Notes under the pieces: model-generated
Database searches by the model: none
Seen by the model: the letters and a program-made list of their open reading frames with translations, nothing else
What the model was told of the DNA's origin: nothing
Position numbers and translations under genes: made by a program
Assembly: GCA_965178125.1 (NCBI GenBank)
Contig: OZ237737.1
Span: 806,001-870,000 of the forward strand
Direction of reading: 5' to 3'
DNA: 64,000 nt
Origin: Bilabrum cf. latius
Lineage: Eukaryota
In this document: positions 1 through 64,000 of the stretch, piece by piece
Layout: the number at the start of each line of letters is the position of its first letter
Numbering within the stretch: the stretch's first letter is position 1

Positions 1-3000
1 CTTGTGCCGCAGTGGGCGCGTTGAGCTGGGGCGCGTCATTGACGTCGTTGAGATCAACACGCACGATTGCGGTGTCTGTCTTGCCCTTCTTGTCGGTGAC
101 AGTGACAGTCAGTGAGTAGGTGGGGTTGGTCTCGTAGTTGAGCGAGGCCTTGTTCACCTTGAGGAGACCCTGGTTGCCCACGGAGGAGATCTTGAATGAG
201 CTGCCCGTATTGCCCGCCGTGATTGAGTACGTGAGAGTTTCGCTGCTGTCGGGGTCCGTGCCCTTCAGAGCCGTGCCCACGTCAGTGTTAACGGCAGAGT
301 TCTCGTCAACCTTGAAGCTGGCGTCGTCCAAGCTGGGCGCTTCGTTCACGTTCTTGACGTGAACGGTCCACGTGGAGGCCACAGACATGGGAACCAGGGC
401 GTTTCCCTGCGCGTCTGATCCGGGTACATCCGTGCACCGGATACCCAGCGTGTACTTGCTCTTTGTCTCGTAATCCAGCGTGCCAGACAGCTCAATCTTG
501 CCCGTGTTGGCGTTAATGATGAACATCTCCCCCGTGTTGCCAGAATCGATGAAGTACTGAACCGTGTGGTCGTCTGGGTCTGAACAGCTGGGGTTCTTGG
601 GCAGCTCCGTCTTGGAGTCCTCGTCTTCGTCCAGCTGGGTAGATCCCGAGCTCATCGTGGGAGGCTTGTTGCCTGCCGTGATCTCCACCGTAATTGTTTG
701 GGTAAACGACTTGCTCGGGCTGCCGTTGTCCGTGGCGACGATGTTGAATTCAACTTCGGCGGAGTTCTGACCATCAGGAAGCGGCTTGAGGTTGTCAAGC
801 ACGGTGAGCTGGCCAGTGGTCGAACCAATCGTGATGGGAAGGCGCGTGTAGTCACTCGAGGGCTTGATGCTCTAGTCAGCGGCCTTGATCGCCCACGTTA
901 CCTTCTACCCAGCGTCCGGGTCTGAGGCCACGAATGGCACGCCAATCTTGGTGCCGCTCTTGGCACTGTCGCCAACAGCCCTCTGGTTTGTCGAATCCGA
1001 GATCTCCGGCTCTTCGTTCACATCAGTGATGCGCACAGTGATGATGCCGGTGTCAGATTTCGTATTGGCGCCTCCCTCCACACCGTCCATGACGGTGACA
1101 GTGAGAGTGTACTCGCTCGTCACCTCGTAGTTGGGTGATGCGGCAACTTGCATCTGGCAGGTGCCAGCCTTGAAGGTGAAGGTGCCTCCCGTGTTGCCCC
1201 TCGACACGGCACACCGCACGCTGTCACCCTCCGGGTCAGTGGCCGGTAGCGCAGATCCCACGTTTGATCCAGCCGCAGAGTTCTCGGCGACAGTCAACGT
1301 GCGAGCAGCCAGCGAAGGCGCCTCGTCTGCGTCCGAAACAGTAATGGATACAGTTCCGGTATGGCTCAGTGCAGGGGACCCGGAATCCTGTACCTTGATG
1401 CCAAGGGTGTACCTGCTCTTGGTCTCGTGATCGAGGGCCTGCGCCACGCGGAGCTGGCCTGACAGCGAATCGATCGAGAAGCGGTTGTCCGAACCGGAGG
1501 TGATGCTGTAGAAGAGTGTCTGACCTTGATCGGGATCCGAAGCAGCAACCTTCGTGGTGCTGATCACGGCACCAATTGCCGTGTCCTCCTTGACCGTGAA
1601 CGACTGTCCCGACGTGAGAGTGGGCCTCTCATTCACGTTGTTGATGGCAATGCTCACAGCTCGCTGTCCTACCATACCCTTGCGGTCTTTTGCGATGACA
1701 GTCACGGACGCTGACTTGAGGGACTCGTAGTTCGGCGGCGCCTTTACCAGGATTTGCCCATCCGTACCCATCTTGAAGTAGCTGTTCGTTGTCATGGACC
1801 ACGTGAGTGAGGCCACATCCCCGGCATCCTCGTCCGTGGCCGTGAGCTTGTCCCCTACCTTGGTGTTCACAGCCGAGTTCTCGTTAATGCTGAGCACCTT
1901 TGATGGAGCAGCCACGACGGGAGGATCGGGCTGGTCGGTGACCTTGATGGTGAGCGTGGCCTTCTCGGTGTTCTTGCCGTCAGAGACGGTGACTCCGTAC
2001 GAGAAAGACGACTTGGACTCGTAGTTGAGCGACTTGCCAGCCTTGAGCGTCACAGCGCCCGAGGTGGACAGTGCGAAGACGTCCGGCGTGTCAGTACGGT
2101 GGAACGTGTAGCGAAGAGTGTCAGCCGGATCCGGATCCGACGCCTTGACGGTGGCGACAGAATCGCCACCACGGGCAGTCTCATCGGTGACCATCTCTTG
2201 GTCCTCAATGACGGGTGGGTCGTTCTTGTTGATGATGTTGACCTTGAGCGTGCAGCCCACCTTAATGGAGGACGTGGGGTGGTCGTCCCGCAGCCCGATG
2301 CGCATTGTGTACGACGATCGCTTGCCGTTGTCGAGGTCGGCGCCCTCCTTGACCGAGATCTGCCCGTCGCAAGCACCGATCTTGAAGGGCATGTTTGCCG
2401 TGTCAATGGACCAGATGAGACCCTGTCCCATGTCAGGATCGGAGCCAGTGAGCGCCTTCCCAACCTTCGTCTCGGCGGCAGCACGCTCCTCCACGCTGCG
2501 TGCGTTGCACTCTCCGATGCGCGGGGTCTCGTTCTTGTCTAGGACAGCCACCTGGACCTTGCACGTTTCCTTGTGAGCGTTCGAGTTCCAGTTGGCTTCT
2601 ACAGTTATCTCGAAATTGCGGCACTTCTCGTAGTCAAAGCCGGCTCCGTTGAGCCTGACCTTGCCCGACACCGAGTCGATCACGAAGGGGTTGCTGCGCG
2701 TGCAGGTCGACTCCTTCTTTGACTGGCTTCGGATGTAGTACCTGACCGAACCTCCGTATCCTTTGCTCGTTTGGATCGTGGCAGTGATACCCTCGACTGC
2801 GTTGGTGTCCACGTTCTTGAGCCAGTCGTTGGCAGCGTCCTCCATGACCTGCCTCTTTGCCTCGCCGAGCGGGCAGGCCCTGCCCCACACGATGGGCGGC
2901 ACGATCTCGCCGCTGAGGCACTTCTTTCCGGATGGGCAAGGGGACTCGCCCGTGCGCACGTCACCAGCAGCAGTAGTGGGAGTCGTGTAGTATCCATTTC

Positions 3001-4377
3001 GTACCTCCCTACGGGCTCCAGATCCGGACGGACAGTAGTAGAACACGTTACCGCACTTGTTCTGGCGCGGGCTGCGCGACCCTGCCGGGCAGTAGTAGCC
3101 TGCCTGGCACTGCCCCGAGCATGAGCTCGAGGCCAGCCCGTACGCGTTGCCCCACCTGCCAGCGGGGCAGATACGCTTCACGCCGCCTGTGCAGTAGTAG
3201 TTGGGAGAGTCGCACCGGGCGTAACTGTACCTGGTGGTGGTGCTCCTGGAGGTCGGGGTCGAGTAGTAGCCTGAAGGCACAGATCTGGCACTCGTGGATC
3301 CGGTGGGGCAGTACAGGTGGACACCTCCGCAGGCACGGTAGTTTGTGTTAGTCGTACCAGTGGGGCAGTAGTATCCAGCAGGGCAGGCTGCAGTACAAGT
3401 ACTGGACCGGCTCCCTCCCGATCCGTAGCGACCAGCCCTACAAGAGTAGCAAGTTGTGCCACCGTTGCTGCTTTGCCAGCGACCAGCGGCGCAAGTTGTG
3501 CAAGATCTGGCACTGGCAGCAGAATATCGACCGGGCGTGCAATATCCGCTGCATGTGGAGCTGGTCAGTGCGGTTGTGGTACCGTAGCGGCCGGCCGGGC
3601 AGCTCTGCGGACAGGGGCAACATGGAGCAAATCTGGGAGTTCTCTGTCTGGGATGCAAACAGCTGAAACAAATCAATTTTAAAACTCACCCTGCACGAGG
3701 AAGACCCGGCAGAACTCCACCGTCCAGTGCCGCAGCGATACTACGCTGACGACCGGGATCCCGCTCGGCAGTAGTAGCCGGCTCGGCAGGACTGCGAGGC
3801 ACATCGATAGGTATACAGAACATCAAACAATCCAGGAATGAGCGCAACAAGGTAGCAATTTTAAAATTTGCCTCACGTAGCAAGCTCGGTTATACGTGCC
3901 AGACGAGTATCGACCGGCAGGGCACGTGTATCTTTGGCTCATTCGACTGCTTGGGCAATAGTACCCCGCTGAACATGCGGAACAGGAGCTGGCACCACTC
4001 GAAGAGTATCTGCCAGCAACACAAGAGAAGCATGACGAGGACCTGTGCGAGTTGGAGGACATATAGTACCCTGCGCTGCACGTGTAGCACGAACGCTACG
4101 CGTATAGGTACCTGCCCCTACCACACGTCGGTATGTATCGCCTGCGCCGGCGACGTCTGCCCCTGCGCGGTAGAAAGTATACGCATACCAATTGTTGTGG
4201 CGGCAGTGGGTAGCTTTCTTCCTTTTCATCATTTTCTTGATCAAATCTGGAATCAGGGCGCCGACTCAATCATGCTAGGCGCCGTCCTCACCAAGCATCA
4301 GCTTCACCGAACAGAGAAATGAACAAGCTAAGTATAACTAGTATACTTAGTGCCCATGATGTATGTTTGTGGGGCAT
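1..4377 (-). CDS. Giant surface protein, 5' part: signal peptide, Cys-rich CPAGxYC repeats, then tandem cadherin domains; runs off the left edge
   Basis: ATG at 4377 gives a signal-peptide-like MPHKHTSWALSILVILSLFISLFGEADAW. GT-AG introns at 4163-4291, 3792-3876 and 3605-3689 join the exons in frame. Cadherin motifs DxNExP, LDYE/LDHE and AxDPD repeat from about 2550 to the window edge. In-frame TAG at 4096, 905 (DPDAG*KVTW, cf. DPDQGQ and DPDMGQ in the same protein) and 872; the frame continues past them as cadherin (TGQLTVL...VATDNGSP). Confidence 0.85.
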
Positions 4378-4535
4378 TAGGGCAATCTAGACCAGATGAG
4401 TGCTTGAGTGGTGCGAGCGGGCTCGGCTGGTGCGGTTCCGATCGAGACAAAATTCAAGTTGCGCGCTCAGTTCATGCCTCACAAGCGATTAACGGAGCAA
4501 CAAACCCCACCCGGCATTGTGAACCAAAAGCCAAA

Positions 4536-6755
4536 TTACGACGCAAGTTGCTCCAACGTTGCCAGGAATGCACCTACCGCTCCGAAATAGCCTTCGTGCT
4601 TCAGGAAAAGGCCTTCCATCTTGCCGCCCGACCAGAAGCGTATGGCATACGCGAGCGTCCGCATAGCTTCCTTATTCACCCCACAGTGCCGGAGAAAGTT
4701 TCCAGCGAAGACAATCCGGCTCACATCAAACCGAACCGCATTCAGGTACGCCACCTAGCCTATGTTGTTGGATACCATGAGCAGCAGAGCGCGGCATATG
4801 TCGCTACGTGCCGCTGCAGGCCTGCTCGGCAGCTTACTGCTAGGTCCCGTCTCATGCCTTCTGTTTGCTGCAGAGCCGCCTACTTCTTCATGTTCGACTG
4901 CTGTGGGTGACCTGGCAGACTGCATCACGACCCGCTCCCAGTCCTCCGTGGCAGCTCGTCTCCGATCGGCCACCACCCCTGTTCCAACCTTGTAAAAGGC
5001 AGGACCCAGCAGTGCTTCTTGTTGTTGGGGGTGCTACCGTTCAACACCAGCGGTAGAGCTCCCGTCGTGCAGAGTGCCCGCCGCCTGCGACTAGTTTGCT
5101 GTGCCGCCGTCCGAGTCTTCGATGCCGCCCTCGGTGGCCGCCTATTGCACCGAGGCACCGCTGTCTTCACCGTAGGCTGCTGACTCTTCGAACTCTGCCG
5201 CCGCGGCCGTATCAGCAGCCGATCCGACCTTGGCCCCGATGCCTCCGCTCGTCCACCTAGACGGGGGCGATGAATCCAGCGGCTTGGGAGCACCACCATG
5301 CGATGCACCCGATCCGATTCCAGATCCAGGCGCAAACTACCTCTCCTCCTCCTCCTCCTCGTCCTTAAAGCTGCCGCTAATACCATCGCCTGGCACTTGC
5401 TGCCTCGCCTGTCGCTACTTGTGCTGCTGCTTCTCCCTGTCTGCCGCCCGCGCGGCCGCCTTGACCCCAACCGACAGCACCTTCCCAAAGTTGCTAGCGA
5501 TGGTGCCCGCCGAGAGACCCACCACTCCGTAGTCGCCCCCATAAATGTCTCCCACGGTCAGGTCCACGTTCGCGTGATGGCCCTCCACCGCGGCCGTCAC
5601 CATGTCCTCGAAGCTGTCCAGGCCCGTGATCAGGTTCGCCAACCCAAAGAACGTTCCCCCGCCGATCGAGGTTCCGCTGACGCGGCGCCAGCTGGTTTCG
5701 CTCTCCACGAGCAGGATGCTCACCCCGCTGCCGATGTTTACGAGAAGGTAAGGGTACGGCCCGCTCGCTTGCGCCTAGCCACCCCGAGTGCACTCGCCTT
5801 TGCCTGAACCTCTCGGTGTCGCCGCCCCTGCCGCCTTCTGGTGGTCGGAGCTCCTGCCCGCCGCGGTCGATAGAAGCACCCTGGGCACCTCCGGGCTGCC
5901 CCTCTCCTCGCTCTCGAAGGTGTAGGCCTCCAAGGGCACGCTCTCGAGAAGGAAGGCCATCCCGCGGACCAGGCAGTCCAGCTCGTCCTGCGGCTTGAGC
6001 TGCACCCCGAGCGTCTGCTCCACCAGAGGGGCGAACTTTAGGCTGCCGCCACCAGTGGCGCACATGCTTCGCATGCTCTTGTTTAGGCCGTGCGCCCGGG
6101 CTAGCTGCAGGGCACCCCCGATGCGGCGCGTCTCGAACGAGACGAAGTGCATCGTGCCGCGCAGAAGCTCCGAGTGCAGCTCGAGCCTGGTCTCCCGCAC
6201 CCCCGTCCTGCCGAATCGCTGCCTAGATTTTAAGAACTGCGCAATAGATGAGACGCCTCCCTTCTGCGGGCTCTCTGGGTAGCTGTCGCTTGGGGAACCA
6301 CCGGCCGTGCGAGCAACCGGCGGCATGTCGCTAGCCGCCCTCTTAATCGGTGCGCCGGACAAGCCAGCTGAAGGCCTCGGGGAGTGAACTGGCGACGAGT
6401 CTCGCAACTGGGCGCGGGGCTCAAAGAATACAAGCTTGACGAGGCTGCCCCCTATATCCAACCCAAAGAATGCCCCGGTGTCGTCGATTCTGCGGAGTAA
6501 CCGAGCCACCGTCCTCGCATCACACGAAGGCAAGAAGCTAAGGCCAGCTGGTTTCAATCGATCCTTTGAGAGTGATTGCAAAGACTGTCCAGGAGCAGAC
6601 TTGGATCTTGCCATTGCTGGAGTGGACAAGTCACTCGCTGACCTTGATCTCGCCCCGTCAAGATCAACGCATCGAATCCGGCTTTGGCGCCATGATGCGA
6701 CGGTCACTGTAGCTAAAAGAAGTGCACTAAACAAGCACGAATCAAGGCTCTGCAT
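4536..6755 (-). CDS. PANK: Type II (eukaryotic, fumble-like) pantothenate kinase with low-complexity insertions
   Basis: Motifs GLDIGGSLVKLV, ATGGGS, ELDCLVRG, PYLLVNIGSGVSILLV, GTSIGGGTFFGL, DLTVGDIYGGDY, IASNFGK, SNNIG*VAYLNA, FAGNFLR and FLKHEGYFGAVGAFL lie in one frame. The frame is broken only by TAG at 5775, 5415, 5091 and 4755 and ends at TAA 4536-4538. Confidence 0.95.
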
Positions 6756-6958
6756 GTCCAGCCAATCTCAGCTCTAGAAGCAGCAACAAACTTGCTCCGT
6801 CATCTACGAATCGAACCACGCAGAACGTTCGCTGCGCACACATTTCTTCGATTTCATTTATTTACTGCACTAAGTGGCGGTAGTTGCCCATCTCCACCTA
6901 TCATCCCGGGGGATAGTTTGGTTTTACCCTCAGTTTTGTCCCGGCTTGGCTAATAAAT
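6756..6958. promoter_or_regulatory. Short intergenic region between divergent genes; probable bidirectional promoter
   Basis: About 200 bp, AT-richer than the flanking CDSs, between the start codons of PanK (-) and the hydrolase (+). No specific motif was identified. Confidence 0.35.
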
Positions 6959-8011
6959 ATGCTGGTATTTCGCATGTTGTGTTTGGTTACAGCTTCGTTA
7001 TGTATCTCAGCTGCCTTTGGCTCCGAAACATGGCGCACTGAGCTGTGTGAAACAAAAGCAAGACTTTCGTTTGCCGATGGTGTTTCGTTCCTATCCAGCG
7101 CGTTCGTTGGAGGGAGCCAGTCTTCCCGCTGGGTTGCACCGTTCGTTCATGGGTACTCATCCAAATAGAATGCCAGCTGGTGGGCCTCTGTAGTGGCTCC
7201 CGGCATTCAGAATCACACTGCAGTTGTTGCAATCGACATGCCTGGCCACGGACTGACAGTGCCACCAGTGGGCCTAGAAAAGCGCATGTCAAGCGCAGGG
7301 AATGTTGCGGCGGTGGAAGCGTTTCTTCGTCGAGCGATCTCAGGGTCCTTGTCTGCGCCTCGAGCGGGTGCAAGGTGTCTTGATTCGGGAGGTAGAGTGC
7401 GGACTGGCCCCGAGATTGCGCCGGAGGACGCGGCTGAGGCCCCCGGACATCCTGGACCGGCAGCAGGCAGGAAGGAGCGCCTCCCTAAAAAAGATTTGGC
7501 TGTGCTTGTTGGGCGTTCATGGGGAGGGGGCGTGGTTCTTCGGACCTTGGCAAAGCTAGCCAAGCAGGCGCGGCCTCCACCCTCAGGGGGCTCCGAGAGG
7601 AGAGGCGAGGGCGGTGGAGGCTCTTCACCGAACCGGGGGGAGAATGCTGATAACTAGACGGAATCTAGTGAGCTGCTGGATTCGACGAGTCGAGTCCTAG
7701 ATTCGGTGAAATGCGTCGTTTTGGTGGCGCCAGCGGTGCCCCGGATCCTGCTGGAGCAGTTGCCCGCCCGCATCCGAGAGCTGCCGATGCTGCTGGTCTG
7801 GTCCAAAGATGACCCCGTGGTGCCATTCAAGAACCACGAGCGAGTATTGGAGGCTTTCACCGGCATCAAACGCACCCTGTTTTTTGACACGGTGGTGCCT
7901 ACTGATGCACCGCCGGAGGACCAATGGCGCGGACATGCACCGGAGCAATAGAGACCGGTTGAGTTCTAGGACGCAGTTCTGGCACTGCTAGACGCTGTCG
8001 AGCAGACTTAA
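6959..8011 (+). CDS. Alpha/beta hydrolase fold protein with predicted signal peptide (ABHD14-like)
   Basis: Hydrophobic N-terminus; FVHGY, AIDMPGHG, nucleophile elbow GRSWGG, LLVWSKDDPVVP (acid) and GHAP (His). One frame with TAG at 7166, 7655, 7949 and 7967; ends TAA 8009-8011. Confidence 0.85.
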
Positions 8012-8352
8012 TCGAGCTGATATTCCCCTTTAACACCTTAGTAGTTGTTTATTCGGCTTGCAAAGTCGAAATCATTTCTGCTTGGACATGTGACGATCCA
8101 TATTCAAAGCTTCTGATGCATGCTAAAGCACTCGTTCGCAATCACAAGAATGGCAAGACTAGCAACCTTAGATTCGATCAAAAAGTCGGAGGATGACGCG
8201 AAACCAGAAGGATAGAGCTATTTCGCTGGGGGAGGCGGCGAAGGTGGATCGTAAGCACCATTTCCGAATGGGTTCAGGAACCAGGAACACGCCGGAACTT
8301 GAAGCTGTTTGCTTTTTCCTTCCACTATTTATTCCGTAGGAGCACTTCGATA

Positions 8353-8982
8353 ATGGGCGGAGCTAAGGCAGAGCGCAGCAGCGAGCCTGCCGGAATTACA
8401 ATCACAGAGTATAAAGGAGACGTATTTCGCGTGGACGATGGTCCGATCCGAGCTGCATCCGAAAACGAAGAGAATAGAAGATTCCTAGCCAGCTTACGAC
8501 GAGGGGAGGTGCCCACCGAACTTCGAGGCAGGAGCAAGGGTGGCTTGAGCGTGAACTACGTGGACAAGAAGACTGAGGATCCTCCCGCCCCGCCCAAGCC
8601 GAAGTTTGAGGGCTCGGGGCACCGCGCAGGACCAGCAGGAAGCGGAGCAGCCGGGAGTGGAGCGAGCGATGAAGCGCTCATGATTGGCACGGGCGGCGCA
8701 GCGGGCAGTGCCCAAGCCGCGCTCGACAGCGCCGCCAGCGGCGCTGCAGCTTCTGCACGGATGGCCGTGCGCCTCGCTACCGGGAAGAGGCTACGGCTGA
8801 CCATGGTGCCAGCGACAACGGTTCGCAGCATGATGGAGGCGGTCGCGGCAGAAACACCCGCAGGCGTGGCCTTCCGGCTGTACTACGGCCGCCCGGCTCG
8901 CGCTGTGGCTGGCGATTCGCTCGGCCTGGATGTAGAGGCGGCTGGGCTCAAGGGAGAGGCTCTCACGCAGCAGAACGTCTAA
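8353..8982 (+). CDS. p47/NSFL1C/UBXN2-like p97 (Cdc48) cofactor: SEP domain, SHP box, degenerate UBX-like C-terminus
   Basis: SEP-like FRVDDGPIR...NRRFLASLRRGEVPTELR; SHP-box-like FEGSGHRAG; ubiquitin-fold-like VRLATGKRL...TTVRSM...EAAGL. ATG 8353, stop TAA 8980-8982. Confidence 0.8.
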   Translation: MGGAKAERSSEPAGITITEYKGDVFRVDDGPIRAASENEENRRFLASLRRGEVPTELRGRSKGGLSVNYVDKKTEDPPAPPKPKFEGSGHRAGPAGSGAAGSGASDEALMIGTGGAAGSAQAALDSAASGAAASARMAVRLATGKRLRLTMVPATTVRSMMEAVAAETPAGVAFRLYYGRPARAVAGDSLGLDVEAAGLKGEALTQQNV

Positions 8983-9799
8983 GCGAAGTGGGAGCGCAAG
9001 CGTAAAAGTGCGTGAATGTATCGCACCTGAAGTGGCCCTTAAGCAACTGGTCGGCTGTCGCTGCGGTGGAATGCACGTGTCCAGATAACAAGACATGAAT
9101 GGAGAAAGATTCGAAATCGATAAGGCGCTTTCTTCGGACAATCGCAAACAAGCCAGCTCGAGCATACGCTCCTGAGCCGGGCCTGCGCGGGAACTAGTAG
9201 AGACGCCAGCCACTGGCATCCCACCCCCGCGACTCAGGCCCTGGCGCCAGCAGTGAGCGTCACCGAGCCGATTGCATATACCATGCAACGCTGCCGCGAT
9301 CCGAAGCCACCCCCCGGATCTAAACGTTTCCTGCACTGAGTCCCCATCAAGTCTAGGTGCACCCAGTCCCCTGCAGCCCGCTTCGCACGGAAGTTCAATC
9401 GTTCGAATGCGAAGCGAGCACGCAGCCTGCGCACGCCCTCCCTCTACCGTCTCCTCCTCTTCCGACCCTCTCACCCCACCCACGTCCGATGCGGGTACAC
9501 AATAAATAGTCCGCCGCCGCCGTTGCCATAGCAAGCACATATGCCAGCCGCCACGAGAGCCGTGCAAGGTACCGTGTGCGCGGGCACGCGCTTCAGCTGG
9601 ATCAGGGCACGGGTCACAAGCTCGCGCCTCCCCGATCCAAAGCCAAAGCAACGCCCACGCAACATATACACCTCCAAACGCAATAGCTCCGATTGCAGCC
9701 AACCATGCACCCGTCCCACCCCTCTAATTCGAAAGGCAGGCATTCGCAGCGTGCAGCTCTAGACCATCTCGCACCCCGCACCATCAATCCTCCGCAAGC

Positions 9800-12700
9800 T
9801 CACTCAAACCCCGCTGCCAGTGCCGCAGCCCAGTCAGCCGCGATCGGAAGACTCACATCCTACCGCAACCGCGCTGCAGCTGCAGCAGCAGGGTTACTGG
9901 CGGGGTCTGCGACCCTAACCTTGCGGCCCCTGCCACCACCACCTCCAGCACGTCTGCCGCCAGCCGCAGCAGCATCCTCGAAGCCAGGCACCGCCACAGC
10001 CGCGTGACCACCAAGCTGCTCCCACCCTAGGAATCGCAGCCGCAGCTGCCCGCGGCCAGATGTGGCACCCTTGACTGCATCAGCGAGCCCCAGGCAAGCG
10101 CTGGCCGGCAGCGAGGCGAACACCTGCTGCCCGCTGCTCGCAGACCCCAGCGCTGCGTCCTGCACGCCGTCGATTACGCTCTCACCGTCGAGATCGTCCT
10201 CAGCCGATGGCTCGGCAAGGATCCTGGCCCCCCTGCGGTCGAGCTCGGCGTAGATGCCCCCGAGGCTGACGGAGGATCCAGCCGAACCGCCGAGGCCCTC
10301 GGAGCTCTCCACCTCCGCGGTGGCCAGCAGGCACGGCCGCATGAGCCCGGGGTCAGCAGACAGAAACGCTCGCTCGATGGCACGGCGCGCAGCGGCCGCC
10401 AGCTGCGAGGGCCCTCTGTGCGTGGAGTCCCCGTGCAGCGACACGTCCGTCACCACGGCAACGACACCCTGCATGGGTGAAGCGCTGAGGGGACCAGAGG
10501 CCGCCAGCTGAGCGAACGCAAGCTTGGCACCGTCTCGCGCCGCGCTCAGGTGCGCTGCTCCCTGGGTCCCGTCCAGCAGGAAGCACGTGGGCTCCGCCTG
10601 CGGAGGCCCCTGGTCAGCAGACGCATCTCGGGAAGCAGCCGATGCCTTCCCACCGCGGCTGGACGAAGCGGCCGCACCGCTCGTCGACCTCGAGGTCGAC
10701 GACCCTGGGCCAAGAGCCCATACCCTGCGTGCGTCTGCTGCTGGCCAGCCAAGCAGCCTTGCGGCCACGCGTGCCCCGTGGGAGGGCCACGCGCCGGCCT
10801 TGCCGCCAGCTTCGGACGCATCTGCCGGGGGTAGCTCCACCTTGCCGTGGGCCAGCCGCTGGAGGGCACGGAGCCACGCCTGCGGCAGCCTGGCGACGGC
10901 CACTTCGAACTTGTTGTGGCCGTTGGGGCTCTTCTCCATGCACCGAGGCCCGAGCTGCAGCTCGTCCAGCGCAGGTGAAAAGGGCAGGCTCGGCGCGCCC
11001 GCGGCCTTCTCTGCCTGCTCGGGGGTCGGCGCGACCGTCTCTCTGTACTGCACCTCGGGCTCCTCCAGAGCCACCTCGATGCCGTCACCCATGGCCGCAG
11101 ACAGCGACCTGGCGCACACGTCTAGGTGCAGCTCGCCGGCACCAGCCAGGATCCAGCGTCCTCCGGACTTGCTACTGCTGCCGGCACCTCCAGCAGACCG
11201 GGTGGCTTCGCGCCATGCCTTGGCCAGGGGATCCACGCGGGTCATGAGGCGCAGCTCGGCAGCCAGCGCGGCTTGCACGCTAGGGCCAGCGCGCACGGGA
11301 ACGCCGTCCGCGTCGACGAGCCGTAGAGCGGCCTCCACCACCGGCTCGACAACGAGCCTGAGGGGCTGCAGCACCTTGGCCACCGGCGGTGGCAATGCAC
11401 CTGCGGAGGGCGGCGCCCACAAGACGCCGCGGCAGCTCAGCGAGCCCGCCACCCCCTCGATCGCCACGACATCGCCCGCAACCGCAGACTTGGCCGGAAC
11501 AGCGCCGAGGTGTCCTCGCAGCCGGTGCACGCGCCCGACTGTAGCCTTGCGCCAAGCCAGCCGCGCCCCGCCCTCGGCGTCCGAAGCAGGCATGGGGCCG
11601 GCAGCTGCCGAGTCCTCGTCATCGAGCACCCAGACCTTGTCACCCTGGGCCAGCCGCCCGGCGTACACCCTGGCGTACGCAAGCAGACGACCGCTGCCGC
11701 CGCCCGACGAATGCTTGCCCGACGAGTGCCCTTCTGCGCCGGCCGCGGCAGCCGCTGATGGCGGAAGCAGCCTTGACACGTAGGCCAGGGTGGGCACGAA
11801 GTCGCCCGCTGCCGCGCGCGCTGCTGCCGCCACTGTGCTGCGTGCACTCGGGTCCTGTGCGGACACGGCCTCTGGGTGGCACAGGGCAGGGACCCGCCAC
11901 GACTGCGAGACAGCGGGCGGCGGCAACACGGTGCGCACGGCGTGCACCAGCACATCAGAGGCAGGGAACACGCGCGAGAGCACCAGCCGGCGCCAGTCCC
12001 TGCGAAGCTCCGCCCCGCTCTTCTGCTTGCGCGAGGCAGCCGACCCGCCGGCGCTCCCGTCGCTCTGGCGGGCCAGGTCGAGCACCGCGCGCTCCGTGGC
12101 GCCCTCCCAGCGCCCCAGCCTGGACAGCTGCTTGGCCATCGCGTCGTGCGCTTCGGACGCGTCCGCCGCCGTCACTGCGTCTGCCCTCCTCCTTGCGAGC
12201 ACCGCGACGGAGTCCACGGCGTCGAGCCCCAAAGAGGCGAGCGCCCTGGCCGGCGACTTGCGGAAGCGGTCCAGCACGGCCTCGTGAGCGGCCTGGGATG
12301 CGGATGCCGCGGCCGCATCGGCCTCTGCGATCGAGACACCGGATTTGGCCGACTCCTTCCTGGCCTTGCGAGCGGCCCGCGCGGCGGCCATGTTCGCGAT
12401 TGAGGGGGCAGACACCAGCCACCCCTCCAGTCCGCTGCCCACCAGAACCTCGCCCTTGGCCCACTCCAGGGGACGCGAGGCAATCCTGGCAGCCTCCGCG
12501 GCCTAGCCACCGGCTCGGATTACAGGCTCGGCAGCAGCCCGCAGGAGCTTGTTGACGGCAGCCACAACGGCGTTCGCCTTCCGCGCGGCCTCCAGCGAGC
12601 TCAGCTTGAGCGCCATCTGCAGGCGGTCCGCCTTGTTCACCACCACGATGGGGCGCACCCCCTGGCGCACCGCAGCACGAAGTACCACGGCAGTCTGCGC

Positions 12701-14447
12701 ACGCGGACCCTCCGCCGCGTCGACCACAAGTAGAGCACCGTCGCACAGCCGCAGAGCGGCCGAGACCTGGGCAGCAAAGTCTGCGTGGCCGGGGCAGTCC
12801 AGCAGGGTCAGCCTCATCCTGTCGGTGACGGCATCTGCGTCCGGTGGCAGCGCAGCCTCCGGCACTGTCAGCGGGCTCACCCCTCCGTCCTCTGCCATGG
12901 ACTCCTCCACAGCAGGGGTTGGGTCGGCATCGCCACCGGCGCCCGCACCTGCAGCGGCAGACTGTTCCTCCTGGTCCTCGACCGACGACTCGCCTTGCCG
13001 CAGCTCCGCGAGCGCCTGCTTCGCGCAGGCTTCTTTGGCAGCCCTGAGTGCCTTTCGCTTCCCCTCCCCCTTCGACACCACCACCGCGGACCGCTCGGGA
13101 CCCCCATCGTAGTGCGCCGTGAGGAGCCCGCTCGGGCGCGTGATCAGCACGGCCACGCGCGGCTCCAGCACGTACTCGGCTGCCCAGCCCCTGGCCTTGC
13201 AGTACCGCGCCAGCTGCAGCCTGGCCGTGTCGCCTGGCAGCTGCGGGACGATGCCCCTGCCACTGCCCCTGCTCTTGGGCTTGGCGCCGGCGGCAGGCGG
13301 CAGCGCACCGCGTCGAATAGCTTGGCCCAGGCACACGTACACGCAGGCCGCAGCAGCGCAAGCCCGGGGCCCGCGCGGCCTGAACTCGATCGAGGCGGCG
13401 CCTCGTTTCTTGTACCTCAGCACGGCAGTCAGTCCACTCGTCCCACCGCGAGGGGCGCCTGCTCCCGAGGCAGCCCCGCCGTCCCCGCCACCGCTAGAAG
13501 CCTCGTCTTTGTCACTCTCCGCGAGCGTGGATACGATCCGTGCTGACGCCAGCACCGCACCGAAGTCCAGGCCAGCAGCCTCGTCCTCGCCGCCACCCGC
13601 TGGCGTTGCAGCGCTGAAGAGAAGAGCCAGGCGCTCCTGCCCCTTCTGTCCTGGTCCGAGCTCCAGCAGCGAGATGAGCTCGCTGCGCAGCCACTCGCCG
13701 TCCTTGCGTGCCTCCACGCCACGCAGCGCCATGGCGGCGCGGCCCTCGAGTGCTCCGCCGCCCCCGAAGTGCTTGCCACCGTCGCTGCCCGTGCTCGACG
13801 ATCCGGTGGAAGAGGAAGAATCTGGAGATGATGGACGATCCTCGGACATTGACGCTTCTGTCGCTACGCGCGCTCGGTGGCGCCGTTTCTTGCGCTTCTG
13901 AGACTTGGAAGACACGGACGAGCCGGTGTCGGACGATCCTTCCGCGCACTTCGGCTCCGCACCGCCGTTCGTCTCGACACCTCGTTGCAATACTTTGAAT
14001 ACCGCCTTTACCTCGCTGGATAGAGCGCCATCCGAGTCGCATTGCAAGGCGGCTGCCGGCGCTGGTGCGGCACGTCTGGTCGTGACGTCGCCACCACGCT
14101 GGTCGATGTAGGCAATTGGTGGCAGGCCCTCATACTCTAGGGTCACGCCTGTCGCACTGATAGTAATGCCACGTTCCTTCTCTTGCGCATCAGTATCGAG
14201 TGAGCGCTTGGTACCGCTCCCAGTCTTGGACTGCAGCCCCGCTCCGGATAGGAGGGCGTCTGATAGCGTTGTTTTGCCGTGGTCCACGTGAGCGATCACG
14301 GCAACATTTCTTGTAATGAGTCTGTCATCATTGCTGAAGACAGATTGCTCAGCTGAGCTTGGGGTACGCTCACTGAGGCGTGTTGATGCAGTTGAGACCA
14401 CTGTAGCGACAGGACTAACTGGACTAACTGTCCGCCTCGCCTTCCAT
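9800..14447 (-). CDS. Divergent eEF2/EF-G family translational GTPase with a large insertion in the G domain
   Basis: G1 AHVDHGKTT, G2 EKERGITI, G3 DCPGHADF, G4 NKADR; domain III AGAGELHLDVC; EKSPNGHNK; ARRVWALGP; domain IV LHGDSTHRGPSQ. ORFs 12503-14401 and 9860-12442 share a frame and are separated by TAG 12503. After TAG 9860 the frame ends at TGA 9800. The start is tentative (ATG 14447 needs an intron of about 40 nt), and a 3' intron at gtgagt 9856 is possible. Confidence 0.85.
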
Positions 14448-14861
14448 GGCGAGGGGGATCAGTTGCAGAAACTCTAGTAGCTGAAGGCCTGACTTGCTTG
14501 CTTTGCCCTGAAGCTGGTGCGAGACCAGCCAAAGAACGAAGTTAATTGTGACTGAATGCTTCGGTTGATTTCCAAGGATCGGATCAAGGATTTTCAAACC
14601 GGAACACGATATTTCCAGGAATCCTCTCCACGGAAGACTCTGTGACGTGAGCAAGACTGCCAAAAAGACGCAGCTTCTTACAAGAGCGCGCGCGAAGTGG
14701 AAAGTAATCGCATGAAACCCCTTCGAGCAAGAACCGTTCCAAAGTTCCACGTGGTACTAGCAACCCATTGCACTGCTGCTTGCCGGCGCAACCAGGGCCG
14801 CAAGAGATCCGGATGACCCTACCGGCTCGCCACTACATTAACTGCCCGCAACTGCAATTCA

Positions 14862-17100
14862 TCAGCGGTACGTGGTGGGAGCCCCCAGCCCAGCAGGAGC
14901 TGCCTGAGGGTACTGCGGCACGGGTTTGCCCTTGGCCGGCCCTCCCGCACCTGCATCGCTGTATGGAGGATGTCCCGCCCCTCCGCGCGGGGCAGCTGCT
15001 CCGGGCCCGACTTGGTTGCCGCCCGCGAATCGACCGTACCCTGCGCTCTCGATCAGCGCAGGGTGAACCCCATAGAAGGTTCGGAAGAACTCGCCGAACT
15101 CCTGGGGATGGTTCGCCAGCAGCGCCTCGGGGTCCTGCGCGAAGAGCACGAACACCGTCTTGACCCCCGCTTCCACGGCCCCTGACACGAGCACGCTGAG
15201 GAACAGCCCCGTGAAGAAGGCGAGCACAGCGGCGAGGATGGTCATTGTTGTCCGGGTGTCCTTGCTTGCCTCGGCCGTGATGAGGAAGCCCACGCCGGCC
15301 CCTCCCACCGCGCTGATGCTTGCCACCACAAAGCAGCCCAAGGAGAGCGCCCGGTCGATGACGATGTCGTTTAGGAGTGCGTCCCAGCCGCGCCGCTGGA
15401 AGAGGTCCATGACGCTCTTGCCCGACTCCAGGAAAGGCTTGTTGTAGACGGCCACGAACACGTAGGCGTAGGAATTGATGTACTTGATCACGTCGCGAAG
15501 GATGTTCACGAGGCACTGCGGGCGCGGAGGACGTGGCGAAAGCATGTACTCATCCATACATGTGCACGAACGATTCGGGCGAGTACACGTCACACAGAGA
15601 GACTCGACCGTGGAGCCAACAACATAACGAGTTCCACATCCAGGAAAGCGTGCGGTGACCAGAATCACCCATGTGCGTATTATGCTCTCACCTCGGCCAG
15701 GCAAAGCAGACAGGCCTCGCAGAAGTTGCCCTCCCGCTGCTGCCTCCTCCTTGCATTCCTCAGTACAGCGGACAGGGCCTCCAAAAAGGCAACGAGGAAC
15801 GAACCGAAGGCGATGCTGCCCAGGGACTTGCTCCAGCTGTTGCACACGGCCTGCCACGCGGGCGAATCCACGCTCTTGGAGCTCCCGTCCTGGTCGTTCG
15901 TGAACCACCAGTGGCCGATGGTGCCCGACACGGTGGTTGCGACGGTGTTCTTGACGGTCTGCGGAGGCCGGGAGGCGAGGGGGGAAGGGGGTTCCAAGTG
16001 GTAGAAACAAGCAAGACTACAGAAGCAGGAGTAGCGCTCGAATTGAGAAGCATCGCGCCGAGACACACGCCAAATCCAAAAGGTCGGTCGGATGTTCATG
16101 CGATTGTATCGAACCAAGACACCCCCTCAGGCTCACCATGGATCCCCAGTATAGGGACAGGAGAAGCACGAAGCCGACTATTCCGGTCACTGCGGAAAAG
16201 CCAGTGTTGTCCCCGTCCGGATTCCCGTCGTCGTCCACAGCCAGGTCCCTGCTTGCAGGCATCGTGTAAAGGATGCGATCTCCCGACGCAGATCTCGCCG
16301 GGCTCTCCTGCTCGTTCTGCGCGCTGTCAGTGCCGCTCCCGGACTGGTTCACCGTGACCATCACGCCCACCACGGCGAGCACCCAGAGCGTCACCCAGGC
16401 GGCGTTGATGAATATCGAGGCAAAGGCGTACACGATGGAGCCCCAGTAGGTCTTCAGCACGTTTGCCGCCAGCGAGAGGGTGGCGGCAGCGAATGGGATG
16501 CGGTCGCGGATGCTGCACCAAAACCACACTGACAATAGCGCCAACAAGATGAAAATGATGGAGCCAAACGGCACCATAAACGCCATAACGATTGCACATG
16601 CGATGTTAACTGCTATTGATGTCCATACCACGCAGGTCAGAAGCGCTCCCGCGCATGTCGCCACGAAACTGAGCCACACGGCAGACGCGATCATGCCAAG
16701 GACAATGGCCGCACCGAGTGCGCTCATGAGCTCGGCCGTGTCGATCGCATTGTCACTGCGAGCTTCTTTAGTACTGCCTTCACCCGCGACCAGCTCAGCC
16801 TCTCTGTTGAGCAGCGGTACGCCGAGCCCTAGCCCGAGACCAACGATTGCCAATGCATGGATCCAGAACAGGGTGGCGCATACCATGTCCTGGCATTGAA
16901 ATGTCTGTGCAATAAGATCAAAACGATACAGGATGATAGCAATCATGCCTAATCCTGCGGTGATGATGTGCGCTTTTCCGTGAAATCACCCCAGCTCTTA
17001 CGTTTAACCTAGGGGCATTGGGTGCCGTCTTTGGATCAGTTCGAGGGGTCTACGCAACCAATTGATCTTGATCATAGTAACCCTGACCACTGTATGCCAT
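14862..17100 (-). CDS. Choline transporter-like (CTL/SLC44, PNS1-like) multi-pass membrane protein
   Basis: Motifs RIPFAAATL, TVSGTIGHWWF, SLGSIAFGSFLVA and KYINSYAYVFVAVYNKPFLES. GT-AG introns at 16905-17001, 15959-16136 and 15516-15691. ATG 17100, in-frame TAG at 17050 in exon 1, stop TGA 14862-14864. Confidence 0.9.
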
Positions 17101-17706
17101 GATGAACGGATTTAAATGCTAATCTTGTGGGTGGAAGAGGCAGGGGATCCAAAATTCTTTTGTGGGTGTAGTAGAACTTTGGTGAACGTTCTTTTGGTGC
17201 CAGTGGTTGCGACCATTCGCAGCGACCTGCGACAATAAATTGTGGATTGTCGATCCAATGTTCAGGTTGTAATAATCGCAGTCTTAGGGTCATTGGTTTG
17301 GTCCCTGGTTCGTTTAGCGATACAATCACTTAATTTGTGCTGGCGTTCACGAACGGAGGGCGTGAGAGTCGTGAATACACATTTGATGGGCAGAAAATTG
17401 TCTCAAGAAGTCAAGGCTGCCTTCGGTTCGGTCATCGATGTGTTTGCATCAACTCCCATGTCCAATCTGTCCGACACTTAACACTCTGCCCGTAAGAGCG
17501 ATAATCTATTGCCTTCCTTCAATAACTACCGCAGGCCATGGCCGGATACGGGTCAACTACTGTCATGTGGGCGTGTCTTGTGGCCCTGCTATCAAGTCAC
17601 GTTGATGCTAACTGCTCCGGTACTCGTCGGTATTATATCCAAGCTAGTGGTGCTATTACGTAAGATTCAACCCAGACCAAGTCCGTTTCGTTGGCCGAGG
17701 TTCCCA

Positions 17707-20700
17707 ATGGTTGCTTGCGCATCAAGGGTTACTACTGATGTTATGCGCGTTCGCGGTTTGCGCTTGCTACCTTGTACGTGCAGGCTAACGGATGGATCAG
17801 GATCAAGGAACTACGTGAGTCCATGCACAATGTGACTTTTTGTTTCGGCCTGTCCGACTTTACGATAGCCACTAGGGCGGTTGGTACCCAAGTCGAACGC
17901 GTGCACCGGGCTTTGCCTCTGCTGGACTAAATAATTAACCCCTCTAATTCAGCCTTAGCCATGACGCAGCAAAATCGAGAGAATTGCTATTGGTACGTTT
18001 ACAGTCCTTCTTATGCCTACACTGTGAGACGTCAATGCTGGCTTGCCGTGCTGTTATAGTGTGCCACTCAACTCAGTCTGTAGTCAGCGCCCTAGCATGC
18101 TATGTTGTGTCTTCGCCCCGTGTGCGCAGTGGTACCGATTTACGTACTTTGACCTGGAATCTGATAGCGGCTGCGACTCGGTGAGAAACTCTATTGCAGA
18201 CGGGACAAGCAGTGGGCAGAACCATGCTTGGCTGCTTCTATTTTGCATCCGTCCCCATCCCACGAATTCTATCCCCTTTTTGCAGTGGGACTGGGTTCGT
18301 GTGCACACAACGAGTTGGGGTGGAAGGTTTTGTGGGCGTGGGACCAGCCGCAGTCCCGGGAGCGGGAGCTACTCAAGCTACGTAAGAGCCACGATGGTGA
18401 CCCTGAGGCCTCGACAATCGATGCATTTCCCAAACACAGCAGCGCTTCGAGCCTCGTACCGCATTCCGCTCGCAGTACGGGAGCACCTTTGGTATCAACT
18501 TTAAGACCGACGGGTCTGTCACGTACCAGGGCTGGACCGCGTACATTTACTGGAACTGCCCCTCAGGCAGGTGAGCCTGCTTGGGTGGATGCTGTCTCTG
18601 TTGGTAGCCGTGCAGTCAATGCATCTGAGTGCCATGCCTACAACTCTAATTTCCGCTCAAAGCACGCCGCAGGTACCACCACTACAACGCAAACCAATGC
18701 CGCACCTGCGGCGTGGGCCACTACCGGAGCGGCTGGTCCAGGGCCCGTGCGTGCACCCGCTGCAGCACGGGGTATTACCAGCCGAGCAACAGCCAGAGCA
18801 GTTGTCGGGTCAGTGGTAGGGGCTACTACGTCAGCTCAACTGGATCTCGATACAGGTACGCATGTCCTGCGGGTCGCTATGGCTCTTCCAACGTGCAGCG
18901 GGCGTGGACGTGCACAGGCACCTGCGCGCCCGGCTACTACTGTCCGTCAGCGTCCACCACCAATCGACCTTCCGGAAGGCAGTGCGCCGCAGGGAGGTAC
19001 GGTACAGGCGGAAGCAGCTCCTCGTCCTGCACTGGAGCCGTGTCCCGGGGGTACTGCAGCAACGCAGGTGCGACGTCCTCCACCGGGCACGCTCGGTGCG
19101 GGCCAGGCAGGTACTGCACTGGCGGAAACTCCTGTAGCGCGCAGCGAACTGCCTCCCGCGGCTACTACGCCAGTCCGGACACCTCAAGCACCACGCCACG
19201 TACAGGACAGACCCAGTGCCCCGCTGGTCATTACTGCTCCAATGGCATCCGGTACAAGTGTCCTGCAGGCAGGTACCGCTCCAGCAGGGGCGGGTACTAT
19301 TCATCTCAATGCTCGGGCTAGGTGAGTTTTGTTGGGAGAGTGTTTATGTTGCTCTTTATGTGAAACAGGCAGCTACTTTCAAAGTATGCTTGGTCTTTTG
19401 TAGACCGCATTGGAACTTCTTGCCAAGCCGCTCTTGGACGTCTCTTCTTCCGTCCCTTCGCCTGCAACCCCCCTCGCAGTGCGCCGCCGGGTGCTACTGT
19501 CCCGCCGGCTCCACCTCAAGCTGTCCCAACCTTTGCGGATCGGCGGCGTACTACTGTCCCGCTGGTAGCGGATCGCGCATCATCGTCCCCACAGGGTACT
19601 ACAGCTGCATCCCCGGGCAGGAGCCAACCGCATCAACGGCAGCACGCAGAAGCCACAGGTGCTCGTGTCCTGCGGGCCACCGCTGCCAGAACGGCATCAA
19701 GGAAGCATCGCTCCGCTGGACAGACAACGTCTGCAAGCCTGACGGCACCGGGGAGGCCAACATCGACGAGAACGTCAGGAGTGCCACCGCAGCAACCGTC
19801 GCTACCTCGGGCGTCAGCGGCGGCTCCTACCGGGTCAAGTCCCAGACCAAGTTTGCTACTGCCAGCGGATGCTCCCAGTCTGCTCCTTTCGAGGTGACGA
19901 GCGGGGGCGTGGTGCGGCTCAAGTCGGCTCTGACTGGGGGACTCTCTGCGGAATAGTGCACGGGGTACGACATCGTGGTGTCCTACCGTTTCGCTGGGAC
20001 GGACTTCGACTGCGACATTGAAGTGACCGTCAACGACATCAACGAGGGTCCGTCCTTCGGATCTTCGTCGTATGTGCGTGAGGTTGAGGAGGACAAGCCC
20101 GAGGACACAGCGGTCGGGCAGGCGCTTTCTGCGTCTGATCCCGACCGTGGCCAGGAGCTCACCTTCTCGATCGTCAGCGGCAACTCCGGCAACAGCTTCC
20201 GCATCGGTACCTGTTCCGGGCAGATCTACACGACAAAGCCACTCGATTACGACACCGGCACAAGGTCTTTTTCTCTTCGAGTACGTGTCACGGACAGTGG
20301 AGACCCGGCTCGCCACGCAGAAGTCCCCGTGACGGTGCGCGTGACCAACCGCAACGAGCCCCCGATCTTCCCTACTTCAGGCGACTACTCATTCCAGGTC
20401 GCAGAGTCTACTGCTGTTGGTGGAGGCGTGTCTCCGACCAGCGCTGGGGCCACGGACCCGGATGGTGATACTCTGACGTACTCGATTTTGAACGAGGACA
20501 AAGGAGCTCTCAGCATCAACTCGCGCACCGGTGTGATCACAATCGCCAAGCCGCAGCATTTCAACTTCGAGGAGGTGGCCCAGCAGGTGCGCTTCTTCCG
20601 CATCAAGGCGTGCGATGCCGAGTTCTGTGCAGAGCAGCAGTGCACGATGGAAACCCTCAACCGGAACGACGCCCCTTCAATCTCAGCAAGCCAGACCTTC

Positions 20701-23700
20701 TTCATTTCTGAGGATGCATCGACTAGTGCCGAGGTGGGCACGGTGTTGACAGACGACGAAGACGGAGGGTAGATTGCTTCTTTTGCCATCACAGCCGGTA
20801 ACGCGGGTAACGTCTTCTCGATTTCTAGCTCTGGAGTTATCACAGTTGCGGCTGGCCTTGACTACGAGACCAGATCCTCTTACACCCTCACTATCCGGGC
20901 AACGGATGGTGGGATCACTGGTGACACAACTGCGAAGTCTGGCACAGGCTCCATTACTGTGACCGTGGAGAACGCCCCCGAGACGCCGTCCCTTGGCGAT
21001 CTTACGGATACGATCCCGGAGAACGATGCTGACGCCGAGATCTCCCCTGCCATGAGCACTGTTCTGTCTGACCCAGACGGACTGACTGGTCAGACTTACT
21101 TCTACACGATTGTGGGTGGTAATGGCGTTGGACTATTTACTCTGAATGCAGCCACTGGCGTCCTGTCTATCACAGAGGCTCTGGACTACGAGGAAGCTAC
21201 TCAGCACGTCCTAACCATCAGCGTAACGGATGGTGCTGGGCTCACGGACTCAGGCACGTACACCATTAATGTGCAGGACAGGCCAGAACCCCCTGTCATG
21301 GCCCGCGGCTAGGTCTTTGCCGTGGAGGAAAACTCCCGCTCGTCAGACGGAGACTTGGGGCAGGTCAATGTCACTGATGTTGATTCAACCTCGTCGCAGC
21401 TGAGCTTCTCGTTGCTTACCAGTGCCGGTTCGGACAAATTCACGATTACAGAGAGGGGTGTGCTCAAGTTGGCCAGCACTTTCAGCCCCGACTTCGAGCA
21501 GACGTCTTCGTATACGCTCACGATCAAGGTGGAGGACGACTCGTAGCTCACGGATCAGGCGACTGTTGAAGTGGCCATCTCCAACGTGAATGAGAAACCC
21601 AACATTGAAGCGCAGACGAGGTCTGTCAGTGAGATTAATGGTGCTGGAACAGCCGTGGGATCGGTTCTCGTGTTTTCGGATCCAGAAGGCGATAGCGTGG
21701 AGTGGAGCTGGGACTACAGTGGCTCTCTGTTTGCACTTGGTGATAACGGACAGATCACTCTCCGGCAGCAGCCATCCCAGCCTGGAACATTTACGCCGAC
21801 AGTGACAGTGAAGGACGGTGGCAACCTTCAGGATTCTGCTCGAATCACCATCAACGTGGTAGACGCTAACTATGCCCCCGAATGCGAGCTCGCTACGTAC
21901 ACTATCAACGAGAACTCAGCTGTAGGAACCTCGCTGTCGCCCAGCACCGGCATGAGCGGGTCAGACCGCGACACAGACGACACACTGCGGTGGTCTCTCA
22001 TCAACGACAACATCGACGGAGCCTTCCAGATCTCGTCCACATCTGGCAAGATCACGGTGGCAAAGGCCATCCTGGACCACGAGACCAGGCCTCAGTTCAA
22101 CATCACCGTGCAGGTACAGGACGACGGGGCTGGGCGCCTCACCGGCACGTGCTTCGCCGTGATCTCGATCAATGACGTGAACGAGGCACCCACGCTGCCA
22201 ACGCTCGGCTCCATGGAGGTCCGCGAGGATGCCGCCGAGGACTTCAACATGGGCCAGGTACAGGCCGAGGATGTGGATGACGGCGATGCCCTGACCTACT
22301 CGATCACCGCAGGTGACACGGCAGGCGCGTTCAGCATCGATTCGAGCAGTGGCAACGTGACTCGCAACGCCATACCAGACGCACTGAACCACGAAGACAA
22401 GGCCTCTTATAGGCTGACCGTCAAGGTCACTGATCGGGATGGACTCTCTGCATCGGCCCCCCTGACTGTGCTGGTTACGAACGCCAACGACCGTCCCTAT
22501 GGTAAGGACGTATTTGCCAGCGCTGATGAGGGTAAGACAGGCGCGCAGATTGCCGTTACGGCCAGCAATGACGAAGACACAGGCCAGACGCATACCTACG
22601 CGCTGTCCCGCGTGGATCATTTCTGCTGGGCCCACACCGTGACATCGTCGGACGTGAACACCCTTATTGGCATCCGTGGAGCCTAGCTGCCTGATGCTGC
22701 CACCCAAGCCGAGGTATCGGTCCTCTTCCGGCTGGCATCCAGGGGACAATCCACTCTGGCAATCCGAGTGGGTGGATCGGGCTCCAGTGCAGCCGCAAGG
22801 TACGAGTTCGAGGTGGGCTGTGGGTCCAGCCGCAATCAACTGTGCCTTCGCAGGTGCGAGGCCTCGGGCACATGCACGTCCATCGCATCGCGAGCCATCA
22901 GTGCTACCTCAGTGGCGGCTCGTGACATCGTGACTGGTGAGACGGGTGCCACTGGTAGACTGGCCAACCTTTGCGCCGTTGTGAACCGCAACACTGGCGC
23001 GATGTCGCTACGGCATCGAGCAGATAATGAGCCCGGGACAGCGTGCTCCACGACCCTTGTGTCCGGAACTGATAGCTCTACCAGCAAGCTCGACGTGCGC
23101 GAGGTGGTGATGCGGTCTGCATTTGCAGACACCCGATTCACGAGCGTGTGCTTTGAGCCATCCAGCAGCACGCTCACTCCGGAGGACCGTATCTCTCTCG
23201 TGGGGTCCAGCGGTGGTGTGTCCATGGCAATTGCTGCGGACTACGAGCAGCAGCAGTTCCTCGGCTTCGAGTTCAAGACCACGGATCAGTCTCGAGGCAC
23301 TTTGTCCCCCGTGCCCCTCAGTGACTATGGTGTGGTGGCTCTGTCGTTCCAGGACGTTAACGAGGCACCGACTTGGAGCCAGTCGCTGACCTGCAGCAAT
23401 GGTGCCAGCGGGTACGTGGCTTGCCTGTCAGTCAGGGAGAACTCGATTGGTAACACTCTGGTCGGAACGGTGGCCGCCGCTGTAGATCCCGACACGCTCG
23501 CATCGCAGACGCTGACCTACGAGCTGACCTCAGCCAACAACCTGGCGGGCTCGGCGCTCCTGTTCGAGATTGGATCATCGGATCGCAAGCTCATCATTAA
23601 GACCCCTGGGTATCTAAATTACGAGAGCCAGCGCGAGTACACCCTGACGATCATCGCCCGCGACAACGGCTCGCCCAGGCTAAGTGCCACCCGACAGGTA

Positions 23701-26700
23701 CTGGTGCAGCTGGAGGACGTGAACGAGGCGCCGGTGGTGACCAAGGACCAAGTGCGCTACATCGATGAGAACAGCGGCACAGGCACGACTATTGGGCTCG
23801 GGCTGGAAGCAGCCGATCAGGATTCGTCCGCCCATCCTTCGGGCTGGGGCACCCTTTCGTATGAACTCGAGGGCGTGGATGGGTATCCGAACGGGACCCA
23901 GCTGTTCTCCGTGGATAACTCATCGGGGGTTCTGCGCGTGGAGAAGGACGGCTGGCTGGACTACGAGTTCAAGACCAAGTACGTGGTCTAGCTCAAGGTA
24001 TCGGATGGCGGTGGTCTGTCTGACACGGAGGAGGTGACGATCAACGTGAACGACGTGAACGAGCCTCCTCAGGTGAAGGACCAGATGCGTGAGGTCCGCG
24101 AGGACGCTGTGTTCCCCAACGCCGTCGGTGCAGAGATCCCGGCCTATGACCCTGATTTCGGGCAGGATTTGATCTTCCGGATCGTGAGTGGTACGGGGCA
24201 GGGGCTCTTCACAATCAACAGGTGCAGTGGACAGATCCAGGTTGGGTTCGGCAAGACGCTTGACTACGAGACCACGCAGCAATACAACGTGATCATCGAG
24301 GTTTGCGACACTGGCGTTCCGACCTTGTGCACTCGCGCCAACATTACGATCAACGTGCTGGACGTGAACGACAAGCCCGAGCTGTCCGATGCCTCCGTTG
24401 AGGTGGTCGAGAACGCGGCTGTGGGCACTCTAGTGGGCACCGCGATTACTGGCACCGACGAGGATGTGTTCGGGAAGACGCACGGCGGCTGGTACAACCT
24501 CACCTACAGCATCACGGCAGGCAACACCGCGAACATCTTCCGGATCGAGCCGCTGACGGGCCAGATCGTTGTGGCAAGGGGTGATCGCGGGCTGCTCAAC
24601 TTCGAGAACAGGGATGCTAACCGCTTCGAGCTCATCGTCAGGGTCAGTGACCAGGGCGGCCGGGGTGAGCCTGCGTTGCATGCCGAGTCAACCGTTGATG
24701 TGACGGTGACGAACATCAACGAGCCCCCGATCGCCAACCCACAGACTCTCAGCATTGCCGAAAACGCTCCTCGGTCTCCCAGAACCAGCGGGGAGCAGGT
24801 GGGCGAGGCGCTCAAGGCCATAGACGAAGATTCAGGTGAAGAGGGCAAGGTTATTTGGAGCGTTGTTTCCGGCGATGGGTCCAACTTCTTCACGCTTTTG
24901 GCCGAAGGAGAGACCGATGCGACCCTGACGCTGACTGCGTTGGGTGCCGCGGGACTTGACTACGAGACCAAGCCGAGGTACGTGCTCCTTCTCCGCGCCA
25001 GTGACAAAGGCACTCCTGCCCTCAGCACGCTGGTGAACGTGACTATCCAGCTGCTAGACACGAACGAGAAGCCAAAGATTGCCGAGTCGCAGGAGTTCTC
25101 CGTCGGTGAGCTGGCTGCCCTGGGCGAGCGGGTGGCGACGGGCGTGGTGAATGCCACAGACCCCGAGGACGGCACCACGGAGGACGGCAATTTGCAGTGG
25201 TCCATCATCGCTGGCAACAATGAAGGTGCGTTCGCGATCGACACTGAGGGCAAGATCTACGTGGCAGACCCCAGTAAGCTGAACCACGAGGCCAAGGACT
25301 CTATCACTCTGGAGCTGCGCGCAAGGGACTCTGGCAACACAGCCGACGGCTCAGAGGCTCGCTTGACCGATTAGCAGACCGTGGATGTGTTGGTCCTTGA
25401 CGAGAACGAGCCCGGGTACTGCTTCGATGCCTCCTTCGCAGTGCTGGAGAACAGCGCCGTGGGGACTGCCGTTGGTGAGATGCGCTCTGAGGACCCTGAC
25501 GAGGAGGACGAGCATACTTGGAGCATTGCCGCTCAGCCTGCGACCGACAGTGGAGATGCTACTCCATTCGCCATTGGAGCCAGCTCTGGTCAGATTGAGG
25601 TTAACACGCGTGCTCTTGACTTGGAGACCCGAGGGGAGTATGTAGTCACCTTGAACGTCACCGACAAGGGCGGCCTTGTTGGACAGTGCGAGGCCACCAT
25701 CAAGCTGCTCAACCGGAATGAGCAGCCGCAGGTGCTGCCTGTCGCTCGTTTGTACGTCCCCGCCAAGACCACCGCGTCTGTGGGCCCTCCTCTCTCCCAG
25801 GAGTACCTCAGGGACCAGGACCTCATGGCACCGGGCATCACCGAGAGCCACACGTGGGCCATCGCTGCTGGCAACACGGACAACACCTTCTAGATCGACG
25901 TCAGCAGCGGGCAGATCTCCGTTAAGGATAACTCGACTAACGCACTGATCTATCCGACTGGTGGCCCAGGCCCCGTGCACAGGCTCAACGTAACAGTCAC
26001 TGATGCTGGTATTGACGGTCCTAAGCTCAGTTTCACTGCCATCGTGGTGATTGAGGTGGTCGACAGAAACTTCCCACCCAGCATCACGGGACCCTTCGCA
26101 TTTTCCCTCGCGGAGAACACGGCCGTAGGTACGCCGGTCGGCATCGTCATGGGCGCAGATGCTGATGGCAGCGAGGGCCAGAAGCTTACGTACTCGCTTC
26201 GCCCGGGTGGGCCCAACGTCAACAGGCCGTTCCCCTTCGAGATCGAGACCGTTGAAGGTGCTGGCCCGGATGGTGTGGGTACAGCTCGCATCAAGGTGGC
26301 TGCAGCCGAGGGCGGCGTTAACTTTGAAGGCCCCCGAGTGGGTCTCTTTAACCGGTATGAGGCCATCGTGACCGCAGTGGACGACCACCCAGATTCCCCG
26401 CTGTCAGCCTCTCGCACGGTGATCATCACAGTGACCGAGGTCCAGGAGGCGCCTGTGTTCCCCAGCGGATAGACGAGCGCCGATGAGTACGTGCTTCGAG
26501 TCGTGGAGGGCGAGGCAGTGGGCACGATCCTGAGGGGCTCCGAGGATGGCGCGCTACGTGCGTCTGATGAGGATTTGGCAGACGGATTCGGTGACAGCCT
26601 GGTCTATTCGTGGACCGGCGCGGGTGCATCTGCCGCTGCCTCGATGCTTTCGTTCCAGCCCTCAAGCACGAACATCGACAGTGTTGCACTCGCCTCTGTG

Positions 26701-29700
26701 CTAGATCATGAGGCCGCCGACCAGTACTCCCTGGTGCTGCGAGCGACCGACGCCGATTCCAACCATGACGATGCGTTCGTACGGCTGATTGTGGAGGACA
26801 AGAACGAACCTAGCGTGATCGAGCGCATCGAGAAGCCTGATGGCACGACTCTTGGTGCTAGCGAGAAGCTGCAAGTGCGCGAGATGGCCACGAGTGGCAC
26901 CATCGTGGGTCGCGTGGTAGCCAGCGATGAAGATAGCGGTGCATGGGGCCGCATGCAGTTCTCGCTGGACCCCAACTCACCATCTACCTCATTCTTTGAG
27001 ATTGACGGTACGGGCGTGATCCGACTCCGTGCCGGTGCCCGCTTGGACTGGGAGAACCAGGACTCGTACGAGATCATCGCGATCGTTTAGGACTCTGACT
27101 TGGAGGCGCTTCCTATCGCTGTGAACACTACCATCGGTCTTACTGTTCTCAATGACAACGACGTGGCAATCACCTCAGTACACGTGACTGAAGCCACTGA
27201 GACCAGCCGTCTTGGCTACAACGTGTTCGTATCCTAGTCTGGCTCGGCTGGGCGTACCATGTACGGTGCCTCCCACGGAGAGATGGACGCCATGTTCAGC
27301 ACTCGCGGCGGTGCGGAAGTGGAGCTATGGGGTGCATCGTTCGGAAAGACTGCCGACCGCTTGTTGCGGGAGGGCAGCTCTGCCGAGGTGGGCCAGAACC
27401 CCACCACTGTCGCTGTGACATTCGGGCCCTCCGGGACTGAGTTCACCGCAACCGGGTGCTCGGTCGTGGAAGCCAACACAAAGATCAAGTGCACCGTGCC
27501 CGAGGGATATGGTAAGGATCATTTCTGGACTGTGACAGTGAATGGGGATCAGATGGCGAACTCGCTGCACAACGTGTCCTCGCGCGTGCTGGCCGGCAGC
27601 GCCGACGCCGGCACCGCTGACAGGAACCCCGAGACTGGCGCGCTGCTGCCGATGCAGCGGTTCCGTCGAACATCCTTCTTCCCGCCTGTGATCACCGCCG
27701 CGGCTTCCAGCTTCGGGGCAGCAGACGGATCTGATGATGGGGTACTACCGACTGAGGGCGGCTCTGTCGGCACTTCTGGTGACTACGCCATTGTGCTCAC
27801 CGGCACAGACCTTGGCCCCATTGGCAGTGACCTGCCCTAGGCCGCCCGTGATGCTATGCCTGCACAGCGCCTGCGGTACGGCGCGCAGAGCTCCGTGATG
27901 GCTCGCGCCGATGGTGCTGCTACCCTCAACCTGGAAACTACCGGATGCCAGGTATCGGTGGCTCACACTGAGATCAGGTGCGATGTGGTGCCAGGTGCGG
28001 GTCACAGCTTCGTGCTAACCGTGGATGTGGGTCAGCAGCGCTCTGAAGAGTTCTCCAACACGACTCTGAGGTACATGCGCCCGTCCATCACGGCAGTTCA
28101 TATGCCTCTGCTCAACGAGTCTGCGCCTGCAATGGGCGTCCAACCTCTCGACACGCGTGGTGGCTCTGATGCTGGCCTCATCACCATCGAGGGCGCAAAC
28201 ATGGGCCCTGCTGGGCTGGGTCCTTAGTACGTCCTGGCCTTCTACTCGGCGAGCTACGTCGCAGGCGATGCTGCCGGAGTGGACGCTGCTGGTGCTGCCC
28301 CCAACTCACTGGAGCTGATCGCCGACTAGCGGGCTGCCATCGAGGACAACGATGGCTTCGTCTACCAGGCCCTGGTGTGCAGGGTACCGGATGATCGTGC
28401 TCACCGCGTGATGGTGTGCGAGCCTTCTGCTGGTACTGGCATGGGCCATAGATGGCGAGTGGCCGTGGCTGGTTTGGCCAGTGCTGCCAGTGCTGATACC
28501 ACGAGGTACAGCGCACCTGTGCTCAAGAGCGTGAGCGGGCCAGGCGCCGTGAACGCACCGACGGACGGAGATGTTGCCATCCTACTGAACGGCAACTACT
28601 TTGGCCCAGTGACTGAGGTGGACGACGAAGGGATGATTTTGGGCACAGCTGCAACTCTGCCCACTGCAGTGTATGGTCGCCTGAACGACACACATGGCCG
28701 TACTTGGCCGTATTTTGCGGCGGTGAGCTGCCGCGTGGTTGTGGCACACGTCCAGATCGAGTGCAAGGTAGCCGAGGGCAGCGGAGACAAGCTGGTGTGG
28801 GCTGCATCGGTCGGTGGCCAGACATCTGGCCCCCAGGAGACAGCAATGTCCAGCTACCACCCACCGGTCATCTCGATATACAGGGGGCCAGGCTCCCAGC
28901 TCGCATACACGAACGGCTCCCAGATCGTGGACATCGAAGGCAGGAACTTCGGGCCTGTCGGCACGCCAGTGGATCGTGCCGTCTACGGCAGCGAGGAGCT
29001 CGACGTCGAGTTTGGTGCCACTGACTGCTTTGTGCTCCAGGCACATGAGGTGGTGCGGTGCCTGACCGCGGTGGGTGCCGGTGAAGGCCTCAGGTGGCGC
29101 ATGACTGTTGACAGACTGCAGAGCGTGAGCCCCACAACGTCCTACTCGCCGCCGCACATCTCCAGCTTCGAGAGCGAGTCGGGCAGCTTGCCCATCAATG
29201 AGCTGAGCACAGATGGTGGTGACTGGGTCTTGATTCATGGTATGAACTTCTCCGTTGCAGAGCACTTGGAGGAGGTGACGTACGGGCCTGCAGGCACCGG
29301 CTTCACCGCGCTGAACTGCTCTATCTACGAGGACCATTTCACACTGCGGTGCCTCACTGTACCAGGTCCGCCAGGATAGGCCATGAAATGGATCGTGCGC
29401 GTGGGTGGATAGGCCAGCCAGCCTTCCGCCGCCGTGACCCGGTATGCGCCGCCCCGCGTTTTGGCAGCCCAGCCGATCTCGGGACCAACGGAAGGCGATG
29501 TCACTGTTCTTGTCACCGGCACGAACCTGGGACTGGCCTGGAACTCGGCGGCGGTGGGCATCCGTTTCAATGCGGATGGTCTCATGGACAACGATGACTC
29601 TCGCTTCATGCGAGTGCTCGACTCGAGCAGCCTTGCTCCTGGTGAGACTGACGGCATCCCAGCAGACATGCGGAGGTACCTCGTCCTCTCGAGACTCGGG

Positions 29701-32700
29701 GGCGAGGATGGGGCCAGGCAATCGTCTGGCATCAGGACACTGCAGCCGGCAGGGTATCCCTACCCATTGAGCATGTACAACGACGATCAGGACGCAGCCG
29801 ACATGGCTCGCGTAGAAGACGACGCCACTCTGAAGGAGTGGGTGGCTGGTCTTTCTAGGCCAAGGGTTACCGACGAGCGCATTGTGCAGCACCGTGGACT
29901 GCACCAGGTGGAGTTCAGTCTACCCGAGGGGTATGGCACGGACCGAGAGCTCTTCTTGACCATCGGTGCTGGCAACGCGCTGTCCAACGTGGCTCTGTTT
30001 GACTTCGGCAAGCCCGAGATCAAGAACATCGCCCCTGATCGTATCCTGACTGACTTTGGCATCGACCCCGAGAGCCTCGAGGCGCAGACATCGCTGCGTG
30101 TGATCATCGAGGGCGAGAACTTTTGCAACGGAAAGGACGGCTGCGGGTCCGTGCGGATCGATGGGCTGCCGGTAGATTCATGGACTTGGACGCATTCCGA
30201 GATCGTGGTTCTATATCGGAAAGATCCAGCCGAGGATGCCTCCAGGGAGCACATCGTGCAGCTTGTGGTGGGCGGACAGGTGTCCAATGAGTTCGGGTTC
30301 GCGGAGCCCATACCCTCCTTCGATGGCAGGAACCAGCCCAACGACTACGAGAATGTGCCCACAGATGCCATTGACCCTGCCACCGGCAACCGCATGGTGT
30401 TCGAGATCTTCGGTGTGGCAGACCTGAACCGCGTACCTCTGGACCAGCTCAACGTTACCATCGGCGGACGTATGTGCTCCAATGTTGCAGTGAACCCCTG
30501 CCAGGAGCCCACTGACGGTCGCACGTGCTCCAGTGGATCGTGCTGCCCTGACAACACCCAGGCCACCACGTACTCGACCCTCAGCTGCCTGATGCCCGAG
30601 GGTACTGGGGCCGGTAATGTAGTGCTGATCGCCGTGACTGGGGCTACCAGCCGAGAAGACAGTGGGCTAACTGTGTCCTACGGCAAGCCGCAGGTGGCTC
30701 GCGTGATCACTCTGGAGGACTACCCGGGCCTGCCCGCCGGCAGTGATCTCTTGGCCGCCGACCGCTTCTTCGACTCGGAGGTGTACGACCAGGCGTGGCT
30801 CGATTTCGAGGCGGATGGCTCCACAGGCACGCCGCCAGCGCTGCCCAGACCCCGCCGCGGTATGCCTACGAGCGGCTGCCGCGTACGTCTGGAGGGCCTC
30901 AACTTCGGAACATCGTCGCTTGCCACCCCGCTTGTGGCATTGCCCGAGGTGGAAGTGGTCCACAACGCCAGCCTGGGCCACTAGCACACGCACAACGCGA
31001 TTGAGGCTGTGATTGGCCCTGGTGCCGGTACTGTGCGCGCACTTACTGTCGCGATCACGGACCAATTCTCCGAGGGCAGGCGCGGGCTGCGGTACGGACA
31101 GCCCATCGTCACGTCGATCTCCGCTGAGGCGTTCGTGCCCGGTAGTGCAGCTGGCCCCGCACCCACCGCGGGGGATGCCCTAGTTCGAATTGAGGGCAGG
31201 AACTTCGGTCCTGGTGGTCCCGCAGACCCGTCTCTGGAGGTGCTCATCGGCGGCAGGCAGTGCACGATTGACGCTGTGAGGGACCCTTGGACAGCGAATG
31301 CCCAGCACTCGTCGCTGCTGTGCCGCACTCCCGCAGGACAGTCTCGCGACCTTGCAGTTCATGTGGCACTGGCAGGACAGTCCAGTGACATCTCGGAGGA
31401 AGCACCCGCCGGCGCGCTAATTGATTCTTCTATGCAGTCAGATGAATCCTCTCCCATCGTGAGATATGCCTACAACCGACCCGTGGTGCAGTCTCTGTGG
31501 CCTCGTTCTGCTCCCACCAGCGGACAGAGGGTGGTGCTCCCGACGATGAACGAGACCCGAGAGAACCCATTTGCCATGTGGGACGTTTTCGAGGGCCTGC
31601 TGGAGATCGAGGAGGCCAAGCTGGAGTCGGGAGAGGGCATGACCTCGGAGGACGCGGTGATCGCAACGCTGGCTGGCATGGACTTCGGACTCGAGGGATC
31701 CGCGTGGATTGAGTTCTACGTGCCCCCACAGGCAGGGCGACGGGAGCTGCAGAGTTTCACTCGGGCCACAGGCCCTTCGCCAGGCTTCCCGCTGTCCGAG
31801 GACTCGCTCTTGGTTGGACCGTCTGACATGGTCTCGCAGAACCATACGCACATGCGCTTCCCCATCCCGCGCGGTAGCTACATGTCAAACGACATGGTCA
31901 TCGTGGTGTGGGTCGGTGGTCAGTCGTCGGCAAACTCGCCAGAGGATGTGAACCCGCGCATCAGCTTCGTGTTTGACCCACCCAGGCTGTATGGCGTCAA
32001 GAACTTTGAGCGAGACCCCGAGGACTGTGAGGACGTGGATCGCTGCTTTAACACGTATGACGCTGCCACTGGGACGTACACGAGGCACTGCCGCAAGGCG
32101 CCCGCCGAGTGCTACGACACGATTGGCCAGTTCTACTTAGAGCTGGTTGGCGAGTCGTTCGGCACCGACGGTGGCGTGAGTGTGCGCGTAGGCGAGTGGG
32201 ACTGCCCACTCGCCGCCGACAATGAGATCCCGGGCAGGGTGGGTTCGCATTCCCACTTTAGGATCGTGTGTCGCGCTCCAGCTGGCTATGGTGACAACCT
32301 CCCGGTGACCGTGTCTGTAAACGGTAGGTCATCTTAGGATGATCGCATCGAGTACGTGCCTGACAGCTCAGACCCAAGCGGCTCCCGCATGGTGGTGGTT
32401 GAGGAGGCACCCGAGCCAGTAATCTTCGCGTATGACCCGCCAGTCGTGATGGCCGTGCAGAGCTCTGAGCCCAACGCTGACGGAGACGAGGTGCGTATCC
32501 GCGGTAAGAACTTCGGCGGCGAGCCGACACTTGTGGAGATTGTCATCGGTGGTCTGGAGTGCATCGAGCCGCAGTGGCTGAACGACGGGCTACTGCAGTG
32601 CGAGGCCTAGCGCGACCGTGTGGGCCTGAAGAACATGACCATTCTGGCTGCAAACCGCACAGAGCCCTACATCATCTACGAATACGAGGAGCTGGTGTTC

Positions 32701-35214
32701 TTCCAGTGCGAGAAGGATTTCTACGGGCTTGTGGGCGAGTTCTGCGTGAACTGCGAGGAGGAGCGCATCGGTGCTGTATGCCCCGGTGGCGAGTCGTACG
32801 AGGATCTGGTCACGAGCGACGAAGGATTCTGGAGACTTGACTACAACGTCACGAGTGGCGACGACAAGGACACAAGGTATTGCCATCCAGGTCGCAACGA
32901 GTTCCACGAGCTGTCGGTGCTCAGGGAGCAGCAGTGCATGTACACGGCACCGTGCGAGCCTACGTGGGCCTGTGTCGGCAACAACACCTGCTCCGATGGC
33001 TACACGGGTGATCGCTGCTCGCAGTGCGTAAAGGGTACCCATTATCGGATCGGTGGTGAGTGCAGGAAGTGCCCTGACAGACCATGGCTGATCTTCGTCG
33101 GGATGGGAGTCGCTGCCATGATGGCAGGGACCGCTGGCTTCATCCTCAACAGGAAGGGCATCAAGAACGTGCTGATCATGATCTGCGCTGACACCTTCCA
33201 GGTGCTGGCTCTGTTCTCCAACGCACGCATCCGCTGGCCCCCGGTCCTGGAGCGCTTCTTCCAGATCCTGTCCGCCTTCAACCTGAACGTCGAGCTGGCG
33301 GCCCCGGAGTGCATCCAACCCGATGTGACCTACGAGCAGAAGTTCGCAGCCACTGTGCTTCTTCCGGTCGTGGTGGTTATCTTGTTCTTCTCGGTGTATC
33401 TGGGACGCCTGATCTACAAGATGTGCTGCACCAGCAAGGGCAAGGAGCACCTACACGCCCATGCGCCGCAGCTGATCAGCTCACTCATCATCCTGTCGCG
33501 CGTGTGCTACCTGTTTGTGACTCAGGCTGCTCTCAGCACCGTGAGCTGCCTGCAGACGACTCCTCCGGACCCACAGGGAGTGACGTACATGGATGGTCTG
33601 CTTGACTACCCGTGCTGGCAGCCAGGCTCCAAGCAGCTGGTCCTGTTCCCCTTCGGCATGGCTGCATTCCTGGGATACAGCATCGTGCTGCCTCTGGCCA
33701 TGTTCTGGTTCGCTCGATCAAACAAGAACTCGATCAAGCACGACCAGATCCTGCGTGCAGCCGGCACAGGCAACGACAACAAGAGCAAGTTGTACCACTT
33801 CCGCAAGACGTGGCACCAGCTCTACTACCCATTCAAGCCCGGGAGCAGCGCTTGGATGATCATGGTCATCACCCGCAAGTTCGCCATCGCGACCATTGCT
33901 CTGGTGTTCCGTGTCTCCCCGACGTACCAGATGAGCGTGCTGATGCTGGCCCTGTTCGCTGCCTTCGTGCTGCAGATCCGCCACGAGCCCTTCATGTCTC
34001 GTGGCGACCACTCACGCGTGATCGCCGAGCATCGTGTCAAAGTGCTGTCCAGCATCGAGCATGCCCGGATCGAGTCCGAGATCCAGGCCATGCTGGAGAA
34101 GAACTACAAGCGGACGCACAAGGTGGACGCACTCCTTGACACCCGTACTAGCGGCAACACGGTCGGCGAGCAGATCGTCAAGTACTTGCTGGACTACAAC
34201 CAGGTAGAGGCCTTCCTGCTGGGCTGCGGTATCCTCGTATGCCTCGCCGCCGTCATGCTGGCCTCGAGCCGATTCGACCCCGACCAGATCGACTACTATC
34301 AGAGCGAGTACGACGCGATCACGTGGGCGACGGTGCTCATCCTCGTGGTCATCGTGATGTACGCTCTGATCGTGCTGGCCCTGGACATCTACTTTGGCGT
34401 CGCACCGGACCACGCTGCCGCTACGCTGCAGTCGTGCGGGTGCTGCAAGTCCATCGCTGAGCGGGCCAACGCCCACGACGTCGCCAAGGCCGGCAAGGGC
34501 GGCAAGAAGGGCGCCGAGATGCTTCAAGATGACGGCGAGGATGACCTACAGATGGCCAGCAACCCGCTGATGATGCAGGCCATGAACAGCAAGGGCGCCT
34601 CGGCCAGCGGCGTGGGTGCCTCGTTCTCAGTGGACACGATGCTGGCGATGGAACACCCGCCCCCGCAGGAGATGTGGCCCAGCGTCCGCCTGTGGATGAA
34701 CAGCCTGCACGGTTCCGTGGAGCAGCTGAAGGAGAGGCTGCAGCAGCAACAGGTGGATGCCGCCAGGACCTCCGCGCCCACCAGCGGGGGCAGCAGCACG
34801 ACCCCGGCCAGGCGCAGGATGAAGGACTATGGCACTGGCAGGCAGAAGAAGCGGTTCGGGCAGAGCGCAACCAGGCAGGGTAAGCTGGCGACTCGGGCTG
34901 GCTCCGGCAAGGGTCGCTCCCAGCGGCCATTGCTCAGCAACATGCGTGTGAAGCGCAGCAGCATCAAGGCAGCCGGGGCGGCCTCTCCGCTAGCAAGCGA
35001 TGACGGCATGGAGACGAACCCTCTTGTCGCAGCTGCGGCGGGTCAGAGCACGAAGCAGGCAGATTCTGACGGGGCTGCGAGTCCTGCGGCTGCAAGCCGA
35101 TCCAGTGCCTCGGAGGAGGGCCCTGCTGCCCAAGCGTTCGCAAGTGCTGCGGCGGATGAGAGAAGCGGAGTGAACCCAATGGCGAGCCTGTCGCGCCAGT
35201 CCGACGGGCAGTGA
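17707..35214 (+). CDS. Giant (>5,500 aa) adhesion receptor-like protein: Cys-rich repeats, about 20 cadherin domains, IPT/TIG-like repeats, laminin-EGF-like Cys region, about 9 TM segments, cytoplasmic tail
   Basis: Small 5' exons (introns seen at 18381-18475, 18571-18672 and 19322-19479; true start uncertain), then one 15.7 kb exon at 19480-35214. That exon is a single frame with 19 in-frame TAG and no TAA or TGA until TGA 35212. Cadherin motifs run about 19760-27170, repeated (I/L)xGxNFG...VGGQxS TIG-like units about 27260-32700, and hydrophobic segments about 33085-34385. Confidence 0.9.
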
Positions 35215-35690
35215 GAGGGTAGGTAGAGACGCATATTTTATCATTTAACAGGCAGGCCTCCATGCGAAGGCAGCCCTGTACTTGCATTAAGACAGTCAGA
35301 CGAGGGACGAACGAACGGTGAGACGGGTCACACTGTGGCTTTACGCTGCCAATGGTCCACACGCGCAAGCGTGTGCTCCATGGCTATACGCGACGTCTTG
35401 GAAGTGAATTCCATGGTTCACCGCGCTTGTAGTCGCCTAGTTTGATTTTTACATTTTTTGCCGGTGGTTGCGACCATAGGCCTTAGTATCATTTTCTACT
35501 CCGAGTATTGCACGTCGCGACGCAACAAAATGTTTTATACTCGTTCAGCCCCCACATCATGTCACATCGAACGTGAAGAAATTCACGGAAGACTGGGTTT
35601 TTGGTACAACGTCATCAAGATTCACTTGTTGATTGTATCAAAATCCATCCGACCGACTCTGTAAATCTGAGAAGGTCTATCTGCACCGTC

Positions 35691-38600
35691 ATGCTATCAT
35701 TTGCCATCGCGTGCATCATGGCCGCTTGCGCCATGGCGCAATTGGTTCCAGACCAAACGCTCGGCTCCAAGCTGATCGACTTTTGGGACAGTGAGTCAAC
35801 AGTAAAGCGCTTGACGGCTGGCGTGGCCCTGTGGTTGCGAGAGGGGGCAAAGTTGCAGAGGAGGCATTTGGCACGCGCCGTCCAGCATATGTACATCTGG
35901 TAGTCCAAATGATCACAAGATTCCATAAATTTCGCAGCAACAAGCTTTAGTAAGACGAGAACGACGTACCCGTCGAGCTGGAAGAGCTGGAGGGGTCGCA
36001 CGCTGTCGCAGGTGAGCACCTACTTATCGCGCCCACGCACGCACGCGCACGCGCGCGTGCTCCCTATCGGAAAGTCAAGATCTGACCCTAACTTGCAATC
36101 ACAACGATGCCTTTGCAGTCAAATCGATTCAACCAACCCTATACCATGACAAGGCGGTTGATGTGCCAGCCGTGAGAGCAATACGGTGTTGCTTGTGACT
36201 CTTTCGTACGAGTGTTCCGTCAAGGCTTCGCGGTTTGCCTACCGCCACCATCCACCTTTTTACGCAGAGGTATGTTCTTCGACTGGTCTGGACGTGACTT
36301 CATGACCGCACCCAGTGATGCGCAGCTCGATTTCGCGAACATGGGAACGCACGTGAGTTTGCCGTGTCTCAAGTCCTGAGTTGTTGAGAAACGTCGCGTA
36401 CTGCCCAGAAAATCATTCACACGTTTGCTTTGTGTCAAGCTGTCACCGCAGGGACACATTATCTATATCGTCGGCAGTTCTTGGTACAGTGTGAACCGGG
36501 GCACCATGCTCCGGAAGGGTGAAGCCTTCAGGAGCGGATCTCGCCGCACGTACTGGGAGATGATGCAGTCAATTACCTCGTCGAACCGCCGATTCGCGTT
36601 CGTCGCGTCGTCTTCGAGGACTACGAGCATTCGTTACTCAGGAGCCACATCGCTACCAAACAACCCGTCGTCGGTGTCCTACAAGACATACACTGGGCAT
36701 GTCCAGGTGACTGACTACAGTTCAGGCGTAAGAGACCCATATTCTGATGCATCGCAGGGAAATAGGATGTATTTCTAAATGATTTTCTCAAAAATTGCTC
36801 TCGAAGATGGCTACCGCAGCTCCGCCGAACGTGGATTTACGCTGAGATCGATTTCAGCACGTCAAGTCGGTCCTTCGGGAACGTCGATAATGCGCGCAGT
36901 TGGTACTACTACATTGACCAAGCATCCTCAACATCATCATCCAACAAGGCCAACGTCCTGTCGAGTGGAAGCTCCTACCCGCTCCAGGTCGGAGCGAGCT
37001 TCAACGCATTCGAAGGAGTGATCATGGAGTTCGGGATCATGAACTCGACGAACTTCAATGATGAGAACCGCCTGCGCTCGTACCTCGCGAACAAGTGGGG
37101 CACCGGAGGCTGCCCTGCAGCAAACTCTATCACGAACGGACATGGGGTTGTCGCAACCACAAGCACGGACTACTGGTGCCGAGTGCCTTTCGAGAACAGG
37201 GACTGCACACAATCCTGCGCGTCTGGACAGGGCAAGCCGGTTGGCGGTGTAGCCACGAAGACATGCCAGAATGGCGTGTGGTCAACTCACGACTTGATCT
37301 GCGAGAAGACGTGCGAGATGACCGAGGGTCCCGCCTTCACCGCCGGCTGCTACCGCACCGTTGTGTCGGCCGACTTCAATGGCGACACGGCAAGCACCCT
37401 CTCGGGTCCGCTGCGCACCTTTCGCTTGTACCCACGCACGAACCCGGCACTTAACAGCGTCTACATGTCGACCACGACCGACGGCCGTCTCAAGGTGGAT
37501 CCTCGTGCCTGCACTTGGGCTACCGTGTTCTACGCCGAGGACAACCCAGCGTGGCTCGACACCGGCGACAGCCAGCAGGTGGTGACCGTGGAGGCCACCA
37601 TGCAGCTCGAGTGGGGCCGAGGTGGCCTGACCTTCAAGATGACTGACGACCGCACCAACTTCCGTGTCGACTACACGAACTACGGATCCACATGGTGGTA
37701 CCTTTACCTGATCATGCAGGTGAACGGTCGGTGGAACTATCTCGGCAACATCAACTCGTTCAGTCGGAACCTGCCGCCCATCTACGTGCCCCAGCGCATT
37801 GCTGATGCTCGTTTTAACGGCTTCCGCAACATCACCCTCACCCAATTCTTCGACGACGCCAAGGAGTAGGCTCGCCTTGCTGGTCACGACCAGAGGTACC
37901 CCGAGTTCATCATCCGTGCCCGCGTGAAGGCCCAAAATGTGCGTGTGTGGCTGCTGCCCCTGGATGCCACCCACGGCATGGCCAAGGAGGGCGCCACCTC
38001 GGACACCCATGAGGTGCGCAACGACATCGACAGGTACTACGGATATGATGGGCAGTTCTCGCCGCTGTGGGGACCTCAGAATGGCTACCGCAACAAGGAT
38101 GGTGATGATGCACCCGACAAGATCTTCACGGCCAACGAGGAAGAGACCCTGGACGACACGAAGCCTTTGTGGGAGTTCAACCGCAACGACATCCAGGCTG
38201 GCACTGCCGGCATGTACGTGTACGGCACTGCCTACTTCGACAACTATCGCGTCTCGACCTCATGCGGTGCTGGCAGGTCATGCCTGAACGTGCGAGGGTA
38301 CAAGGGCAACGGGTGCACGTGGGGCTGCGCCGAGGGCTTCCTGCCCAAGAACGTGTCCGAGCAGTCTGCCATGTGCAACCATGAGGGCAACGGAGAGGTA
38401 GCCTGGTCGAGCCAGGGCGTGCAGTGCAAGCTGATCCCGCCCACCTTTGACTCCAACCACCCGCCGCTTGAGGTCCGCGAGGACGCCAACGCAGACACCC
38501 CGATCGGGCTGCCCATCGCTGATTCCGTGACTACCAATGCATCCGATGCCATCACGCTCATCTACAACCTGACTGATGGCTACTAGGATGACAATGGCAA

Positions 38601-41600
38601 CACGCTGTTTTACATCAGCGGCTGCAGCGGTCAGGTGTACCTGGCTCGTGGACGCACCCTCGACTACGAGACAGACCCTGTCAAGTTCATCACGGTGCGT
38701 GCCACCCCCCTGCAGCAGCCCGAGCAGGGAGCCGAGTTCCGCATCCCAGTGTACCTTATCGACGTGGACGAGCCCCCGCTGTTCATTGAGCAGATGAACT
38801 TCACCCAGGCGATCCGGACTGTGCCCGAGAACGCTGCCCCTGGGTCTGCCTTCCCCGACGCGAAGCTGACGGCTATCGATCCTGAGGGTAAGGACGAGGA
38901 CACGGAGTACTCGATCTTCTCGATGGATCAGGACGCTGAGGTGGGTGGCCCCGACGGAGAGCCACTGTTCACGATCGACCCGGATGACGGCACACTGCAC
39001 GTGGGTCCTGCCGGCGGGCTGAGCTTCGAGCGCTTCAGCGAGTACAAGCTGCAGGTGCGGGCCACTTCGAAGGTGAACGCCGCTATCTTCTCCCAGATGG
39101 CTGTGACGATCCGCCTGGAAGACCGCAACGACGCCCCGATGTTCCCCGAGGACATCCAGGAGATCACGGCTCGCTTCTCGCAGCTGGCCGACATGGCCTG
39201 GATCGGCACCGACACGATCGCTGTGGAGGACGAGGACGTGAACTCGACTGTGTTCGTGCAGCTGCTGCAGAGCTCCACCGGAGTGGTGCATCGCGACCTT
39301 CCCGGGCCTGGCTCCGACATCACCCGCAAGAACTACGTGGGCATCGAGGGTGGAGAGCCTGGCAACGCCACCGCTGGTCGCTTCTACTGGACTGAGGCGC
39401 CCAACGCGACCGCCGATATCAGCTGGACGGACCAGATCTACGATGGTCAGTTTGTGCGCCTGGTGTACACCGTGAAGGTGAACGCCACTGACAACTACGG
39501 GGCCACGACGATCGGCGACGTGCGCATCATCCTGGTGTCCGACGAGAGCGGCGGCACTGACAGGCCGCTGGTGGAGTCCGTGACTATGCCGACTGGCACC
39601 GCCTTGACCACTTCTGGTGGCGAGACCCTGCGTTTCGCCGGATCTCGCTTCTCGCGGGCCACTGGCTTCCGTGTGGTGGGCACGAACGCGATCGGACGCA
39701 GGTACGAGACCACCAGCTGCACTGCGACCGATGACAACACCCTGGACTGCACGTCTCCCGAGGGCACTGGTTTGTGCAACTGGGTGGTGTACGCGATGGT
39801 GAACGGCGAGGAGATCCGCAGCTTTGCCATCGGGCGGATGGAGTTCACGTACCAGGCTCCCAACATCACGGCCGTGACCATGGATCAGGTGGCCATCAAT
39901 GCAGGTGGGCTGAACACCAAGGGCGTGGGCTCTGGGTCTTCGCATGAGCTGAACAGCAAGTTCGTAATCACTGGCACTGACCTGGGCAGCGACCCGCAGG
40001 CTGTGATGGTGTACGTGGGCCGGGTGACCCCTACCTCTAGCGAGTACCGGTTCGTGTCAACGTCGATCGAGAGCGCCGACCATGGCTCTCTGCTTGTGGG
40101 TGCCCCTGAGGGCATCGGTGCTGACCTTCAGATCCGGGTGTCTGTGGGTGGGCTCTTTGTCGATGCGCCCGACAGGCAGACCGTGACGTATGCTCCTCCT
40201 CGCGTGATCAGCCTGCGCTCTGGCATTACGAGCTCGTTCACGTACAACCACAACATGGAGCCGGAGGGGTGGTCGTGGGAGGCCGAGTACCAGACCAGGT
40301 ACGACCAGGAGATCGCCCGTGGCGACACTCATGAGCAGGCACATGCTGATGCTACCAGGTATGCTGACTCGAGGCGCATCTGGAACCGGTTCATCATCAC
40401 CGGCGAGAACTTCGGTCCCATGGAGGTGCTTGGAGCTGAGACCAGGCCGCTTGTGTACTTCGGCCCCGACTGCTCGAGGCAGTTTGAGCTGCTGAGCTGC
40501 GAGCTTACCCAGGCATCCACCCAGATCACGTGCGAGGGATACACGCGCGGTGCTGGCGCCCGGCACGGCCTCAGCGTGAGGATCACCGACAACACGAACG
40601 TGGTGCTTGCGCCTGACATCCTGTAGGACGAGCAGTGCAGCCACGAGGAGAGCACGCTGCCGTCGACCAACATCGTGTACCGGACCAGGTCGCTGTCGTA
40701 CAGGCCGCCCCAGGTGTACCAGCTCATCAACCCGCCTCAGCAGGGCAACACTGCCGGTGGCGATGTGGTGCGCATCCGTGGCCGGTACTTCGGCAACCCC
40801 AGCTCCGAGCTGCCCGTGACGGCGTACTACGGCCCTGACCCTGTCTACCGCTGGCCCAACTACCCCGGCGACCAGCTGAAGGCGACTGCCGGTACTGAGT
40901 CCATTGAGGCGTCCACCTGTGTGGTGCGCAGTGACGACATCATCGACTGCCAGATGGCAGCTCTGCCTGAGTGGATGGACGCCAACGGCCCGCATGCATG
41001 GACCGTGGAGGTGGGTGGCCAGGTGGCTCTGTGGAGCCGTGGCTTCACCCGGTACGGTTTCCCCACTGTGACTGGGCTGACCGGCGAGGGTGCTGTGCGC
41101 GCCAACACCACGGGTAGCCAGAAGGTGGTGATCGATGGCCGCAACTTCGGCCCCGTGGTACCTGACACGGTGAACTACATCGCGCAGGTGGCAGACCCGG
41201 GAGGCATGAACTCAACCTACGAGGGTCGCGTGAACGTGTCGCTGGCCCAGGGCCTGACCATGGCCCCTGCGCCCGCTCTGGGTGATGGCTCTGGCCTGGT
41301 GGTGCTGGACCCCCGTCGCGACTGCGTGATGACACAGGCGCACTACCAGCTGGAGTGCATGACCCTGCCTGGCGCTGGTCGCGCCCTTGAGTGGATCGTG
41401 GTGGTGAATGGTGAGCGGTCTCGCGTGCCCCAGGCATCGTACAAGGCCCCGACCGTGAACGAGATCATGATGCCCGGCACACCCACGGATCGTCGTGTGG
41501 AGGACGCTGATTCGGCTGGCGGCACCTGGGTGCTGGTGACTGGTCAGAACTTGGGCCCCCCCACCCGCGATATGTATGACCCCGAGCAGTCGTCCGGTGC

Positions 41601-44600
41601 GATGGTGCAGTGGGTGGAGTACGGCAAGACCGCGACTGGCGAGTGGAACAGCGCGCTGAACTACACGGTGATCTCCCATGAGCAGATCATGGTGCAGCTG
41701 GGCCCCGGCATCGGGCGTGACTTCCAGATTCGCGTGTCTGTGGCCGACCAGGTGAGCGAGGCGAGCGGTGACGGCGGCAACGACCCCCGCGGTACGTTCG
41801 ACTTCAGCCTGCCCACGCCGCTGTACGTGACCCCGAATGTGGGCAACCCCAAGCCCATGCCTTGGAACTCGGAGACCCTGGTGATGTTCGCCAGGCATTT
41901 GCCGCCGGCCAGCGACCCCACTTCCGCCGTGGTTGGCCTGTGGGACCCCAGCTTCCCCCCTCGCCCCGCCTCTCTGGATGATGACTCCATCCCCGATGAC
42001 GACGAGGGCAAGACTCAGGACCGCGAGCAGTACGAGCAGGCCGTGCGGAGCTACCTGGGCTCGCTGGTGCCCATCCATGCCGAGCAGCTGGTGAACGATA
42101 CCGCCGCTTGCGTGTTCGTGGACACCCTGGACCGCGGTACGGTGAACAACCTGTGGCAGCAGTACGATGTCGGTGGGAAGGTGGCTGGGTACCAGTCGGG
42201 CCAGGGCCTGCCCCTGGACGTAGGCGCTGTGCGTGTGGTGGTGCCTCCTGGATTCGGCCGGGGCCACGTGCTTGGCCTGGGCCTCGTGGGCATGGACGCT
42301 GCGACCGGCATGGTGGCTACAAACGCCGAGGTGGAGTCTCGGTCTGACTGGGAGAGCCTGAAGCAGTTCCACTACAATGAGCCGGAGCTGGACTTCCCCG
42401 AGATGACCACCGTGGCTGTGTCTGGCGACGATGAGCTCAAGCTACAGGCCACCCGTGCCTTCGGTGGACAGCCTTCAGAAGCTGATTCGTTCTCTCGCAA
42501 CATCTGGGAGGTCACGCTACGCGGCCAGAGGCTGTCGGACTGGTTCGAGCTGCTTCCCGACCAGGACGCCGGTGCCACGGAGACCCCGTACCGGCTGATC
42601 ACGCTGGAGCCCGGGCCGGATCACATGGAGCCTGTGCCTGGCGGGAACCCTGTGGCCGAGGGCCGCACGCTGATGTTCTACAAGGGCAACTTCGCCGAGG
42701 ACACTGCCGGTGGCAACGTGAGCGCTTCTGGTTGGGTCTCGCACGTGCAGCAGACGCAGCTGCCCGCTGATCAGCGGGAGTTCCAGCTGATCGCGTGGCG
42801 CGATGACATGATCAGGCTGTGGGTGCGCGCCGGCACCTTCACGGTGCGTGCTGTGGTGGAGACGACGAACAAGCTGGACGAGGTGAAGGGCACCGTGCCC
42901 GCCACCGAGCACACGTACACGACCAAGGACGTGGTGGTCTCTCAGGAGGCTCCCATCATCTCGGACCTCGTGGGCCAGCCCCCGGGCGGGTACCCCACGA
43001 CGGGCGAGGGGCACGTGCTAGGCCTCGCCTTGCCGTTCCGGTCGCTCACATCGCAGGACGAGAAGGGCGTGCTTGCGCTGTTCGGCAACGACTGTGACGA
43101 GGTCAACTACAACGACCAGCGGATGTGCAATGGCCGTCTGCTGAACCGCCGCCAGGTCACGACCAGCCCCATCACTGCTCCCGAGCCGGTGATCTACGCT
43201 GACCCCCTCACTGGTGTGACGTACGAGCCCGACACGACTCCTGGCGCCGAGTCTCAGTCTCGCTTCGTGACCGAGGGCAGCGGTGCTGCCACCTTCGTGC
43301 GCGCTGCCTGCGAGGCGTACTACCAGGCAACTACCTCAGCGGCACCTCAGCTGGAGGACCTGTGCTTCTTCTGGGTACGTGTGCCGGCAGGGCAGGGCCG
43401 TGCTGTGTCCGTGCGCGTGTATGCCGGCACCCAGCTGTCTCCCGCCGTGACCATCGACTACGCCGAGCCCGTGGTGACCGCCATCGAGGTGGATGGTACT
43501 GCCTTCGCCGGTACGTCGGCTGCCAACGCGGCCACGTTCCCGTCGACCGGTGGGGCCATCGTGCTTCAGGGCCACAACTTCGGCATGAAGGCCACCGTGA
43601 CATTCGGCGATTCGTACTCGCTGGTGGCGTGCAGCCAGGCTGCCATGACGAACAACTTCGTGGGCTTCAGCTCAAGCGACTGCGATGCCACCATCACCAT
43701 GGACTCTGCCACCTCCGGCATGGCTCGCATCACGGTGGATGCTCCTCGCGGCCAGGGCGCATACGATGAGCTGGTGCTGGTGGTGGACCACGGCCTGGGC
43801 CACGACTCTGACCCTGTGCGCTTCAAGTACGAGATGCCTATGATCTCGAGCGTGGTGCTGGCCACGGAAGATGCCGGGGATGTGGAGCAGTCCATGTTCG
43901 GATCTCTGGGAGCCCGCGATGTGGAGGTGGGCCAGGACAGTCAGGGCAACCCCTTCACGAACGGATACCGCATGCCCACCACTGGCATCGACCTGGATGA
44001 CCAGCACTACCAGGCTCTGGACAGGTATGGCGTCAAGGCAGATCTGTGGATCGTGATCCGCGGGTCGGGTCTCGGCCAGTACCACCCCCTGGTGTACCCC
44101 GTGGACGAGTCAGCGCGCGTGTACATCGGGCGCAACGATGCCGCCGGCGAGATAGAGGTGGACAGCATGTACGTGGTGCGCGACATCACGACTGAGGGCG
44201 CGGGTGAGTCTCTGATCGCCGTGCCTCTGCCCGAGGGCGGTGGTGCCGACTACTACGTGCGCGTGGTGGTAGCAGGCCAGGAGTCCAACGTCTACACGGG
44301 TGCGTTCAGCTATGCCCGGCCCGTGATCCAGTCTGTGGAGGTGATCACGTCTGCCATGAGCGATGGCTCGCTGCCCGCCGTGTCGAGCAACTCCCTGACT
44401 GTGTCTGCTCAGACCCTGTCTTTCAGTAGCTCTGGCGGATTCCTGGAGGCGCCCCCCACGGGAGGTGCTGTGGTGCGCATCCGTGGGCGCAACTTCGGCC
44501 GCCAGGTGCTTGCCCAGGCCGACTCGCAGGGCCGCGAGACCGGCAAGGTGCAGTGCGCGTTCCTGAGCCACATCGACCCTCCCCCAAGCTGGGTGCCTAC

Positions 44601-47600
44601 CTCTGGTGCCAGGCCCATCCCCACGTGCGATGGTGCCGAGACGTACATGGGCGAGGGCGAGGCCTTCACGAACAGCACTGACCCGTCTAGCCCGAGTCCC
44701 CAGTCCGTGACGTGGAGCCACACGACCGTGGAGATGACCATCCCCGAGGGCATCGGATACCGTGTGGTGCTGCTGGCCGCTCGTGGTGGCGCACTGGCCT
44801 CTCTGGAGCCGCAGGCATCGACCTTCACTCCTTCGGGTGTGATCATCCCTGGATGGAACGATCCAGACACGACACCTGCCTTGGTGCCCCGCGCCGTGCC
44901 TCTGCGGTTCGCGCCTCCTCAGCTGAGCGGCCTGACGTACTACGTGCCCGAGGGCGAGGCCACTGGCGAGGACGTGGGCGAGGATGCACTGACTCGCATG
45001 AGCGCCGCACATACTCGCGGATCGACCGTGGTGCTGGAGGGCCGCAGCTTCGGCCCCGACACCGTACTGGACGAGCTGACCAACTCGGAGACCGAGGACG
45101 TGTTCCAGGAGCTGGCCCAGCCGCGCAGCCTGCCTCTGGGTGCCGCGCACCGTGCGCCCATGGACCATGTGCGTGTGCTTGTCGGTGGTGGCTGCCGCAC
45201 GGACAGCATGGAGTGGTCTGCGACGAGTGTGGACGTGCGCCGCGACGTGGTGGACGGGCTGATCCCTGCCCATTGGGCTGCCGAGGACGAGGTGATCCAG
45301 GAGGTGCGCAGCTGCATGCCTCGTGGCGTGGAGGAGCGCACTGACACGAGCATGCGTGTGGTTGTGCCGCCTGGTGTGGGAGCCAGCAAGCAGGTGTCTG
45401 TGGAGGTGGTGCGCGCTGCACCTCTCCGCCTGAGTCCGTCTCTGGTGGTGCCCATGTCGCAGGCACCCCCCCTGTCGTCGTCCAGCTCTGGCTCATCCAT
45501 GGTGACGTACGAGTACCGTGACCCGGAGCCCACCCGTGTGGATCCTGGCTACATGTACATCACGAACTCTGCCCAGATCGGAGCCGCTGCCGAGCCCGAG
45601 GACATCGTGGTGTTCGGACGGTATCTGGGCCGCTTCGAGGACGAGCGGTCTGTGCGCAGGCCTGCGAACGATTCGTTCCAAAACGTGCGGTACGTGCAGG
45701 ACGGTTGGAACCTGGAGCTGGCCATCAACGTGACCAGCATGTACACTCAGGACGACCTTGAGTTCGACATCGGCGCGCCTGAGGGCGAGGCAGCCGAGGG
45801 CAGGCGTCTGCAGGTGACCGAGAACGCCACGCTGGCGATGCACGTGAACTGCTCCGACGTGGTGGCCCGTGTGGAGAAGGGCCAGGGAGGCCGCGGGCAG
45901 CCCGAGGCGTGGGAGGATGCCATCCGGTGCCCCACGCTTCGTACCGACCTGCTGACCGCCGGTCCCAAGGCTGTGAGCGTGCGCGTTGGCTCGCTGGAGG
46001 GCGAGCTGTCGGCCGAGAGCTCGAACAAGCTGATCGTGGGCTGCGACTTTGGGTACTTCGGTGGTGTGGGCGAGACGTGCCTGCAGTGCCCTGTGACCCG
46101 TCAGGGCGAGATGGTGGGTGCCATGTGCGCCGGCTACGACTCTGAGACTGACTCGCACACGTACCCGGTGTCTCGCCGTGGCTGGTACGACCTGAAGACC
46201 CCTGATGAGCTGTCCATCTGCCCCGTGACTGGCGGGCAGCGCGGCGATGAGGTGGCTCGTGGTGTGTGCGTCGTACCTTGCGTGCCCGCCGAGGCTTGCA
46301 TGGGCGACAACACGTGCGCCGAGGGCTACGAGTCTAAGGCTCCTTCGTTCAGGTGCGCCGCGTGCGCCGAGGGCTACTACAAGAAGGCCGGCGTGTGCGC
46401 CAAGTGCCCCGACAACCCGTGGGTGGTGATCGTGGCGTTCATCATCGCTGCTGCCTGCGCCGGTGGCATGGGTCTGTGGCTGAACTCGACCAACATCAAC
46501 ATCGCCATCCTGTCGATCGGTGTGGACTGGTTCCAGGTGGTGTCTCTGTTCGCCAACGCCCGCATCAAGTACCCGCCTGTGCTGGACGACCTGCTGACGT
46601 ACATGTCTGCGTTCAACCTGAACATCTCCCTTGCCGTGCCCGAGTGCATCAGCCCGAACGTCGGGTGGGAGCAGAAGTTCTACTTCACCATCGCATTCCC
46701 GCTGGCCGTTGGCGTCATGCTGTTCCTTGCTTTCGCCAGCTTCGCGCTGTACAAGTACCTGGTGCTGGGCCGCAGCGACAAGCACTCTACTTTCTCGCAT
46801 GTGAACAAGCTGATCTCTGGCGGCATCATCGTGTGCTACTTCCTGTACCTGTTCGTGACTGCCACGCTGATGGAGGCGCTGAACTGCATCAAGGTGGACG
46901 ATTCGGATCCGAACACGTACATGCTGGTGGGTGACCTGGAGCCATGCTACGAGCCCGGGGGGCTGCACATGCGTGTGTTCCCTATCGCCATTGTGTTCAT
47001 GCTGTTCTACACGTTCGGCTACCCCGCCATCCTGGGCTACGTGCTGTGGAGCAACCGGGAGCGCATCATGGAGGACCAGCTGCTGCGCGCCAAGGGCCTG
47101 GGGTACGACCGCATCAGCAACCCCCGCGCGTACGATCTTCGCAGGTCGATCGAGCGGTCGTACTTCGCGTTCCGTCCCGAGTACGCCGCCGGCACGATGG
47201 GCTTCAACTCTTGGATCGTGGTGATCCTGGCCCGCAAGGCACTGATCGCCATCACTTCGCTTGTGTGGGCGAACAACTCGTCGCTGCAGCTGTCCGTGAG
47301 TCTGCTTGTGCTGCTGTGCGCGTACGCCATGCAGGTGTACCACCAGCCGTACATGGCCCCTGCCGACCGCGAGGAGACTCTGCGCCATACCATGATTCTG
47401 GCCCTGGAGGACGAGCACAGCATCTGGGCCAAGCTGCAGAAGAACGTGAAGGAGGTGGAGAAGCGCCTGCAGAAGACCGGGCAGAAGACCGACTGGTCGC
47501 GCCCGAACCAGTCCGTGCGATACTCGAACCCCGTGGCCCAGGCCATGGGCTCCGTGGCCGTGGGCATGTTCTCGTGGAACACGCTGGAGTCGGGCCTGCT

Positions 47601-48489
47601 GTTCTCTGCTCTGCTGATCAACCTGTCCGGCATCTGCTTCAACGCGATCCAGACTCAGTGCGAGATCGAGAACAACTGCGACTTCTTCCAGCCTCAGGTG
47701 GACACTCTGCTTGGCCTGGTGCTGACGCTGATCTTCACGTCCATCTTCTACTTCATCTTCGTGCTGGTGACGGAGATCTCATACATGTACCAGGAGGAGA
47801 TGGTGCGCCGCGGCAAGATGCGGCCGGACGAGCTTTAGACGCTGCCCGAGCAGATCATGGTGTGCTGCGGCTGCGCCGACGAGAACGCGCAGGCTCTGCT
47901 GGTGAAGCAGCGCAACATGAAGAACTCCAAGAAGGGCTCCTCCAAGCGCAAGCTCGTGGCCGATGCACTCGAGGCGCAGGAGGGCGAGCCCGCGGACGCC
48001 GACATGTCCGCCAACCCGATCTTCAAGCGCCTGGCCGAGAACGCCGAGAAGGACGCCGCCGCCAAGAAGGAGGACGCGGAAGACGGGCCCGTGATCGAGG
48101 AGATCCCCGACGCGGATGGGCGCGGCGTGACCGAGGCGGAGGCCCAGGAGATCCGGGAGCGCGCCCAGGTGGTGCTGCAGATGCGCAACCCGCCGAGCGG
48201 CGCATCGTGGGAGCAGATCCGCAGCAACTACGTGAACCTGTCCAAGCACATCGAGGAGCTGGCCCGTCAGATGCGCCGCGCAGGCGTGCAGGGACGGCGC
48301 GGATCGAGCTTGGAGACAGCCGCGGCAGGTGCTCGCCGCGGCCGCGCCGGAGGCAGGCGCGTCGGTGGCGGTGCTCGCGGTGGGGAGGGACGCAAGGCCT
48401 TTGGCCAGATGCAGACCACCTCCACCAGCGGGGCCACTGCTGACGGCGGCATGGTGAACCCCATGGCTGCCAAGAAGGGGGGCAAGTGA
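35691..48489 (+). CDS. Giant (~4,100 aa) surface receptor: signal peptide, ConA/LamG-like and Sushi-like domains, 2-3 cadherin domains, IPT/TIG-like repeats, Cys-rich region, about 9 TM segments, tail (paralogue A)
   Basis: ATG 35691 MLSFAIACIMAACAMAQLVP; several short 5' exons (donors gtgag at 35791, 36012 and 36172). Main exon 36820-48489 is one frame with TAG at 37867, 38584, 40624 and 47836 and stop TGA 48487. Cadherin motifs LDYE, DVDEPP and DRNDAP. The TM region resembles that of the 17707-35214 gene. Confidence 0.9.
37920..45622 (+). repeat. Copy 1 of a near-identical segmental duplication (partner 56298-64000)
   Basis: Landmarks match at a constant offset of 18,378 bp (38584/56962, 40624/59002). 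The ORF track shows identical shadow ORFs at the same offset. Confidence 0.95.
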
Positions 48490-49069
48490 GTTGAGTGCTT
48501 GTCCCGGTGCTGGCTGTGATCGATTGGGCGCTTTGCGCTTGATCGTCGCAGCTGGGCATCAAAACCGAGGAGCGGCTAGCGTCGTTGACGTTGAGCGGAG
48601 GTAGTACGACAGCGCTTGGTGAATCAATTGCTTTATTGCTATCGGGCGTGTGTCCGATGCAGTGATCGCGATCGCCTAGAGTTGCCTGGAATCCTTTAGC
48701 TCGCGTCGGAGAATGACGCTGGCCGCCAGATGCATCCATTTTGTGTTCTGTTAGGACAGGTTTGTGGAATGCTTTGAATGTCTTGCTTGCATACTGGTAC
48801 GATTTTTTGCCTTTTGAACACATCGTGGATCGCACAAGCATTAATCCGCTACTGAAAACACTTTATCAGGGAAAAGCATAACGAGGAGTTAGAATAGCCT
48901 ATTACTAGAATTTTTGTCTGGTTACATGTTGATGTTTTGATTCAGTCGAATCCCGAGCTGTGGAGGCTCAGGCGCGGCCGGAACATAGTAGGGACTGCAG
49001 AGCAAGGCCGGGTCCGCTAGCACTAGACCGGTCTTTAACAAATACCACAGCACAAGATATCATACTTTA

Positions 49070-52000
49070 ATGCAAATTCCTGAAACGCACGCGGCCCTCG
49101 CTGTCACATTTCTGATGCTGGTGGTGCTGTGGTCCAGTGACGTATTCGGTGCACCATCGATGGCATCCGCCGTGCTGAGCGGGAAACAGTCTGGTTCCAT
49201 GCATGCTGTTGAGACTATCATTTTGGGTGGCGGTCCAGCAGGCGTACAGTAGGCATTCTATATGCATGCGTCGTCGCGTCCGTATATGCTACTTGAAAAG
49301 CAACAGCACCTTGCATGGTTTTTCAGCCACTATCCAAAGTTTAGGAAGCTGATTAGCATAAACAAGAGATACACGACACGTGAGGAACCTGAATTTGAAC
49401 TTCGCCACGACTGGAACTCGCTGCTGCAAGACTTACCAGTTGGCACTAACCGGCATGAGCGTGATCATTCCGAGCCAGTGCTCAGCCAAACGTTCAGTTT
49501 TAGTGACGATTAGAAGCGCTTGGAATCTCTTCTTCACGATGGAAGTATGGGCCAGCTAGAGGTGGGATCCGATCACTCAGCAGCCTTCGAAGCAGCAGGA
49601 GTCCCACTGCTTTGGAATGGATCCTCAATCAATGGCCAAGCTGCGCCTCGTGTACTGATGAGACACATGAGCAAGGAGTTTTATCCTCACGCTGATGATA
49701 TGGCACGATATATCTAGCTATTTGCAGAGCGATACCGTCTGAATGTGGCCTACGGTGCCAGCGTTGAATCAGTCGCGAGCCTCCACGGGCAAGCAGCAAC
49801 TGCGGCGCGAGACCAAGCACGTCTCGATTGGATGCCTCGGTTTGAGCTTCTTCTTGAGAACGGCTCGGCGGCATCCTTCCCCAATGACCCCGGTATCACG
49901 CCGACCATCCGGAGGTTCGTCTGCAGGCACCTGGTGGTCGCAACCGGACTGAGCGAAGGCCACCTGAGCCCCGCCCACTCGGGACTGGCCAAGCACGGCA
50001 CCCGGTACGACGAGCTTAGCAGCAACCCTGACGAAGAATTCGAAGGGAAGCGCGTTCTCATCGTTGGCCGCGGCAACGCAGCCTTCGAGGTGGCCGACAA
50101 CGCCCTCCGCCGAGCGAGACAGGTGCACGTGCTCGGCCGCAAGACAGGAAGGGTCAGGCTCGCGTGGGAGACGCACTACCCGGGTGATGTGAGGGTGACT
50201 CACGCGGCGCTGCTCGAGACGTACATGCTCAAGAGCCAGGACGGCATGCTGGAGGCCAGCAGCAGCAGCGGTGCAGTGCTGTGCAGGGACGATGCCACTG
50301 GGCTGCTCACTTTAGACGAGAGGGGCTCGTGCGCCCATCATGACTCGCAGGGAGACCTGAAGCAGTACGACAAGGTTGTTCTGTGCTTGGGCTGGCGATT
50401 TCAAGAGGATCATTTCAGGCGCGGTGGGATGAGGCTTGGGATGGGAGGGCAGGTCGGCTGGAAGCGGCGGCAGGTACTTGCCCGAGCGATGCGGAACGAG
50501 GGGAGGGGACCAGGCCTGCTTGACACTGCCGCGAGCGATCCGCTCAACCTGCTGCCCCGGCGCCGTGGGTCTTTGGTAGGGTAGCAGCAATCAAACAGCG
50601 AGATGAGCGCAAGAGACGGTAGCCATGAGGCTACAACCGGCGCCTCGGGTGTACATGAGGACGACGATATGCATGGTACGGGCACCGAGCTTGACGATGA
50701 TGCAAGCACTCACCACGCAGATGCACGAATTGCGTTCGACGGACGCGGCCTGGTCTGGCGCTCGCCACAGGGACGACAAAAGTACCCCCCTATCGTGCCT
50801 CATGGCAAGTACCCTACTATGGACGGTGTGTTCAGGAGCCCGAAATACGCTGGCCTCCGGTATGCTGGCACTCTGATGCACGCGGGAGACTGGAGGGTTG
50901 CAAGCGGTGGGTTTGTTCACGGGTTCAGGTATTTGATTCGGGCTCAGGACCGGGTCATGCAGGAGGAAGCAGAGCACTCGCCGCAGGCGTGGCCTCGCAT
51001 GCGTCTGCAAGGGTTCGACTCCATACTGTATGCAATTAAGCGAAGGCTGCTTGTGGGTTCTGGCCTGTATCAGATGTTTGGTCAGCTGCAAGATGTCGTG
51101 CTCCTTGACCTTGACAGCCAGCTGTGGGGCGGCCCAGCCAATTCATGGGACGGACCGCCCAAGGACGCAGAAGCGATCCTGCAGCTTCTCGCCGAGGGGC
51201 GCTATCCTGACAGTGAGGACGAATCCCTTAGCAGTGTTGGTCAGGTATGTCGCCCTGAGATCGCGAGCCAGCTGTTGCAACACTTGCGCGGCACTCTGAA
51301 GCCGTCACCTGCCTCAATGGGTGGTTGGACGGACGATGTGGAGGAGGATGGGAAAAGTCGCAAGCCTGAGCCGGACAAGGCCTCTGTCTGGGACCCCAGC
51401 CATCACGACACTCCCGAATATCTGGCAAGGATGCCAAGCGACTTGTAGCGCGCAGCTGGAGGGTTCTTGTTCGAGGAGGTGCCCGTGCGATAGCTGCACC
51501 TGCTCGCCAGGAGGTGGTCCTTCCAACTGCAGGCGTGCGCGAGAGCAGTCTCGTGCGGCAGTGCGGCGGGAGCTGAGGGCTAGGTGTCCTGCAAGCGGAG
51601 CGGCCCTTCTCCAGACGGGCATTCCGTGTACGCGTCCGTCTCACTCGAATACGGGAGTGGCGCGAAACGGTAGAGCGCAGCAGCCGATTAGTCGGACGTG
51701 TTCTCTCTGCACCGGGCCACATTTAGCCATGATGACGCTACTATGGGCCGTTTCCTGCACCCTGTAGTCCGCGTGTTTGTCTCAGGACACCACACGCACG
51801 GTTTCACAGGCGACTACCATCGCAGCCCACATGGTGACGTGCTCCGTATGGCTCGAAGGCGCGCTGAAGGAGAGCTGTTTGGCATACGACACGACGACAG
51901 AGAGGACACCGCCTGGCAGCAGGGCGATCGCGATAAGCCAGCTGCGTCTACCAGCTTCCCGCCACCCGTTTCTGATGCTCCCTTGCTTGTGGCAGAGGTG

Positions 52001-53824
52001 CACGTGTCTGAGGATTTCAACGCGGAGTTCGTTCACATGGAGCCCTACGGCATGCAGATCGCGAGAGCGATACATGCAGGCGTGTCAACGCTGGTCAAGT
52101 CAGCAGCAGCCGCGAGGGTCGGAGAGATTGGCGCCGGGCTAGCTGCAGCCAAGATGGTGCAACATGTCCTGAACAATTAGCTGCGAAAGCAATTGCTGCC
52201 TCTTTTGGGCGGCGGTGTGGAGCTGACAGAAGGAGACACAGCCAGCACCGGAGCAGGCGTATTGGAGGGCACTACTAGCGGAAGGACGCCGTTGATGGAT
52301 GCAGGTCCTCTCGGCATTATGTCAGGGCTAGCGGCTGCAAGCGATGCAAGCCTGGTTCTTGCAGGTGCACTGCTTGATGGCTCTTCTCCTAGGCACCTCG
52401 AATCGTCAAGGGCAGCTGCCTACGACGCTTCGAGGTCGGTGGGAGCCGTGCTTCGAAGGTCCATGCAGCGCTTCGAGTGGTCCGTGAGGAGGCATTTACT
52501 GCCCGACCTGGCAAGGCGGCTTCCGGCTCATTTGCTGCCCCCTTCGCTGCCTGGCATCGATGATATCGCGCAGGACCACGCAAGCGGTGACGGGATGCCT
52601 GCACATGCAGGGGGGCACTCCACGGGTGGTGACCCGCACGAGAACGGCCTGGAGGAAGCGAGAGAGGCGTTGTATGTAGCTGTGCAGCACGAAAAGGCAA
52701 AGGAAGAAGAAATTCGCGGAAGCAGTCCGAGTCGCCGTGGTAGAGGTGAATCGCATGACCACAACCAGTTGCGCTACCCTGATGATGACCGGTACGATGA
52801 GTATCCCGCCGACGCCCCTGCCACACTGGACCGCGAGCTGCATGATGTGGACCGCGTCTGGAGCCGCCCGCCCAACTGGACCCTCTCTGGCAGCCATAGC
52901 GACGGTGGTCCTGGCTTTGGCATGGGACGCGGGCGCACGCGATCGCAGCTTCATCGGCCGGAGCAGGTGCACGTGCCCTCGATGTCGCGGGACTGGCTCG
53001 CAGGGGAGTTGGCGGCCGACTGGCTCAGCTGCGCCCTGAGGCATAGCCTGGCGGCTGTTTTGTGGGCGGAGGTGGGAGTGCATCGCACGAACGTGTCGAT
53101 CACGCCGGACCTCCGTTGGGCCGCCACAGGTGACGGCGGCAGCATCTCCCGCCCTGTGCAGGACCTTCTCCATGGACTGTGGCCCTCAAGTGGGATGCAG
53201 CTGCATGTGTGGCTAGATGAACCCTTGGACTACTCGTCGTTCAACCAGGGTGCGCGGGGGCTGGCGGCTCTGGAGGAGTCCATCCACTCGATGAGGCTCG
53301 GCGCCGCGGGCGAGCACGAGGCTGTGGAGCAGCTGCTCGAGCTGATCCGTGCGACGTCAGGGGTGCCCGTGGTCATAACTTCGCGGCATGCTTTGCATAC
53401 GTGTCCGTAGTACCCCTTCAAGCCCCCTTCTGCAACGAGGGATGCGGAGCTTTCAGGCAACAAGCGGCCTGCGGGTGGTAGCCGGTTTGCGGTCCGACTT
53501 GTCGACTTGTGGCAGCCTTGGCCTGGCAGTGGCACAGATGGAGCGTGTGATAACATGGAAAGGCATGCTGGGCGTGCGGCCGCGGAAGAATATATCGTGG
53601 AGGATGCGTCTTTGGCCCCCGCTCACGGCGTGGGACCCGACCACGGAGTACCGGAGCATGGGGCTCCAAAGGTGAACCCAGCGGGCGCATGCCTTGGCGC
53701 ACACGGAAGTAATCGCCCTGGAGACTAGACAGGCAGCGTAATTAGCAGAAGCATGTTGCATGTACGGGCATGGACAGGGCCCACCGAAGCAACGCGGCAA
53801 ATAAGGAAGCTAATCCGGAGCTAA
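49070..53824 (+). CDS. FOXRED2: FAD-dependent oxidoreductase, FOXRED2/ERFAD-like, with long C-terminal extension
   Basis: Signal-peptide-like start; ILGGGPAGVQ; YPKFRKLISINKRYT..EFELRHDWNSLL; VLIVGRGNAAFEVA; RLAWETHYPGDVR; SGGFVHGFRYLIRA; LYQMFGQL; FLHPV; HVSEDF. One uninterrupted frame with 12 in-frame TAG (49250, 49511, 49715, 50582, 51446, 51491, 51581, 51671, 51689, 52178, 53408, 53726), ending TAA 53822-53824. Confidence 0.88.
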
Positions 53825-54019
53825 AACTAACTTGCGACCAACTATACCTTGATCCGATCCGCAATTTTTTGGAGCAAACCGGGCAAGAAACATTTTTCGG
53901 CCGCCTCTGGTTGTCGTAAGCGCGGTTCTTCGCTGCGTTTTCGCTTCTCTGGGTAGTTTGTATATAAATAAGTTACATCTCTTGGCTTGATCCCCTTGAA
54001 AAGCTTTGGTTTCGGCTCA

Positions 54020-57000
54020 ATGCTGAGAATGACCGCTGGACTTGCGCTCGCCGCCACGCTAGTGGCGGCTGCGTTCGCTCAGTTGGTCCCAGACAAGGCT
54101 TTAGGAAGCAAGATGGTTGATTTTTGGGACAGTGAGGACTTTGGGTGCTGTGAAAGCTCTGGAAATATGGTATTTGCTGCGAGAATTTCGAGATACGGTT
54201 GAATCGGAACTTGAGTCTGCGAACGGCCAATTGCAATTCTACCCTTTTTCGTGACATTTCGCAGCGACGAAGTTCTCCAAGACTAGTACTCAGTACCCTT
54301 CCACATGGGAGAGCTGGAGGGGCCGCACTATGTCTTAGGTGAGTAGATTGCCTCGAATGAGATGCATCTCGGTGCTCGGCAACATCGCTCATGGTCGTGG
54401 TGATGCTTTCCTTGCCATTTGTGTCGCAGTCGAACTCCCGCAATCGCCCCCGCACCTACACGCGTCGTTTAAATTGCCAACCGTAAGTTACTTGGGCGAA
54501 GATTGCTGAATGCCTCGCACAATGTTGCTATACTGCCTCAAGTGAACCAATGTTCCTGTGGGCGTCACGGTCGGTTTCGATTTTTCATCGCCCAATAGAA
54601 CGAATGGTTTAATGATTATCTGAATCAATAATTAATTTTCGTCTCTCTCGCAGGGGCATGTTTTTCGATTCGTTAGGCAACAAGTTCATGACAACCCCAA
54701 GCGACGACCAACTGGATTTGAAGGGTTCCGGTTAGCATGTGAGATTGGTCGCTTGATTCGCGCTTGAGCAGCTAAGCCAATGAATGTTTTCAGATTTGTG
54801 TAGATTTGATATGTACTATACTGTGCCGGCTTATATTCGCAGGGGCACATCATATATGTGGTCGGAAGTTCGTGGTACTCCACTACGCGAGGCACCATGC
54901 TGCGCAAGGGCCCGCCTGTTGGTGCTCGACGCACTTACTGGGAGATGTTCCAGCAGCTCTCGACGTCTAGCCAGCGTTTTGGCTTCGTGGCGTCCTCTGC
55001 CTACACAACTAATGCGCGTTACACGGGGGCCCAGACCCTGCCCAACTCCCCAAGCTCGGTACAGTACCATGTGTACATGGGCAGGATTTGGGTGCGCCAG
55101 TACACCGGCGGAGTGAGTTGAGCTCAAGCACATCCCATCGCTTTTACTTTTTCTTTGCTTTTTAATGTATTTGACACTGCTCAATGCCCGTCTGTCCTTC
55201 TCGCAGAGGCGGTACACGTACATTTACGCTGAGATCGATTTCAGCACGTCAGGCCTCCAGTACGGTGGCGTTGACTACGCCGGAAGCTACTACTACTACA
55301 TCTACCAGCCGTCAGCATCTACCACGGACCAAGCACGCACTATCTCAAGCGGAAGTTCGTACCCTCTGCAGGTGGGCGCGTCCTACCGCGGGTTCGAGGG
55401 CCTAATGATGGAGTTTGGGATCATGAACTCGTCGTCCAGCACTGATGAGAACCGGCTGCGTTCGTACCTCGGCACCAAGTGGGGCACCGGAGGCTGCCCT
55501 CCAGCTGACGCTGTCACAAACGGTCATGGGATTGTCGCTACTACTAGCTCGGACTACTACTGCCGAGTGCCATTCGAGAACAGGGAATGCTCCCAGGCGT
55601 GCGCGTCTGGCAAGGGAAAGCCCGTGGGTGGAGTGGCTACCAAGACATGCCAAGACTCCCAGTGGACCTCCCACGACCTGATCTGCGAGAACACTTGCGA
55701 GATGACCGAGGGTCCCGCCTTCACTGCCGGCTGCTACCGCACCGTTGTGTCGGCCGACTTCAACGGCAATGACGTGCTAAATGGCCCAATGCGCACCTTC
55801 CGCCTGTTCCCTCGGACCAGTTCTGCCCTGACTGCCGCATACATGTCTGCCTCTTCCGACGGCCGACTGAAGATGGACCCTAGGCAGTGCACTTACACCA
55901 CCGTCTACTACGCCGAGGACAACCCAGCGTGGCTCGACACCGGCGACAGCCAGCAGACTGTGACCGTGGAGGCCACCATGCAGCTCGAGTACGGCTACGG
56001 TGGCCTTGCATTCAAGATGACCGATGAGCGCACCATGATGCGCGTGCAGTACACCTACTACGGATCCACATGGTGGTACCTTTACCTGATCATGCAGGTC
56101 GGTGGCAGGTACACGTATCTCGGCAGCATCTACTACTACACTCGTGATAAGCCCCCGATCTATGTGCCCCAGCGCATTGCTGATGCTCGCTTCAACGGCT
56201 ACCGCAACATCACATTCGAGCAGTTCTTCGACGATGCCAAGGAGCAGGCTCGCCTTGCTGGTCACGGCAACCGCCACGCTGAGTTCATCATCCGTGCCCG
56301 CGTGAAGGCCCAGAACGTCAAGGTGTGGCTGCTGCCCCTGGATGCCACCCACGGCATGGCCAAGGAGGGCGCCACCTCGGACACCCATGAGGTGCGCAAC
56401 GACATCGACAGGTACTACGGATATGATGGGCAGTTCTCGCCGCTGTGGGGACCTCAGAATGGGCTTAGGAACAAGGATGGTGATGATGCACCCGACAAGA
56501 TCTTCACGGCCAACGAGGAAGAGACCCTGGACGACACGAAGCCTTTGTGGGAGTTCAACCGCAACGACATCCAGGCTGGTACTGCCGGCATGTACGTGTA
56601 CGGCACTGCCTACTTCGACAACTATCGCGTCTCGACGTCTTGTGGTGCCGGCAGGTCATGCCTGAACGTGCGAGGGTACAAGGGCAACGGGTGCACGTGG
56701 GGCTGCGCCGAGGGCTTCCTGCCCAAGAACGTGTCCGAGCAGTCTGCCATGTGCAACCATGAGGGCAACGGAGAGGTAGCCTGGTCGAGCCAGGGCGTGC
56801 AATGCAAGCTGATTCCGCCCACCTTTGACTCCAACCACCCGCCGCTTGAGGTCCGCGAGGACGCCACCGCAGACACCCCGATCGGGCTGCCCATCGCTGA
56901 TTCCGTGACTACCAATGCATCCGATGCTATCACGCTCATCTACAACCTGACTGATGGCTACTAGGATGACAATGGCAACACGCTGTTTTACATCAGCGGC

Positions 57001-60000
57001 TGCAGCGGTCAGGTGTACCTGGCTCGTGGACGCACCCTCGACTACGAGACGGACCCTGTCAAGTTCATCACAGTGCGTGCCACCCCTTTGCAGCAGCCCG
57101 AGCAGGGAGCCGAGTTCCGTATCCCGGTGTACCTTATCGACGTGGACGAGCCCCCGCTGTTCATTGAGCAGATGAACTTCACCCAGGCGATCCGGACTGT
57201 GCCCGAGAACGCTGCCCCTGGGTCTGCCTTCCCCGACGCGAAGCTGACGGCTATCGACCCTGAGGGCAAGGACGAGGACACGGAGTACTCGATCTTCTCG
57301 ATGGATCAGGATGCTGAGGTGGGTGGCCCCGACGGAGAGCCACTGTTCACGATCGACCCTGATGACGGCACGCTGCACGTGGGTCCTGCCGGCGGGCTGA
57401 GCTTCGAGCGCTTCAGCGAGTACAAGCTGCAGGTGCGGGCCACTTCGAAGGTGAATGCCGCTATCTTCTCCCAGATGGCTGTGACGATCCGTCTGGAAGA
57501 TCGCAACGACGCCCCGATGTTCCCCGAGGACATCCAGGAGATCACGGCTCGCTTCTCGCAGCTGGCCGACATGGCCTGGGTCGGCACCGACACGATCGCT
57601 GTGGAGGACGAGGACGTGAACTCGACTGTGTTCGTGCAGCTGCTGCAGAGCTCCACCGGAGTGGTGCATCGCGACCTGCCCGGGCCTGGCTCAGACATCA
57701 CTCGCAAGAACTACGTGGGCATCGAGGGTGGAGAGCCTGGCAACGCCACCGCTGGTCGCTTCTACTGGACTGAGGCGCCCAACGCGACCGCCGATATCAG
57801 CTGGACGGACCAGATCTACGATGGTCAGTTCGTGCGCCTGGTGTACACCGTGAAGGTGAACGCCACTGACAACTACGGGGCCACGACGATCGGCGACGTG
57901 CGCATCATCCTGGTGTCCGACGAGAGCGGCGGCACTGACAGGCCGCTGGTGGAGTCCGTGACTATGCCGACTGGCACCGCCTTGACCACGTCTGGTGGCG
58001 AGACCCTGCGTTTCGCCGGATCTCGCTTCTCGCGGGCCACTAGCTTCCGTGTGGTGGGCACGAACGCGATCGGACGCAGGTACGAGACCACCAGCTGCAC
58101 TGCCCCCGACGACAACACCCTGAACTGCGCAGCACCCGAGGGCACTGGTCTGTGCAACTGGGTGGTGTACGCGATGGTGAACGGCGAGGAGATCCGCAGC
58201 TTTGCCATCGGGCGGATGGAGTTCACGTACCAGGCTCCCAACATCACGGCCGTGACCATGGACCAGGTGGCCATCAATGCAGGTGGGCTGAACACCAAGG
58301 GCGTGGGCTCTGGGTCTTCGCATGAGCTGAACAGCAAGTTCGTAATCACTGGCACTGACCTGGGCAGCGACCCGCAGGCTGTGATGGTGTACGTGGGCCG
58401 GGTGACCCCTACCTCTAGCGAGTACCGGTTCGTGTCAACGTCGATCGAGAGCGCCGACCATGGCTCTCTGCTTGTGGGTGCCCCTGAGGGCATCGGTGCT
58501 GAGCTGCACATCCGGGTATCTGTGGGCGGGCTGATCGTCGATGCGCCCGACAGGCAGACCGTGACGTATGCTCCTCCTCGCGTGATCAGCCTGCGCTCTG
58601 GCATCACGAGCTCGTACACGTACAACCACAACATGGAGCCGGAGGGGTGGTCGTGGGAGGCCGAGTACCAGACCAGGTACGACCAGGAGATCGCCCGTGG
58701 CGACACTCATGAGCAGGCACATGCTGATGCTACCAGGTATGCTGACTCGAGGCGCATCTGGAACCGGTTCATCATCACCGGCGAGAACTTCGGTCCCATG
58801 GAGGTGCTTGGAGCTGAGACCAGGCCGCTTGTGTACTTCGGCCCCGACTGCTCCAGGCAGTTTGAGCTGCTGAGCTGCGAGCTTACCCAGGCATCCACCC
58901 AGATCACGTGCGAGGGATATACGCGCGGTGCTGGCGCCCGGCACGGCCTTTCTGTCACGATCACCGACAACACGAACGTGGTGCTTGCGCCTGACATCCT
59001 GCAGGACGAGCAGTGCAGCCACGAGGAGAGCACGCTGCCGTCGACCAACATCGTGTACCGGACCAGGTCGCTGTCGTACAGGCCGCCCCAGGTGTATCAG
59101 CTCATCAACCCGCCTCAGCAGGGCAACACTGCCGGTGGCGATGTGGTGCGCATCCGTGGCCGGTACTTCGGGAACCCCAGCTCCGAGCTGCCCGTGACGG
59201 CGTACTACGGCCCTGACCCTGTCTACCGCTGGCCCAACTACCCTGGTGACCAGCTGAAGGCGACTGCCGGTACTGAGTCCATCGAGGCGTCCACCTGTGT
59301 GGTGCGCAGTGACGACATCATCGACTGCCAGATGGCAGCTCTGCCTGAGTGGATGGACGCCAACGGCCCGCATGCATGGACCGTGGAGGTGGGTGGCCAG
59401 GTGGCTCTGTGGAGCCGTGGCTTCACCCGGTACGGTTTCCCCACTGTGACTGGGCTGACCGGCGAGGGTGCTGTGCGCGCCAACACCACGGGTAGCCAGA
59501 AGGTGGTGATCGATGGCCGCAACTTCGGTCCCGTGGTGCCCGACACGGTGAACTACATCGCGCAGGTGGCAGACCCGGGAGGCATGAACTCGACCTACGA
59601 GGGTCGCGTGAACGTGTCGCTGGCCCAGGGCCTGACCATGGCCCCTGCGCCCGCTCTGGGCGATGGCTCTGGCCTGGTGGTGCTGGACCCCCGTCGCGAT
59701 TGCGTGATGACACAGGCGCACTACCAGCTGGAGTGCATGACCCTGCCTGGCGCTGGTCGCGCCCTTGAGTGGATCGTGGTGGTGAATGGTGAGCGGTCTC
59801 GCGTGCCCCAGGCATCGTACAAGGCCCCGACCGTGAACGAGATCATGATGCCCGGCACACCCACGGACCGTCGTGTGGAGGACGCTGATTCGGCTGGCGG
59901 CACCTGGGTGCTGGTGACTGGTCAGAACTTGGGCCCCCCCACCCGCGATATGTATGACCCCGAGCAGTCGTCCGGTGCGATGGTGCAGTGGGTGGAGTAC

Positions 60001-63000
60001 GGCAAGACCGCGACTGGCGAGTGGAACAGCGCGCTGAACTACACGGTGATCTCCCATGAGCAGATCATGGTGCAGCTGGGCCCCGGCATCGGGCGTGATT
60101 TCCAGATTCGCGTGTCTGTGGCCGACCAGGTGAGCGAGGCGAGCGGTGACGGCGGCAACGACCCCCGCGGTACGTTCGACTTCAGCCTGCCCACGCCGCT
60201 GTACGTGACCCCGAATGTAGGCAACCCCAAGCCCATGCCTTGGAACTCGGAGACCCTGGTGATGTTCGCCAGGCATTTGCCGCCGGCCAGCGACCCCACT
60301 TCCGCCGTGGTTGGCCTGTGGGACCCCAGCTTCCCCCCTCGCCCCGCCTCTCTGGAGGATGACTCCATCCCCGATGACGACGAGGGCAAGACTCAGGACC
60401 GCGAGCAGTACGAGCAGGCTGTGCGGAGCTACCTGGGCTCGCTGGTGCCCATCCATGCCGAGCAGCTGGTGAACGATTCCGCCGCTTGCGTGTTCGTGGA
60501 CACCCTGGACCGCGGTACGGTGAACAACCTGTGGCAGCAGTACGATGTCGGTGGGAAGGTGGCTGGGTACCAGTCGGGCCAGGGCCTGCCCCTGGACGTG
60601 GGCGCTGTGCGTGTGGTGGTGCCTCCTGGGTTCGGCCGGGGCCACGTGCTTGGCCTGGGCCTCGTGGGCATGGACGCTGCGACCGGCATGGTGGCTACGA
60701 ACGCCGAGGTGGAGTCCCGGTCTGACTGGGAGAGCCTGAAGCAGTTCCACTACAATGAGCCGGAGCTGGACTTCCCCGAGATGACCACCGTGGCTGTGTC
60801 TGGCGACGATGAGCTCAAGCTACAGGCCACCCGTGCCTTCGGTGGACAGCCTTCAGAAGCTGATTCGTTCTCTCGCAACATCTGGGAGGTCACGCTACGC
60901 GGCCAGAGGCTGTCGGACTGGTTCGAGCTGCTTCCCGACCAGGACGCTGGTGCCACGGAGACCCCGTACCGGCTGATCACGCTGGAGCCCGGGCCGGATC
61001 ACATGGAGCCTGTGCCTGGCGGGAACCCTGTGGCCGAGGGCCGCACGCTGATGTTCTACAAGGGCAACTTCGCCGAGGACACTGCCAGTGGCAACGTGAG
61101 CGCTTCTGGTTGGATCTCGCACGTGCAGCAGACGCAGCTGCCCGCTGATCAGCGGGAGTTCCAGCTGATCGCGTGGCGCGATGACATGATCAGGCTGTGG
61201 GTGCGCGCCGGCACCTTCACGGTGCGTGCTGTGGTGGAGACGACGAACAAGCTGGACGAGGTGAAGGGCACCGTGCCCGCCACCGAGCACACGTACACGA
61301 CCAAGGACGTGGTGGTCTCTCAGGAGGCTCCCATCATCTCGGACCTCGTGGGCCAGCCCCCGGGCGGGTACCCCACGACGGGCGAGGGGCACGTGCTAGG
61401 CCTCGCCTTGCCGTTCCGGTCGCTCACATCGCAGGACGAGAAGGGCGTGCTTGCGCTGTTCGGCAACGACTGTGACGAGGTCAACTACAACGACCAGCGG
61501 ATGTGCAATGGCCGTCTGCTGAACCGCCGCCAGGTCACGACCAGCCCCATCACTGCTCCCGAGCCGGTGATCTACGCTGACCCCCTCACTGGTGTGACGT
61601 ACGAGCCCGACACGACTCCTGGCGCCGAGTCTCAGTCTCGCTTCGTGACCGAGGGCAGCGGTGCTGCCACCTTCGTGCGCGCTGCCTGCGAGGCGTACTA
61701 CCAGGCAACTACCTCAGCGGCACCTCAGCTGGAGGACCTGTGCTTCTTCTGGGTACGTGTGCCGGCAGGGCAGGGCCGTGCTGTGTCCGTGCGCGTGTAT
61801 GCCGGCACCCAGCTGTCTCCCGCCGTGACCATCGACTACGCCGAGCCCGTGGTGACCGCCATCGAGGTGGATGGTACTGCCTTCGCCGGTACGTCGGCTG
61901 CCAACGCGGCCACGTTCCCGTCGACCGGTGGGGCCATCGTGCTTCAGGGCCACAACTTCGGCATGAAGGCCACCGTGACATTCGGCGATTCGTACTCGCT
62001 GGTGGCGTGCAGCCAGGCTGCCATGACGAACAACTTCGTGGGCTTCAGCTCAAGCGACTGCGATGCCACCATCACCATGGACTCTGCCACCTCCGGCATG
62101 GCTCGCATCACGGTGGATGCTCCTCGCGGCCAGGGCGCATACGATGAGCTGGTGCTGGTGGTGGACCACGGCCTGGGCCACGACTCTGACCCTGTGCGCT
62201 TCAAGTACGAGATGCCTATGATCTCGAGCGTGGTGCTGGCCACGGAAGATGCCGGGGATGTGGAGCAGTCCATGTTCGGATCTCTGGGAGCCCGCGATGT
62301 GGAGGTGGGCCAGGACAGTCAGGGCAACCCCTTCACGAACGGATACCGCATGCCCACCACTGGCATCGACCTGGATGACCAGCACTACCAGGCTCTGGAC
62401 AGGTATGGCGTCAAGGCAGATCTGTGGATCGTGATCCGCGGGTCTGGTCTCGGCCAGTACCACCCCCTGGTGTACCCCGTGGACGAGTCCGCGCGCGTGT
62501 ACATCGGGCGCAACGATGCCGCCGGCGAGATAGAGGTGGACAGCATGTACGTGGTGCGCGACATCACGACTGAGGGCGCGGGTGAGTCTCTGATCGCCGT
62601 GCCTCTGCCCGAGGGCGGTGGTGCCGACTACTACGTGCGCGTGGTGGTAGCAGGCCAGGAGTCCAACGTCTACACGGGTGCGTTCAGCTATGCCCGGCCC
62701 GTGATCCAGTCTGTGGAGGTGATCACGTCTGCCATGAGCGATGGCTCGCTGCCCGCCGTGTCGAGCAACTCCCTGACTGTGTCTGCTCAGACCCTGTCTT
62801 TCAGTAGCTCTGGCGGATTCCTGGAGGCGCCCCCCACGGGAGGTGCTGTGGTGCGCATCCGTGGGCGCAACTTCGGCCGCCAGGTGCTTGCCCAGGCTGA
62901 CTCGCAGGGCCGCGAGACCGGCAAGGTGCAGTGCGCGTTCCTGAGCCACATCGACCCTCCCCCGAGCTGGGTGCCTACCTCTGGTGCCAGGCCCATCCCC

Positions 63001-64000
63001 ACGTGCGATGGTGCCGAGACGTACATGGGCGAGGGCGAGGCCTTCACGAACAGCACTGACCCGTCTAGCCCGAGTCCCCAGTCCGTGACGTGGAGCCACA
63101 CGACCGTGGAGATGACCATCCCCGAGGGCATCGGATACCGTGTGGTGCTGCTGGCCGCTCGTGGTGGCGCACTGGCCTCTCTGGAGCCGCAGGCATCGAC
63201 CTTCACTCCTTCGGGTGTGATCATCCCTGGATGGAACGATCCAGACACGACACCTGCCTTGGTGCCCCGCGCCGTGCCTCTGCGGTTCGCGCCTCCTCAG
63301 CTGAGCGGTCTGACGTACTACGTGCCCGAGGGCGAGGCCACTGGCGAGGACGTGGGCGAGGATGCACTGACTCGCATGAGCGCCGCACATACTCGCGGAT
63401 CGACCGTGGTGCTGGAGGGCCGCAGCTTCGGCCCCGACACCGTACTGGACGAGCTGACCAACTCGGAGACCGAGGACGTGTTCCAGGAGCTGGCCCAGCC
63501 GCGCAGCCTGCCTCTGGGTGCCGCGCACCGTGCGCCCATGGACCATGTGCGTGTGCTTGTCGGTGGTGGCTGCCGCACGGACAGCATGGAGTGGTCTGCG
63601 ACGAGTGTGGACGTGCGCCGCGACGTGGTGGACGGGCTGATCCCTGCCCATTGGGCTGCCGAGGACGAGGTGATCCAGGAGGTGCGCAGCTGCATGCCTC
63701 GTGGCGTGGAGGAGCGCACTGACACGAGCATGCGTGTGGTTGTGCCGCCTGGTGTGGGAGCCAGCAAGCAGGTGTCTGTGGAGGTGGTGCGCGCTGCACC
63801 TCTCCGCCTGAGTCCGTCTCTGGTGGTGCCCATGTCGCAGGCACCCCCCCTGTCGTCGTCCAGCTCTGGCTCATCCATGGTGACGTACGAGTACCGTGAC
63901 CCGGAGCCTACCCGTGTGGATCCTGGCTACATGTACATCACGAACTCTGCCCAGATCGGAGCCGCTGCCGAGCCCGAGGACATCGTGGTGTTCGGACGGT
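54020..64000 (+). CDS. Giant surface receptor, paralogue B of the 35691-48489 gene; runs off the right edge
   Basis: ATG 54020 MLRMTAGLALAATLVAAAFAQLVPDKALGSKMVDFWD, with the first introns in the same positions as paralogue A. Main exon starts at 55207; in-frame TAG at 54336 and 56962. From 56965 to the edge the frame is open and mirrors paralogue A (absent from the ORF track, which has no stop to close it). Confidence 0.9.
56298..64000 (+). repeat. Copy 2 of the near-identical segmental duplication
   Basis: Matches 37920-45622 with scattered, mostly synonymous substitutions and no visible indels. Confidence 0.95.

What the first reader, a model, noticed from the sequence alone, without database searches (positions are those of the whole stretch)
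872..59004. Non-standard nuclear genetic code: UAG is a sense codon, most likely glutamine
Seen: about 50 in-frame TAG codons across 9 of 10 genes on both strands, and every frame resumes in the same phase and domain afterwards. No internal TAA, TGA or frameshift was needed to reconstruct any main exon. The 15.7 kb exon 19480-35214 alone has 19 TAG and no other stops. Established: stop-to-Gln reassignments are known in ciliates, diplomonads and some green algae, usually for UAA and UAG together. Inference: this genome translates UAG as Gln (equivalent to translation table 15). I do not recall such a code reported for a GC-rich, stramenopile-like nuclear genome, but I cannot confirm novelty or taxon.
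Basis: partly seen in the sequence, partly recalled or inferred. Interest (0 to 1): 0.97.

Follow-up and report, generated by a model that had tools for sequence, protein, structure and literature searches.

The report
UAG read as glutamine, stramenopile-like genome
In this piece of a marine protist's nuclear genome the usual stop signal TAG sits inside nearly every gene and behaves like a codon for glutamine, a known but rare variant of the genetic code that seems not to have been reported for this branch of life.

Summary
Eight gene spans (17,473 codons, both strands) contain 51 in-frame TAG. The only TAA (3) and TGA (3) are terminal. Off-frame rates would predict about 42 TAA and 419 TGA. 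The 19480-35214 exon has 19 TAG and ends in TGA.

TAG is not an assembly error. Contigs from a second study with 0-1 differences cover TAG sites. An independent metagenome contig (L001) has 4 TAG and no TAA/TGA in 1,279 open codons.

TAG behaves as glutamine. In two homologue comparisons, 7 of 9 codons opposite a TAG are CAG. None encodes Ser, Leu, Glu, Trp, Tyr or Lys. Purifying selection continues downstream of TAGs (pN/pS 0.04-0.10). Conserved Gln columns carry TAG (41/54, 63/120).

Distant-homologue columns alone do not separate Gln from Ser, and two conserved columns favour Leu.

The closest named homologues are from Cafeteria roenbergensis, a stramenopile.

This matches NCBI table 15. 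That code is known in a few ciliates and in Iotanema. Seven literature searches found no stramenopile nuclear case.

The tRNA-Gln(CUA), eRF1 and peptides could not be examined because no genome is held.

The parts
2..3685 (-). Gene A: cadherin-repeat surface protein that runs off the window. It has 2 in-frame TAG, with first bases at 907 and 874.
   Evidence: Pfam Cadherin E 1.2e-80. TAG positions. One TAG falls in the D-x-D-x-G-[Q/D] column of the internal cadherin profile (D 9, Q 7 of 31).
4536..6617 (-). Pantothenate kinase gene. It has 7 in-frame TAG (5777, 5417, 5339, 5144, 5093, 5036, 4757) and a TAA stop.
   Evidence: Pfam Fumble E 3.3e-104. The TAG at 4757 sits in NNIG-X-VAY, where 120 homologues have Q 63 and S 57. 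The conserved C-terminal segment aligned to human PANK1 lies downstream of it.
6959..8011 (+). Alpha/beta-hydrolase-like gene. It has 4 in-frame TAG (7166, 7655, 7949, 7967) and a TAA stop.
   Evidence: Pfam Abhydrolase_6 and Abhydrolase_1. Translation; positions.
9800..14458 (-). EF-2/EFL1-like GTPase with long insertions. It has 2 in-frame TAG (12505, 9862) and a TGA stop.
   Evidence: Pfam GTP_EFTU, EFG_IV and EFG_C. PDB matches to eEF2 and EFL1. Both TAGs lie in poorly conserved stretches.
14862..16985 (-). Choline-transporter-like gene with introns. It has no TAG in recognisable exons and a TGA stop.
   Evidence: Pfam Choline_transpo in two stretches. The middle exon lies in another frame at 15680-16126.
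18650..35214 (+). Gene F: giant surface protein made of a Cys-rich part, cadherin repeats, IPT/TIG repeats and a multi-pass membrane C-terminus. An upstream Cys-rich exon (18650 to about 19340, other frame) precedes the 15.7-kb exon 19480-35214, which has 19 TAG and a TGA stop.
   Evidence: The metagenome homologue L001 aligns without gaps to aa 3607-4885. The TAG at 29410 lies in the V-G-G-Q column, where Q is 41 of 54.
36748..48489 (+). Gene G: giant IPT/TIG surface protein. It has 4 in-frame TAG (37867, 38584, 40624, 47836) and a TGA stop.
   Evidence: In its paralogue I, two of these sites are CAG and one is TAG.
49070..53824 (+). Flavin-monooxygenase-like (Pyr_redox_3) gene with a long C-terminal extension. 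It has 12 in-frame TAG and a TAA stop.
   Evidence: A fragment from a close relative (P0201) ends exactly before the TAG at 51446.
55117..63999 (+). Gene I: near-identical tandem paralogue of G that runs off the window. It has 1 in-frame TAG (56962). It has CAG at 56245 and 59002, where G has TAG.

Best explanation
This is nuclear DNA of a GC-rich (57-66%) marine protist, probably a heterotrophic stramenopile. In it, UAG is an ordinary, rarely used sense codon for glutamine, while UAA and UGA still end translation (the code of NCBI table 15).

Shown here:
- TAG is tolerated in frame at the same rate as out of frame.
- TAA and TGA are excluded from frames and close every complete gene.
- Selection on the protein continues after TAGs.
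- In homologues, TAG is exchanged with CAG in the same way that CAG and CAA are.

Inferred, not seen:
- A tRNA-Gln whose anticodon changed from CUG to CUA reads UAG. By wobble rules it would not read UAA.
- The release factor eRF1 has lost recognition of UAG.
- In a GC-rich genome where TGA is the commonest stop, UAG stops could have become rare enough for the change to be tolerated.
For: 1. Frame statistics. There are 51 in-frame TAG in 17,473 codons of 8 genes. No TAA or TGA is internal, against about 42 and 419 expected at off-frame rates.

2. Control codes. Reading TAA as a residue joins nothing, and neither does reading TGA as a residue.

3. Gene ends. The 7 complete genes end in TGA (4) or TAA (3) and never in TAG.

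4. Not an assembly error.
- Zero-difference contigs of run X1 cover 8 of the 19 TAGs of the big exon.
- Contigs of run X5 (another study, another organism label) cover 4. Three of those are in zero-difference pieces and one is in a piece with a single difference.
- Metagenome contig L001 is open for 1,279 codons with 4 TAG and no TAA or TGA.

5. Residue identity from codon partners.
- F and L001 share 82% of residues but only 73% of bases. TAG's partners there are CAG at 5 sites, TAG at 1 site, ATG at 1 and GCC at 1.
- That matches known Gln codons. Of 64 partner codons of CAG, 47 were CAG, CAA or TAG. For CAA it was 8 of 12.
- Other codons pair with their own synonyms: TCG 34 of 48, TTG 17 of 20, GAG 119 of 152, TGG 32 of 33.
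- Between paralogues G and I, TAG faces CAG at 2 sites and TAG at 1.

6. Conserved Gln columns carrying TAG: Q 41 of 54 (V-G-G-Q of the TIG repeats), Q 13 of 34, and Q 63 of 120 in pantothenate kinase. In the cadherin D-x-D-x-G column, Q is 7 of 31, and TAG falls there twice.

7. Translation continues past TAGs. pN/pS is 0.10 for G versus I downstream of G's first TAG, with 26 synonymous against 4 replacement differences after its third. It is 0.04 for F versus L001.

8. Codon-usage behaviour. TAG's share of Gln-like codons falls from 0.36 to 0.008 as GC3 rises from 0.58 to 0.81-0.83. That is what a non-preferred synonymous codon does, as CAA also does.

9. RNA hint. One contig of a seawater RNA-seq library (X13) reads, in register with F, Y-E-T-T-T-TAG-Y-V-V-Q against the window's Y-E-E-A-T-CAG-H-V-L-T.

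10. Mechanism. The argument that a CUA anticodon uncouples UAG from UAA is taken from passages of PMC11687900.
Against: 1. Distant homologues alone do not prove Gln.
- Over 34 TAG columns the log-odds put Ser first or second: S -1.1 against Q -5.5 at pseudocount 5, and Q 3.7 against S 2.0 at pseudocount 20.
- Most TAGs lie at variable positions.

2. Two conserved columns of the FMO-like gene favour Leu or Met: L 58 and M 31 of 128, and L 11 of 17.

3. In moderately close homologues the partner residues are mostly not Q.
- M, S, A and D at 62-65% identity.
- E at 85% identity.
- K, E, R, A and Q at 47% identity.

4. No tRNA gene lies in the window, and no whole genome is held. The decoding tRNA and eRF1 are therefore unseen.

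5. RNA evidence is a single contig of a relative, from a library that may contain DNA.

6. Only 7 gene ends were available, so occasional use of TAG as a stop is not excluded.
Confidence: 0.87

Rival explanations
1. UAG is a sense codon but stands for another residue. Serine is the most plausible (as reported for the green alga Scotinosphaera). Leucine is a second candidate (as in an uncultured rhizarian and some ciliate MAGs).
For: In the distant-homologue column test, Ser ties with or beats Gln. The pantothenate kinase column is Q 63 / S 57. Columns F3241 (S 13 of 35) and F3625 (S 15 of 54) lean to Ser. Two conserved FMO-like columns lean to Leu. Precedents for UAG=Ser and UAG=Leu are named in passages of PMC11687900.
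Against: No Ser or Leu codon appears among the 9 codons that face a TAG in the two homologue comparisons, and 7 are CAG. In a masked control, true Ser codons gave a Q-minus-S score below -10.5 in 95% of 300 subsamples of 26 columns. TAG scored between -4.0 and +8.9, within the range of true Gln codons (5th to 95th percentile, -5.2 to 26.4). Leu scores -19.7 over 34 columns. The V-G-G-Q column (Q 41 of 54) fits neither residue.
Confidence: 0.05
2. UAG has two meanings. It is Gln inside genes and also a stop at some gene ends, depending on context, as in the ambiguous codes of Condylostoma or the karyorelict ciliates.
For: Only 7 gene ends could be examined, so rare TAG termination cannot be excluded. 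Ambiguous codes exist in other protists (abstracts listed).
Against: None of the 7 gene ends is TAG. TAG occurs 31 codons before the TAA stop of the FMO-like gene and 72 codons before the stop of pantothenate kinase, so it is not kept away from 3' ends.
Confidence: 0.06
3. The TAGs are not translated as such. They could be sequencing or assembly errors, nonsense mutations in pseudogenes, or sites restored to CAG by U-to-C RNA editing.
For: CAG to TAG is a single transition, so errors, decay or editing would all tend to put TAG where relatives have CAG.
Against: The same TAGs are found in contigs from other runs and studies. An independent metagenome relative has its own TAGs at other sites. 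Decay would also give TAA, TGA and frameshifts, and none is seen in 17,473 codons. pN/pS stays at 0.04-0.10 after TAGs. Editing of first-position U should equally rescue TAA from CAA, yet no TAA is internal, although CAA makes up about a tenth of the Gln codons. One RNA-library contig keeps TAG.
Confidence: 0.02

Closest known systems
Nuclear code with UAG=Gln only (NCBI table 15): Iotanema spirale (Fornicata) and the ciliates Hartmannula sinica, Trochilia petrani and Protocruzia tuzeti. These are named in passages of PMC11687900 and in the listing of PMC5304391.
   Same: UAG alone is reassigned to glutamine, and UAA keeps its stop meaning. The evidence is of the same type: in-frame UAG at Gln positions.
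   Different: The lineage differs: it is stramenopile-like by its closest named homologues. The DNA is 57-66% GC, whereas the ciliate assemblies in that paper span 27-54%. TGA is the commonest stop here (4 of 7 gene ends), whereas UAA dominates in those ciliates (passages).
Ciliate, dasycladalean and hexamitid code (NCBI table 6): UAA and UAG are both Gln.
   Same: A stop codon is reassigned to glutamine. A tRNA-Gln-derived suppressor is the presumed agent.
   Different: TAA is never internal here (0 in 17,473 codons) and ends 3 genes.
UAG=Leu in an uncultured rhizarian and in TARA phyllopharyngean ciliate MAGs, and UAG=Ser in Scotinosphaera (passages of PMC11687900).
   Same: UAG is uncoupled from UAA.
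   Different: Partner codons and the best-conserved columns point to Gln, not Leu or Ser.
TAG-to-Gln recoding in crAss-like and Lak phages, also called code 15 (abstract of PMC9523058 and listing).
   Same: The codon and the residue are the same.
   Different: These are eukaryotic nuclear genes with introns and eukaryote-type families: pantothenate kinase type II, eEF2/EFL1-like GTPase and cadherin/TIG giant proteins.
Cafeteria roenbergensis (bicosoecid stramenopile), the source of the closest named homologues of the giant proteins.
   Same: It has giant cadherin + IPT/TIG proteins with the same C-terminal membrane module (4 proteins, 28-34% identity). From recall, its genome is GC-rich and intron-poor.
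   Different: From recall, not tested here, Cafeteria is treated as using the standard code. Identity is low, so the window's organism is not a close relative.

Membership tests
NCBI translation table 15 (UAG=Gln; UAA and UGA stop) | In-frame UAG inside genes that remain under protein-level selection | tested here: met
   51 TAG in 8 genes. pN/pS is 0.04-0.10 downstream of TAGs. A conserved pantothenate kinase C-terminal segment lies after a TAG.
NCBI translation table 15 (UAG=Gln; UAA and UGA stop) | UAG corresponds to glutamine in homologues | tested here: met
   7 of 9 partner codons are CAG. Conserved columns show Q 41/54, 13/34 and 63/120. The distant-column log-odds alone do not separate Gln from Ser.
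NCBI translation table 15 (UAG=Gln; UAA and UGA stop) | UAA and UGA keep their stop meaning | tested here: met
   No TAA or TGA is internal. 3 TAA and 4 TGA sit at the 7 gene ends. The TAA=Q and TGA=W readings join no frames.
NCBI translation table 15 (UAG=Gln; UAA and UGA stop) | A tRNA with anticodon CUA and glutamine identity | not testable with these tools
   No tRNA was found in the window (ARAGORN; Rfam). No whole genome is held.
NCBI translation table 15 (UAG=Gln; UAA and UGA stop) | eRF1 altered so that UAG is not recognised, and peptides with Gln at UAG | not testable with these tools
   eRF1 is not in the window. No proteome data are available.
NCBI translation table 6 (UAA and UAG = Gln) | In-frame UAA as well as UAG | tested here: not met
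   0 internal TAA in 17,473 codons, against 41.5 expected at the off-frame rate.
UAG=Leu or UAG=Ser nuclear codes | UAG aligned with Leu or Ser codons in close homologues and in conserved columns | tested here: not met
   0 Leu or Ser codons among 9 partners. Ser is not excluded by distant columns alone. Two FMO-like columns favour Leu.
Ambiguous stop/sense codes (context-dependent UAG) | The same codon also ends genes | tested here: inconclusive
   0 of 7 gene ends use TAG. The sample is too small to exclude it.
Stramenopiles (taxonomic placement of the source) | Closest named homologues and marker-gene phylogeny place it there | tested here: inconclusive
   The named hits for the C-terminal module of the giant protein are Cafeteria (4), Hondaea (1) and Thecamonas (1, E 1e-4). 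Pantothenate kinase gave no informative named relatives. There is no rRNA in the window and no phylogeny was made.

The most novel reading that the evidence does not exclude
This would be the first stop-codon reassignment in a stramenopile nuclear genome. It would be an independent origin of the UAG-only-to-Gln code, in a GC-rich, TGA-terminating genome rather than an AT-rich one. The organism is a marine flagellate common enough that near-identical DNA (pieces with 0-1 differences) turns up in sequencing runs of three studies filed under three different organism labels. A more distant relative carries in-frame TAG in a separate ocean metagenome.
Probability: 0.55. Interest if true: 0.8.

Novelty: new member of a known kind. 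Interest (0 to 1): 0.72.

Why it matters
Nuclear code changes outside ciliates are few, and cases where UAG and UAA differ in meaning are fewer still. Each independent origin tests ideas on how a stop codon is captured.

This case would add a new eukaryotic supergroup branch. It would also add a GC-rich genome in which TGA is the main stop, which does not fit explanations based on AT pressure.

There is a practical side as well. Gene callers that use the standard code break 8 of the 9 genes seen here into pieces. The public protein collections already hold such pieces from relatives, for example a 124-residue 'protein' that ends exactly at a TAG. Annotation, orthology and metagenome binning of this lineage therefore need table 15.

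Tried and rejected
- **Whole genome.** None is held. I therefore made no genome-wide codon inference and no search for tRNA(CUA), eRF1 or 18S.
- **RNA genes in the window.** ARAGORN and Rfam found none.
- **Related loci.** The search for related loci gave one locus in metagenome contigs and none in genome contigs or viral contigs.
- **Names of relatives.** Cluster look-up of six unnamed relatives returned no organism names.
- **EFL1-like gene.** Both of its TAGs lie in unalignable insertions, so it gave no information.
- **Close ORF fragments of relatives.** The search across five TAGs of gene F returned only two proteins at 62-65% identity. The two TAG columns they covered were variable.
- **Read laying.** It laid contigs only. 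Just 40 of 784 differences were printed, none of them at a TAG. I therefore cannot say what the 90-95%-alike RNA contigs read at most TAG sites.
- **Unlaid runs.** The 15 runs that I did not lay are not used as evidence of habitat or distribution (12 of them marked as small shares).
- **First column control.** The unmasked control was biased, because BLAST sees the true residue. I replaced it with the masked control.
- **Pfam on leftover ORFs.** The call failed because one reference contained stops. I did not repeat it.
- **Protein Atlas.** It gave no result.
- **Literature.** Seven searches and passages of three papers turned up no stramenopile nuclear case. The library lacks most subscription journals, and supplements were closed, so a report could still exist.

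Full report
**What the window is.** The 64-kb window is 57-66% G+C. It carries eukaryote-type genes on both strands:
- a cadherin-repeat protein (gene A);
- a type II pantothenate kinase (Pfam Fumble, E 3e-104);
- an alpha/beta-hydrolase-like protein;
- an eEF2/EFL1-like GTPase;
- a choline-transporter-like protein with introns;
- a flavin-monooxygenase-like protein;
- three giant surface proteins (F, G and I) built of cadherin and/or IPT/TIG repeats, a Cys-rich part and a multi-pass membrane C-terminus.

No tRNA or other known RNA gene is present.

**Checking the observation.**
- Under the standard stops the long genes are broken into pieces of 300-900 codons.
- Reading TAG as a residue joins them into frames of 5,569, 3,913, 1,627 and more than 2,961 codons on the plus strand. 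On the minus strand it gives frames of 1,228, 743, 1,552 and 707 codons.
- Reading TAA as a residue joins none of them. Reading TGA as a residue joins none either. It adds at most a few dozen codons at an end of these frames and opens many off-frame ORFs.
- After trimming to the likely coding parts, 8 genes hold 17,473 codons with 51 in-frame TAG, 3 TAA and 3 TGA. Every TAA and TGA is the last codon of its gene.
- At the off-frame rates of the same DNA one would expect 58.5 TAG, 41.5 TAA and 418.7 TGA. TAG is therefore not avoided in frame at all, while the other two stops are excluded completely.
- The exon 19480-35214 has 19 TAG and ends in TGA, as reported.
- The choline-transporter-like gene is the one gene without a TAG in recognisable exons. 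Its only TAG lies where the coding frame has moved to 15680-16126.

**Not an artefact.** A public-run search found the stretch 19500-29400 in 19 runs from 13 studies. I laid four of those runs as contigs.
- Run X1 may be the source sample. Its zero-difference contigs cover 8 of the 19 TAGs.
- Run X5 comes from another study and carries another organism label. Its contigs cover 4 TAGs. Three are in zero-difference pieces and one is in a piece with a single difference at a place the output does not show.
- One scan of JGI metagenome contigs gave a single relative, L001 (3,838 bases). One of its frames is open over all 1,279 codons, with 4 TAG and no TAA or TGA.

**Which residue: close comparisons.**
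- L001 aligns without gaps to F residues 3607-4885. It shares 82% of residues but only 73% of bases, so synonymous sites are heavily diverged and the pairing of codons reflects residue conservation.
- At the 8 sites where either sequence has TAG, the partner is CAG at 5, TAG at 1, ATG at 1 and GCC at 1.
- Known Gln codons behave the same way in this alignment. Of 64 partner codons of CAG, 47 were CAG, CAA or TAG. For CAA it was 8 of 12.
- Ser, Leu, Glu, Trp, Tyr and Lys codons pair mostly with their own synonyms (TCG 34 of 48, TTG 17 of 20, GAG 119 of 152, TGG 32 of 33, TAC 39 of 45, AAG 19 of 25). None of them ever faces TAG.
- The tandem paralogues G and I add two TAG/CAG sites and one TAG/TAG site.
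- In all, 7 of 9 non-identical partners are CAG.

**Selection downstream of TAGs.** Purifying selection continues after the TAGs.
- For G versus I downstream of G's first TAG, pN/pS is 0.10. After its third TAG there are 26 synonymous and 4 replacement differences.
- For F versus L001 the ratio is 0.04.

**Which residue: conserved columns.**
- In pantothenate kinase a TAG sits in the motif N-N-I-G-X-V-A, where 120 homologues have Q 63 and S 57. The conserved C-terminal segment aligned to human PANK1 follows it.
- In the TIG repeats of F a TAG sits in V-G-G-X, where 54 aligned homologue residues are Q 41. Another F column is Q 13 of 34.
- In a profile built from 32 cadherin repeats of the window's own genes, two TAGs fall in the D-x-D-x-G-[D/Q] column (D 9, Q 7 of 31) and one falls in a Q 8 / A 8 column.

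**Results that do not point to Gln.**
- Most TAGs lie at variable positions.
- Over 26 columns the log-odds gave S 1.0, Q -1.3 and everything else below -10. Over 34 columns they gave S -1.1 and Q -5.5 at pseudocount 5, and Q 3.7 and S 2.0 at pseudocount 20.
- I ran a fair control in which the tested codons were masked before alignment. True Gln codons came out as Gln in only 205 of 300 subsamples of 26 columns, so the test has low power for Gln.
- In the same control, true Ser codons gave a Q-minus-S score below -10.5 in 95% of subsamples, while TAG scored between -4.0 and +8.9. That speaks against Ser.
- Two conserved columns of the FMO-like gene favour Leu or Met (L 58 and M 31 of 128; L 11 of 17).
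- Moderately close homologues show M and S at one TAG, and A and D at another, at 62-65% identity. One shows E at 85% identity, and another shows K, E, R, A and Q at 47%.
- These results are expected for a rare codon that sits mainly at tolerant sites. They also mean that the Gln assignment rests chiefly on the close comparisons and on a few conserved columns.

**Codon-usage behaviour.** TAG's share of CAG+CAA+TAG falls from 0.36 in the gene with GC3 0.58 to 0.008-0.025 in the genes with GC3 0.81-0.83. This runs in parallel with CAA. It is the behaviour of a non-preferred synonymous codon.

**Gene ends.** The 7 complete genes end in TGA (4) or TAA (3). TAG occurs 31 codons before the stop of the FMO-like gene.

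**A truncated public 'protein'.** A 124-residue predicted protein of a close relative (P0201, 85% identity) ends exactly at the residue before the window's TAG at 51446. This is what a standard-code gene caller would produce if that TAG is conserved.

**RNA.** Contigs of a seawater RNA-seq library (X13), 90-95% alike, lie over 29 of 30 bins of gene F. The printed loose end of one contig, read in register with F, is Y-E-T-T-T-TAG-Y-V-V-Q against the window's Y-E-E-A-T-CAG-H-V-L-T. This is a single case from a relative, and the library may contain DNA, so I count it only as a hint against U-to-C editing. A further argument against editing, and against decay, is that no TAA is internal although CAA makes up about a tenth of the Gln codons.

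**Who it is.**
- The C-terminal module of G found 51 proteins. The best (36-41% identity) are unnamed metagenome proteins.
- The named hits are four proteins from Cafeteria roenbergensis, one from Hondaea fermentalgiana and one weak hit from Thecamonas.
- Cluster look-ups added no names, and pantothenate kinase gave no informative named relatives.
- The source is therefore most likely a heterotrophic stramenopile distant from Cafeteria, but no marker phylogeny was possible.

**Mechanism.**
- Shown: UAG is read through as a residue that behaves like Gln, and UAA and UGA terminate.
- Inferred: a tRNA-Gln with anticodon CUA, one base away from CUG, reads UAG.
- Such a tRNA is not expected to read UAA, which explains why the two codons are uncoupled. 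This argument comes from passages of PMC11687900.
- Also inferred: eRF1 no longer recognises UAG.
- Neither the tRNA nor eRF1 can be examined without the genome.

**Comparison with what is known.**
- From passages of PMC11687900, UAG-only-to-Gln is reported for Iotanema spirale, Protocruzia tuzeti, Hartmannula sinica and Trochilia petrani. UAG=Leu is reported for an uncultured rhizarian and for ciliate MAGs, and UAG=Ser for Scotinosphaera.
- The code found here is therefore a known variant (NCBI table 15).
- Seven full-text searches and passages of PMC12560768 and PMC10767852 turned up no nuclear stop-codon reassignment in a stramenopile.
- The library lacks most subscription journals, and supplements were closed, so absence from print is not proven.

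**Verdict.** I put the probability that UAG is a Gln sense codon, with UAA and UGA as the only stops, at 0.87. This is a new member (a new lineage) of a known kind of code change. It is of high but not extreme interest.

Noticed in passing
36748-48489 and 55117-63999 (+): Two giant genes lie in tandem with the FMO-like gene between them. Of their 268 codon differences over 2,932 aligned codons, 184 lie in the first 450 codons. The remaining roughly 2,480 codons differ at only 84. This suggests a recent duplication or ongoing gene conversion that spares the N-terminal part.
   Followed up: partly
29980-34700 (+): The C-terminal part of gene F (last TIG repeats plus the membrane module) has several-fold higher summed contig depth than the rest of the gene in runs X1 and X5, and many contigs there are 90-99% alike. 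The module seems to belong to a large multi-copy family. Its named relatives are in Cafeteria and Hondaea.
   Followed up: partly
19480-35214, runs X1, X5, X12: Pieces with 0-1 differences from the window occur in contigs of runs from three studies filed under three different coded organism labels. The organism may be a frequent companion or contaminant of other protist or algal cultures.
   Followed up: no
4818-5468 (-), pantothenate kinase residues 433-648: A low-complexity insertion of about 215 residues, absent from nearly all of the 120 homologues, holds 5 of the gene's 7 TAGs. TAG seems to be enriched in fast-evolving, probably disordered segments.
   Followed up: partly
9800-14458 (-), residues about 115-545: The eEF2/EFL1-like GTPase carries an insertion of about 430 residues between the first G-domain stretch and the D-C-P-G-H motif. 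It also has further long Ala/Ser/Gly-rich insertions. The function of these insertions is unknown.
   Followed up: no
18650-19480 (+): Gene F has an upstream exon of C-P-A-G-x-Y type Cys-rich repeats in another frame. The same repeats form the N-terminus of gene A. A short intron appears to follow before 19480, and a TAG at the end of that exon's frame lies where the exon's frame gives way to the presumed intron.
   Followed up: partly
49070-53824 (+): The FMO-like gene continues for about 1,100 codons beyond its flavin domains with no Pfam match. It stays free of TAA and TGA there, and relatives conserve parts of it at 79-85% identity. It has the second-highest TAG density of the window's genes (12 in 1,585 codons; the small hydrolase-like gene has 4 in 351).
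   Followed up: partly

Follow-up and report, generated by a model that had tools for sequence, protein, structure and literature searches.

Do the TAG codons that lie inside the genes of this locus specify an amino acid, and if so which one, while TAA keeps its role in termination? The question concerns a window of 64,000 nucleotides, that is, the whole stretch of DNA analysed here, for which the sequence-only reading had proposed that UAG is uncoupled from UAA. The explanation we consider probable is that the window derives from the nuclear genome of a protist with few introns and about 60% GC, in which cytoplasmic ribosomes decode UAG as glutamine and terminate at UAA and UGA.

Genes of the window and their in-frame TAG codons

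Each of the ten genes in the window (Table 1) has at least one in-frame TAG. Their open frames, which reach 1,200 to 5,500 codons and are covered by Pfam domains, are far beyond chance. Across the ten genes, the 17,862 codons assigned with confidence contain 51 TAG and neither TAA nor TGA in the coding frame; the same codons read in the +1 frame give 59 TAG, 32 TAA and 449 TGA, and in the +2 frame 60, 53 and 403, respectively. From this comparison of the three frames, TAG is equally common in frame and off frame, whereas TAA and TGA are excluded in frame.

Table 1 Genes of the 64,000-nucleotide window, with their support, transcripts, in-frame TAG codons and ends
Gene	Position	Strand	Support	Introns and RNA contigs	In-frame TAG	End
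Cadherin-repeat gene, Cys-rich N-terminal part	2..3676	-	Cadherin PF00028, E 1.2e-80		905, 872	Off left window end
Type II pantothenate kinase (Fumble, PanK)	4536..6755	-	PF03630, E 3e-104	RNA contig 4511-6722, letters identical to window	5775, 5415, 5337, 5142, 5091, 5034, 4755	TAA 4536-4538
Alpha/beta hydrolase	6884..8011	+	Pfam	RNA contigs 6878-8057 and 6892-8002	7166, 7655, 7949, 7967	TAA 8009-8011
SEP-domain (p47-like) gene, two exons	8150..8982	+	SEP PF08059	Intron 8251-8339	8213	TAA 8980-8982
EF-2/EFL1-like GTPase, 1533 aa	9800..14401	-	Pfam	RNA contigs spanning 9110-14530	12503, 9860	TGA 9800-9802
Choline-transporter-like (CTL) gene, four exons	14862..17100	-	PF04515	Introns 15516-15691, 15959-16136, 16905-17001	17050-17052	Tandem TGA TGA, first 14862-14864
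Giant cadherin + IPT/TIG + multi-pass membrane protein gene	18571..35214	+	Cadherin E 5e-167, TIG E 5e-36	5' exons uncertain; introns 18382-18475 and 18567-18668 from RNA	19, from 19954 to 32608	TGA 35212-35214
Paralog A, IPT/TIG membrane protein	37018..48489	+	Pfam		37867, 38584, 40624, 47836	TGA 48487-48489
Flavin oxidoreductase-like gene, 1584 aa	49070..53824	+	Pfam		12	TAA 53822-53824
Paralog B	55165..63999	+			56962	Off right window end

The raw long frames hold 55 TAG, of which some are non-coding, the questioned ones being 16017, 18817, 19135 and 6914. Thus, TAG 16017 is intronic in the CTL gene and TAG 6914 precedes the first ATG of the hydrolase gene, while TAGs 18817 and 19135 belong to the 5' part of the giant frame, where reading the sequence leaves both the exon structure and the frame in doubt; RNA joints show just two introns before these two TAGs. 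The corrected count is 53 in-frame TAG, namely the 51 in confident codons plus one each in the first exons of the SEP and CTL genes. Set beside 556 CAG and 64 CAA, TAG makes up 7.6% of the glutamine codons in the window and is a minor glutamine codon, its use being highest in genes with weak codon bias. The EFL1-like GTPase has a big insert separating the N-terminal from the later part of its G domain, and the open reading frames within 9110-9800, which its RNA contigs also span, match no Pfam family.

Contigs from three sequencing runs (X5, X6 and X7) carry GT..AG joints that are missing from the DNA run X1, and none of the runs that contain this sequence is catalogued as RNA; it is because of these joints that we take the three runs to be RNA. 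The SEP intron is represented by a GT..AG joint (8250/8340) in two RNA runs. For the CTL introns, two or three RNA runs carry the three CT..AC joints, all of which the DNA run lacks. Over positions 4000-21000, the contigs of the three runs show no letter difference from the window. They cover 15 TAG codons (seven in PanK, four in the hydrolase, one in SEP, two in the EFL1-like gene and one in CTL), all unchanged in spliced RNA contigs, and RNA editing is therefore excluded.

The amino acid at TAG positions

Conserved positions, paralogs and an environmental relative provide evidence on the residue inserted. At PanK residue 667 (TAG 4755), in the motif NNIG-x-VAY, 120 homologs gave 122 alignments; the column is glutamine in 119 of them, and Leu, Glu, Lys and Met are all absent from it. 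A second, Leu-rich PanK column (residue 473, Leu in 18 of 30) was dropped, as the homologs' C-terminal block had been misaligned onto an insert. In the cadherin-repeat gene, TAG 905 completes a D-P-D-x-G-TAG motif whose corresponding place is Gln in five of eight other repeats. Paralogs A and B, which share 94-100% DNA identity in 200-base samples from about 38,000/56,378 on (offset 18,378), allow a more direct comparison: TAGs 37867 and 40624 of A are CAG in B, and at 38584 the two share TAG, with the remaining codon differences being 91 synonymous and 43 not. The 36-residue first exon of the SEP gene found no match in the PDB; we presume that its TAG is perhaps the Gln of the p47 motif 'GQ.FYAGG'.

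The metagenome relative, L001, aligns to residues 2317-4000 of the giant gene with 77% protein identity. Its frame 0 is open for 1769 codons with 8 TAG and no TAA or TGA, compared with 44 and 66 TAA/TGA in the other frames, so that the TAG trait is common to at least one metagenome relative. None of 17 TAG positions is common to the window and L001, which counts against the reading; the 17 TAG-versus-sense pairs comprise CAG (8), GAG (2), ATG (2) and one each of GTT, GCA, TCG, CAC and GGC. The log-likelihood of these pairs, calculated with a substitution table from the same alignment, is -36.9 for Gln, -52.7 for Met, the next best, and -59.7 for Glu. TAG sites thus pair with Gln in 47% of cases, and true Gln codons are conserved in 55%. 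The internal repeats likewise place Gln ahead of Lys, by 7.7 log-likelihood units, on counts that are not independent, and the Cafeteria protein P0142 has Gln opposite TAG 29410. Taken together, these data support TAG as a sense codon, with the evidence pointing to glutamine.

Two alternatives bear on this conclusion. One would leave the code unchanged and regard the TAGs as sequencing errors, pseudogene lesions, RNA-edited sites or leaky stops decoded by a normal near-cognate tRNA, and the lack of a cognate tRNA in the window speaks for it. We find it hardly credible, given that the letters are identical in one DNA and three RNA runs from different studies, that all ten genes are affected although apart from TAG they are intact for as many as 5,500 codons without a single TAA or TGA lesion, and that L001, an independent relative, has its own TAGs; leaky readthrough, for its part, cannot sustain a codon at the frequency seen here. 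The other alternative accepts a sense codon but assigns it a different residue (Glu, Met, Leu or Lys), and UAG does stand for Leu, Glu or Ser in other lineages. It draws on the oxidoreductase-like gene, where the column at the TAG of residue 61 is Leu (67) or Met (33) in 139 homolog alignments, at a variable site where one homolog has Gln, and on four TAG sites that face Glu, Glu, Met and Lys in close relatives. Yet GAG and AAG are one base from TAG, and changes between Glu or Lys and Gln are common. Moreover, the near-invariant Gln of the PanK column, the margin of Gln over Met (15.8 units) and Glu (22.8 units) against L001, and the fact that both TAG differences between the paralogs are TAG/CAG make a residue other than glutamine highly improbable.

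Gene ends and the meaning of TAA

The four TAA and four TGA ends listed by the sequence-only reading were all found in place, and its statement that no in-frame TAA occurs also holds, as none of these frames contains an internal TAA or TGA. Its further observation that no gene ends in TAG is correct in that eight of eight ends are TAA or TGA; as evidence it is partly circular and weaker than it appears, because reading TAG as sense forces every end to be TAA or TGA. With that qualification, the proposed uncoupling stands: TAG is sense, and TAA and TGA act as stops.

That TAA terminates and is not sense is a conclusion we hold with moderate confidence; four TAA ends are observed. If TAA were to TAG as CAA is to CAG, 5.9 in-frame TAA would be expected in the pooled genes (Poisson probability of none, 0.003), or about 13.8 when summed gene by gene, and none precedes the ends. 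Past seven of the eight stops, including three of the four TAA, the codon-usage score changes sign from positive to negative, and coding score and GC content fall directly after three of four TAA; the oxidoreductase-like gene shows no such drop past its TAA, which is followed two codons on by a second in-frame TAA. Where PanK ends is not settled by homology, with homologs a median of 27 residues longer and 12 of 118 ending within 10 residues. Its RNA contig stops 25 nt past the TAA, short of the next in-frame TGA (+19 codons), although the end of a contig is an unreliable guide to an RNA 3' end. For TGA, the C-terminal residue of P0125, which is 93% identical to the EFL1-like protein, coincides with the TGA at 9800.

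Could both UAA and UAG encode glutamine, with UGA as the sole stop and TAA rare because A-ending codons are avoided? The scarcity of CAA relative to CAG would fit, as would the longer PanK homologs and the in-frame TGA that follow the hydrolase and SEP TAA within 3 and 11 codons, respectively, inside RNA contigs. We nevertheless judge this code very unlikely, in view of the deficit of in-frame TAA calculated above, the eight TAG and no TAA of L001, the fall in coding score and GC content after three of four TAA, the PanK contig that ends before the next TGA, and the 126 codons that separate TAA 53822 from the next TGA. Another proposal is that UAG is glutamine within genes and a stop for some of them, according to its context or to how close it lies to the mRNA 3' end, as in the ambiguous stop/sense use known from Condylostoma and karyorelicts, and for UAA from Blastocrithidia. 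Three of eight genes (hydrolase, EFL1-like and oxidoreductase-like) have a TAG 13-31 codons upstream of the TAA or TGA that closes the frame, which in the hydrolase and oxidoreductase-like genes could be the actual stop, and eight ends are too few to show that TAG stops are absent. In the EFL1-like gene, by contrast, TAG 9860, 20 codons before the stop, faces Lys in P0125, and 17 of the 19 downstream residues are identical, with the same end, which shows this TAG to be sense despite its nearness to the gene end. In the hydrolase, a motif that we take to be the usual C-terminal helix of such enzymes lies downstream of the last TAG. Furthermore, the nucleotide after TAG has the same composition as that after CAG, and five genes (PanK, SEP, CTL, the giant gene and paralog A) end in TAA or TGA without any TAG in their final 70 codons. 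We regard context-dependent use of UAG as unlikely, and we retain UAG as glutamine, with UAA and UGA as stops.

A code of this kind is normally expected to come with a tRNA-Gln(CUA) and with an eRF1 that has ceased to recognise UAG. Decoding would thus be carried out by a tRNA-Gln(CUA) unable to pair with UAA, together with an eRF1 whose recognition of UAG would be lost or weakened. Both had been said to lie outside the window; indeed, ARAGORN and Rfam found no RNA genes, tRNAs included, across the 64 kb, and the window contains no eRF1.

Related codes, affinities and significance

The UAG=Gln, UAA/UGA=stop code was formerly listed as NCBI table 15. Codes in which both UAA and UAG are glutamine (NCBI table 6) occur in many ciliates, Dasycladales, hexamitin diplomonads, Streblomastix and Amoeboaphelidium; they share UAG=Gln with the window but also read TAA as Gln, whereas here no in-frame TAA occurs against the 5.9-13.8 expected. 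The claim that UAG-only reassignment is known from few eukaryotes is borne out by two papers, which describe it in Iotanema spirale and a rhizarian (PMC5304391) and in certain ciliates as well as Scotinosphaera, a green alga (PMC11687900). So far, this rare type of code has been recorded in a single gut flagellate and a handful of ciliates, and the present organism is a further case.

The closest parallel is Iotanema spirale (Fornicata; Panek et al. 2017, PMC5304391), which has an identical codon table, with UAG=Gln and UAA and UGA as stops. As in the window, in-frame UAA and UGA are absent, and the predicted mechanism is the same, namely a tRNA-Gln(CUA) with an altered eRF1; the counterparts of our 47% and 55%, for UAG at conserved Gln and for canonical Gln codons, are 41% and 44%. 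Stop usage differs, as Iotanema uses mainly UAA (104 UAA versus 15 UGA) and the window has four of each. Iotanema is, moreover, an anaerobic gut flagellate, whereas the organism studied here combines about 60% GC and giant cadherin/IPT genes with matches to Cafeteria roenbergensis and not to fornicates, and the origin of its code is almost certainly independent of that in Iotanema. Among ciliates, Hartmannula sinica, Trochilia petrani and Protocruzia tuzeti are described in McGowan et al. 2024 (PMC11687900) as reading UAG as Gln with UAA still a stop; like the window, they have UAG alone changed to Gln, in most genes, and the paper gives no sign of dual use in them. The Phyllopharyngea covered there have 27.4-53.6% GC and use UAA as stop in 86.9-98.3% of genes, with UGA rare (PMC11687900). 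The window differs from those ciliates in its GC-rich DNA, its few, short spliceosomal introns and its equal use of TGA and TAA. UAG is also uncoupled from UAA, albeit with a different amino acid, in the rhizarian exLh and a TARA phyllopharyngean lineage (UAG=Leu), in Scotinosphaera (UAG=Ser) and in Oligohymenophorea sp. PL0344 (UAA=Lys, UAG=Glu); for the TAG of the window, the likelihoods against L001 make Leu, Ser and Glu far less likely than Gln.

The organism is neither a ciliate nor a fornicate; among named species, the stramenopile Cafeteria roenbergensis gives the best matches. A PanK tree was built with 37 rows (the query and 36 picked from the 120 homologs), and in it the query falls in a well-supported 8-row clade (SH-aLRT 99) whose other seven rows are environmental proteins; Leptophrys vorax supplies the best named PanK matches, yet its proteins are not tree neighbours of the query, and a protein atlas yielded no usable taxon. 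In the open-access literature searched, no stramenopile or bicosoecid was described as having UAG=Gln. We would tentatively raise the possibility that the organism is a stramenopile-like heterotroph related to bicosoecids such as Cafeteria, and the first of that kind with a reassigned nuclear stop codon. Its code would then represent an independent origin of UAG=Gln with UAA=stop, at 60% GC, and be shared by a clade that occurs in environmental metagenomes. On this tentative reading, AT-driven 'codon capture' could not explain the loss of UAG as a stop, because the genome is 60% GC.

The public runs offer both DNA and RNA data for this organism, and its genes are intron-poor. Standard gene callers truncate genes at each TAG, leaving the public proteins of the organism as fragments, and P0125, whose start lies midway along the EFL1-like gene, is perhaps one such fragment. 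The high GC content is the reverse of the AT-rich setting usually invoked for stop-codon loss. Since at least one environmental relative has the same trait, the age and spread of the code change are traceable. Cases in which UAG changes its meaning without UAA are few, and they serve as natural experiments on how eRF1 tells UAG from UAA and also inform the charging of a tRNA-Gln with a CUA anticodon.

Gene content and in-frame TAG

Under the standard code the long reading frames of the window, whose GC content is 57–66%, are broken; once TAG is read as sense, they join up to give ten long genes, and Pfam domains back the names given to these. No tRNA or other Rfam RNA was found within the 64 kb.

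Genes of the window, with window-relative coordinates
Gene	Coordinates	Strand	Support for name
Cadherin gene	2-3676	minus	Pfam
Type II pantothenate kinase (PanK)	4536-6755	minus	Pfam
Alpha/beta hydrolase	6884-8011	plus	Pfam
SEP-domain gene (SEP)	8150-8982	plus	Pfam
EF-2/EFL1-like GTPase (EFL1-like)	9800-14401	minus	Pfam
Choline-transporter-like gene (CTL)	14862-17100	minus	Pfam
Giant cadherin and IPT/TIG membrane protein, ~5,500 residues	to 35214	plus	Pfam
IPT/TIG paralog A	37018-48489		Pfam
Flavin-oxidoreductase-like gene, between paralogs A and B	49070-53824		Pfam
IPT/TIG paralog B, near-identical to A	55165 to window end		Pfam

The 17,862 confident codons contain 51 TAG in the reading frame and neither TAA nor TGA. 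In the two off-frames of the same codons, TAG occurs 59 and 60 times, TAA 32 and 53 times, and TGA 449 and 403 times. Thus, TAG is not avoided in frame, while TAA and TGA are fully excluded. The first exons of SEP (TAG at 8213) and CTL (17050–17052) bring the total to 53, with at least one in-frame TAG in each of the ten genes. Four further TAGs in the raw frames were classed as noncoding or doubtful: that at 16017 is intronic, that at 6914 lies upstream of the first ATG, and those at 18817 and 19135 fall in the 5′ stretch of the giant frame, where, judged from the sequence, neither the exon structure nor the reading frame is certain; the RNA joints mark only two introns, both upstream of the two TAGs. 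Overall, TAG makes up 7.6% of all glutamine codons in the window genes if counted among them. Its share peaks in the genes of weakest codon bias (7/32 in PanK, 4/11 in the hydrolase and 12/65 in the oxidoreductase-like gene, compared with 4/158 in paralog A).

The two paralogs encode IPT/TIG membrane proteins of roughly 3,800 residues and flank the oxidoreductase-like gene as direct copies 18,378 bases apart (37,900-45,622 and 56,278-64,000). In 200-base samples taken from about 38,000 onward, their DNA is 94–100% identical across the shared part, and identity declines toward the 5′ ends. Short conserved pieces further upstream, around 35,700 and 54,050, encode a similar signal-peptide-like stretch in both and look like first exons.

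TAG in the RNA

Contigs from four public sequencing runs were compared with positions 4000–21000 of the window, and no letter differed in any of the four. One run (X1) yields a single unspliced 41-kb contig and is therefore DNA. The other three (X5, X6 and X7, from two studies) yield contigs of gene length that contain joints at 8250/8340, 15515/15692, 15958/16137, 16904/17002, 18381/18476 and 18566/18669. Since all six joints have GT..AG ends on the strand of the gene and none occurs in X1, these runs were taken as RNA. Their contigs cover 15 TAG codons (seven in PanK, four in the hydrolase, one in SEP, two in EFL1-like and one in CTL). Sequencing error at TAG is ruled out for the genes in these contigs, whose letters are identical to the window, and RNA editing is ruled out for the same five genes because the RNA keeps TAG. 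UAG is decoded as sense, with glutamine as the best fit, in mRNA that retains UAG.

Several features of the contigs are recorded here in their own right. The RNA contigs of EFL1-like extend about 690 bases beyond the TGA (9110–9799) at a depth equal to that of the gene body, and those of other genes run 25–165 bases beyond the stop. No Pfam family was found for the ORFs in 9110–9799, and contigs of the DNA run and of two RNA runs diverge into other sequence at 9526/9527; the stretch may represent a long 3′ UTR, a separate transcript that went unrecognised or the edge of a repeat. Contigs of the DNA run and of two RNA runs also share a joint that jumps over 952 bases (19,625-20,578). It was rejected as an intron given its AA..TG ends, and is probably a collapsed or polymorphic copy of a cadherin repeat in the giant gene. 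Within 19,319-19,487 an extra exon end is predicted (...TGC TCG GGC TAG, followed by GTGAGT), the matching acceptor lying near 19,487; the run contigs report no RNA joint there. This exon end would add one further in-frame TAG, within a C-S-G-x-C motif that reads C-S-G-Q-C at the corresponding place in the cadherin gene.

The amino acid and the remaining stops

Glutamine as the meaning of UAG is supported in five ways. For PanK, 120 homologs were found, and in 119 of their 122 alignments residue 667 (NNIG-x-VAY, TAG at 4755) is opposite Q. Paralogs A and B differ by TAG versus CAG at 37867/56245 and 40624/59002 and have TAG in common at 38584/56962; their remaining codon differences comprise 91 synonymous and 43 non-synonymous changes. 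A scan of JGI metagenomes returned one relative (L001; 5,308 bp, 57.7% GC), which shares 77% protein identity with residues 2317–4000 of the giant gene. Its frame 0 is open across all 1,769 codons with eight TAG and no TAA or TGA, versus 44 and 66 TAA/TGA in frames 1 and 2. Codon-by-codon alignment places a TAG opposite a sense codon 17 times (CAG eight, GAG two, ATG two, and GTT, GCA, TCG, CAC and GGC one each). The log-likelihood of TAG identity, calculated with a substitution table derived from the same alignment, is −36.9 for Gln, −52.7 for Met and −59.7 for Glu, and TAG sites are paired with Gln at 47%, compared with 55% conservation for true Gln. Among repeats inside the cadherin/IPT genes of the window, Gln is ahead of Lys by 7.7 log-likelihood units, although these counts are non-independent. 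Lastly, TAG 29410 is matched by Q in the Cafeteria roenbergensis homolog.

Some sites are opposite other residues. At residue 61 of the oxidoreductase-like protein, in the dinucleotide-binding motif, 139 alignments give L 67 and M 33 times in a column that varies among the best hits (V, S, A, I, F and one Q). Close relatives have E, E and M (protein homologs P0140 and P0141) and K (P0125) opposite TAG. GAG, AAG and CAG are each one base from TAG, and none of the TAGs in L001:1-5308 (eight) and window 25,519-30,570 (nine) occupies the same codon; together these facts fit a young, fast-turning-over minor glutamine codon. Fast turnover is expected of a minor synonymous codon one transition from CAG.

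The sequence-only reading had proposed that UAG is uncoupled from UAA, with UAA and UGA left as stops. Every stop it listed was verified (TAA at 4536, 8009, 8980 and 53822; TGA at 9800, 14862, 35212 and 48487), and the absence of in-frame TAA was borne out over the confident codons. That no gene ends in TAG holds for these ends, but as evidence it is circular in part: once TAG counts as sense, every frame must continue until it meets a TAA or TGA. If TAA stood to TAG as CAA to CAG, 5.9 in-frame TAA would be expected in the pooled genes (probability of none, 0.003), or about 13.8 when summed gene by gene; ahead of the frame ends there is none in the window genes or in L001. Downstream of seven of the eight stops, GC falls and the codon-usage score becomes negative, the exception being the oxidoreductase-like gene. 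In the RNA, the PanK contig runs 25 nt past TAA 4536 and does not reach the following in-frame TGA, 19 codons away, contig ends being weak markers of RNA ends. Homology does not settle where PanK ends: of 118 homologs, 12 have their last residue within 10 residues of that point. As to TGA, CTL ends in tandem TGA TGA, and the Logan protein P0125, 93% identical to EFL1-like, has as its last residue the one preceding TGA 9800.

TAG might instead have a dual meaning, as stop or sense by position. Against this stands TAG 9860, which is 20 codons before the EFL1-like stop: P0125 has K opposite this TAG and 17 of 19 identical residues downstream, so the TAG is read through even this close to the gene end. 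The base that follows TAG has a distribution similar to that of the base following CAG. The hydrolase and oxidoreductase-like genes could conceivably still stop at a TAG 13–31 codons before their frame ends.

Decoding, affinity and comparison

As argued in PMC5304391 and PMC11687900, UAG is read without UAA by the CUA anticodon only. The decoder expected on this ground would be a tRNA-Gln(CUA) that probably arose from tRNA-Gln(CUG), together with an eRF1 whose recognition of UAG would be weakened (PMC5304391, PMC11687900). The eRF1 of Iotanema has the change T32G.

The collections searched contain no close named relative. For EFL1-like, the best named match is Cafeteria roenbergensis P0126 (1,534 aa), alignable over most of its length and almost exactly equal in length to the window protein, in which an insert of ~430 residues separates the N-terminal motifs of the G domain (residues 29–94) from the remainder of that domain (from residue 529). 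The giant gene likewise has its best named match in Cafeteria roenbergensis (P0142), and Aureococcus is among the matches for both. In a PanK tree of 37 rows (the query and 36 chosen from the 120 homologs), the query groups with seven unnamed environmental proteins (SH-aLRT 99). The organism is clearly neither a ciliate nor Iotanema-like; an affinity with stramenopiles counts as a lead rather than a result.

The codon table is the same as that described for Iotanema spirale (PMC5304391) and for three ciliates, Hartmannula sinica, Trochilia petrani and Protocruzia tuzeti (PMC11687900). At conserved glutamines, UAG and true Gln codons show the same pattern in Iotanema (41% versus 44%; PMC5304391) as the 47% versus 55% here. 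Other UAG-only changes are to Leu, Ser or Glu, unlike the glutamine of this organism. A search of open-access literature found no report of UAG as glutamine in a stramenopile or bicosoecid. Four things are new: the lineage; a genome that is rich in GC and poor in introns; the balanced use of TAA and TGA as stops (4 and 4, versus 104 and 15 in Iotanema, PMC5304391); and the evidence of the trait in a relative from an independent metagenome.

Follow-up and report, generated by a model that had tools for sequence, protein, structure and literature searches.

A pantothenate kinase gene with seven in-frame TAG codons points to a nuclear code in which TAG is sense, most probably glutamine, and TAA and TGA remain stops

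Both UAA and UAG (UAR) specify Gln in many ciliates, in hexamitin diplomonads and in some green algae (NCBI table 6), and UAR specifies Glu in peritrich ciliates and Blastocrithidia; all three stop codons are reassigned in Blastocrithidia, Amoebophrya sp. ex K. veneficum and Condylostoma. Codes that uncouple UAG from UAA are rare, and every additional case puts to the test the notion of a mechanistic coupling between the two codons. In the excerpts of the literature on which we draw, UAG is read as Gln alongside a UAA stop in one fornicate and two ciliates, and as Leu in one rhizarian and one ciliate clade (PMC5304391, PMC11687900). The fornicate is Iotanema spirale, in which UAG encodes Gln while UAA and UGA terminate (Panek et al. 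2017, PMC5304391); according to excerpts of that paper UAA ends 104 of 119 genes, and the case is built upon 126 genes and 28 hyperconserved positions (PMC5304391). An altered GTS motif in the eRF1 of this organism is described in an excerpt of a separate source (PMC9161772). The two ciliates are the phyllopharyngeans Hartmannula sinica and Trochilia petrani, for which excerpts of McGowan et al. (2024, PMC11687900) give UAG as putatively Gln and UAA as the preferred stop. The excerpted cases of UAG as Leu are the rhizarian exLh (PMC5304391) and uncultivated phyllopharyngean ciliates (PMC11687900). A further source (PMC6733595) deals solely with the codes of plastids.

We have analyzed a single contiguous stretch of 64 kb (‘the window’; about 60% G+C) in which all of the long reading frames contain in-frame TAG and none contains TAA or TGA (Table 1). 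We conclude, with a probability of roughly 0.8, that in the nuclear code in use here TAG has become sense, most probably Gln, with TAA and TGA retained as terminators. Part of the basis for a sense TAG is a type II pantothenate kinase (PanK), the fold of which needs sequence on both sides of the TAG codons.

Table 1. Coordinates of the PanK gene, its TAG codons and other genes in the 64-kb window
Feature	Position	Strand	Remarks
Type II pantothenate kinase CDS	4539..6755	-	739 codons including 7 in-frame TAG; open only with TAG read
TAA terminator of PanK	4536..4538	-	codon 744 is TAA
Fumble domain, N-terminal and central part	5445..6467	-	Pfam: protein 50-390 to profile 2-250 of 334; PDB alignments
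C-terminal kinase core (FAGNFLR, HEGYFGAVGA)	4557..4823	-	after six TAGs, spans the seventh; PANK1 295-380, 78 bits
Low-complexity insert, 216 residues	4824..5471	-	between two kinase-fold parts; in frame; predicted disordered
TAG, residue 331	5775..5777	-	variable linker directly before PYPYLLVNIGSGVS
TAG, residue 451	5415..5417	-	REKQQHK-TAG-RQARQQV
Four TAGs, residues 477, 542, 559, 578	5337-5339, 5142-5144, 5091-5093, 5034-5036	-	all within the low-complexity insert
Flagged TAG	4755..4757	-	residue 671 of P0001 / 620 of P0002; plus strand reads cta; ALLLMVSNNIG-TAG-VAYLN
Giant cadherin/TIG frame	18028..35214	+	stop-to-stop length 5728 codons; 21 TAG; ends TGA
Giant paralogue A	36748..48489	+	3913 codons with 5 in-frame TAG, ends TGA; TIG/IPT repeats and a membrane region at the C-terminus
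FOXRED2-like FAD-dependent oxidoreductase	49070..53824	+	long C-terminal extension, 12 in-frame TAG, ends TAA; Pfam Pyr_redox_3
Giant paralogue B	55117..63999	+	runs past the window end; 1 in-frame TAG

The window contains one PanK frame, which runs from stop to stop over 4536..6767. Its start was placed at the first Met, which is the same Met as in a close relative (P0029) and is followed by a hydrophobic stretch at the N-terminus; the protein terminates in ...GAFLATLEQLAS, within a few residues of the ends of homologues P0004 and P0006. The first-pass annotation had reckoned with four in-frame TAGs: the stop-to-stop frame holds seven, at residues 331, 451, 477, 542, 559, 578 and 671 (stop-to-stop numbering). 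No TAA or TGA interrupts the 739 codons, whereas the other two frames hold 4 TAA plus 11 TGA and 4 TAA plus 12 TGA, and there are no frameshifts. The Fumble family (PF03630), to which the first-pass annotation had directed attention, matches the protein in two stretches with an E-value of 2.5e-104 and 349.5 bits (cut-off 28.5). Alignments to PDB entries match human PANK1-3 at an E-value of about 1e-70; residues 27-380 of the PANK1 chain align in four stretches, one of which covers query residues 649-737, past six TAGs. Fumble/PANK homology is thus present on both sides of the TAGs: the N-terminal and central part carries the motifs DIGGSLVKLV, ATGGGSLKF, LLVNIGSGVS and GGGTFFGL, and FAGNFLR and HEGYFGAVGA lie downstream in the same frame, as had been claimed. 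Full-length homologues are at most 47% identical by BLASTP among the matches listed.

The AlphaFold2 (AF2) model is consistent with a complete kinase. Its core has pLDDT values above 90 on either side of an insert (91-97 in the C-terminal core, except for one block at 76), and Foldseek matches the whole model to the structures of PANK1, PANK2 and PANK3 with E-values of 1e-29 to 1e-31 and TM scores of 0.81-0.89, normalized to the target. With the eukaryotic type II enzymes, human PANK1-3 and yeast Cab1, the protein has in common the Fumble domain and the motifs of ASKHA type, and its predicted fold agrees with the solved PANK structures; the N-terminal hydrophobic stretch, the disordered insert of 216 residues and the seven TAGs set the protein apart from them. 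If TAG is a sense codon, the PanK gene is therefore intact, not broken, and its predicted product, as judged by sequence and model, is a type II pantothenate kinase of 739 residues.

Only one TAG, that at 4755-4757 on the minus strand, occupies a hyperconserved column, which limits the case for Gln. The first-pass annotation had singled it out within MVSNNIG-TAG-VAYLN, and had given the column as biased towards Gln; the codon is indeed there, and the column contains Q in 124, S in 20, A in 2 and N in 1 of the 150 homologues listed (3 gaps), all of them aligned, from a total of 3065 with E ≤ 0.001. The consensus around this position is NNIGQxAYLNA in an alignment of 50 sequences (A1). Human PANK1 and PANK2 have Ser here (NNIGSIA), so that Ser in animals stands against Gln in most homologues and in the lineage to which the window PanK belongs. 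In the AF2 model the residue sits in a predicted helix (603-628, block pLDDT 94), and TAG would supply the conserved Gln of this NNIGQxAYL helix. The proposal of TAG readthrough as Gln is supported by this column, by the match of the C-terminal segment to PANK1 and by the occurrence of TAG in frame throughout the window.

The other six TAGs are located in poorly conserved or unalignable stretches, and their residues would be distributed over the variable linker, the extension of a helix and the disordered insert. That at residue 331 is opposite Gln in the close relative P0003, in a column that is a gap in 107 of the 150 listed homologues. The TAG at residue 451 is opposite Glu in P0003 and lies inside a predicted helix (377-405 of P0002, block pLDDT 89); it interrupts a run that had been described, correctly, as rich in Gln. 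The coordinates of the four TAGs in the insert match the boundaries of table-11 ORFs, and their columns are gaps in 123-144 of the 150 listed homologues. The insert itself has no alignment to human PANK, and its pLDDT is below 50-57 over residues 411-600 of P0002; relatives P0004-P0006 have shorter inserts at the same place. We considered an intron and rejected it: no GTGAG-type donor is found at the start, and the insert is in frame without TAA or TGA. On the other hand, the GC3 of the insert is lower than that of the core, so part of the insert could be non-coding; the TAGs at 4755 and 5775 are unaffected.

Another line of evidence emerges from codon counts across the window. Seven long frames with 17,546 codons contain 50 in-frame TAGs, no TAA and no TGA, as counted in stop-to-stop frames rather than curated gene models, so that a few of the TAGs at 5'-ends may be non-coding; in these genes the two remaining frames contain 54 and 61 TAGs, 34 and 50 TAAs, and 441 and 396 TGAs. 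The longest ORFs, of 2404 and 2345 aa, give way to ORFs of 5570, 3914 and 2961 aa once TAG is opened. Codons that end in A are 8-13% as frequent as those that end in G (CAA 71 vs CAG 570; GAA 116 vs GAG 881; AAA 31 vs AAG 396), and about 4-7 in-frame TAAs are therefore expected if TAA shared the meaning of TAG. We found none, and three genes end in TAA, which leads us to reject the table 6 code, with UAR as Gln. A code with all three stops reassigned is likewise rejected by the absence of in-frame TGA against 396-441 in each other frame, and Amoebophrya sp. ex K. veneficum was discarded as a match because it is AT-rich and translates all three stop codons. Seven gene ends could be placed, three at TAA and four at TGA: in this window, TAA and TGA are terminators, not sense codons.

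These counts also bear upon the possibility that TAG has a dual role, being Gln within genes and a context-dependent stop for some of them, as in the ambiguous codes of certain ciliates. True TAG terminators would be unrecognizable once TAG is read through, and the EF2-like gene has one TAG just 20 codons upstream of its TGA, as might be expected if TAG sometimes ends a gene. Yet all seven placed ends are TAA or TGA, and the equal frequency of TAG in and out of frame gives no sign of avoidance. Moreover, the cadherin/TIG gene with its 21 TAGs needs efficient decoding; its first ~330 codons look non-protein-like, and up to two of the 21 may consequently lie outside the true CDS. Taken together, we regard a dual role as unlikely. 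Elsewhere in the window, the single TAG of a choline-transporter-like gene is intronic, and TAGs of the EF2-like, FOXRED2-like and hydrolase genes are at positions that are unaligned or variable in PDB alignments. Homologues of the FOXRED2-like protein bear the source name FAD-dependent oxidoreductase domain-containing protein 2, and a TAG-free part of giant paralogue B yielded weak leads in the protein atlas, none above 0.77, to clusters of Laminin_G_3 and of cadherins.

We then return to TAG as Gln and the residue-level evidence for it. The near-identical giant paralogues A and B offer an internal test at three TAG sites: at codons 374 and 1293, TAG in A is CAG in B, and at codon 613 the TAG is shared, a result that is partly expected under any meaning because CAG is a transition neighbour of TAG. 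Five TAG columns in PanK and the FOXRED2-like protein can be aligned, a small sample, and over these Gln fits best, 4.8 log units ahead of the next residue (log-likelihoods: Q -1.97, A -6.74, E -7.63, F -9.0, L -10.51). Furthermore, among 18 TAG sites in paralogous alignments within the window, Gln is the commonest partner (weighted 3.4/18), and neither Glu nor Leu occurs. Cadherin repeats were collected with a linker motif (10 repeats) and then with an HMM made from those 10 (33 repeats); Gln is the first or second commonest residue at 4 of the 12 TAG sites in these repeats, in columns too variable to favour one residue over another. Fragments of proteins from close relatives, 84-97% identical, contribute additional observations: TAGs in the window are opposite Gln once and Glu twice, and where a relative's frame ends opposite a sense codon of the window, it does so exactly before a Gln codon in three of three cases (CAG, CAA, CAG), ends that could also be contig ends and of which one precedes CAA rather than CAG. 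A fourth such frame ends at a shared TAG. In a tree of PanK, prepared by a quick method from 34 chosen rows (15 named, 19 unnamed; the other fetched proteins were left out), the window PanK falls into a clade of 11 unnamed sequences that is well supported and includes no taxon with a name.

The two Glu residues just mentioned, at PanK 451 (against P0003) and FOXRED2-like 1037 (against P0381), account for two of three such matches and provide an argument that TAG might be Glu, or ambiguously Gln and Glu. Column 874 of the FOXRED2-like protein (D27 E15) would also suit an acidic residue, as might the hydrolase TAG (GHAPEQ-TAG-RP), five residues past the presumed catalytic His, where many alpha/beta hydrolases have Glu. 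Against this, there is no Glu among 147 residues in the flagged PanK column, both paralogue differences are CAG rather than GAG, the relatives' three frame ends all precede Gln codons, Glu is the partner at none of the 18 in-window sites, and its log-likelihood falls well short of that of Gln. We consider this reading quite unlikely.

A hydrophobic or aromatic residue, Leu in particular, might be proposed on the strength of two conserved columns in the FOXRED2-like protein, 61 (L30 M27 I18 A12) and 868 (F55 Y6), each of which has a TAG. However, the canonical Gln codons of these two genes, PanK and FOXRED2-like, 33 in all, provide a control: just 4 lie in Gln-dominated columns, and 10 are in columns where Gln makes up <2%, including a column that is 84% Leu. 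The two hydrophobic TAG columns weigh less against Gln because canonical Gln codons behave likewise. For Leu itself the fit is poor: it does not occur in the flagged PanK column of the 150 listed homologues, at any of eight close-homologue correspondences (2 between paralogues, 6 with relatives) or at any of the 18 in-window sites; both Leu and Phe have low log-likelihoods; and 64% of canonical Leu codons are in Leu-dominated columns, compared with one of five TAG columns. Leu or another such residue is accordingly very improbable, and the UAG=Leu code was rejected for the window. Finally, it is scarcely credible that the TAGs are real premature stops, with PanK and the other frames that carry them being pseudogenes in decay or duplicates that are not transcribed, in spite of a TAG density in PanK (7 in 739 codons) that exceeds that of the giant paralogues, since decay would also have introduced TGA and TAA, PanK is without frameshifts, its residues 335-450 past the first TAG are identical to P0003 even though the preceding linker has diverged, and the dN/dS of the paralogues past successive TAGs is 0.22, 0.11 and 0.05. 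Selection beyond the TAGs, which the first-pass annotation had inferred for PanK, is borne out by these values for the giant paralogue pair, where alone it was measurable.

With TAG as Gln, UAG might be decoded by a tRNA with a CUA anticodon that is charged with Gln, and eRF1 might have lost efficient recognition of UAG and kept that of UAA and UGA, as has been proposed for Iotanema spirale, where the GTS motif of eRF1 has become GGS. No tRNA gene, rRNA or other Rfam match occurs in the 64-kb window, a Pfam scan of its long frames contains no eRF1 gene, and one scan of a collection of bacterial and archaeal genomes turned up no relative. Under a standard-code annotation of such a genome, most genes would be cut into fragments and core enzymes such as PanK would be scored as missing; in public protein sets the close relatives are present as fragments of this kind. 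The discrimination of UAG from UAA by eRF1 would also gain a new setting for study in a GC-rich genome that uses TGA as a stop. We tentatively suggest that the window may come from a GC-rich, intron-poor lineage with TGA as its commonest terminator, a lineage outside both the caviomonad fornicates and the phyllopharyngean ciliates for which no variant code has so far been described, and that it possibly represents a further independent origin of UAG as Gln with UAA as stop.

How, then, does the window compare with the known codes? Table 6 codes have TAG as Gln in common with it, but in the window TAA is not sense. Codes with UAG as Leu, as excerpted, also reassign UAG alone and keep UAA as a stop, and differ in the residue. 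Closest are the codes with UAG as Gln. Like Hartmannula sinica and Trochilia petrani, as far as these are described in the excerpts, the window has UAG alone reassigned, putatively to Gln; it is set apart from them by a 64-kb span with multiple genes, genes of 17 kb, a G+C content of 60% and frequent use of TGA as a stop. A stretch of this kind is also unlike a typical ciliate macronuclear genome. With Iotanema spirale, again as excerpted, the window shares in-frame TAG in conserved genes, Gln columns, and TAA and TGA solely as terminators; in both, the share of TAG columns that are dominated by Gln is low, yet near that of canonical Gln codons. The window departs from Iotanema spirale in that four of seven ends are TGA and G+C is about 60%, a comparison that draws on this single 64-kb window.

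The gene for the type II pantothenate kinase (PanK) lies on the minus strand, a point that the first-pass annotation had left unstated, and the in-frame TAG singled out there from the sequence alone is indeed found within its motif: positions 4740-4790 translate as ALLLMVSNNIG-TAG-VAYLN, with the TAG at 4755-4757. Under the standard stops PanK falls into pieces of 330, 119, 64, 92 and 72 residues; reading through TAG joins these into a single frame, which holds seven TAGs (residues 331, 451, 477, 542, 559, 578 and 671) rather than the four originally counted. The Gln-rich run described around the TAG at 5415 is present (REKQQHK-TAG-RQARQQ), as are the downstream motifs FAGNFLR and HEGYFGAVGA, both in the PanK frame. 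We conclude that the TAG first flagged, correctly, in PanK is a single manifestation of this codon's reassignment across the genome; that the reassignment is genome-wide and most probably to glutamine is a reading to which we give a probability of roughly 0.8.

The read-through protein matches Pfam Fumble (E = 2.5e-104; 349.5 bits against a cut-off of 28.5) and human PANK1-3 (about 1e-70, in four aligned stretches); the last stretch matching PANK1 (residues 649-737, paired with PANK1 295-380) lies past six TAGs and spans the seventh. An AlphaFold2 model, for which we picked 50 of 150 listed homologues as the input alignment (A1), has pLDDT above 90 across most of residues 41-70, 121-230, 291-360 and 601-690 (numbered from the first methionine, Met-52). 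It matches solved PANK1, PANK2 and PANK3 structures with E values of 1e-29 to 1e-31 and TM scores of 0.81-0.89 (normalised to target); the fold therefore requires sequence on either side of the TAGs. The flagged TAG, model residue 620, falls mid-helix (603-628; block pLDDT 94). Model residues 411-600 have pLDDT under 50-57, and the 216-residue stretch between two parts of the fold is predicted to be a disordered insert, of which PanK's nearest homologues have shorter versions.

Selection past the TAGs is seen between paralogues A and B, two large genes of the window: dN/dS is 0.25 ahead of the first TAG and then 0.22, 0.11 and 0.05 after successive TAGs, the later segments holding few differences, perhaps through gene conversion. 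Also, PanK residues 335-450, past the first TAG, are identical to P0003, a protein fragment from a close relative, and the linker just upstream has diverged, with indels. The paralogues, each of about 3900 codons, flank the FOXRED2-like gene and carry a lectin-like region at the N-terminus, TIG/IPT repeats, and a multi-pass membrane part at the C-terminus; their very uneven divergence (dS 0.80 in the first 373 codons, 0.02 past codon 1293) suggests gene conversion or mosaic duplication.

Stop-codon usage was counted in seven long frames (cadherin protein, PanK, EF2-like GTPase, giant cadherin/TIG protein, paralogues A and B, and FOXRED2-like oxidoreductase). Their 17,546 codons include 50 in-frame TAGs, a few of which, near 5' ends, may be non-coding because the frames run stop to stop, and no TAA or TGA. 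The other two frames of the same stretches contain 54 and 61 TAG, 34 and 50 TAA, and 441 and 396 TGA; TAG thus shows no in-frame avoidance, and TAA and TGA are wholly excluded. Bearing in mind that A-ending codons occur in these frames at 8-13% of the frequency of their G-ending partners, 4-7 in-frame TAAs would be expected if TAA shared the meaning of TAG. Three of the seven placed gene ends are TAA (PanK, the hydrolase and the FOXRED2-like gene) and four are TGA (the EF2-like, choline-transporter-like and giant cadherin/TIG genes and paralogue A). Once TAG is opened, the window's longest ORFs, of 2404 and 2345 aa, give way to frames of 5570, 3914, 2961, 1628, 1553 and 1228 aa. TAG density varies about 30-fold among long frames (7 in 739 codons of PanK, 12 in 1584 of the FOXRED2-like gene, 1 in 2961 of paralogue B) and falls as GC3 rises, as would be predicted for a rare codon that some genes avoid.

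As to the residue, 3065 proteins among 1.84 billion representatives matched in HMMER at E<=0.001, and in an alignment of all 150 listed the flagged column is Gln-biased, as had been anticipated (Q 124, S 20, A 2, N 1, gap 3); human PANK1 and PANK2 have Ser there. The remaining six PanK TAGs are uninformative on the residue, since 107-146 of the 150 homologues are gapped at them. Paralogues A and B align over 2948 codons (2666 identical), and at the three TAG sites TAG faces CAG twice and TAG once. Four fragments from close relatives (P0003, P0029, P0381 and P0405; 84-97% identity to window proteins) place Gln once and Glu twice opposite window TAGs. In three of three cases the relatives' predicted frames stop directly before a window Gln codon (CAG, CAA, CAG), for which the chance is near 6e-5, given that about 4% of codons are Gln codons or TAG, but some of these frame ends may be contig ends; in a fourth case the frame stops at a shared TAG. 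The P0003 frame ends opposite a CAA, not a CAG (5396-5398, minus strand; PanK residue 457), so that a stop there, if any, could as easily be TAA as TAG.

In the FOXRED2-like gene, aligned with all 99 hits, 4 of 12 TAGs are alignable: codon 61 (L30 M27 I18 A12), a second column (N44 R12 G8 E8 Q6), codon 868 (F55 Y6; Phe in 55 of 67) and a fourth (D27 E15 G10 Q3). Codon 61 stands in the context GPAG-V-Q-TAG-A, the residue in homologues being L, M, I or A. The conserved hydrophobic or aromatic columns at codons 61 and 868 speak at first sight against Gln and are the chief observations at odds with it. In a control after Panek et al., we took the canonical Gln codons that lie in alignable columns of the PanK and FOXRED2-like genes: of these 33, only 4 were in Gln-dominated columns and 10 in columns with less than 2% Gln, one of them 84% Leu. 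The misfit at codons 61 and 868 is matched by these canonical Gln codons; by contrast, 64% of Leu, 70% of Tyr and 42% of Glu codons fall where the encoded residue dominates the column. Over the five alignable TAG columns of the two genes, Gln has the highest log-likelihood (-1.97), ahead of Ala (-6.74), Glu (-7.63) and Leu (-10.51). In BLAST among the window's repeat-rich proteins, TAG's commonest partner is Gln (weighted 3.4 of 18 sites), and neither Glu nor Leu is a partner at any of the 18; at 4 of the 12 TAG sites in 33 cadherin repeats, Gln ranks first or second by frequency.

Features of the window (window coordinates)
Feature	Position	Strand	Remarks
Very large cadherin-repeat protein	2-3685	-	33 cadherin domains in all with 18028-35214 (in-house HMM)
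PanK, stop-to-stop frame	4536-6767	-	CDS 4539-6755
TGA-bounded frame	8104-9783	-	559 codons, 4 TAG, 2 TAA
EF2/EFL1-like GTPase	9800-14458	-	1552 codons
Choline-transporter-like gene	14862-16985	-	introns about 15956-16133 and 15516-15697
Very large cadherin-repeat protein	18028-35214	+	see 2-3685
Paralogue A	36748-48489	+	
FOXRED2-like gene	49070-53824	+	
Paralogue B	55117-63999	+	runs off window end

The source is a eukaryote whose introns are few and short. Two canonical GT-AG introns of about 175 nt (GTGAG...CAG) interrupt the choline-transporter-like gene, whose conserved middle exon is in another frame and whose sole 'in-frame' TAG is intronic; elsewhere, genes run as single frames, the longest reaching 17 kb. 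Overall G+C is near 60%, rising to 70% at 10-14 kb; the GC-richest part (70-72%) contains the EF2/EFL1-like GTPase, which has very large Ala/Gly/Ser-rich insertions, one splitting the GTPase domain. G+C is lowest (52.6%) at 16001-18000, where transcription switches direction, leftward genes being mostly minus and all large rightward genes plus. The cadherin-repeat proteins have N-terminal Cys-rich repeats of CPAGYYC type, and the larger has numerous TIG/IPT domains as well; roughly the first 330 codons of its frame resemble Cys-rich repeats read out of frame, and its 5' structure is provisional. The TGA-bounded frame has no Pfam match and may not be a gene.

A code in which UAG means Gln while UAA and UGA still terminate is of a known kind, and this lineage may be a new bearer. 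The initial description came from Iotanema spirale (PMC5304391), whose eRF1 has an altered GTS motif and whose relative Euthynema mutabile retains the standard code (PMC9161772). Within the open full-text library searched, we found no report of it from a GC-rich or stramenopile-like organism. The window differs from the known bearers in its stops: UAA ends 104 of 119 genes in I. spirale (PMC5304391) and is likewise preferred by two phyllopharyngean ciliates with UAG putatively as Gln, Hartmannula sinica and Trochilia petrani (PMC11687900), whereas here, in GC-rich DNA, TGA closes four of seven.

What the first reader, a model, noticed from the sequence alone, without database searches (positions are those of the whole stretch)
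36009..59004. Internal control: TAG and CAG interchange at three aligned sites between the two paralogues, in both directions
Seen: A 37867 AAG GAG TAG GCT versus B 56245 AAG GAG CAG GCT. A 40624 ATC CTG TAG GAC versus B 59002 ATC CTG CAG GAC. In reverse, A 36009 CTG TCG CAG|gt versus B 54336 ATG TCT TAG|gt. A fourth TAG is shared (38584/56962). TAG thus behaves like a synonymous variant of the Gln codon CAG, which identifies the amino acid without any database.
Basis: seen in the sequence. Interest (0 to 1): 0.9.

Follow-up and report, generated by a model that had tools for sequence, protein, structure and literature searches.

The report
TAG codon read as glutamine
In this protist DNA the usual stop signal TAG sits inside working, expressed genes and trades places with the glutamine codon CAG between gene copies, which shows that the organism reads TAG as glutamine.

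Summary
All four quoted sites are in the sequence, in frame, in two tandem paralogues that are 96% identical over 8.8 kb. Spliced transcript contigs from two runs confirm the exon structure of copy A. They carry all four of its TAG codons unchanged.

Reading TAG as sense lengthens the longest ORF from 7.2 to 16.7 kb. Reading TAA as sense changes nothing. Across the paralogues and three metagenome relatives, 8 of 12 distinct TAG sites pair with CAG. One pairs with GAG and none with TTG, TGG, TAC or AAG. An empirical likelihood puts Gln about 14 log10 units ahead of the next residue.

In pantothenate kinase, TAG sits where all 19 non-animal homologues examined have Gln. One site conflicts: homologues have Leu or Met at 49250.

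All 8 gene ends seen are TGA or TAA. This is the known code type UAG=Gln with UAA and UGA as stops (NCBI table 15). The organism is GC-rich, has introns and is unidentified. No tRNA or eRF1 could be examined.

The parts
35691..48489 (+). Gene A. Exons 35691-35790, 35938-36011, 36119-36171, 36268-36352, 36452-36727 and 36820-48489, ending in TGA. It encodes a giant protein of 4085 residues with IPT/TIG domains, DUF7630 and C-terminal membrane-spanning segments.
   Evidence: GT..AG joints in X1 and X2 contigs. The spliced frame is open with 4 TAG. Pfam hits TIG and DUF7630. The membrane-spanning segments are read by eye from the translation, not predicted by a tool.
36009..36011 (+). CAG, the last codon of A's exon 2. 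It pairs with the TAG at B 54336.
37867..37869 (+). In-frame TAG in A. It pairs with the CAG at B 56245.
   Evidence: It is unchanged in X1 record 2 and X2 record 20.
38584..38586 (+). In-frame TAG in A, shared with the TAG at B 56962.
   Evidence: It is unchanged in the transcript contigs.
40624..40626 (+). In-frame TAG in A. It pairs with the CAG at B 59002.
   Evidence: It is unchanged in X1 record 3 and X2 record 22.
47836..47838 (+). In-frame TAG in A, in the context PDEL[TAG]TLPEQ. It pairs with CAG in the relatives L001 and L003.
   Evidence: It is unchanged in X1 record 5 and X2 record 24.
54029..64000 (+). Gene B, the paralogue of A, which runs off the window. Homology model of exons: 54029-54131, 54265-54338, 54430-54482, 54654-54738, 54843-55112, 55207 onward.
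   Evidence: Only the joint 55112>55207 is seen in RNA. The modelled frame has 3126 codons, no TAA or TGA, and 3 TAG.
54336..54338 (+). In-frame TAG at the end of B's exon 2. It pairs with the CAG at A 36009.
54733..54735 (+). It pairs with ACG at A 36347, in a diverged region with insertions and deletions.
56962..56964 (+). In-frame TAG in B, shared with A 38584.
56245..56247 (+). CAG in B opposite the TAG at A 37867.
59002..59004 (+). CAG in B opposite the TAG at A 40624.
18505..35214 (+). Open frame of a giant protein with cadherin, IPT/TIG and DUF7630 domains, ending in TGA. The start of the coding sequence was not determined. It holds 21 TAG in the stop-to-stop frame, 19 of them after residue 330. 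The TAG at 29410 lies on a conserved Gln. The TAG at 32335 pairs with CAG in A and L001.
48941..53824 (+). Flavin-monooxygenase-like gene ending in TAA, with 14 TAG in the frame. The TAG at 49250 is the one site where homologues have Leu or Met.
   Evidence: An X1 contig covers 49063-53302 collinearly.
4536..6767 (-). Pantothenate kinase (Fumble) gene ending in TAA. The TAG at 4755-4757 (residue 671, SNNIG[TAG]VAYL) lies on a Gln that is invariant outside animals.

Best explanation
The window is nuclear DNA of an intron-bearing eukaryote of about 60% GC whose genetic code reads UAG as glutamine. UAA and UGA remain the terminators. This is the pattern of NCBI translation table 15.

TAG is therefore a rare synonymous Gln codon. 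Between the tandem paralogues A and B, and between them and related organisms, it drifts to and from CAG by single C/T transitions, like any synonymous pair. TAG is scarcer in the highly expressed gene A (4 of 4085 codons) than in the weakly covered monooxygenase gene (14 in a 1627-codon frame). That pattern fits a less favoured codon.

Shown here: TAG is in frame in expressed, spliced, selectively constrained genes; it aligns with Gln codons; TAA and TGA end the genes.

Inferred, not shown: decoding by a tRNA-Gln with anticodon CUA, and a release factor eRF1 that no longer recognises UAG.
For: 1. TAG is a sense codon.
- Reading it as sense raises the longest ORFs from 7212 and 7036 nt to 16710, 11742 and 8884 nt. 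Reading TAA as sense leaves the maximum at 7212 nt.
- Five genes totalling 13,479 codons hold 39 internal TAG and no internal TAA or TGA.

2. The TAG-bearing genes are expressed and constrained.
- X1 and X2 contigs skip five GT..AG introns of A and carry its four TAG with no differing letters at those places.
- A/B exon 6 has pN/pS = 0.27.

3. The residue is Gln.
- Partner codons at 12 distinct TAG sites in A/B, L001, L002, L003 and the giant paralogue are 8 CAG, 1 ACG, 1 GAG, 1 ACC and 1 GTG.
- Empirical likelihood over the 11 pairwise observations gives Q -8.29, next A -22.81, and L -42.74.
- The PanK TAG aligns with Q in 9 of 9 nearest-clade rows, 5 of 5 other protists and 5 of 5 plants, and with S in 7 of 7 animals. 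Over all 120 homologues the column is 59 Q and 61 S.
- The TAG at 29410 in the giant gene aligns with Q in every HSP of 4 of 4 homologues.

4. Terminators.
- Seven window genes end in TGA (4) or TAA (3), and the L003 gene ends in TGA. None of the 8 ends in TAG.
- The PanK TAA lies where the nearest homologues end.

5. Relatives share the code.
- The L001 and L002 frames have no TAA or TGA and 2 TAG each.
- Database fragments P0295 and P0158 (85% identical) stop exactly before window TAG positions.

6. The base after TAG (T5 A9 G13 C12) resembles that after CAG, so there is no special context.
Against: - At FMO 49250 (GGGPAGVQ[TAG]A), 130 homologues have L 58, M 31, A 10, V 8, I 8, T 6, S 3, F 2, C 2, W 1 and Q 1. 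This site fits Leu or Met better than Gln.
- Four of 12 partner codons are not CAG. ACG and GTG are in gappy or diverged stretches. ACC in L002 is in a well-aligned context, at 69% overall identity.
- The closest protein-only relative of the FMO gene (P0143, 85% identical) has E at TAG 52178. More distant relatives have K, E, R, A, Q and S, K, Q at eight other TAG sites.
- Columns from the window's own cadherin and IPT repeats are too variable to decide.
- At three of the sites counted as CAG partners, the distant giant paralogue has GCC, GCA and CGT in a poorly aligned tail.
- No tRNA was found in the window or the loci. No whole genome is held. So the decoding machinery is unseen.
- X1 and X2 have no library type on record, and the tool guesses X1 is 'probably DNA'. 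That they are RNA rests on the intron-skipping joints and on the more than 50-fold depth difference between neighbouring genes.
- Only 8 gene ends were seen. Occasional use of TAG as a terminator cannot be excluded.
Confidence: 0.88

Rival explanations
1. TAG is a sense codon but stands for another amino acid. Candidates are Leu (as in the rhizarian exLh), Glu, Lys, Ser or Thr.
For: At FMO 49250, homologues have L or M in 89 of 130 rows and Q in 1. P0143 has E at 52178, and P0285 and P0204 show K, E, R, A and S at seven TAG sites. B 54733 pairs with ACG and L002 codon 429 pairs with ACC, both Thr codons.
Against: None of the 12 partner codons is a Leu, Lys, Ser, Tyr or Trp codon; 8 are CAG. 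The likelihood ranks Q -8.29 against A -22.81, T -23.62, E -30.89, K -35.53 and L -42.74. The PanK site has no L, E or K in 120 homologues. The IPT site at 29410 is Q in 4 of 4 homologues. The E/K/R partners are the usual replacements for Gln.
Confidence: 0.05
2. TAG has a double meaning. It is read as Gln inside genes but still ends translation in some contexts, as in Condylostoma-type codes. Alternatively it is a leaky stop read through by a near-cognate tRNA-Gln.
For: Only 8 gene ends could be inspected. TAG is rarer in the highly expressed gene A than in weakly covered genes. Neither the tRNA nor eRF1 was seen.
Against: None of 8 genes ends in TAG. There are 39 internal TAG in 13,479 codons, including 19 in one protein, which would abolish the product if readthrough were only partial. 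The base after TAG does not differ from that after CAG. TAG positions are conserved in relatives.
Confidence: 0.05
3. The TAGs are not translated as such. The copies could be pseudogenes, the TAGs could be assembly or sequencing errors, or the mRNA could be edited from U to C to restore CAG.
For: B is barely covered in the transcript contigs. X1 and X2 have no library type on record.
Against: The same TAGs stand in contigs of two runs from two studies, with no differing letters. In-frame TAGs also stand in independent metagenome contigs. The transcripts keep T, so there is no editing. Frames of 4085 and more than 5200 codons have no other stop, and pN/pS is 0.27.
Confidence: 0.02

Closest known systems
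Iotanema spirale (Fornicata): nuclear UAG=Gln with UAA and UGA as stops (Pánek et al. 2017, PMC5304391; passages read)
   Same: Only UAG is reassigned, and to Gln. UAA is kept as a terminator. In both cases the evidence comes from in-frame UAG at conserved Gln positions.
   Different: Iotanema is an endobiotic metamonad known from a transcriptome. Here the DNA is about 60% GC and carries roughly 100-nt GT..AG introns. Its pantothenate kinase falls in a clade that holds only unnamed environmental sequences. No Iotanema sequence was compared here.
Ciliates with UAG=Gln only: Hartmannula sinica, Trochilia petrani, Protocruzia tuzeti (McGowan et al. 2024, PMC11687900; passages read)
   Same: The code is the same as NCBI table 15.
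   Different: That ciliate genomes are AT-rich with very short introns is recalled, not tested here. The window's composition, its introns and its giant cadherin/IPT genes do not suggest a ciliate. The best named match of the giant gene is a Cafeteria roenbergensis protein at 30-33% identity.
Rhizarian exLh (UAG=Leu) and Scotinosphaera (UAG=Ser)
   Same: UAG is decoupled from UAA, and UAA and UGA are kept as stops.
   Different: The amino acid differs. Leu and Ser score 34 and 26 log10 units below Gln here.
UAR=Gln codes (table 6: many ciliates, Ulvophyceae, Hexamita, Streblomastix, Amoeboaphelidium)
   Same: A stop codon is reassigned to Gln.
   Different: TAA is not a sense codon here. There is no internal TAA in 13,479 codons, three genes end in TAA, and reading TAA as sense lengthens no long ORF.

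Membership tests
UAG=Gln nuclear code (NCBI table 15 pattern) | In-frame UAG in expressed, constrained protein-coding genes | tested here: met
   39 internal TAG in 13,479 codons. Spliced contigs carry A's four TAG. pN/pS is 0.27.
UAG=Gln nuclear code (NCBI table 15 pattern) | UAG positions correspond to Gln in homologues and paralogues | tested here: met
   8 of 12 distinct sites pair with CAG. The PanK site is Q in 19 of 19 non-animal rows. Site 29410 is Q in 4 of 4 homologues. Likelihood: Q -8.29 against -22.81 for the next residue. One conflicting site, 49250, has L or M in homologues.
UAG=Gln nuclear code (NCBI table 15 pattern) | UAA and UGA still terminate, and UAG is not used as a terminator | tested here: met
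   Eight gene ends: 5 TGA, 3 TAA, 0 TAG. The PanK TAA coincides with the ends of homologues. The sample is small.
UAG=Gln nuclear code (NCBI table 15 pattern) | A tRNA-Gln with anticodon CUA | not testable with these tools
   No tRNA in the window or in L001-L003. No Rfam match. No whole genome is held.
UAG=Gln nuclear code (NCBI table 15 pattern) | eRF1 altered so that it no longer recognises UAG | not testable with these tools
   No eRF1 gene lies in the window, and no genome is held.
UAR=Gln code (table 6) | UAA is also a sense codon | tested here: not met
   No internal TAA in 13,479 codons, and 3 genes end in TAA.
UAG=Leu code (rhizarian exLh type) | UAG aligns with Leu | tested here: not met
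   None of 12 partner codons encodes Leu. L scores -42.74 against Q -8.29. Only site 49250 fits Leu.
Ambiguous stop/sense codes (Condylostoma type) | The same codon also terminates at gene ends | tested here: inconclusive
   None of 8 gene ends is TAG, which is too few to exclude rare use.

The most novel reading that the evidence does not exclude
The window comes from a eukaryotic lineage in which UAG=Gln with UAA and UGA kept as stops has not been described. The lineage is GC-rich, has introns and is not a ciliate. It may be a stramenopile, judging from the Cafeteria-like cadherin/IPT giant proteins. That would be an independent origin of the rare decoupling of UAG from UAA. Transcripts of close relatives (95-99% identical) lie in one seawater metatranscriptome run and one algae-metagenome RNA run. 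Public protein catalogues cut this lineage's proteins at every TAG.
Probability: 0.4. Interest if true: 0.75.

Novelty: new member of a known kind. Interest (0 to 1): 0.62.

Why it matters
Nuclear codes in which UAG and UAA have different meanings are few. The passages read in PMC11687900 and PMC5304391 name about a handful of lineages. Another, non-ciliate case in a GC-rich genome would add an independent data point on how UAG becomes decoupled from UAA.

There is also a practical consequence. Standard-code gene calling breaks this organism's genes. Database fragments P0295, P0158 and P0143 begin or end at the window's TAG positions. Its proteome is therefore mis-annotated wherever table 1 or 11 was used.

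On its own it separates Gln from the next residue by about 5 log10 units.

Tried and rejected
- No whole genome is held for the window.
- One search failed because one protein exceeded the length limit. It was repeated in two halves.
- HMMs were built from the window's own repeats, giving 30 cadherin and 22 IPT domains. Columns at the TAG sites were too variable. Q was the top residue at one match column (7 of 15). At the cadherin column that holds two TAG sites, Q came second (D 10, Q 7 of 28). T was the top residue at several others. This was not used as evidence.
- No tRNA was found by ARAGORN in the window or the loci, and there was no Rfam match.
- The stretch downstream of L003 is not syntenic with the window and gave no conserved gene.
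- Naming the organism failed:
  - The PanK tree puts the window in a 100/99-supported clade of 10 rows that are all unnamed.
  - The best named match is a Cafeteria roenbergensis protein at 30-33% identity, and only for the giant cadherin/IPT gene. This is a weak lead to stramenopiles, not a placement.
No habitat is inferred from them.
- Parts of the stretch without cover in X17 and X18 are not evidence of anything.
- Four literature searches found no paper describing UAG=Gln in a GC-rich non-ciliate marine protist. Further lineages listed there would have been missed.
Full report
**Observation.**
- 37867 TAG against 56245 CAG
- 40624 TAG against 59002 CAG
- 36009 CAG|gt against 54336 TAG|gt
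- TAG shared at 38584 and 56962

The two copies align from 36829-45622 to 55216-64000 at 96.14% identity over 8808 columns. Upstream they are much more diverged, with several short exons.

**TAG is a sense codon here.**
- Under table 11 the longest stop-to-stop frames are 7212 and 7036 nt. With TAG read as sense they become 16710, 11742 and 8884 nt. With TAA read as sense the maximum stays at 7212 nt.
- In five genes totalling 13,479 codons there are 39 internal TAG. The only TAA (1) and TGA (3) are the terminal codons.
- Seven genes in the window end in TGA (4) or TAA (3), and none ends in TAG.
- The TAA of the pantothenate kinase gene lies where its nearest homologues end.

**Expression and gene models.** Contigs of runs X1 and X2 come from two studies and have no library type on record. 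They skip five GT..AG introns of copy A: 35790>35938, 36011>36119, 36171>36268, 36352>36452 and 36727>36820. They also skip one intron of copy B, 55112>55207.

With these exons the coding sequence of A is 4085 codons plus TGA, with four in-frame TAG and no other stop. A fifth TAG in the raw frame, at 36763, lies in intron 5.

The contigs that cover 37867, 38584, 40624 and 47836 show no differing letters at those places in either run. So the mRNA keeps UAG, and there is no U-to-C editing.

In X1, depth over A is 295-2192. Over the neighbouring monooxygenase gene it is about 18, and over B it is 0-1.6.

Caveat: the tool guesses that X1 is 'probably DNA'. I read both runs as RNA because of the intron-skipping joints and the large depth contrast between adjacent genes.

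**Codon-by-codon comparison of A and B.** B's 5' exons were modelled by homology. The model gives 3126 codons with no TAA or TGA and three TAG.

Five aligned pairs involve TAG. The fifth is new: B 54733 TAG against A 36347 ACG. It lies in the diverged 5' part, where 51 of 194 codons are identical, against 2663 of 2931 in exon 6.

In exon 6 there are 154 synonymous and 112 non-synonymous codon differences, with pS 0.088 and pN 0.024. First-position C/T differences number 4 synonymous (all TTG/CTG), 2 non-synonymous and the 2 TAG/CAG pairs.

I built partner-codon tables from the A/B alignment itself. They give Gln log10 L = -2.55 against -7.77 for Thr, the next residue, with the ACG site included.

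**Relatives from elsewhere.** A scan of metagenome contigs found three loci:
- L001: 87% best-segment identity to A, residues 2713-3830 of P0001 (the raw frame 36748-48489)
- L002: 68%
- L003: 80%

L001 and L003 are 99.5% identical over 215 shared residues, so they count as one taxon. Their frames have no TAA or TGA but do have in-frame TAG: 2, 2 and 1.

The pairings are:
- L001 TAG codon 595 against A CAG and giant-paralogue CAG, in the context VGWE[Q]KFYF
- L001 TAG codon 861 against A CAG
- A TAG 47836 against L001 and L003 CAG
- L003 TAG codon 275 against A CAG
- giant-gene TAG 32335 against A and L001 CAG
- L002 TAG codon 167 against A GAG, in poor context
- L002 TAG codon 429 against A ACC, in good context
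- giant-gene TAG 32608 against GTG, in a gappy stretch

Over 12 distinct sites the partners are 8 CAG, 1 ACG, 1 GAG, 1 ACC and 1 GTG. No partner is TTG, TGG, TAC/TAT, AAG, TCG or CAA. At three of the CAG sites the distant giant paralogue has GCC, GCA or CGT, in a poorly aligned tail.

The empirical likelihood over the 11 pairwise observations gives Q -8.29, A -22.81, T -23.62, E -30.89, K -35.53 and L -42.74.

**Conserved columns.**
- Pantothenate kinase (4536-6767, minus strand; Fumble E = 3e-104). It has seven TAG in its frame. Six lie in insertions that homologues lack. The seventh, SNNIG[TAG]VAYL, faces 59 Q and 61 S among 120 homologues. Q is found in 9 of 9 rows of the window's own clade, 5 of 5 other protists and 5 of 5 plants. 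S is found in 7 of 7 animals.
- Giant gene TAG 29410, VRVGG[TAG]AS. It aligns with Q in every HSP of 4 of 4 homologues, including two Cafeteria roenbergensis proteins.
- Monooxygenase-like gene, searched against 1.84 billion representatives (1492 hits). Results are mixed. At TAG 52178 the 85%-identical fragment P0143 has E. A 47% relative has K, E, R, A and Q at five sites, and a 43% relative has S, K and Q at three.
- Monooxygenase TAG 49250, GGGPAGVQ[TAG]A. The 130 homologues have L 58, M 31 and Q only 1. This is the one site that argues against Gln and for Leu or Met.

Two fragments end exactly before window TAG positions: P0158, and P0295 from the giant-gene search. P0143 begins just after one. 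This fits relatives that carry TAG at the same places and were cut there by standard-code gene calling.

**Mechanism.** The pattern is UAG=Gln with UAA and UGA as stops, as in NCBI table 15. The expected machinery is a tRNA-Gln(CUA) and an eRF1 that does not recognise UAG. Neither could be examined. There is no tRNA or Rfam match in the window or loci, and no genome is held.

The base after TAG is distributed like that after CAG, so no special context is needed. TAG is rarer in the highly covered gene A (4 TAG, 152 CAG, 5 CAA in exon 6) than in the weakly covered monooxygenase gene (14, 37, 17). This suggests a less favoured codon, as was reported for UAG in the rhizarian exLh (PMC5304391, passages read).

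**Comparison with what is known.** According to passages read in PMC11687900 and PMC5304391:
- UAG-only reassignment to Gln is known in Iotanema spirale, Protocruzia tuzeti, Hartmannula sinica and Trochilia petrani.
- UAG=Leu is known in the rhizarian exLh and some ciliates.
- UAG=Ser is known in Scotinosphaera.

The code type is therefore known. The organism here could not be named. Its PanK falls in a 100/99-supported clade of ten rows, all unnamed. The homologues nearest to A are unnamed. The best named match of the giant gene is a Cafeteria roenbergensis protein, at 30-33% identity over about 3000 residues.

At about 60% GC, with roughly 100-nt GT..AG introns, the DNA does not look like a ciliate or a fornicate, but no sequence from those groups was compared directly. 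Four literature searches found no description of such a case. The library is incomplete and supplements were closed.

**Verdict.** TAG is a glutamine codon in this genome (confidence about 0.88). This is a new member of a known kind unless the organism proves to be an already described lineage.

Noticed in passing
window 35691-36820 versus 54029-55207: The 5' exons 1-5 of A and B are far more diverged (51 of 194 codons identical) than exon 6 (2663 of 2931). The break sits at the start of exon 6. This suggests either gene conversion that homogenises the long exon or a partial duplication.
   Followed up: partly
window 49250-49252: This TAG lies in the FAD-binding motif GGGPAGVQ[TAG]A of the monooxygenase-like gene. 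There, 89 of 130 homologues have Leu or Met and only 1 has Gln. It is the one site at odds with TAG=Gln.
   Followed up: partly
window 9800-14458 (-): This EFL1/EF-G-like GTPase gene has very long Ala/Gly/Ser-rich insertions in a stretch of about 71% GC, well above the window's average of about 60%.
   Followed up: no
window 48489: In both X1 and X2 a contig departs from the window immediately after gene A's TGA stop, with the same 30 loose letters. Other contigs continue along the window. There may be a second 3' end, an allele or a further paralogue (table 7).
   Followed up: no
window 54843: An X2 contig that lies on B's exon 5 carries 37 loose letters upstream. By eye they resemble B's exon 4 but are not identical to it, and they seem to have a Thr codon where the window's B has TAG 54733. 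This may be a further copy or a strain variant (table 7).
   Followed up: no
window 4536-6767 (-), residues about 445-640: Five of the seven TAG in the PanK frame cluster in an insertion of about 200 codons that 113-118 of 120 homologues lack. It has no TAA or TGA, so it is probably coding, but an in-frame intron is not excluded.
   Followed up: no
proteins P0295, P0158, P0143: Public protein fragments 85% identical to window proteins start or stop exactly at the window's TAG positions. Standard-code gene calling has cut this lineage's genes in the catalogues.
   Followed up: partly
window 2-3685 (-), 18505-35214, 35691-48489, 54029-64000: Four giant surface-protein genes with cadherin and/or IPT/TIG domains fill most of the 64-kb window. 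Three of them lie head to tail on the + strand.
   Followed up: partly
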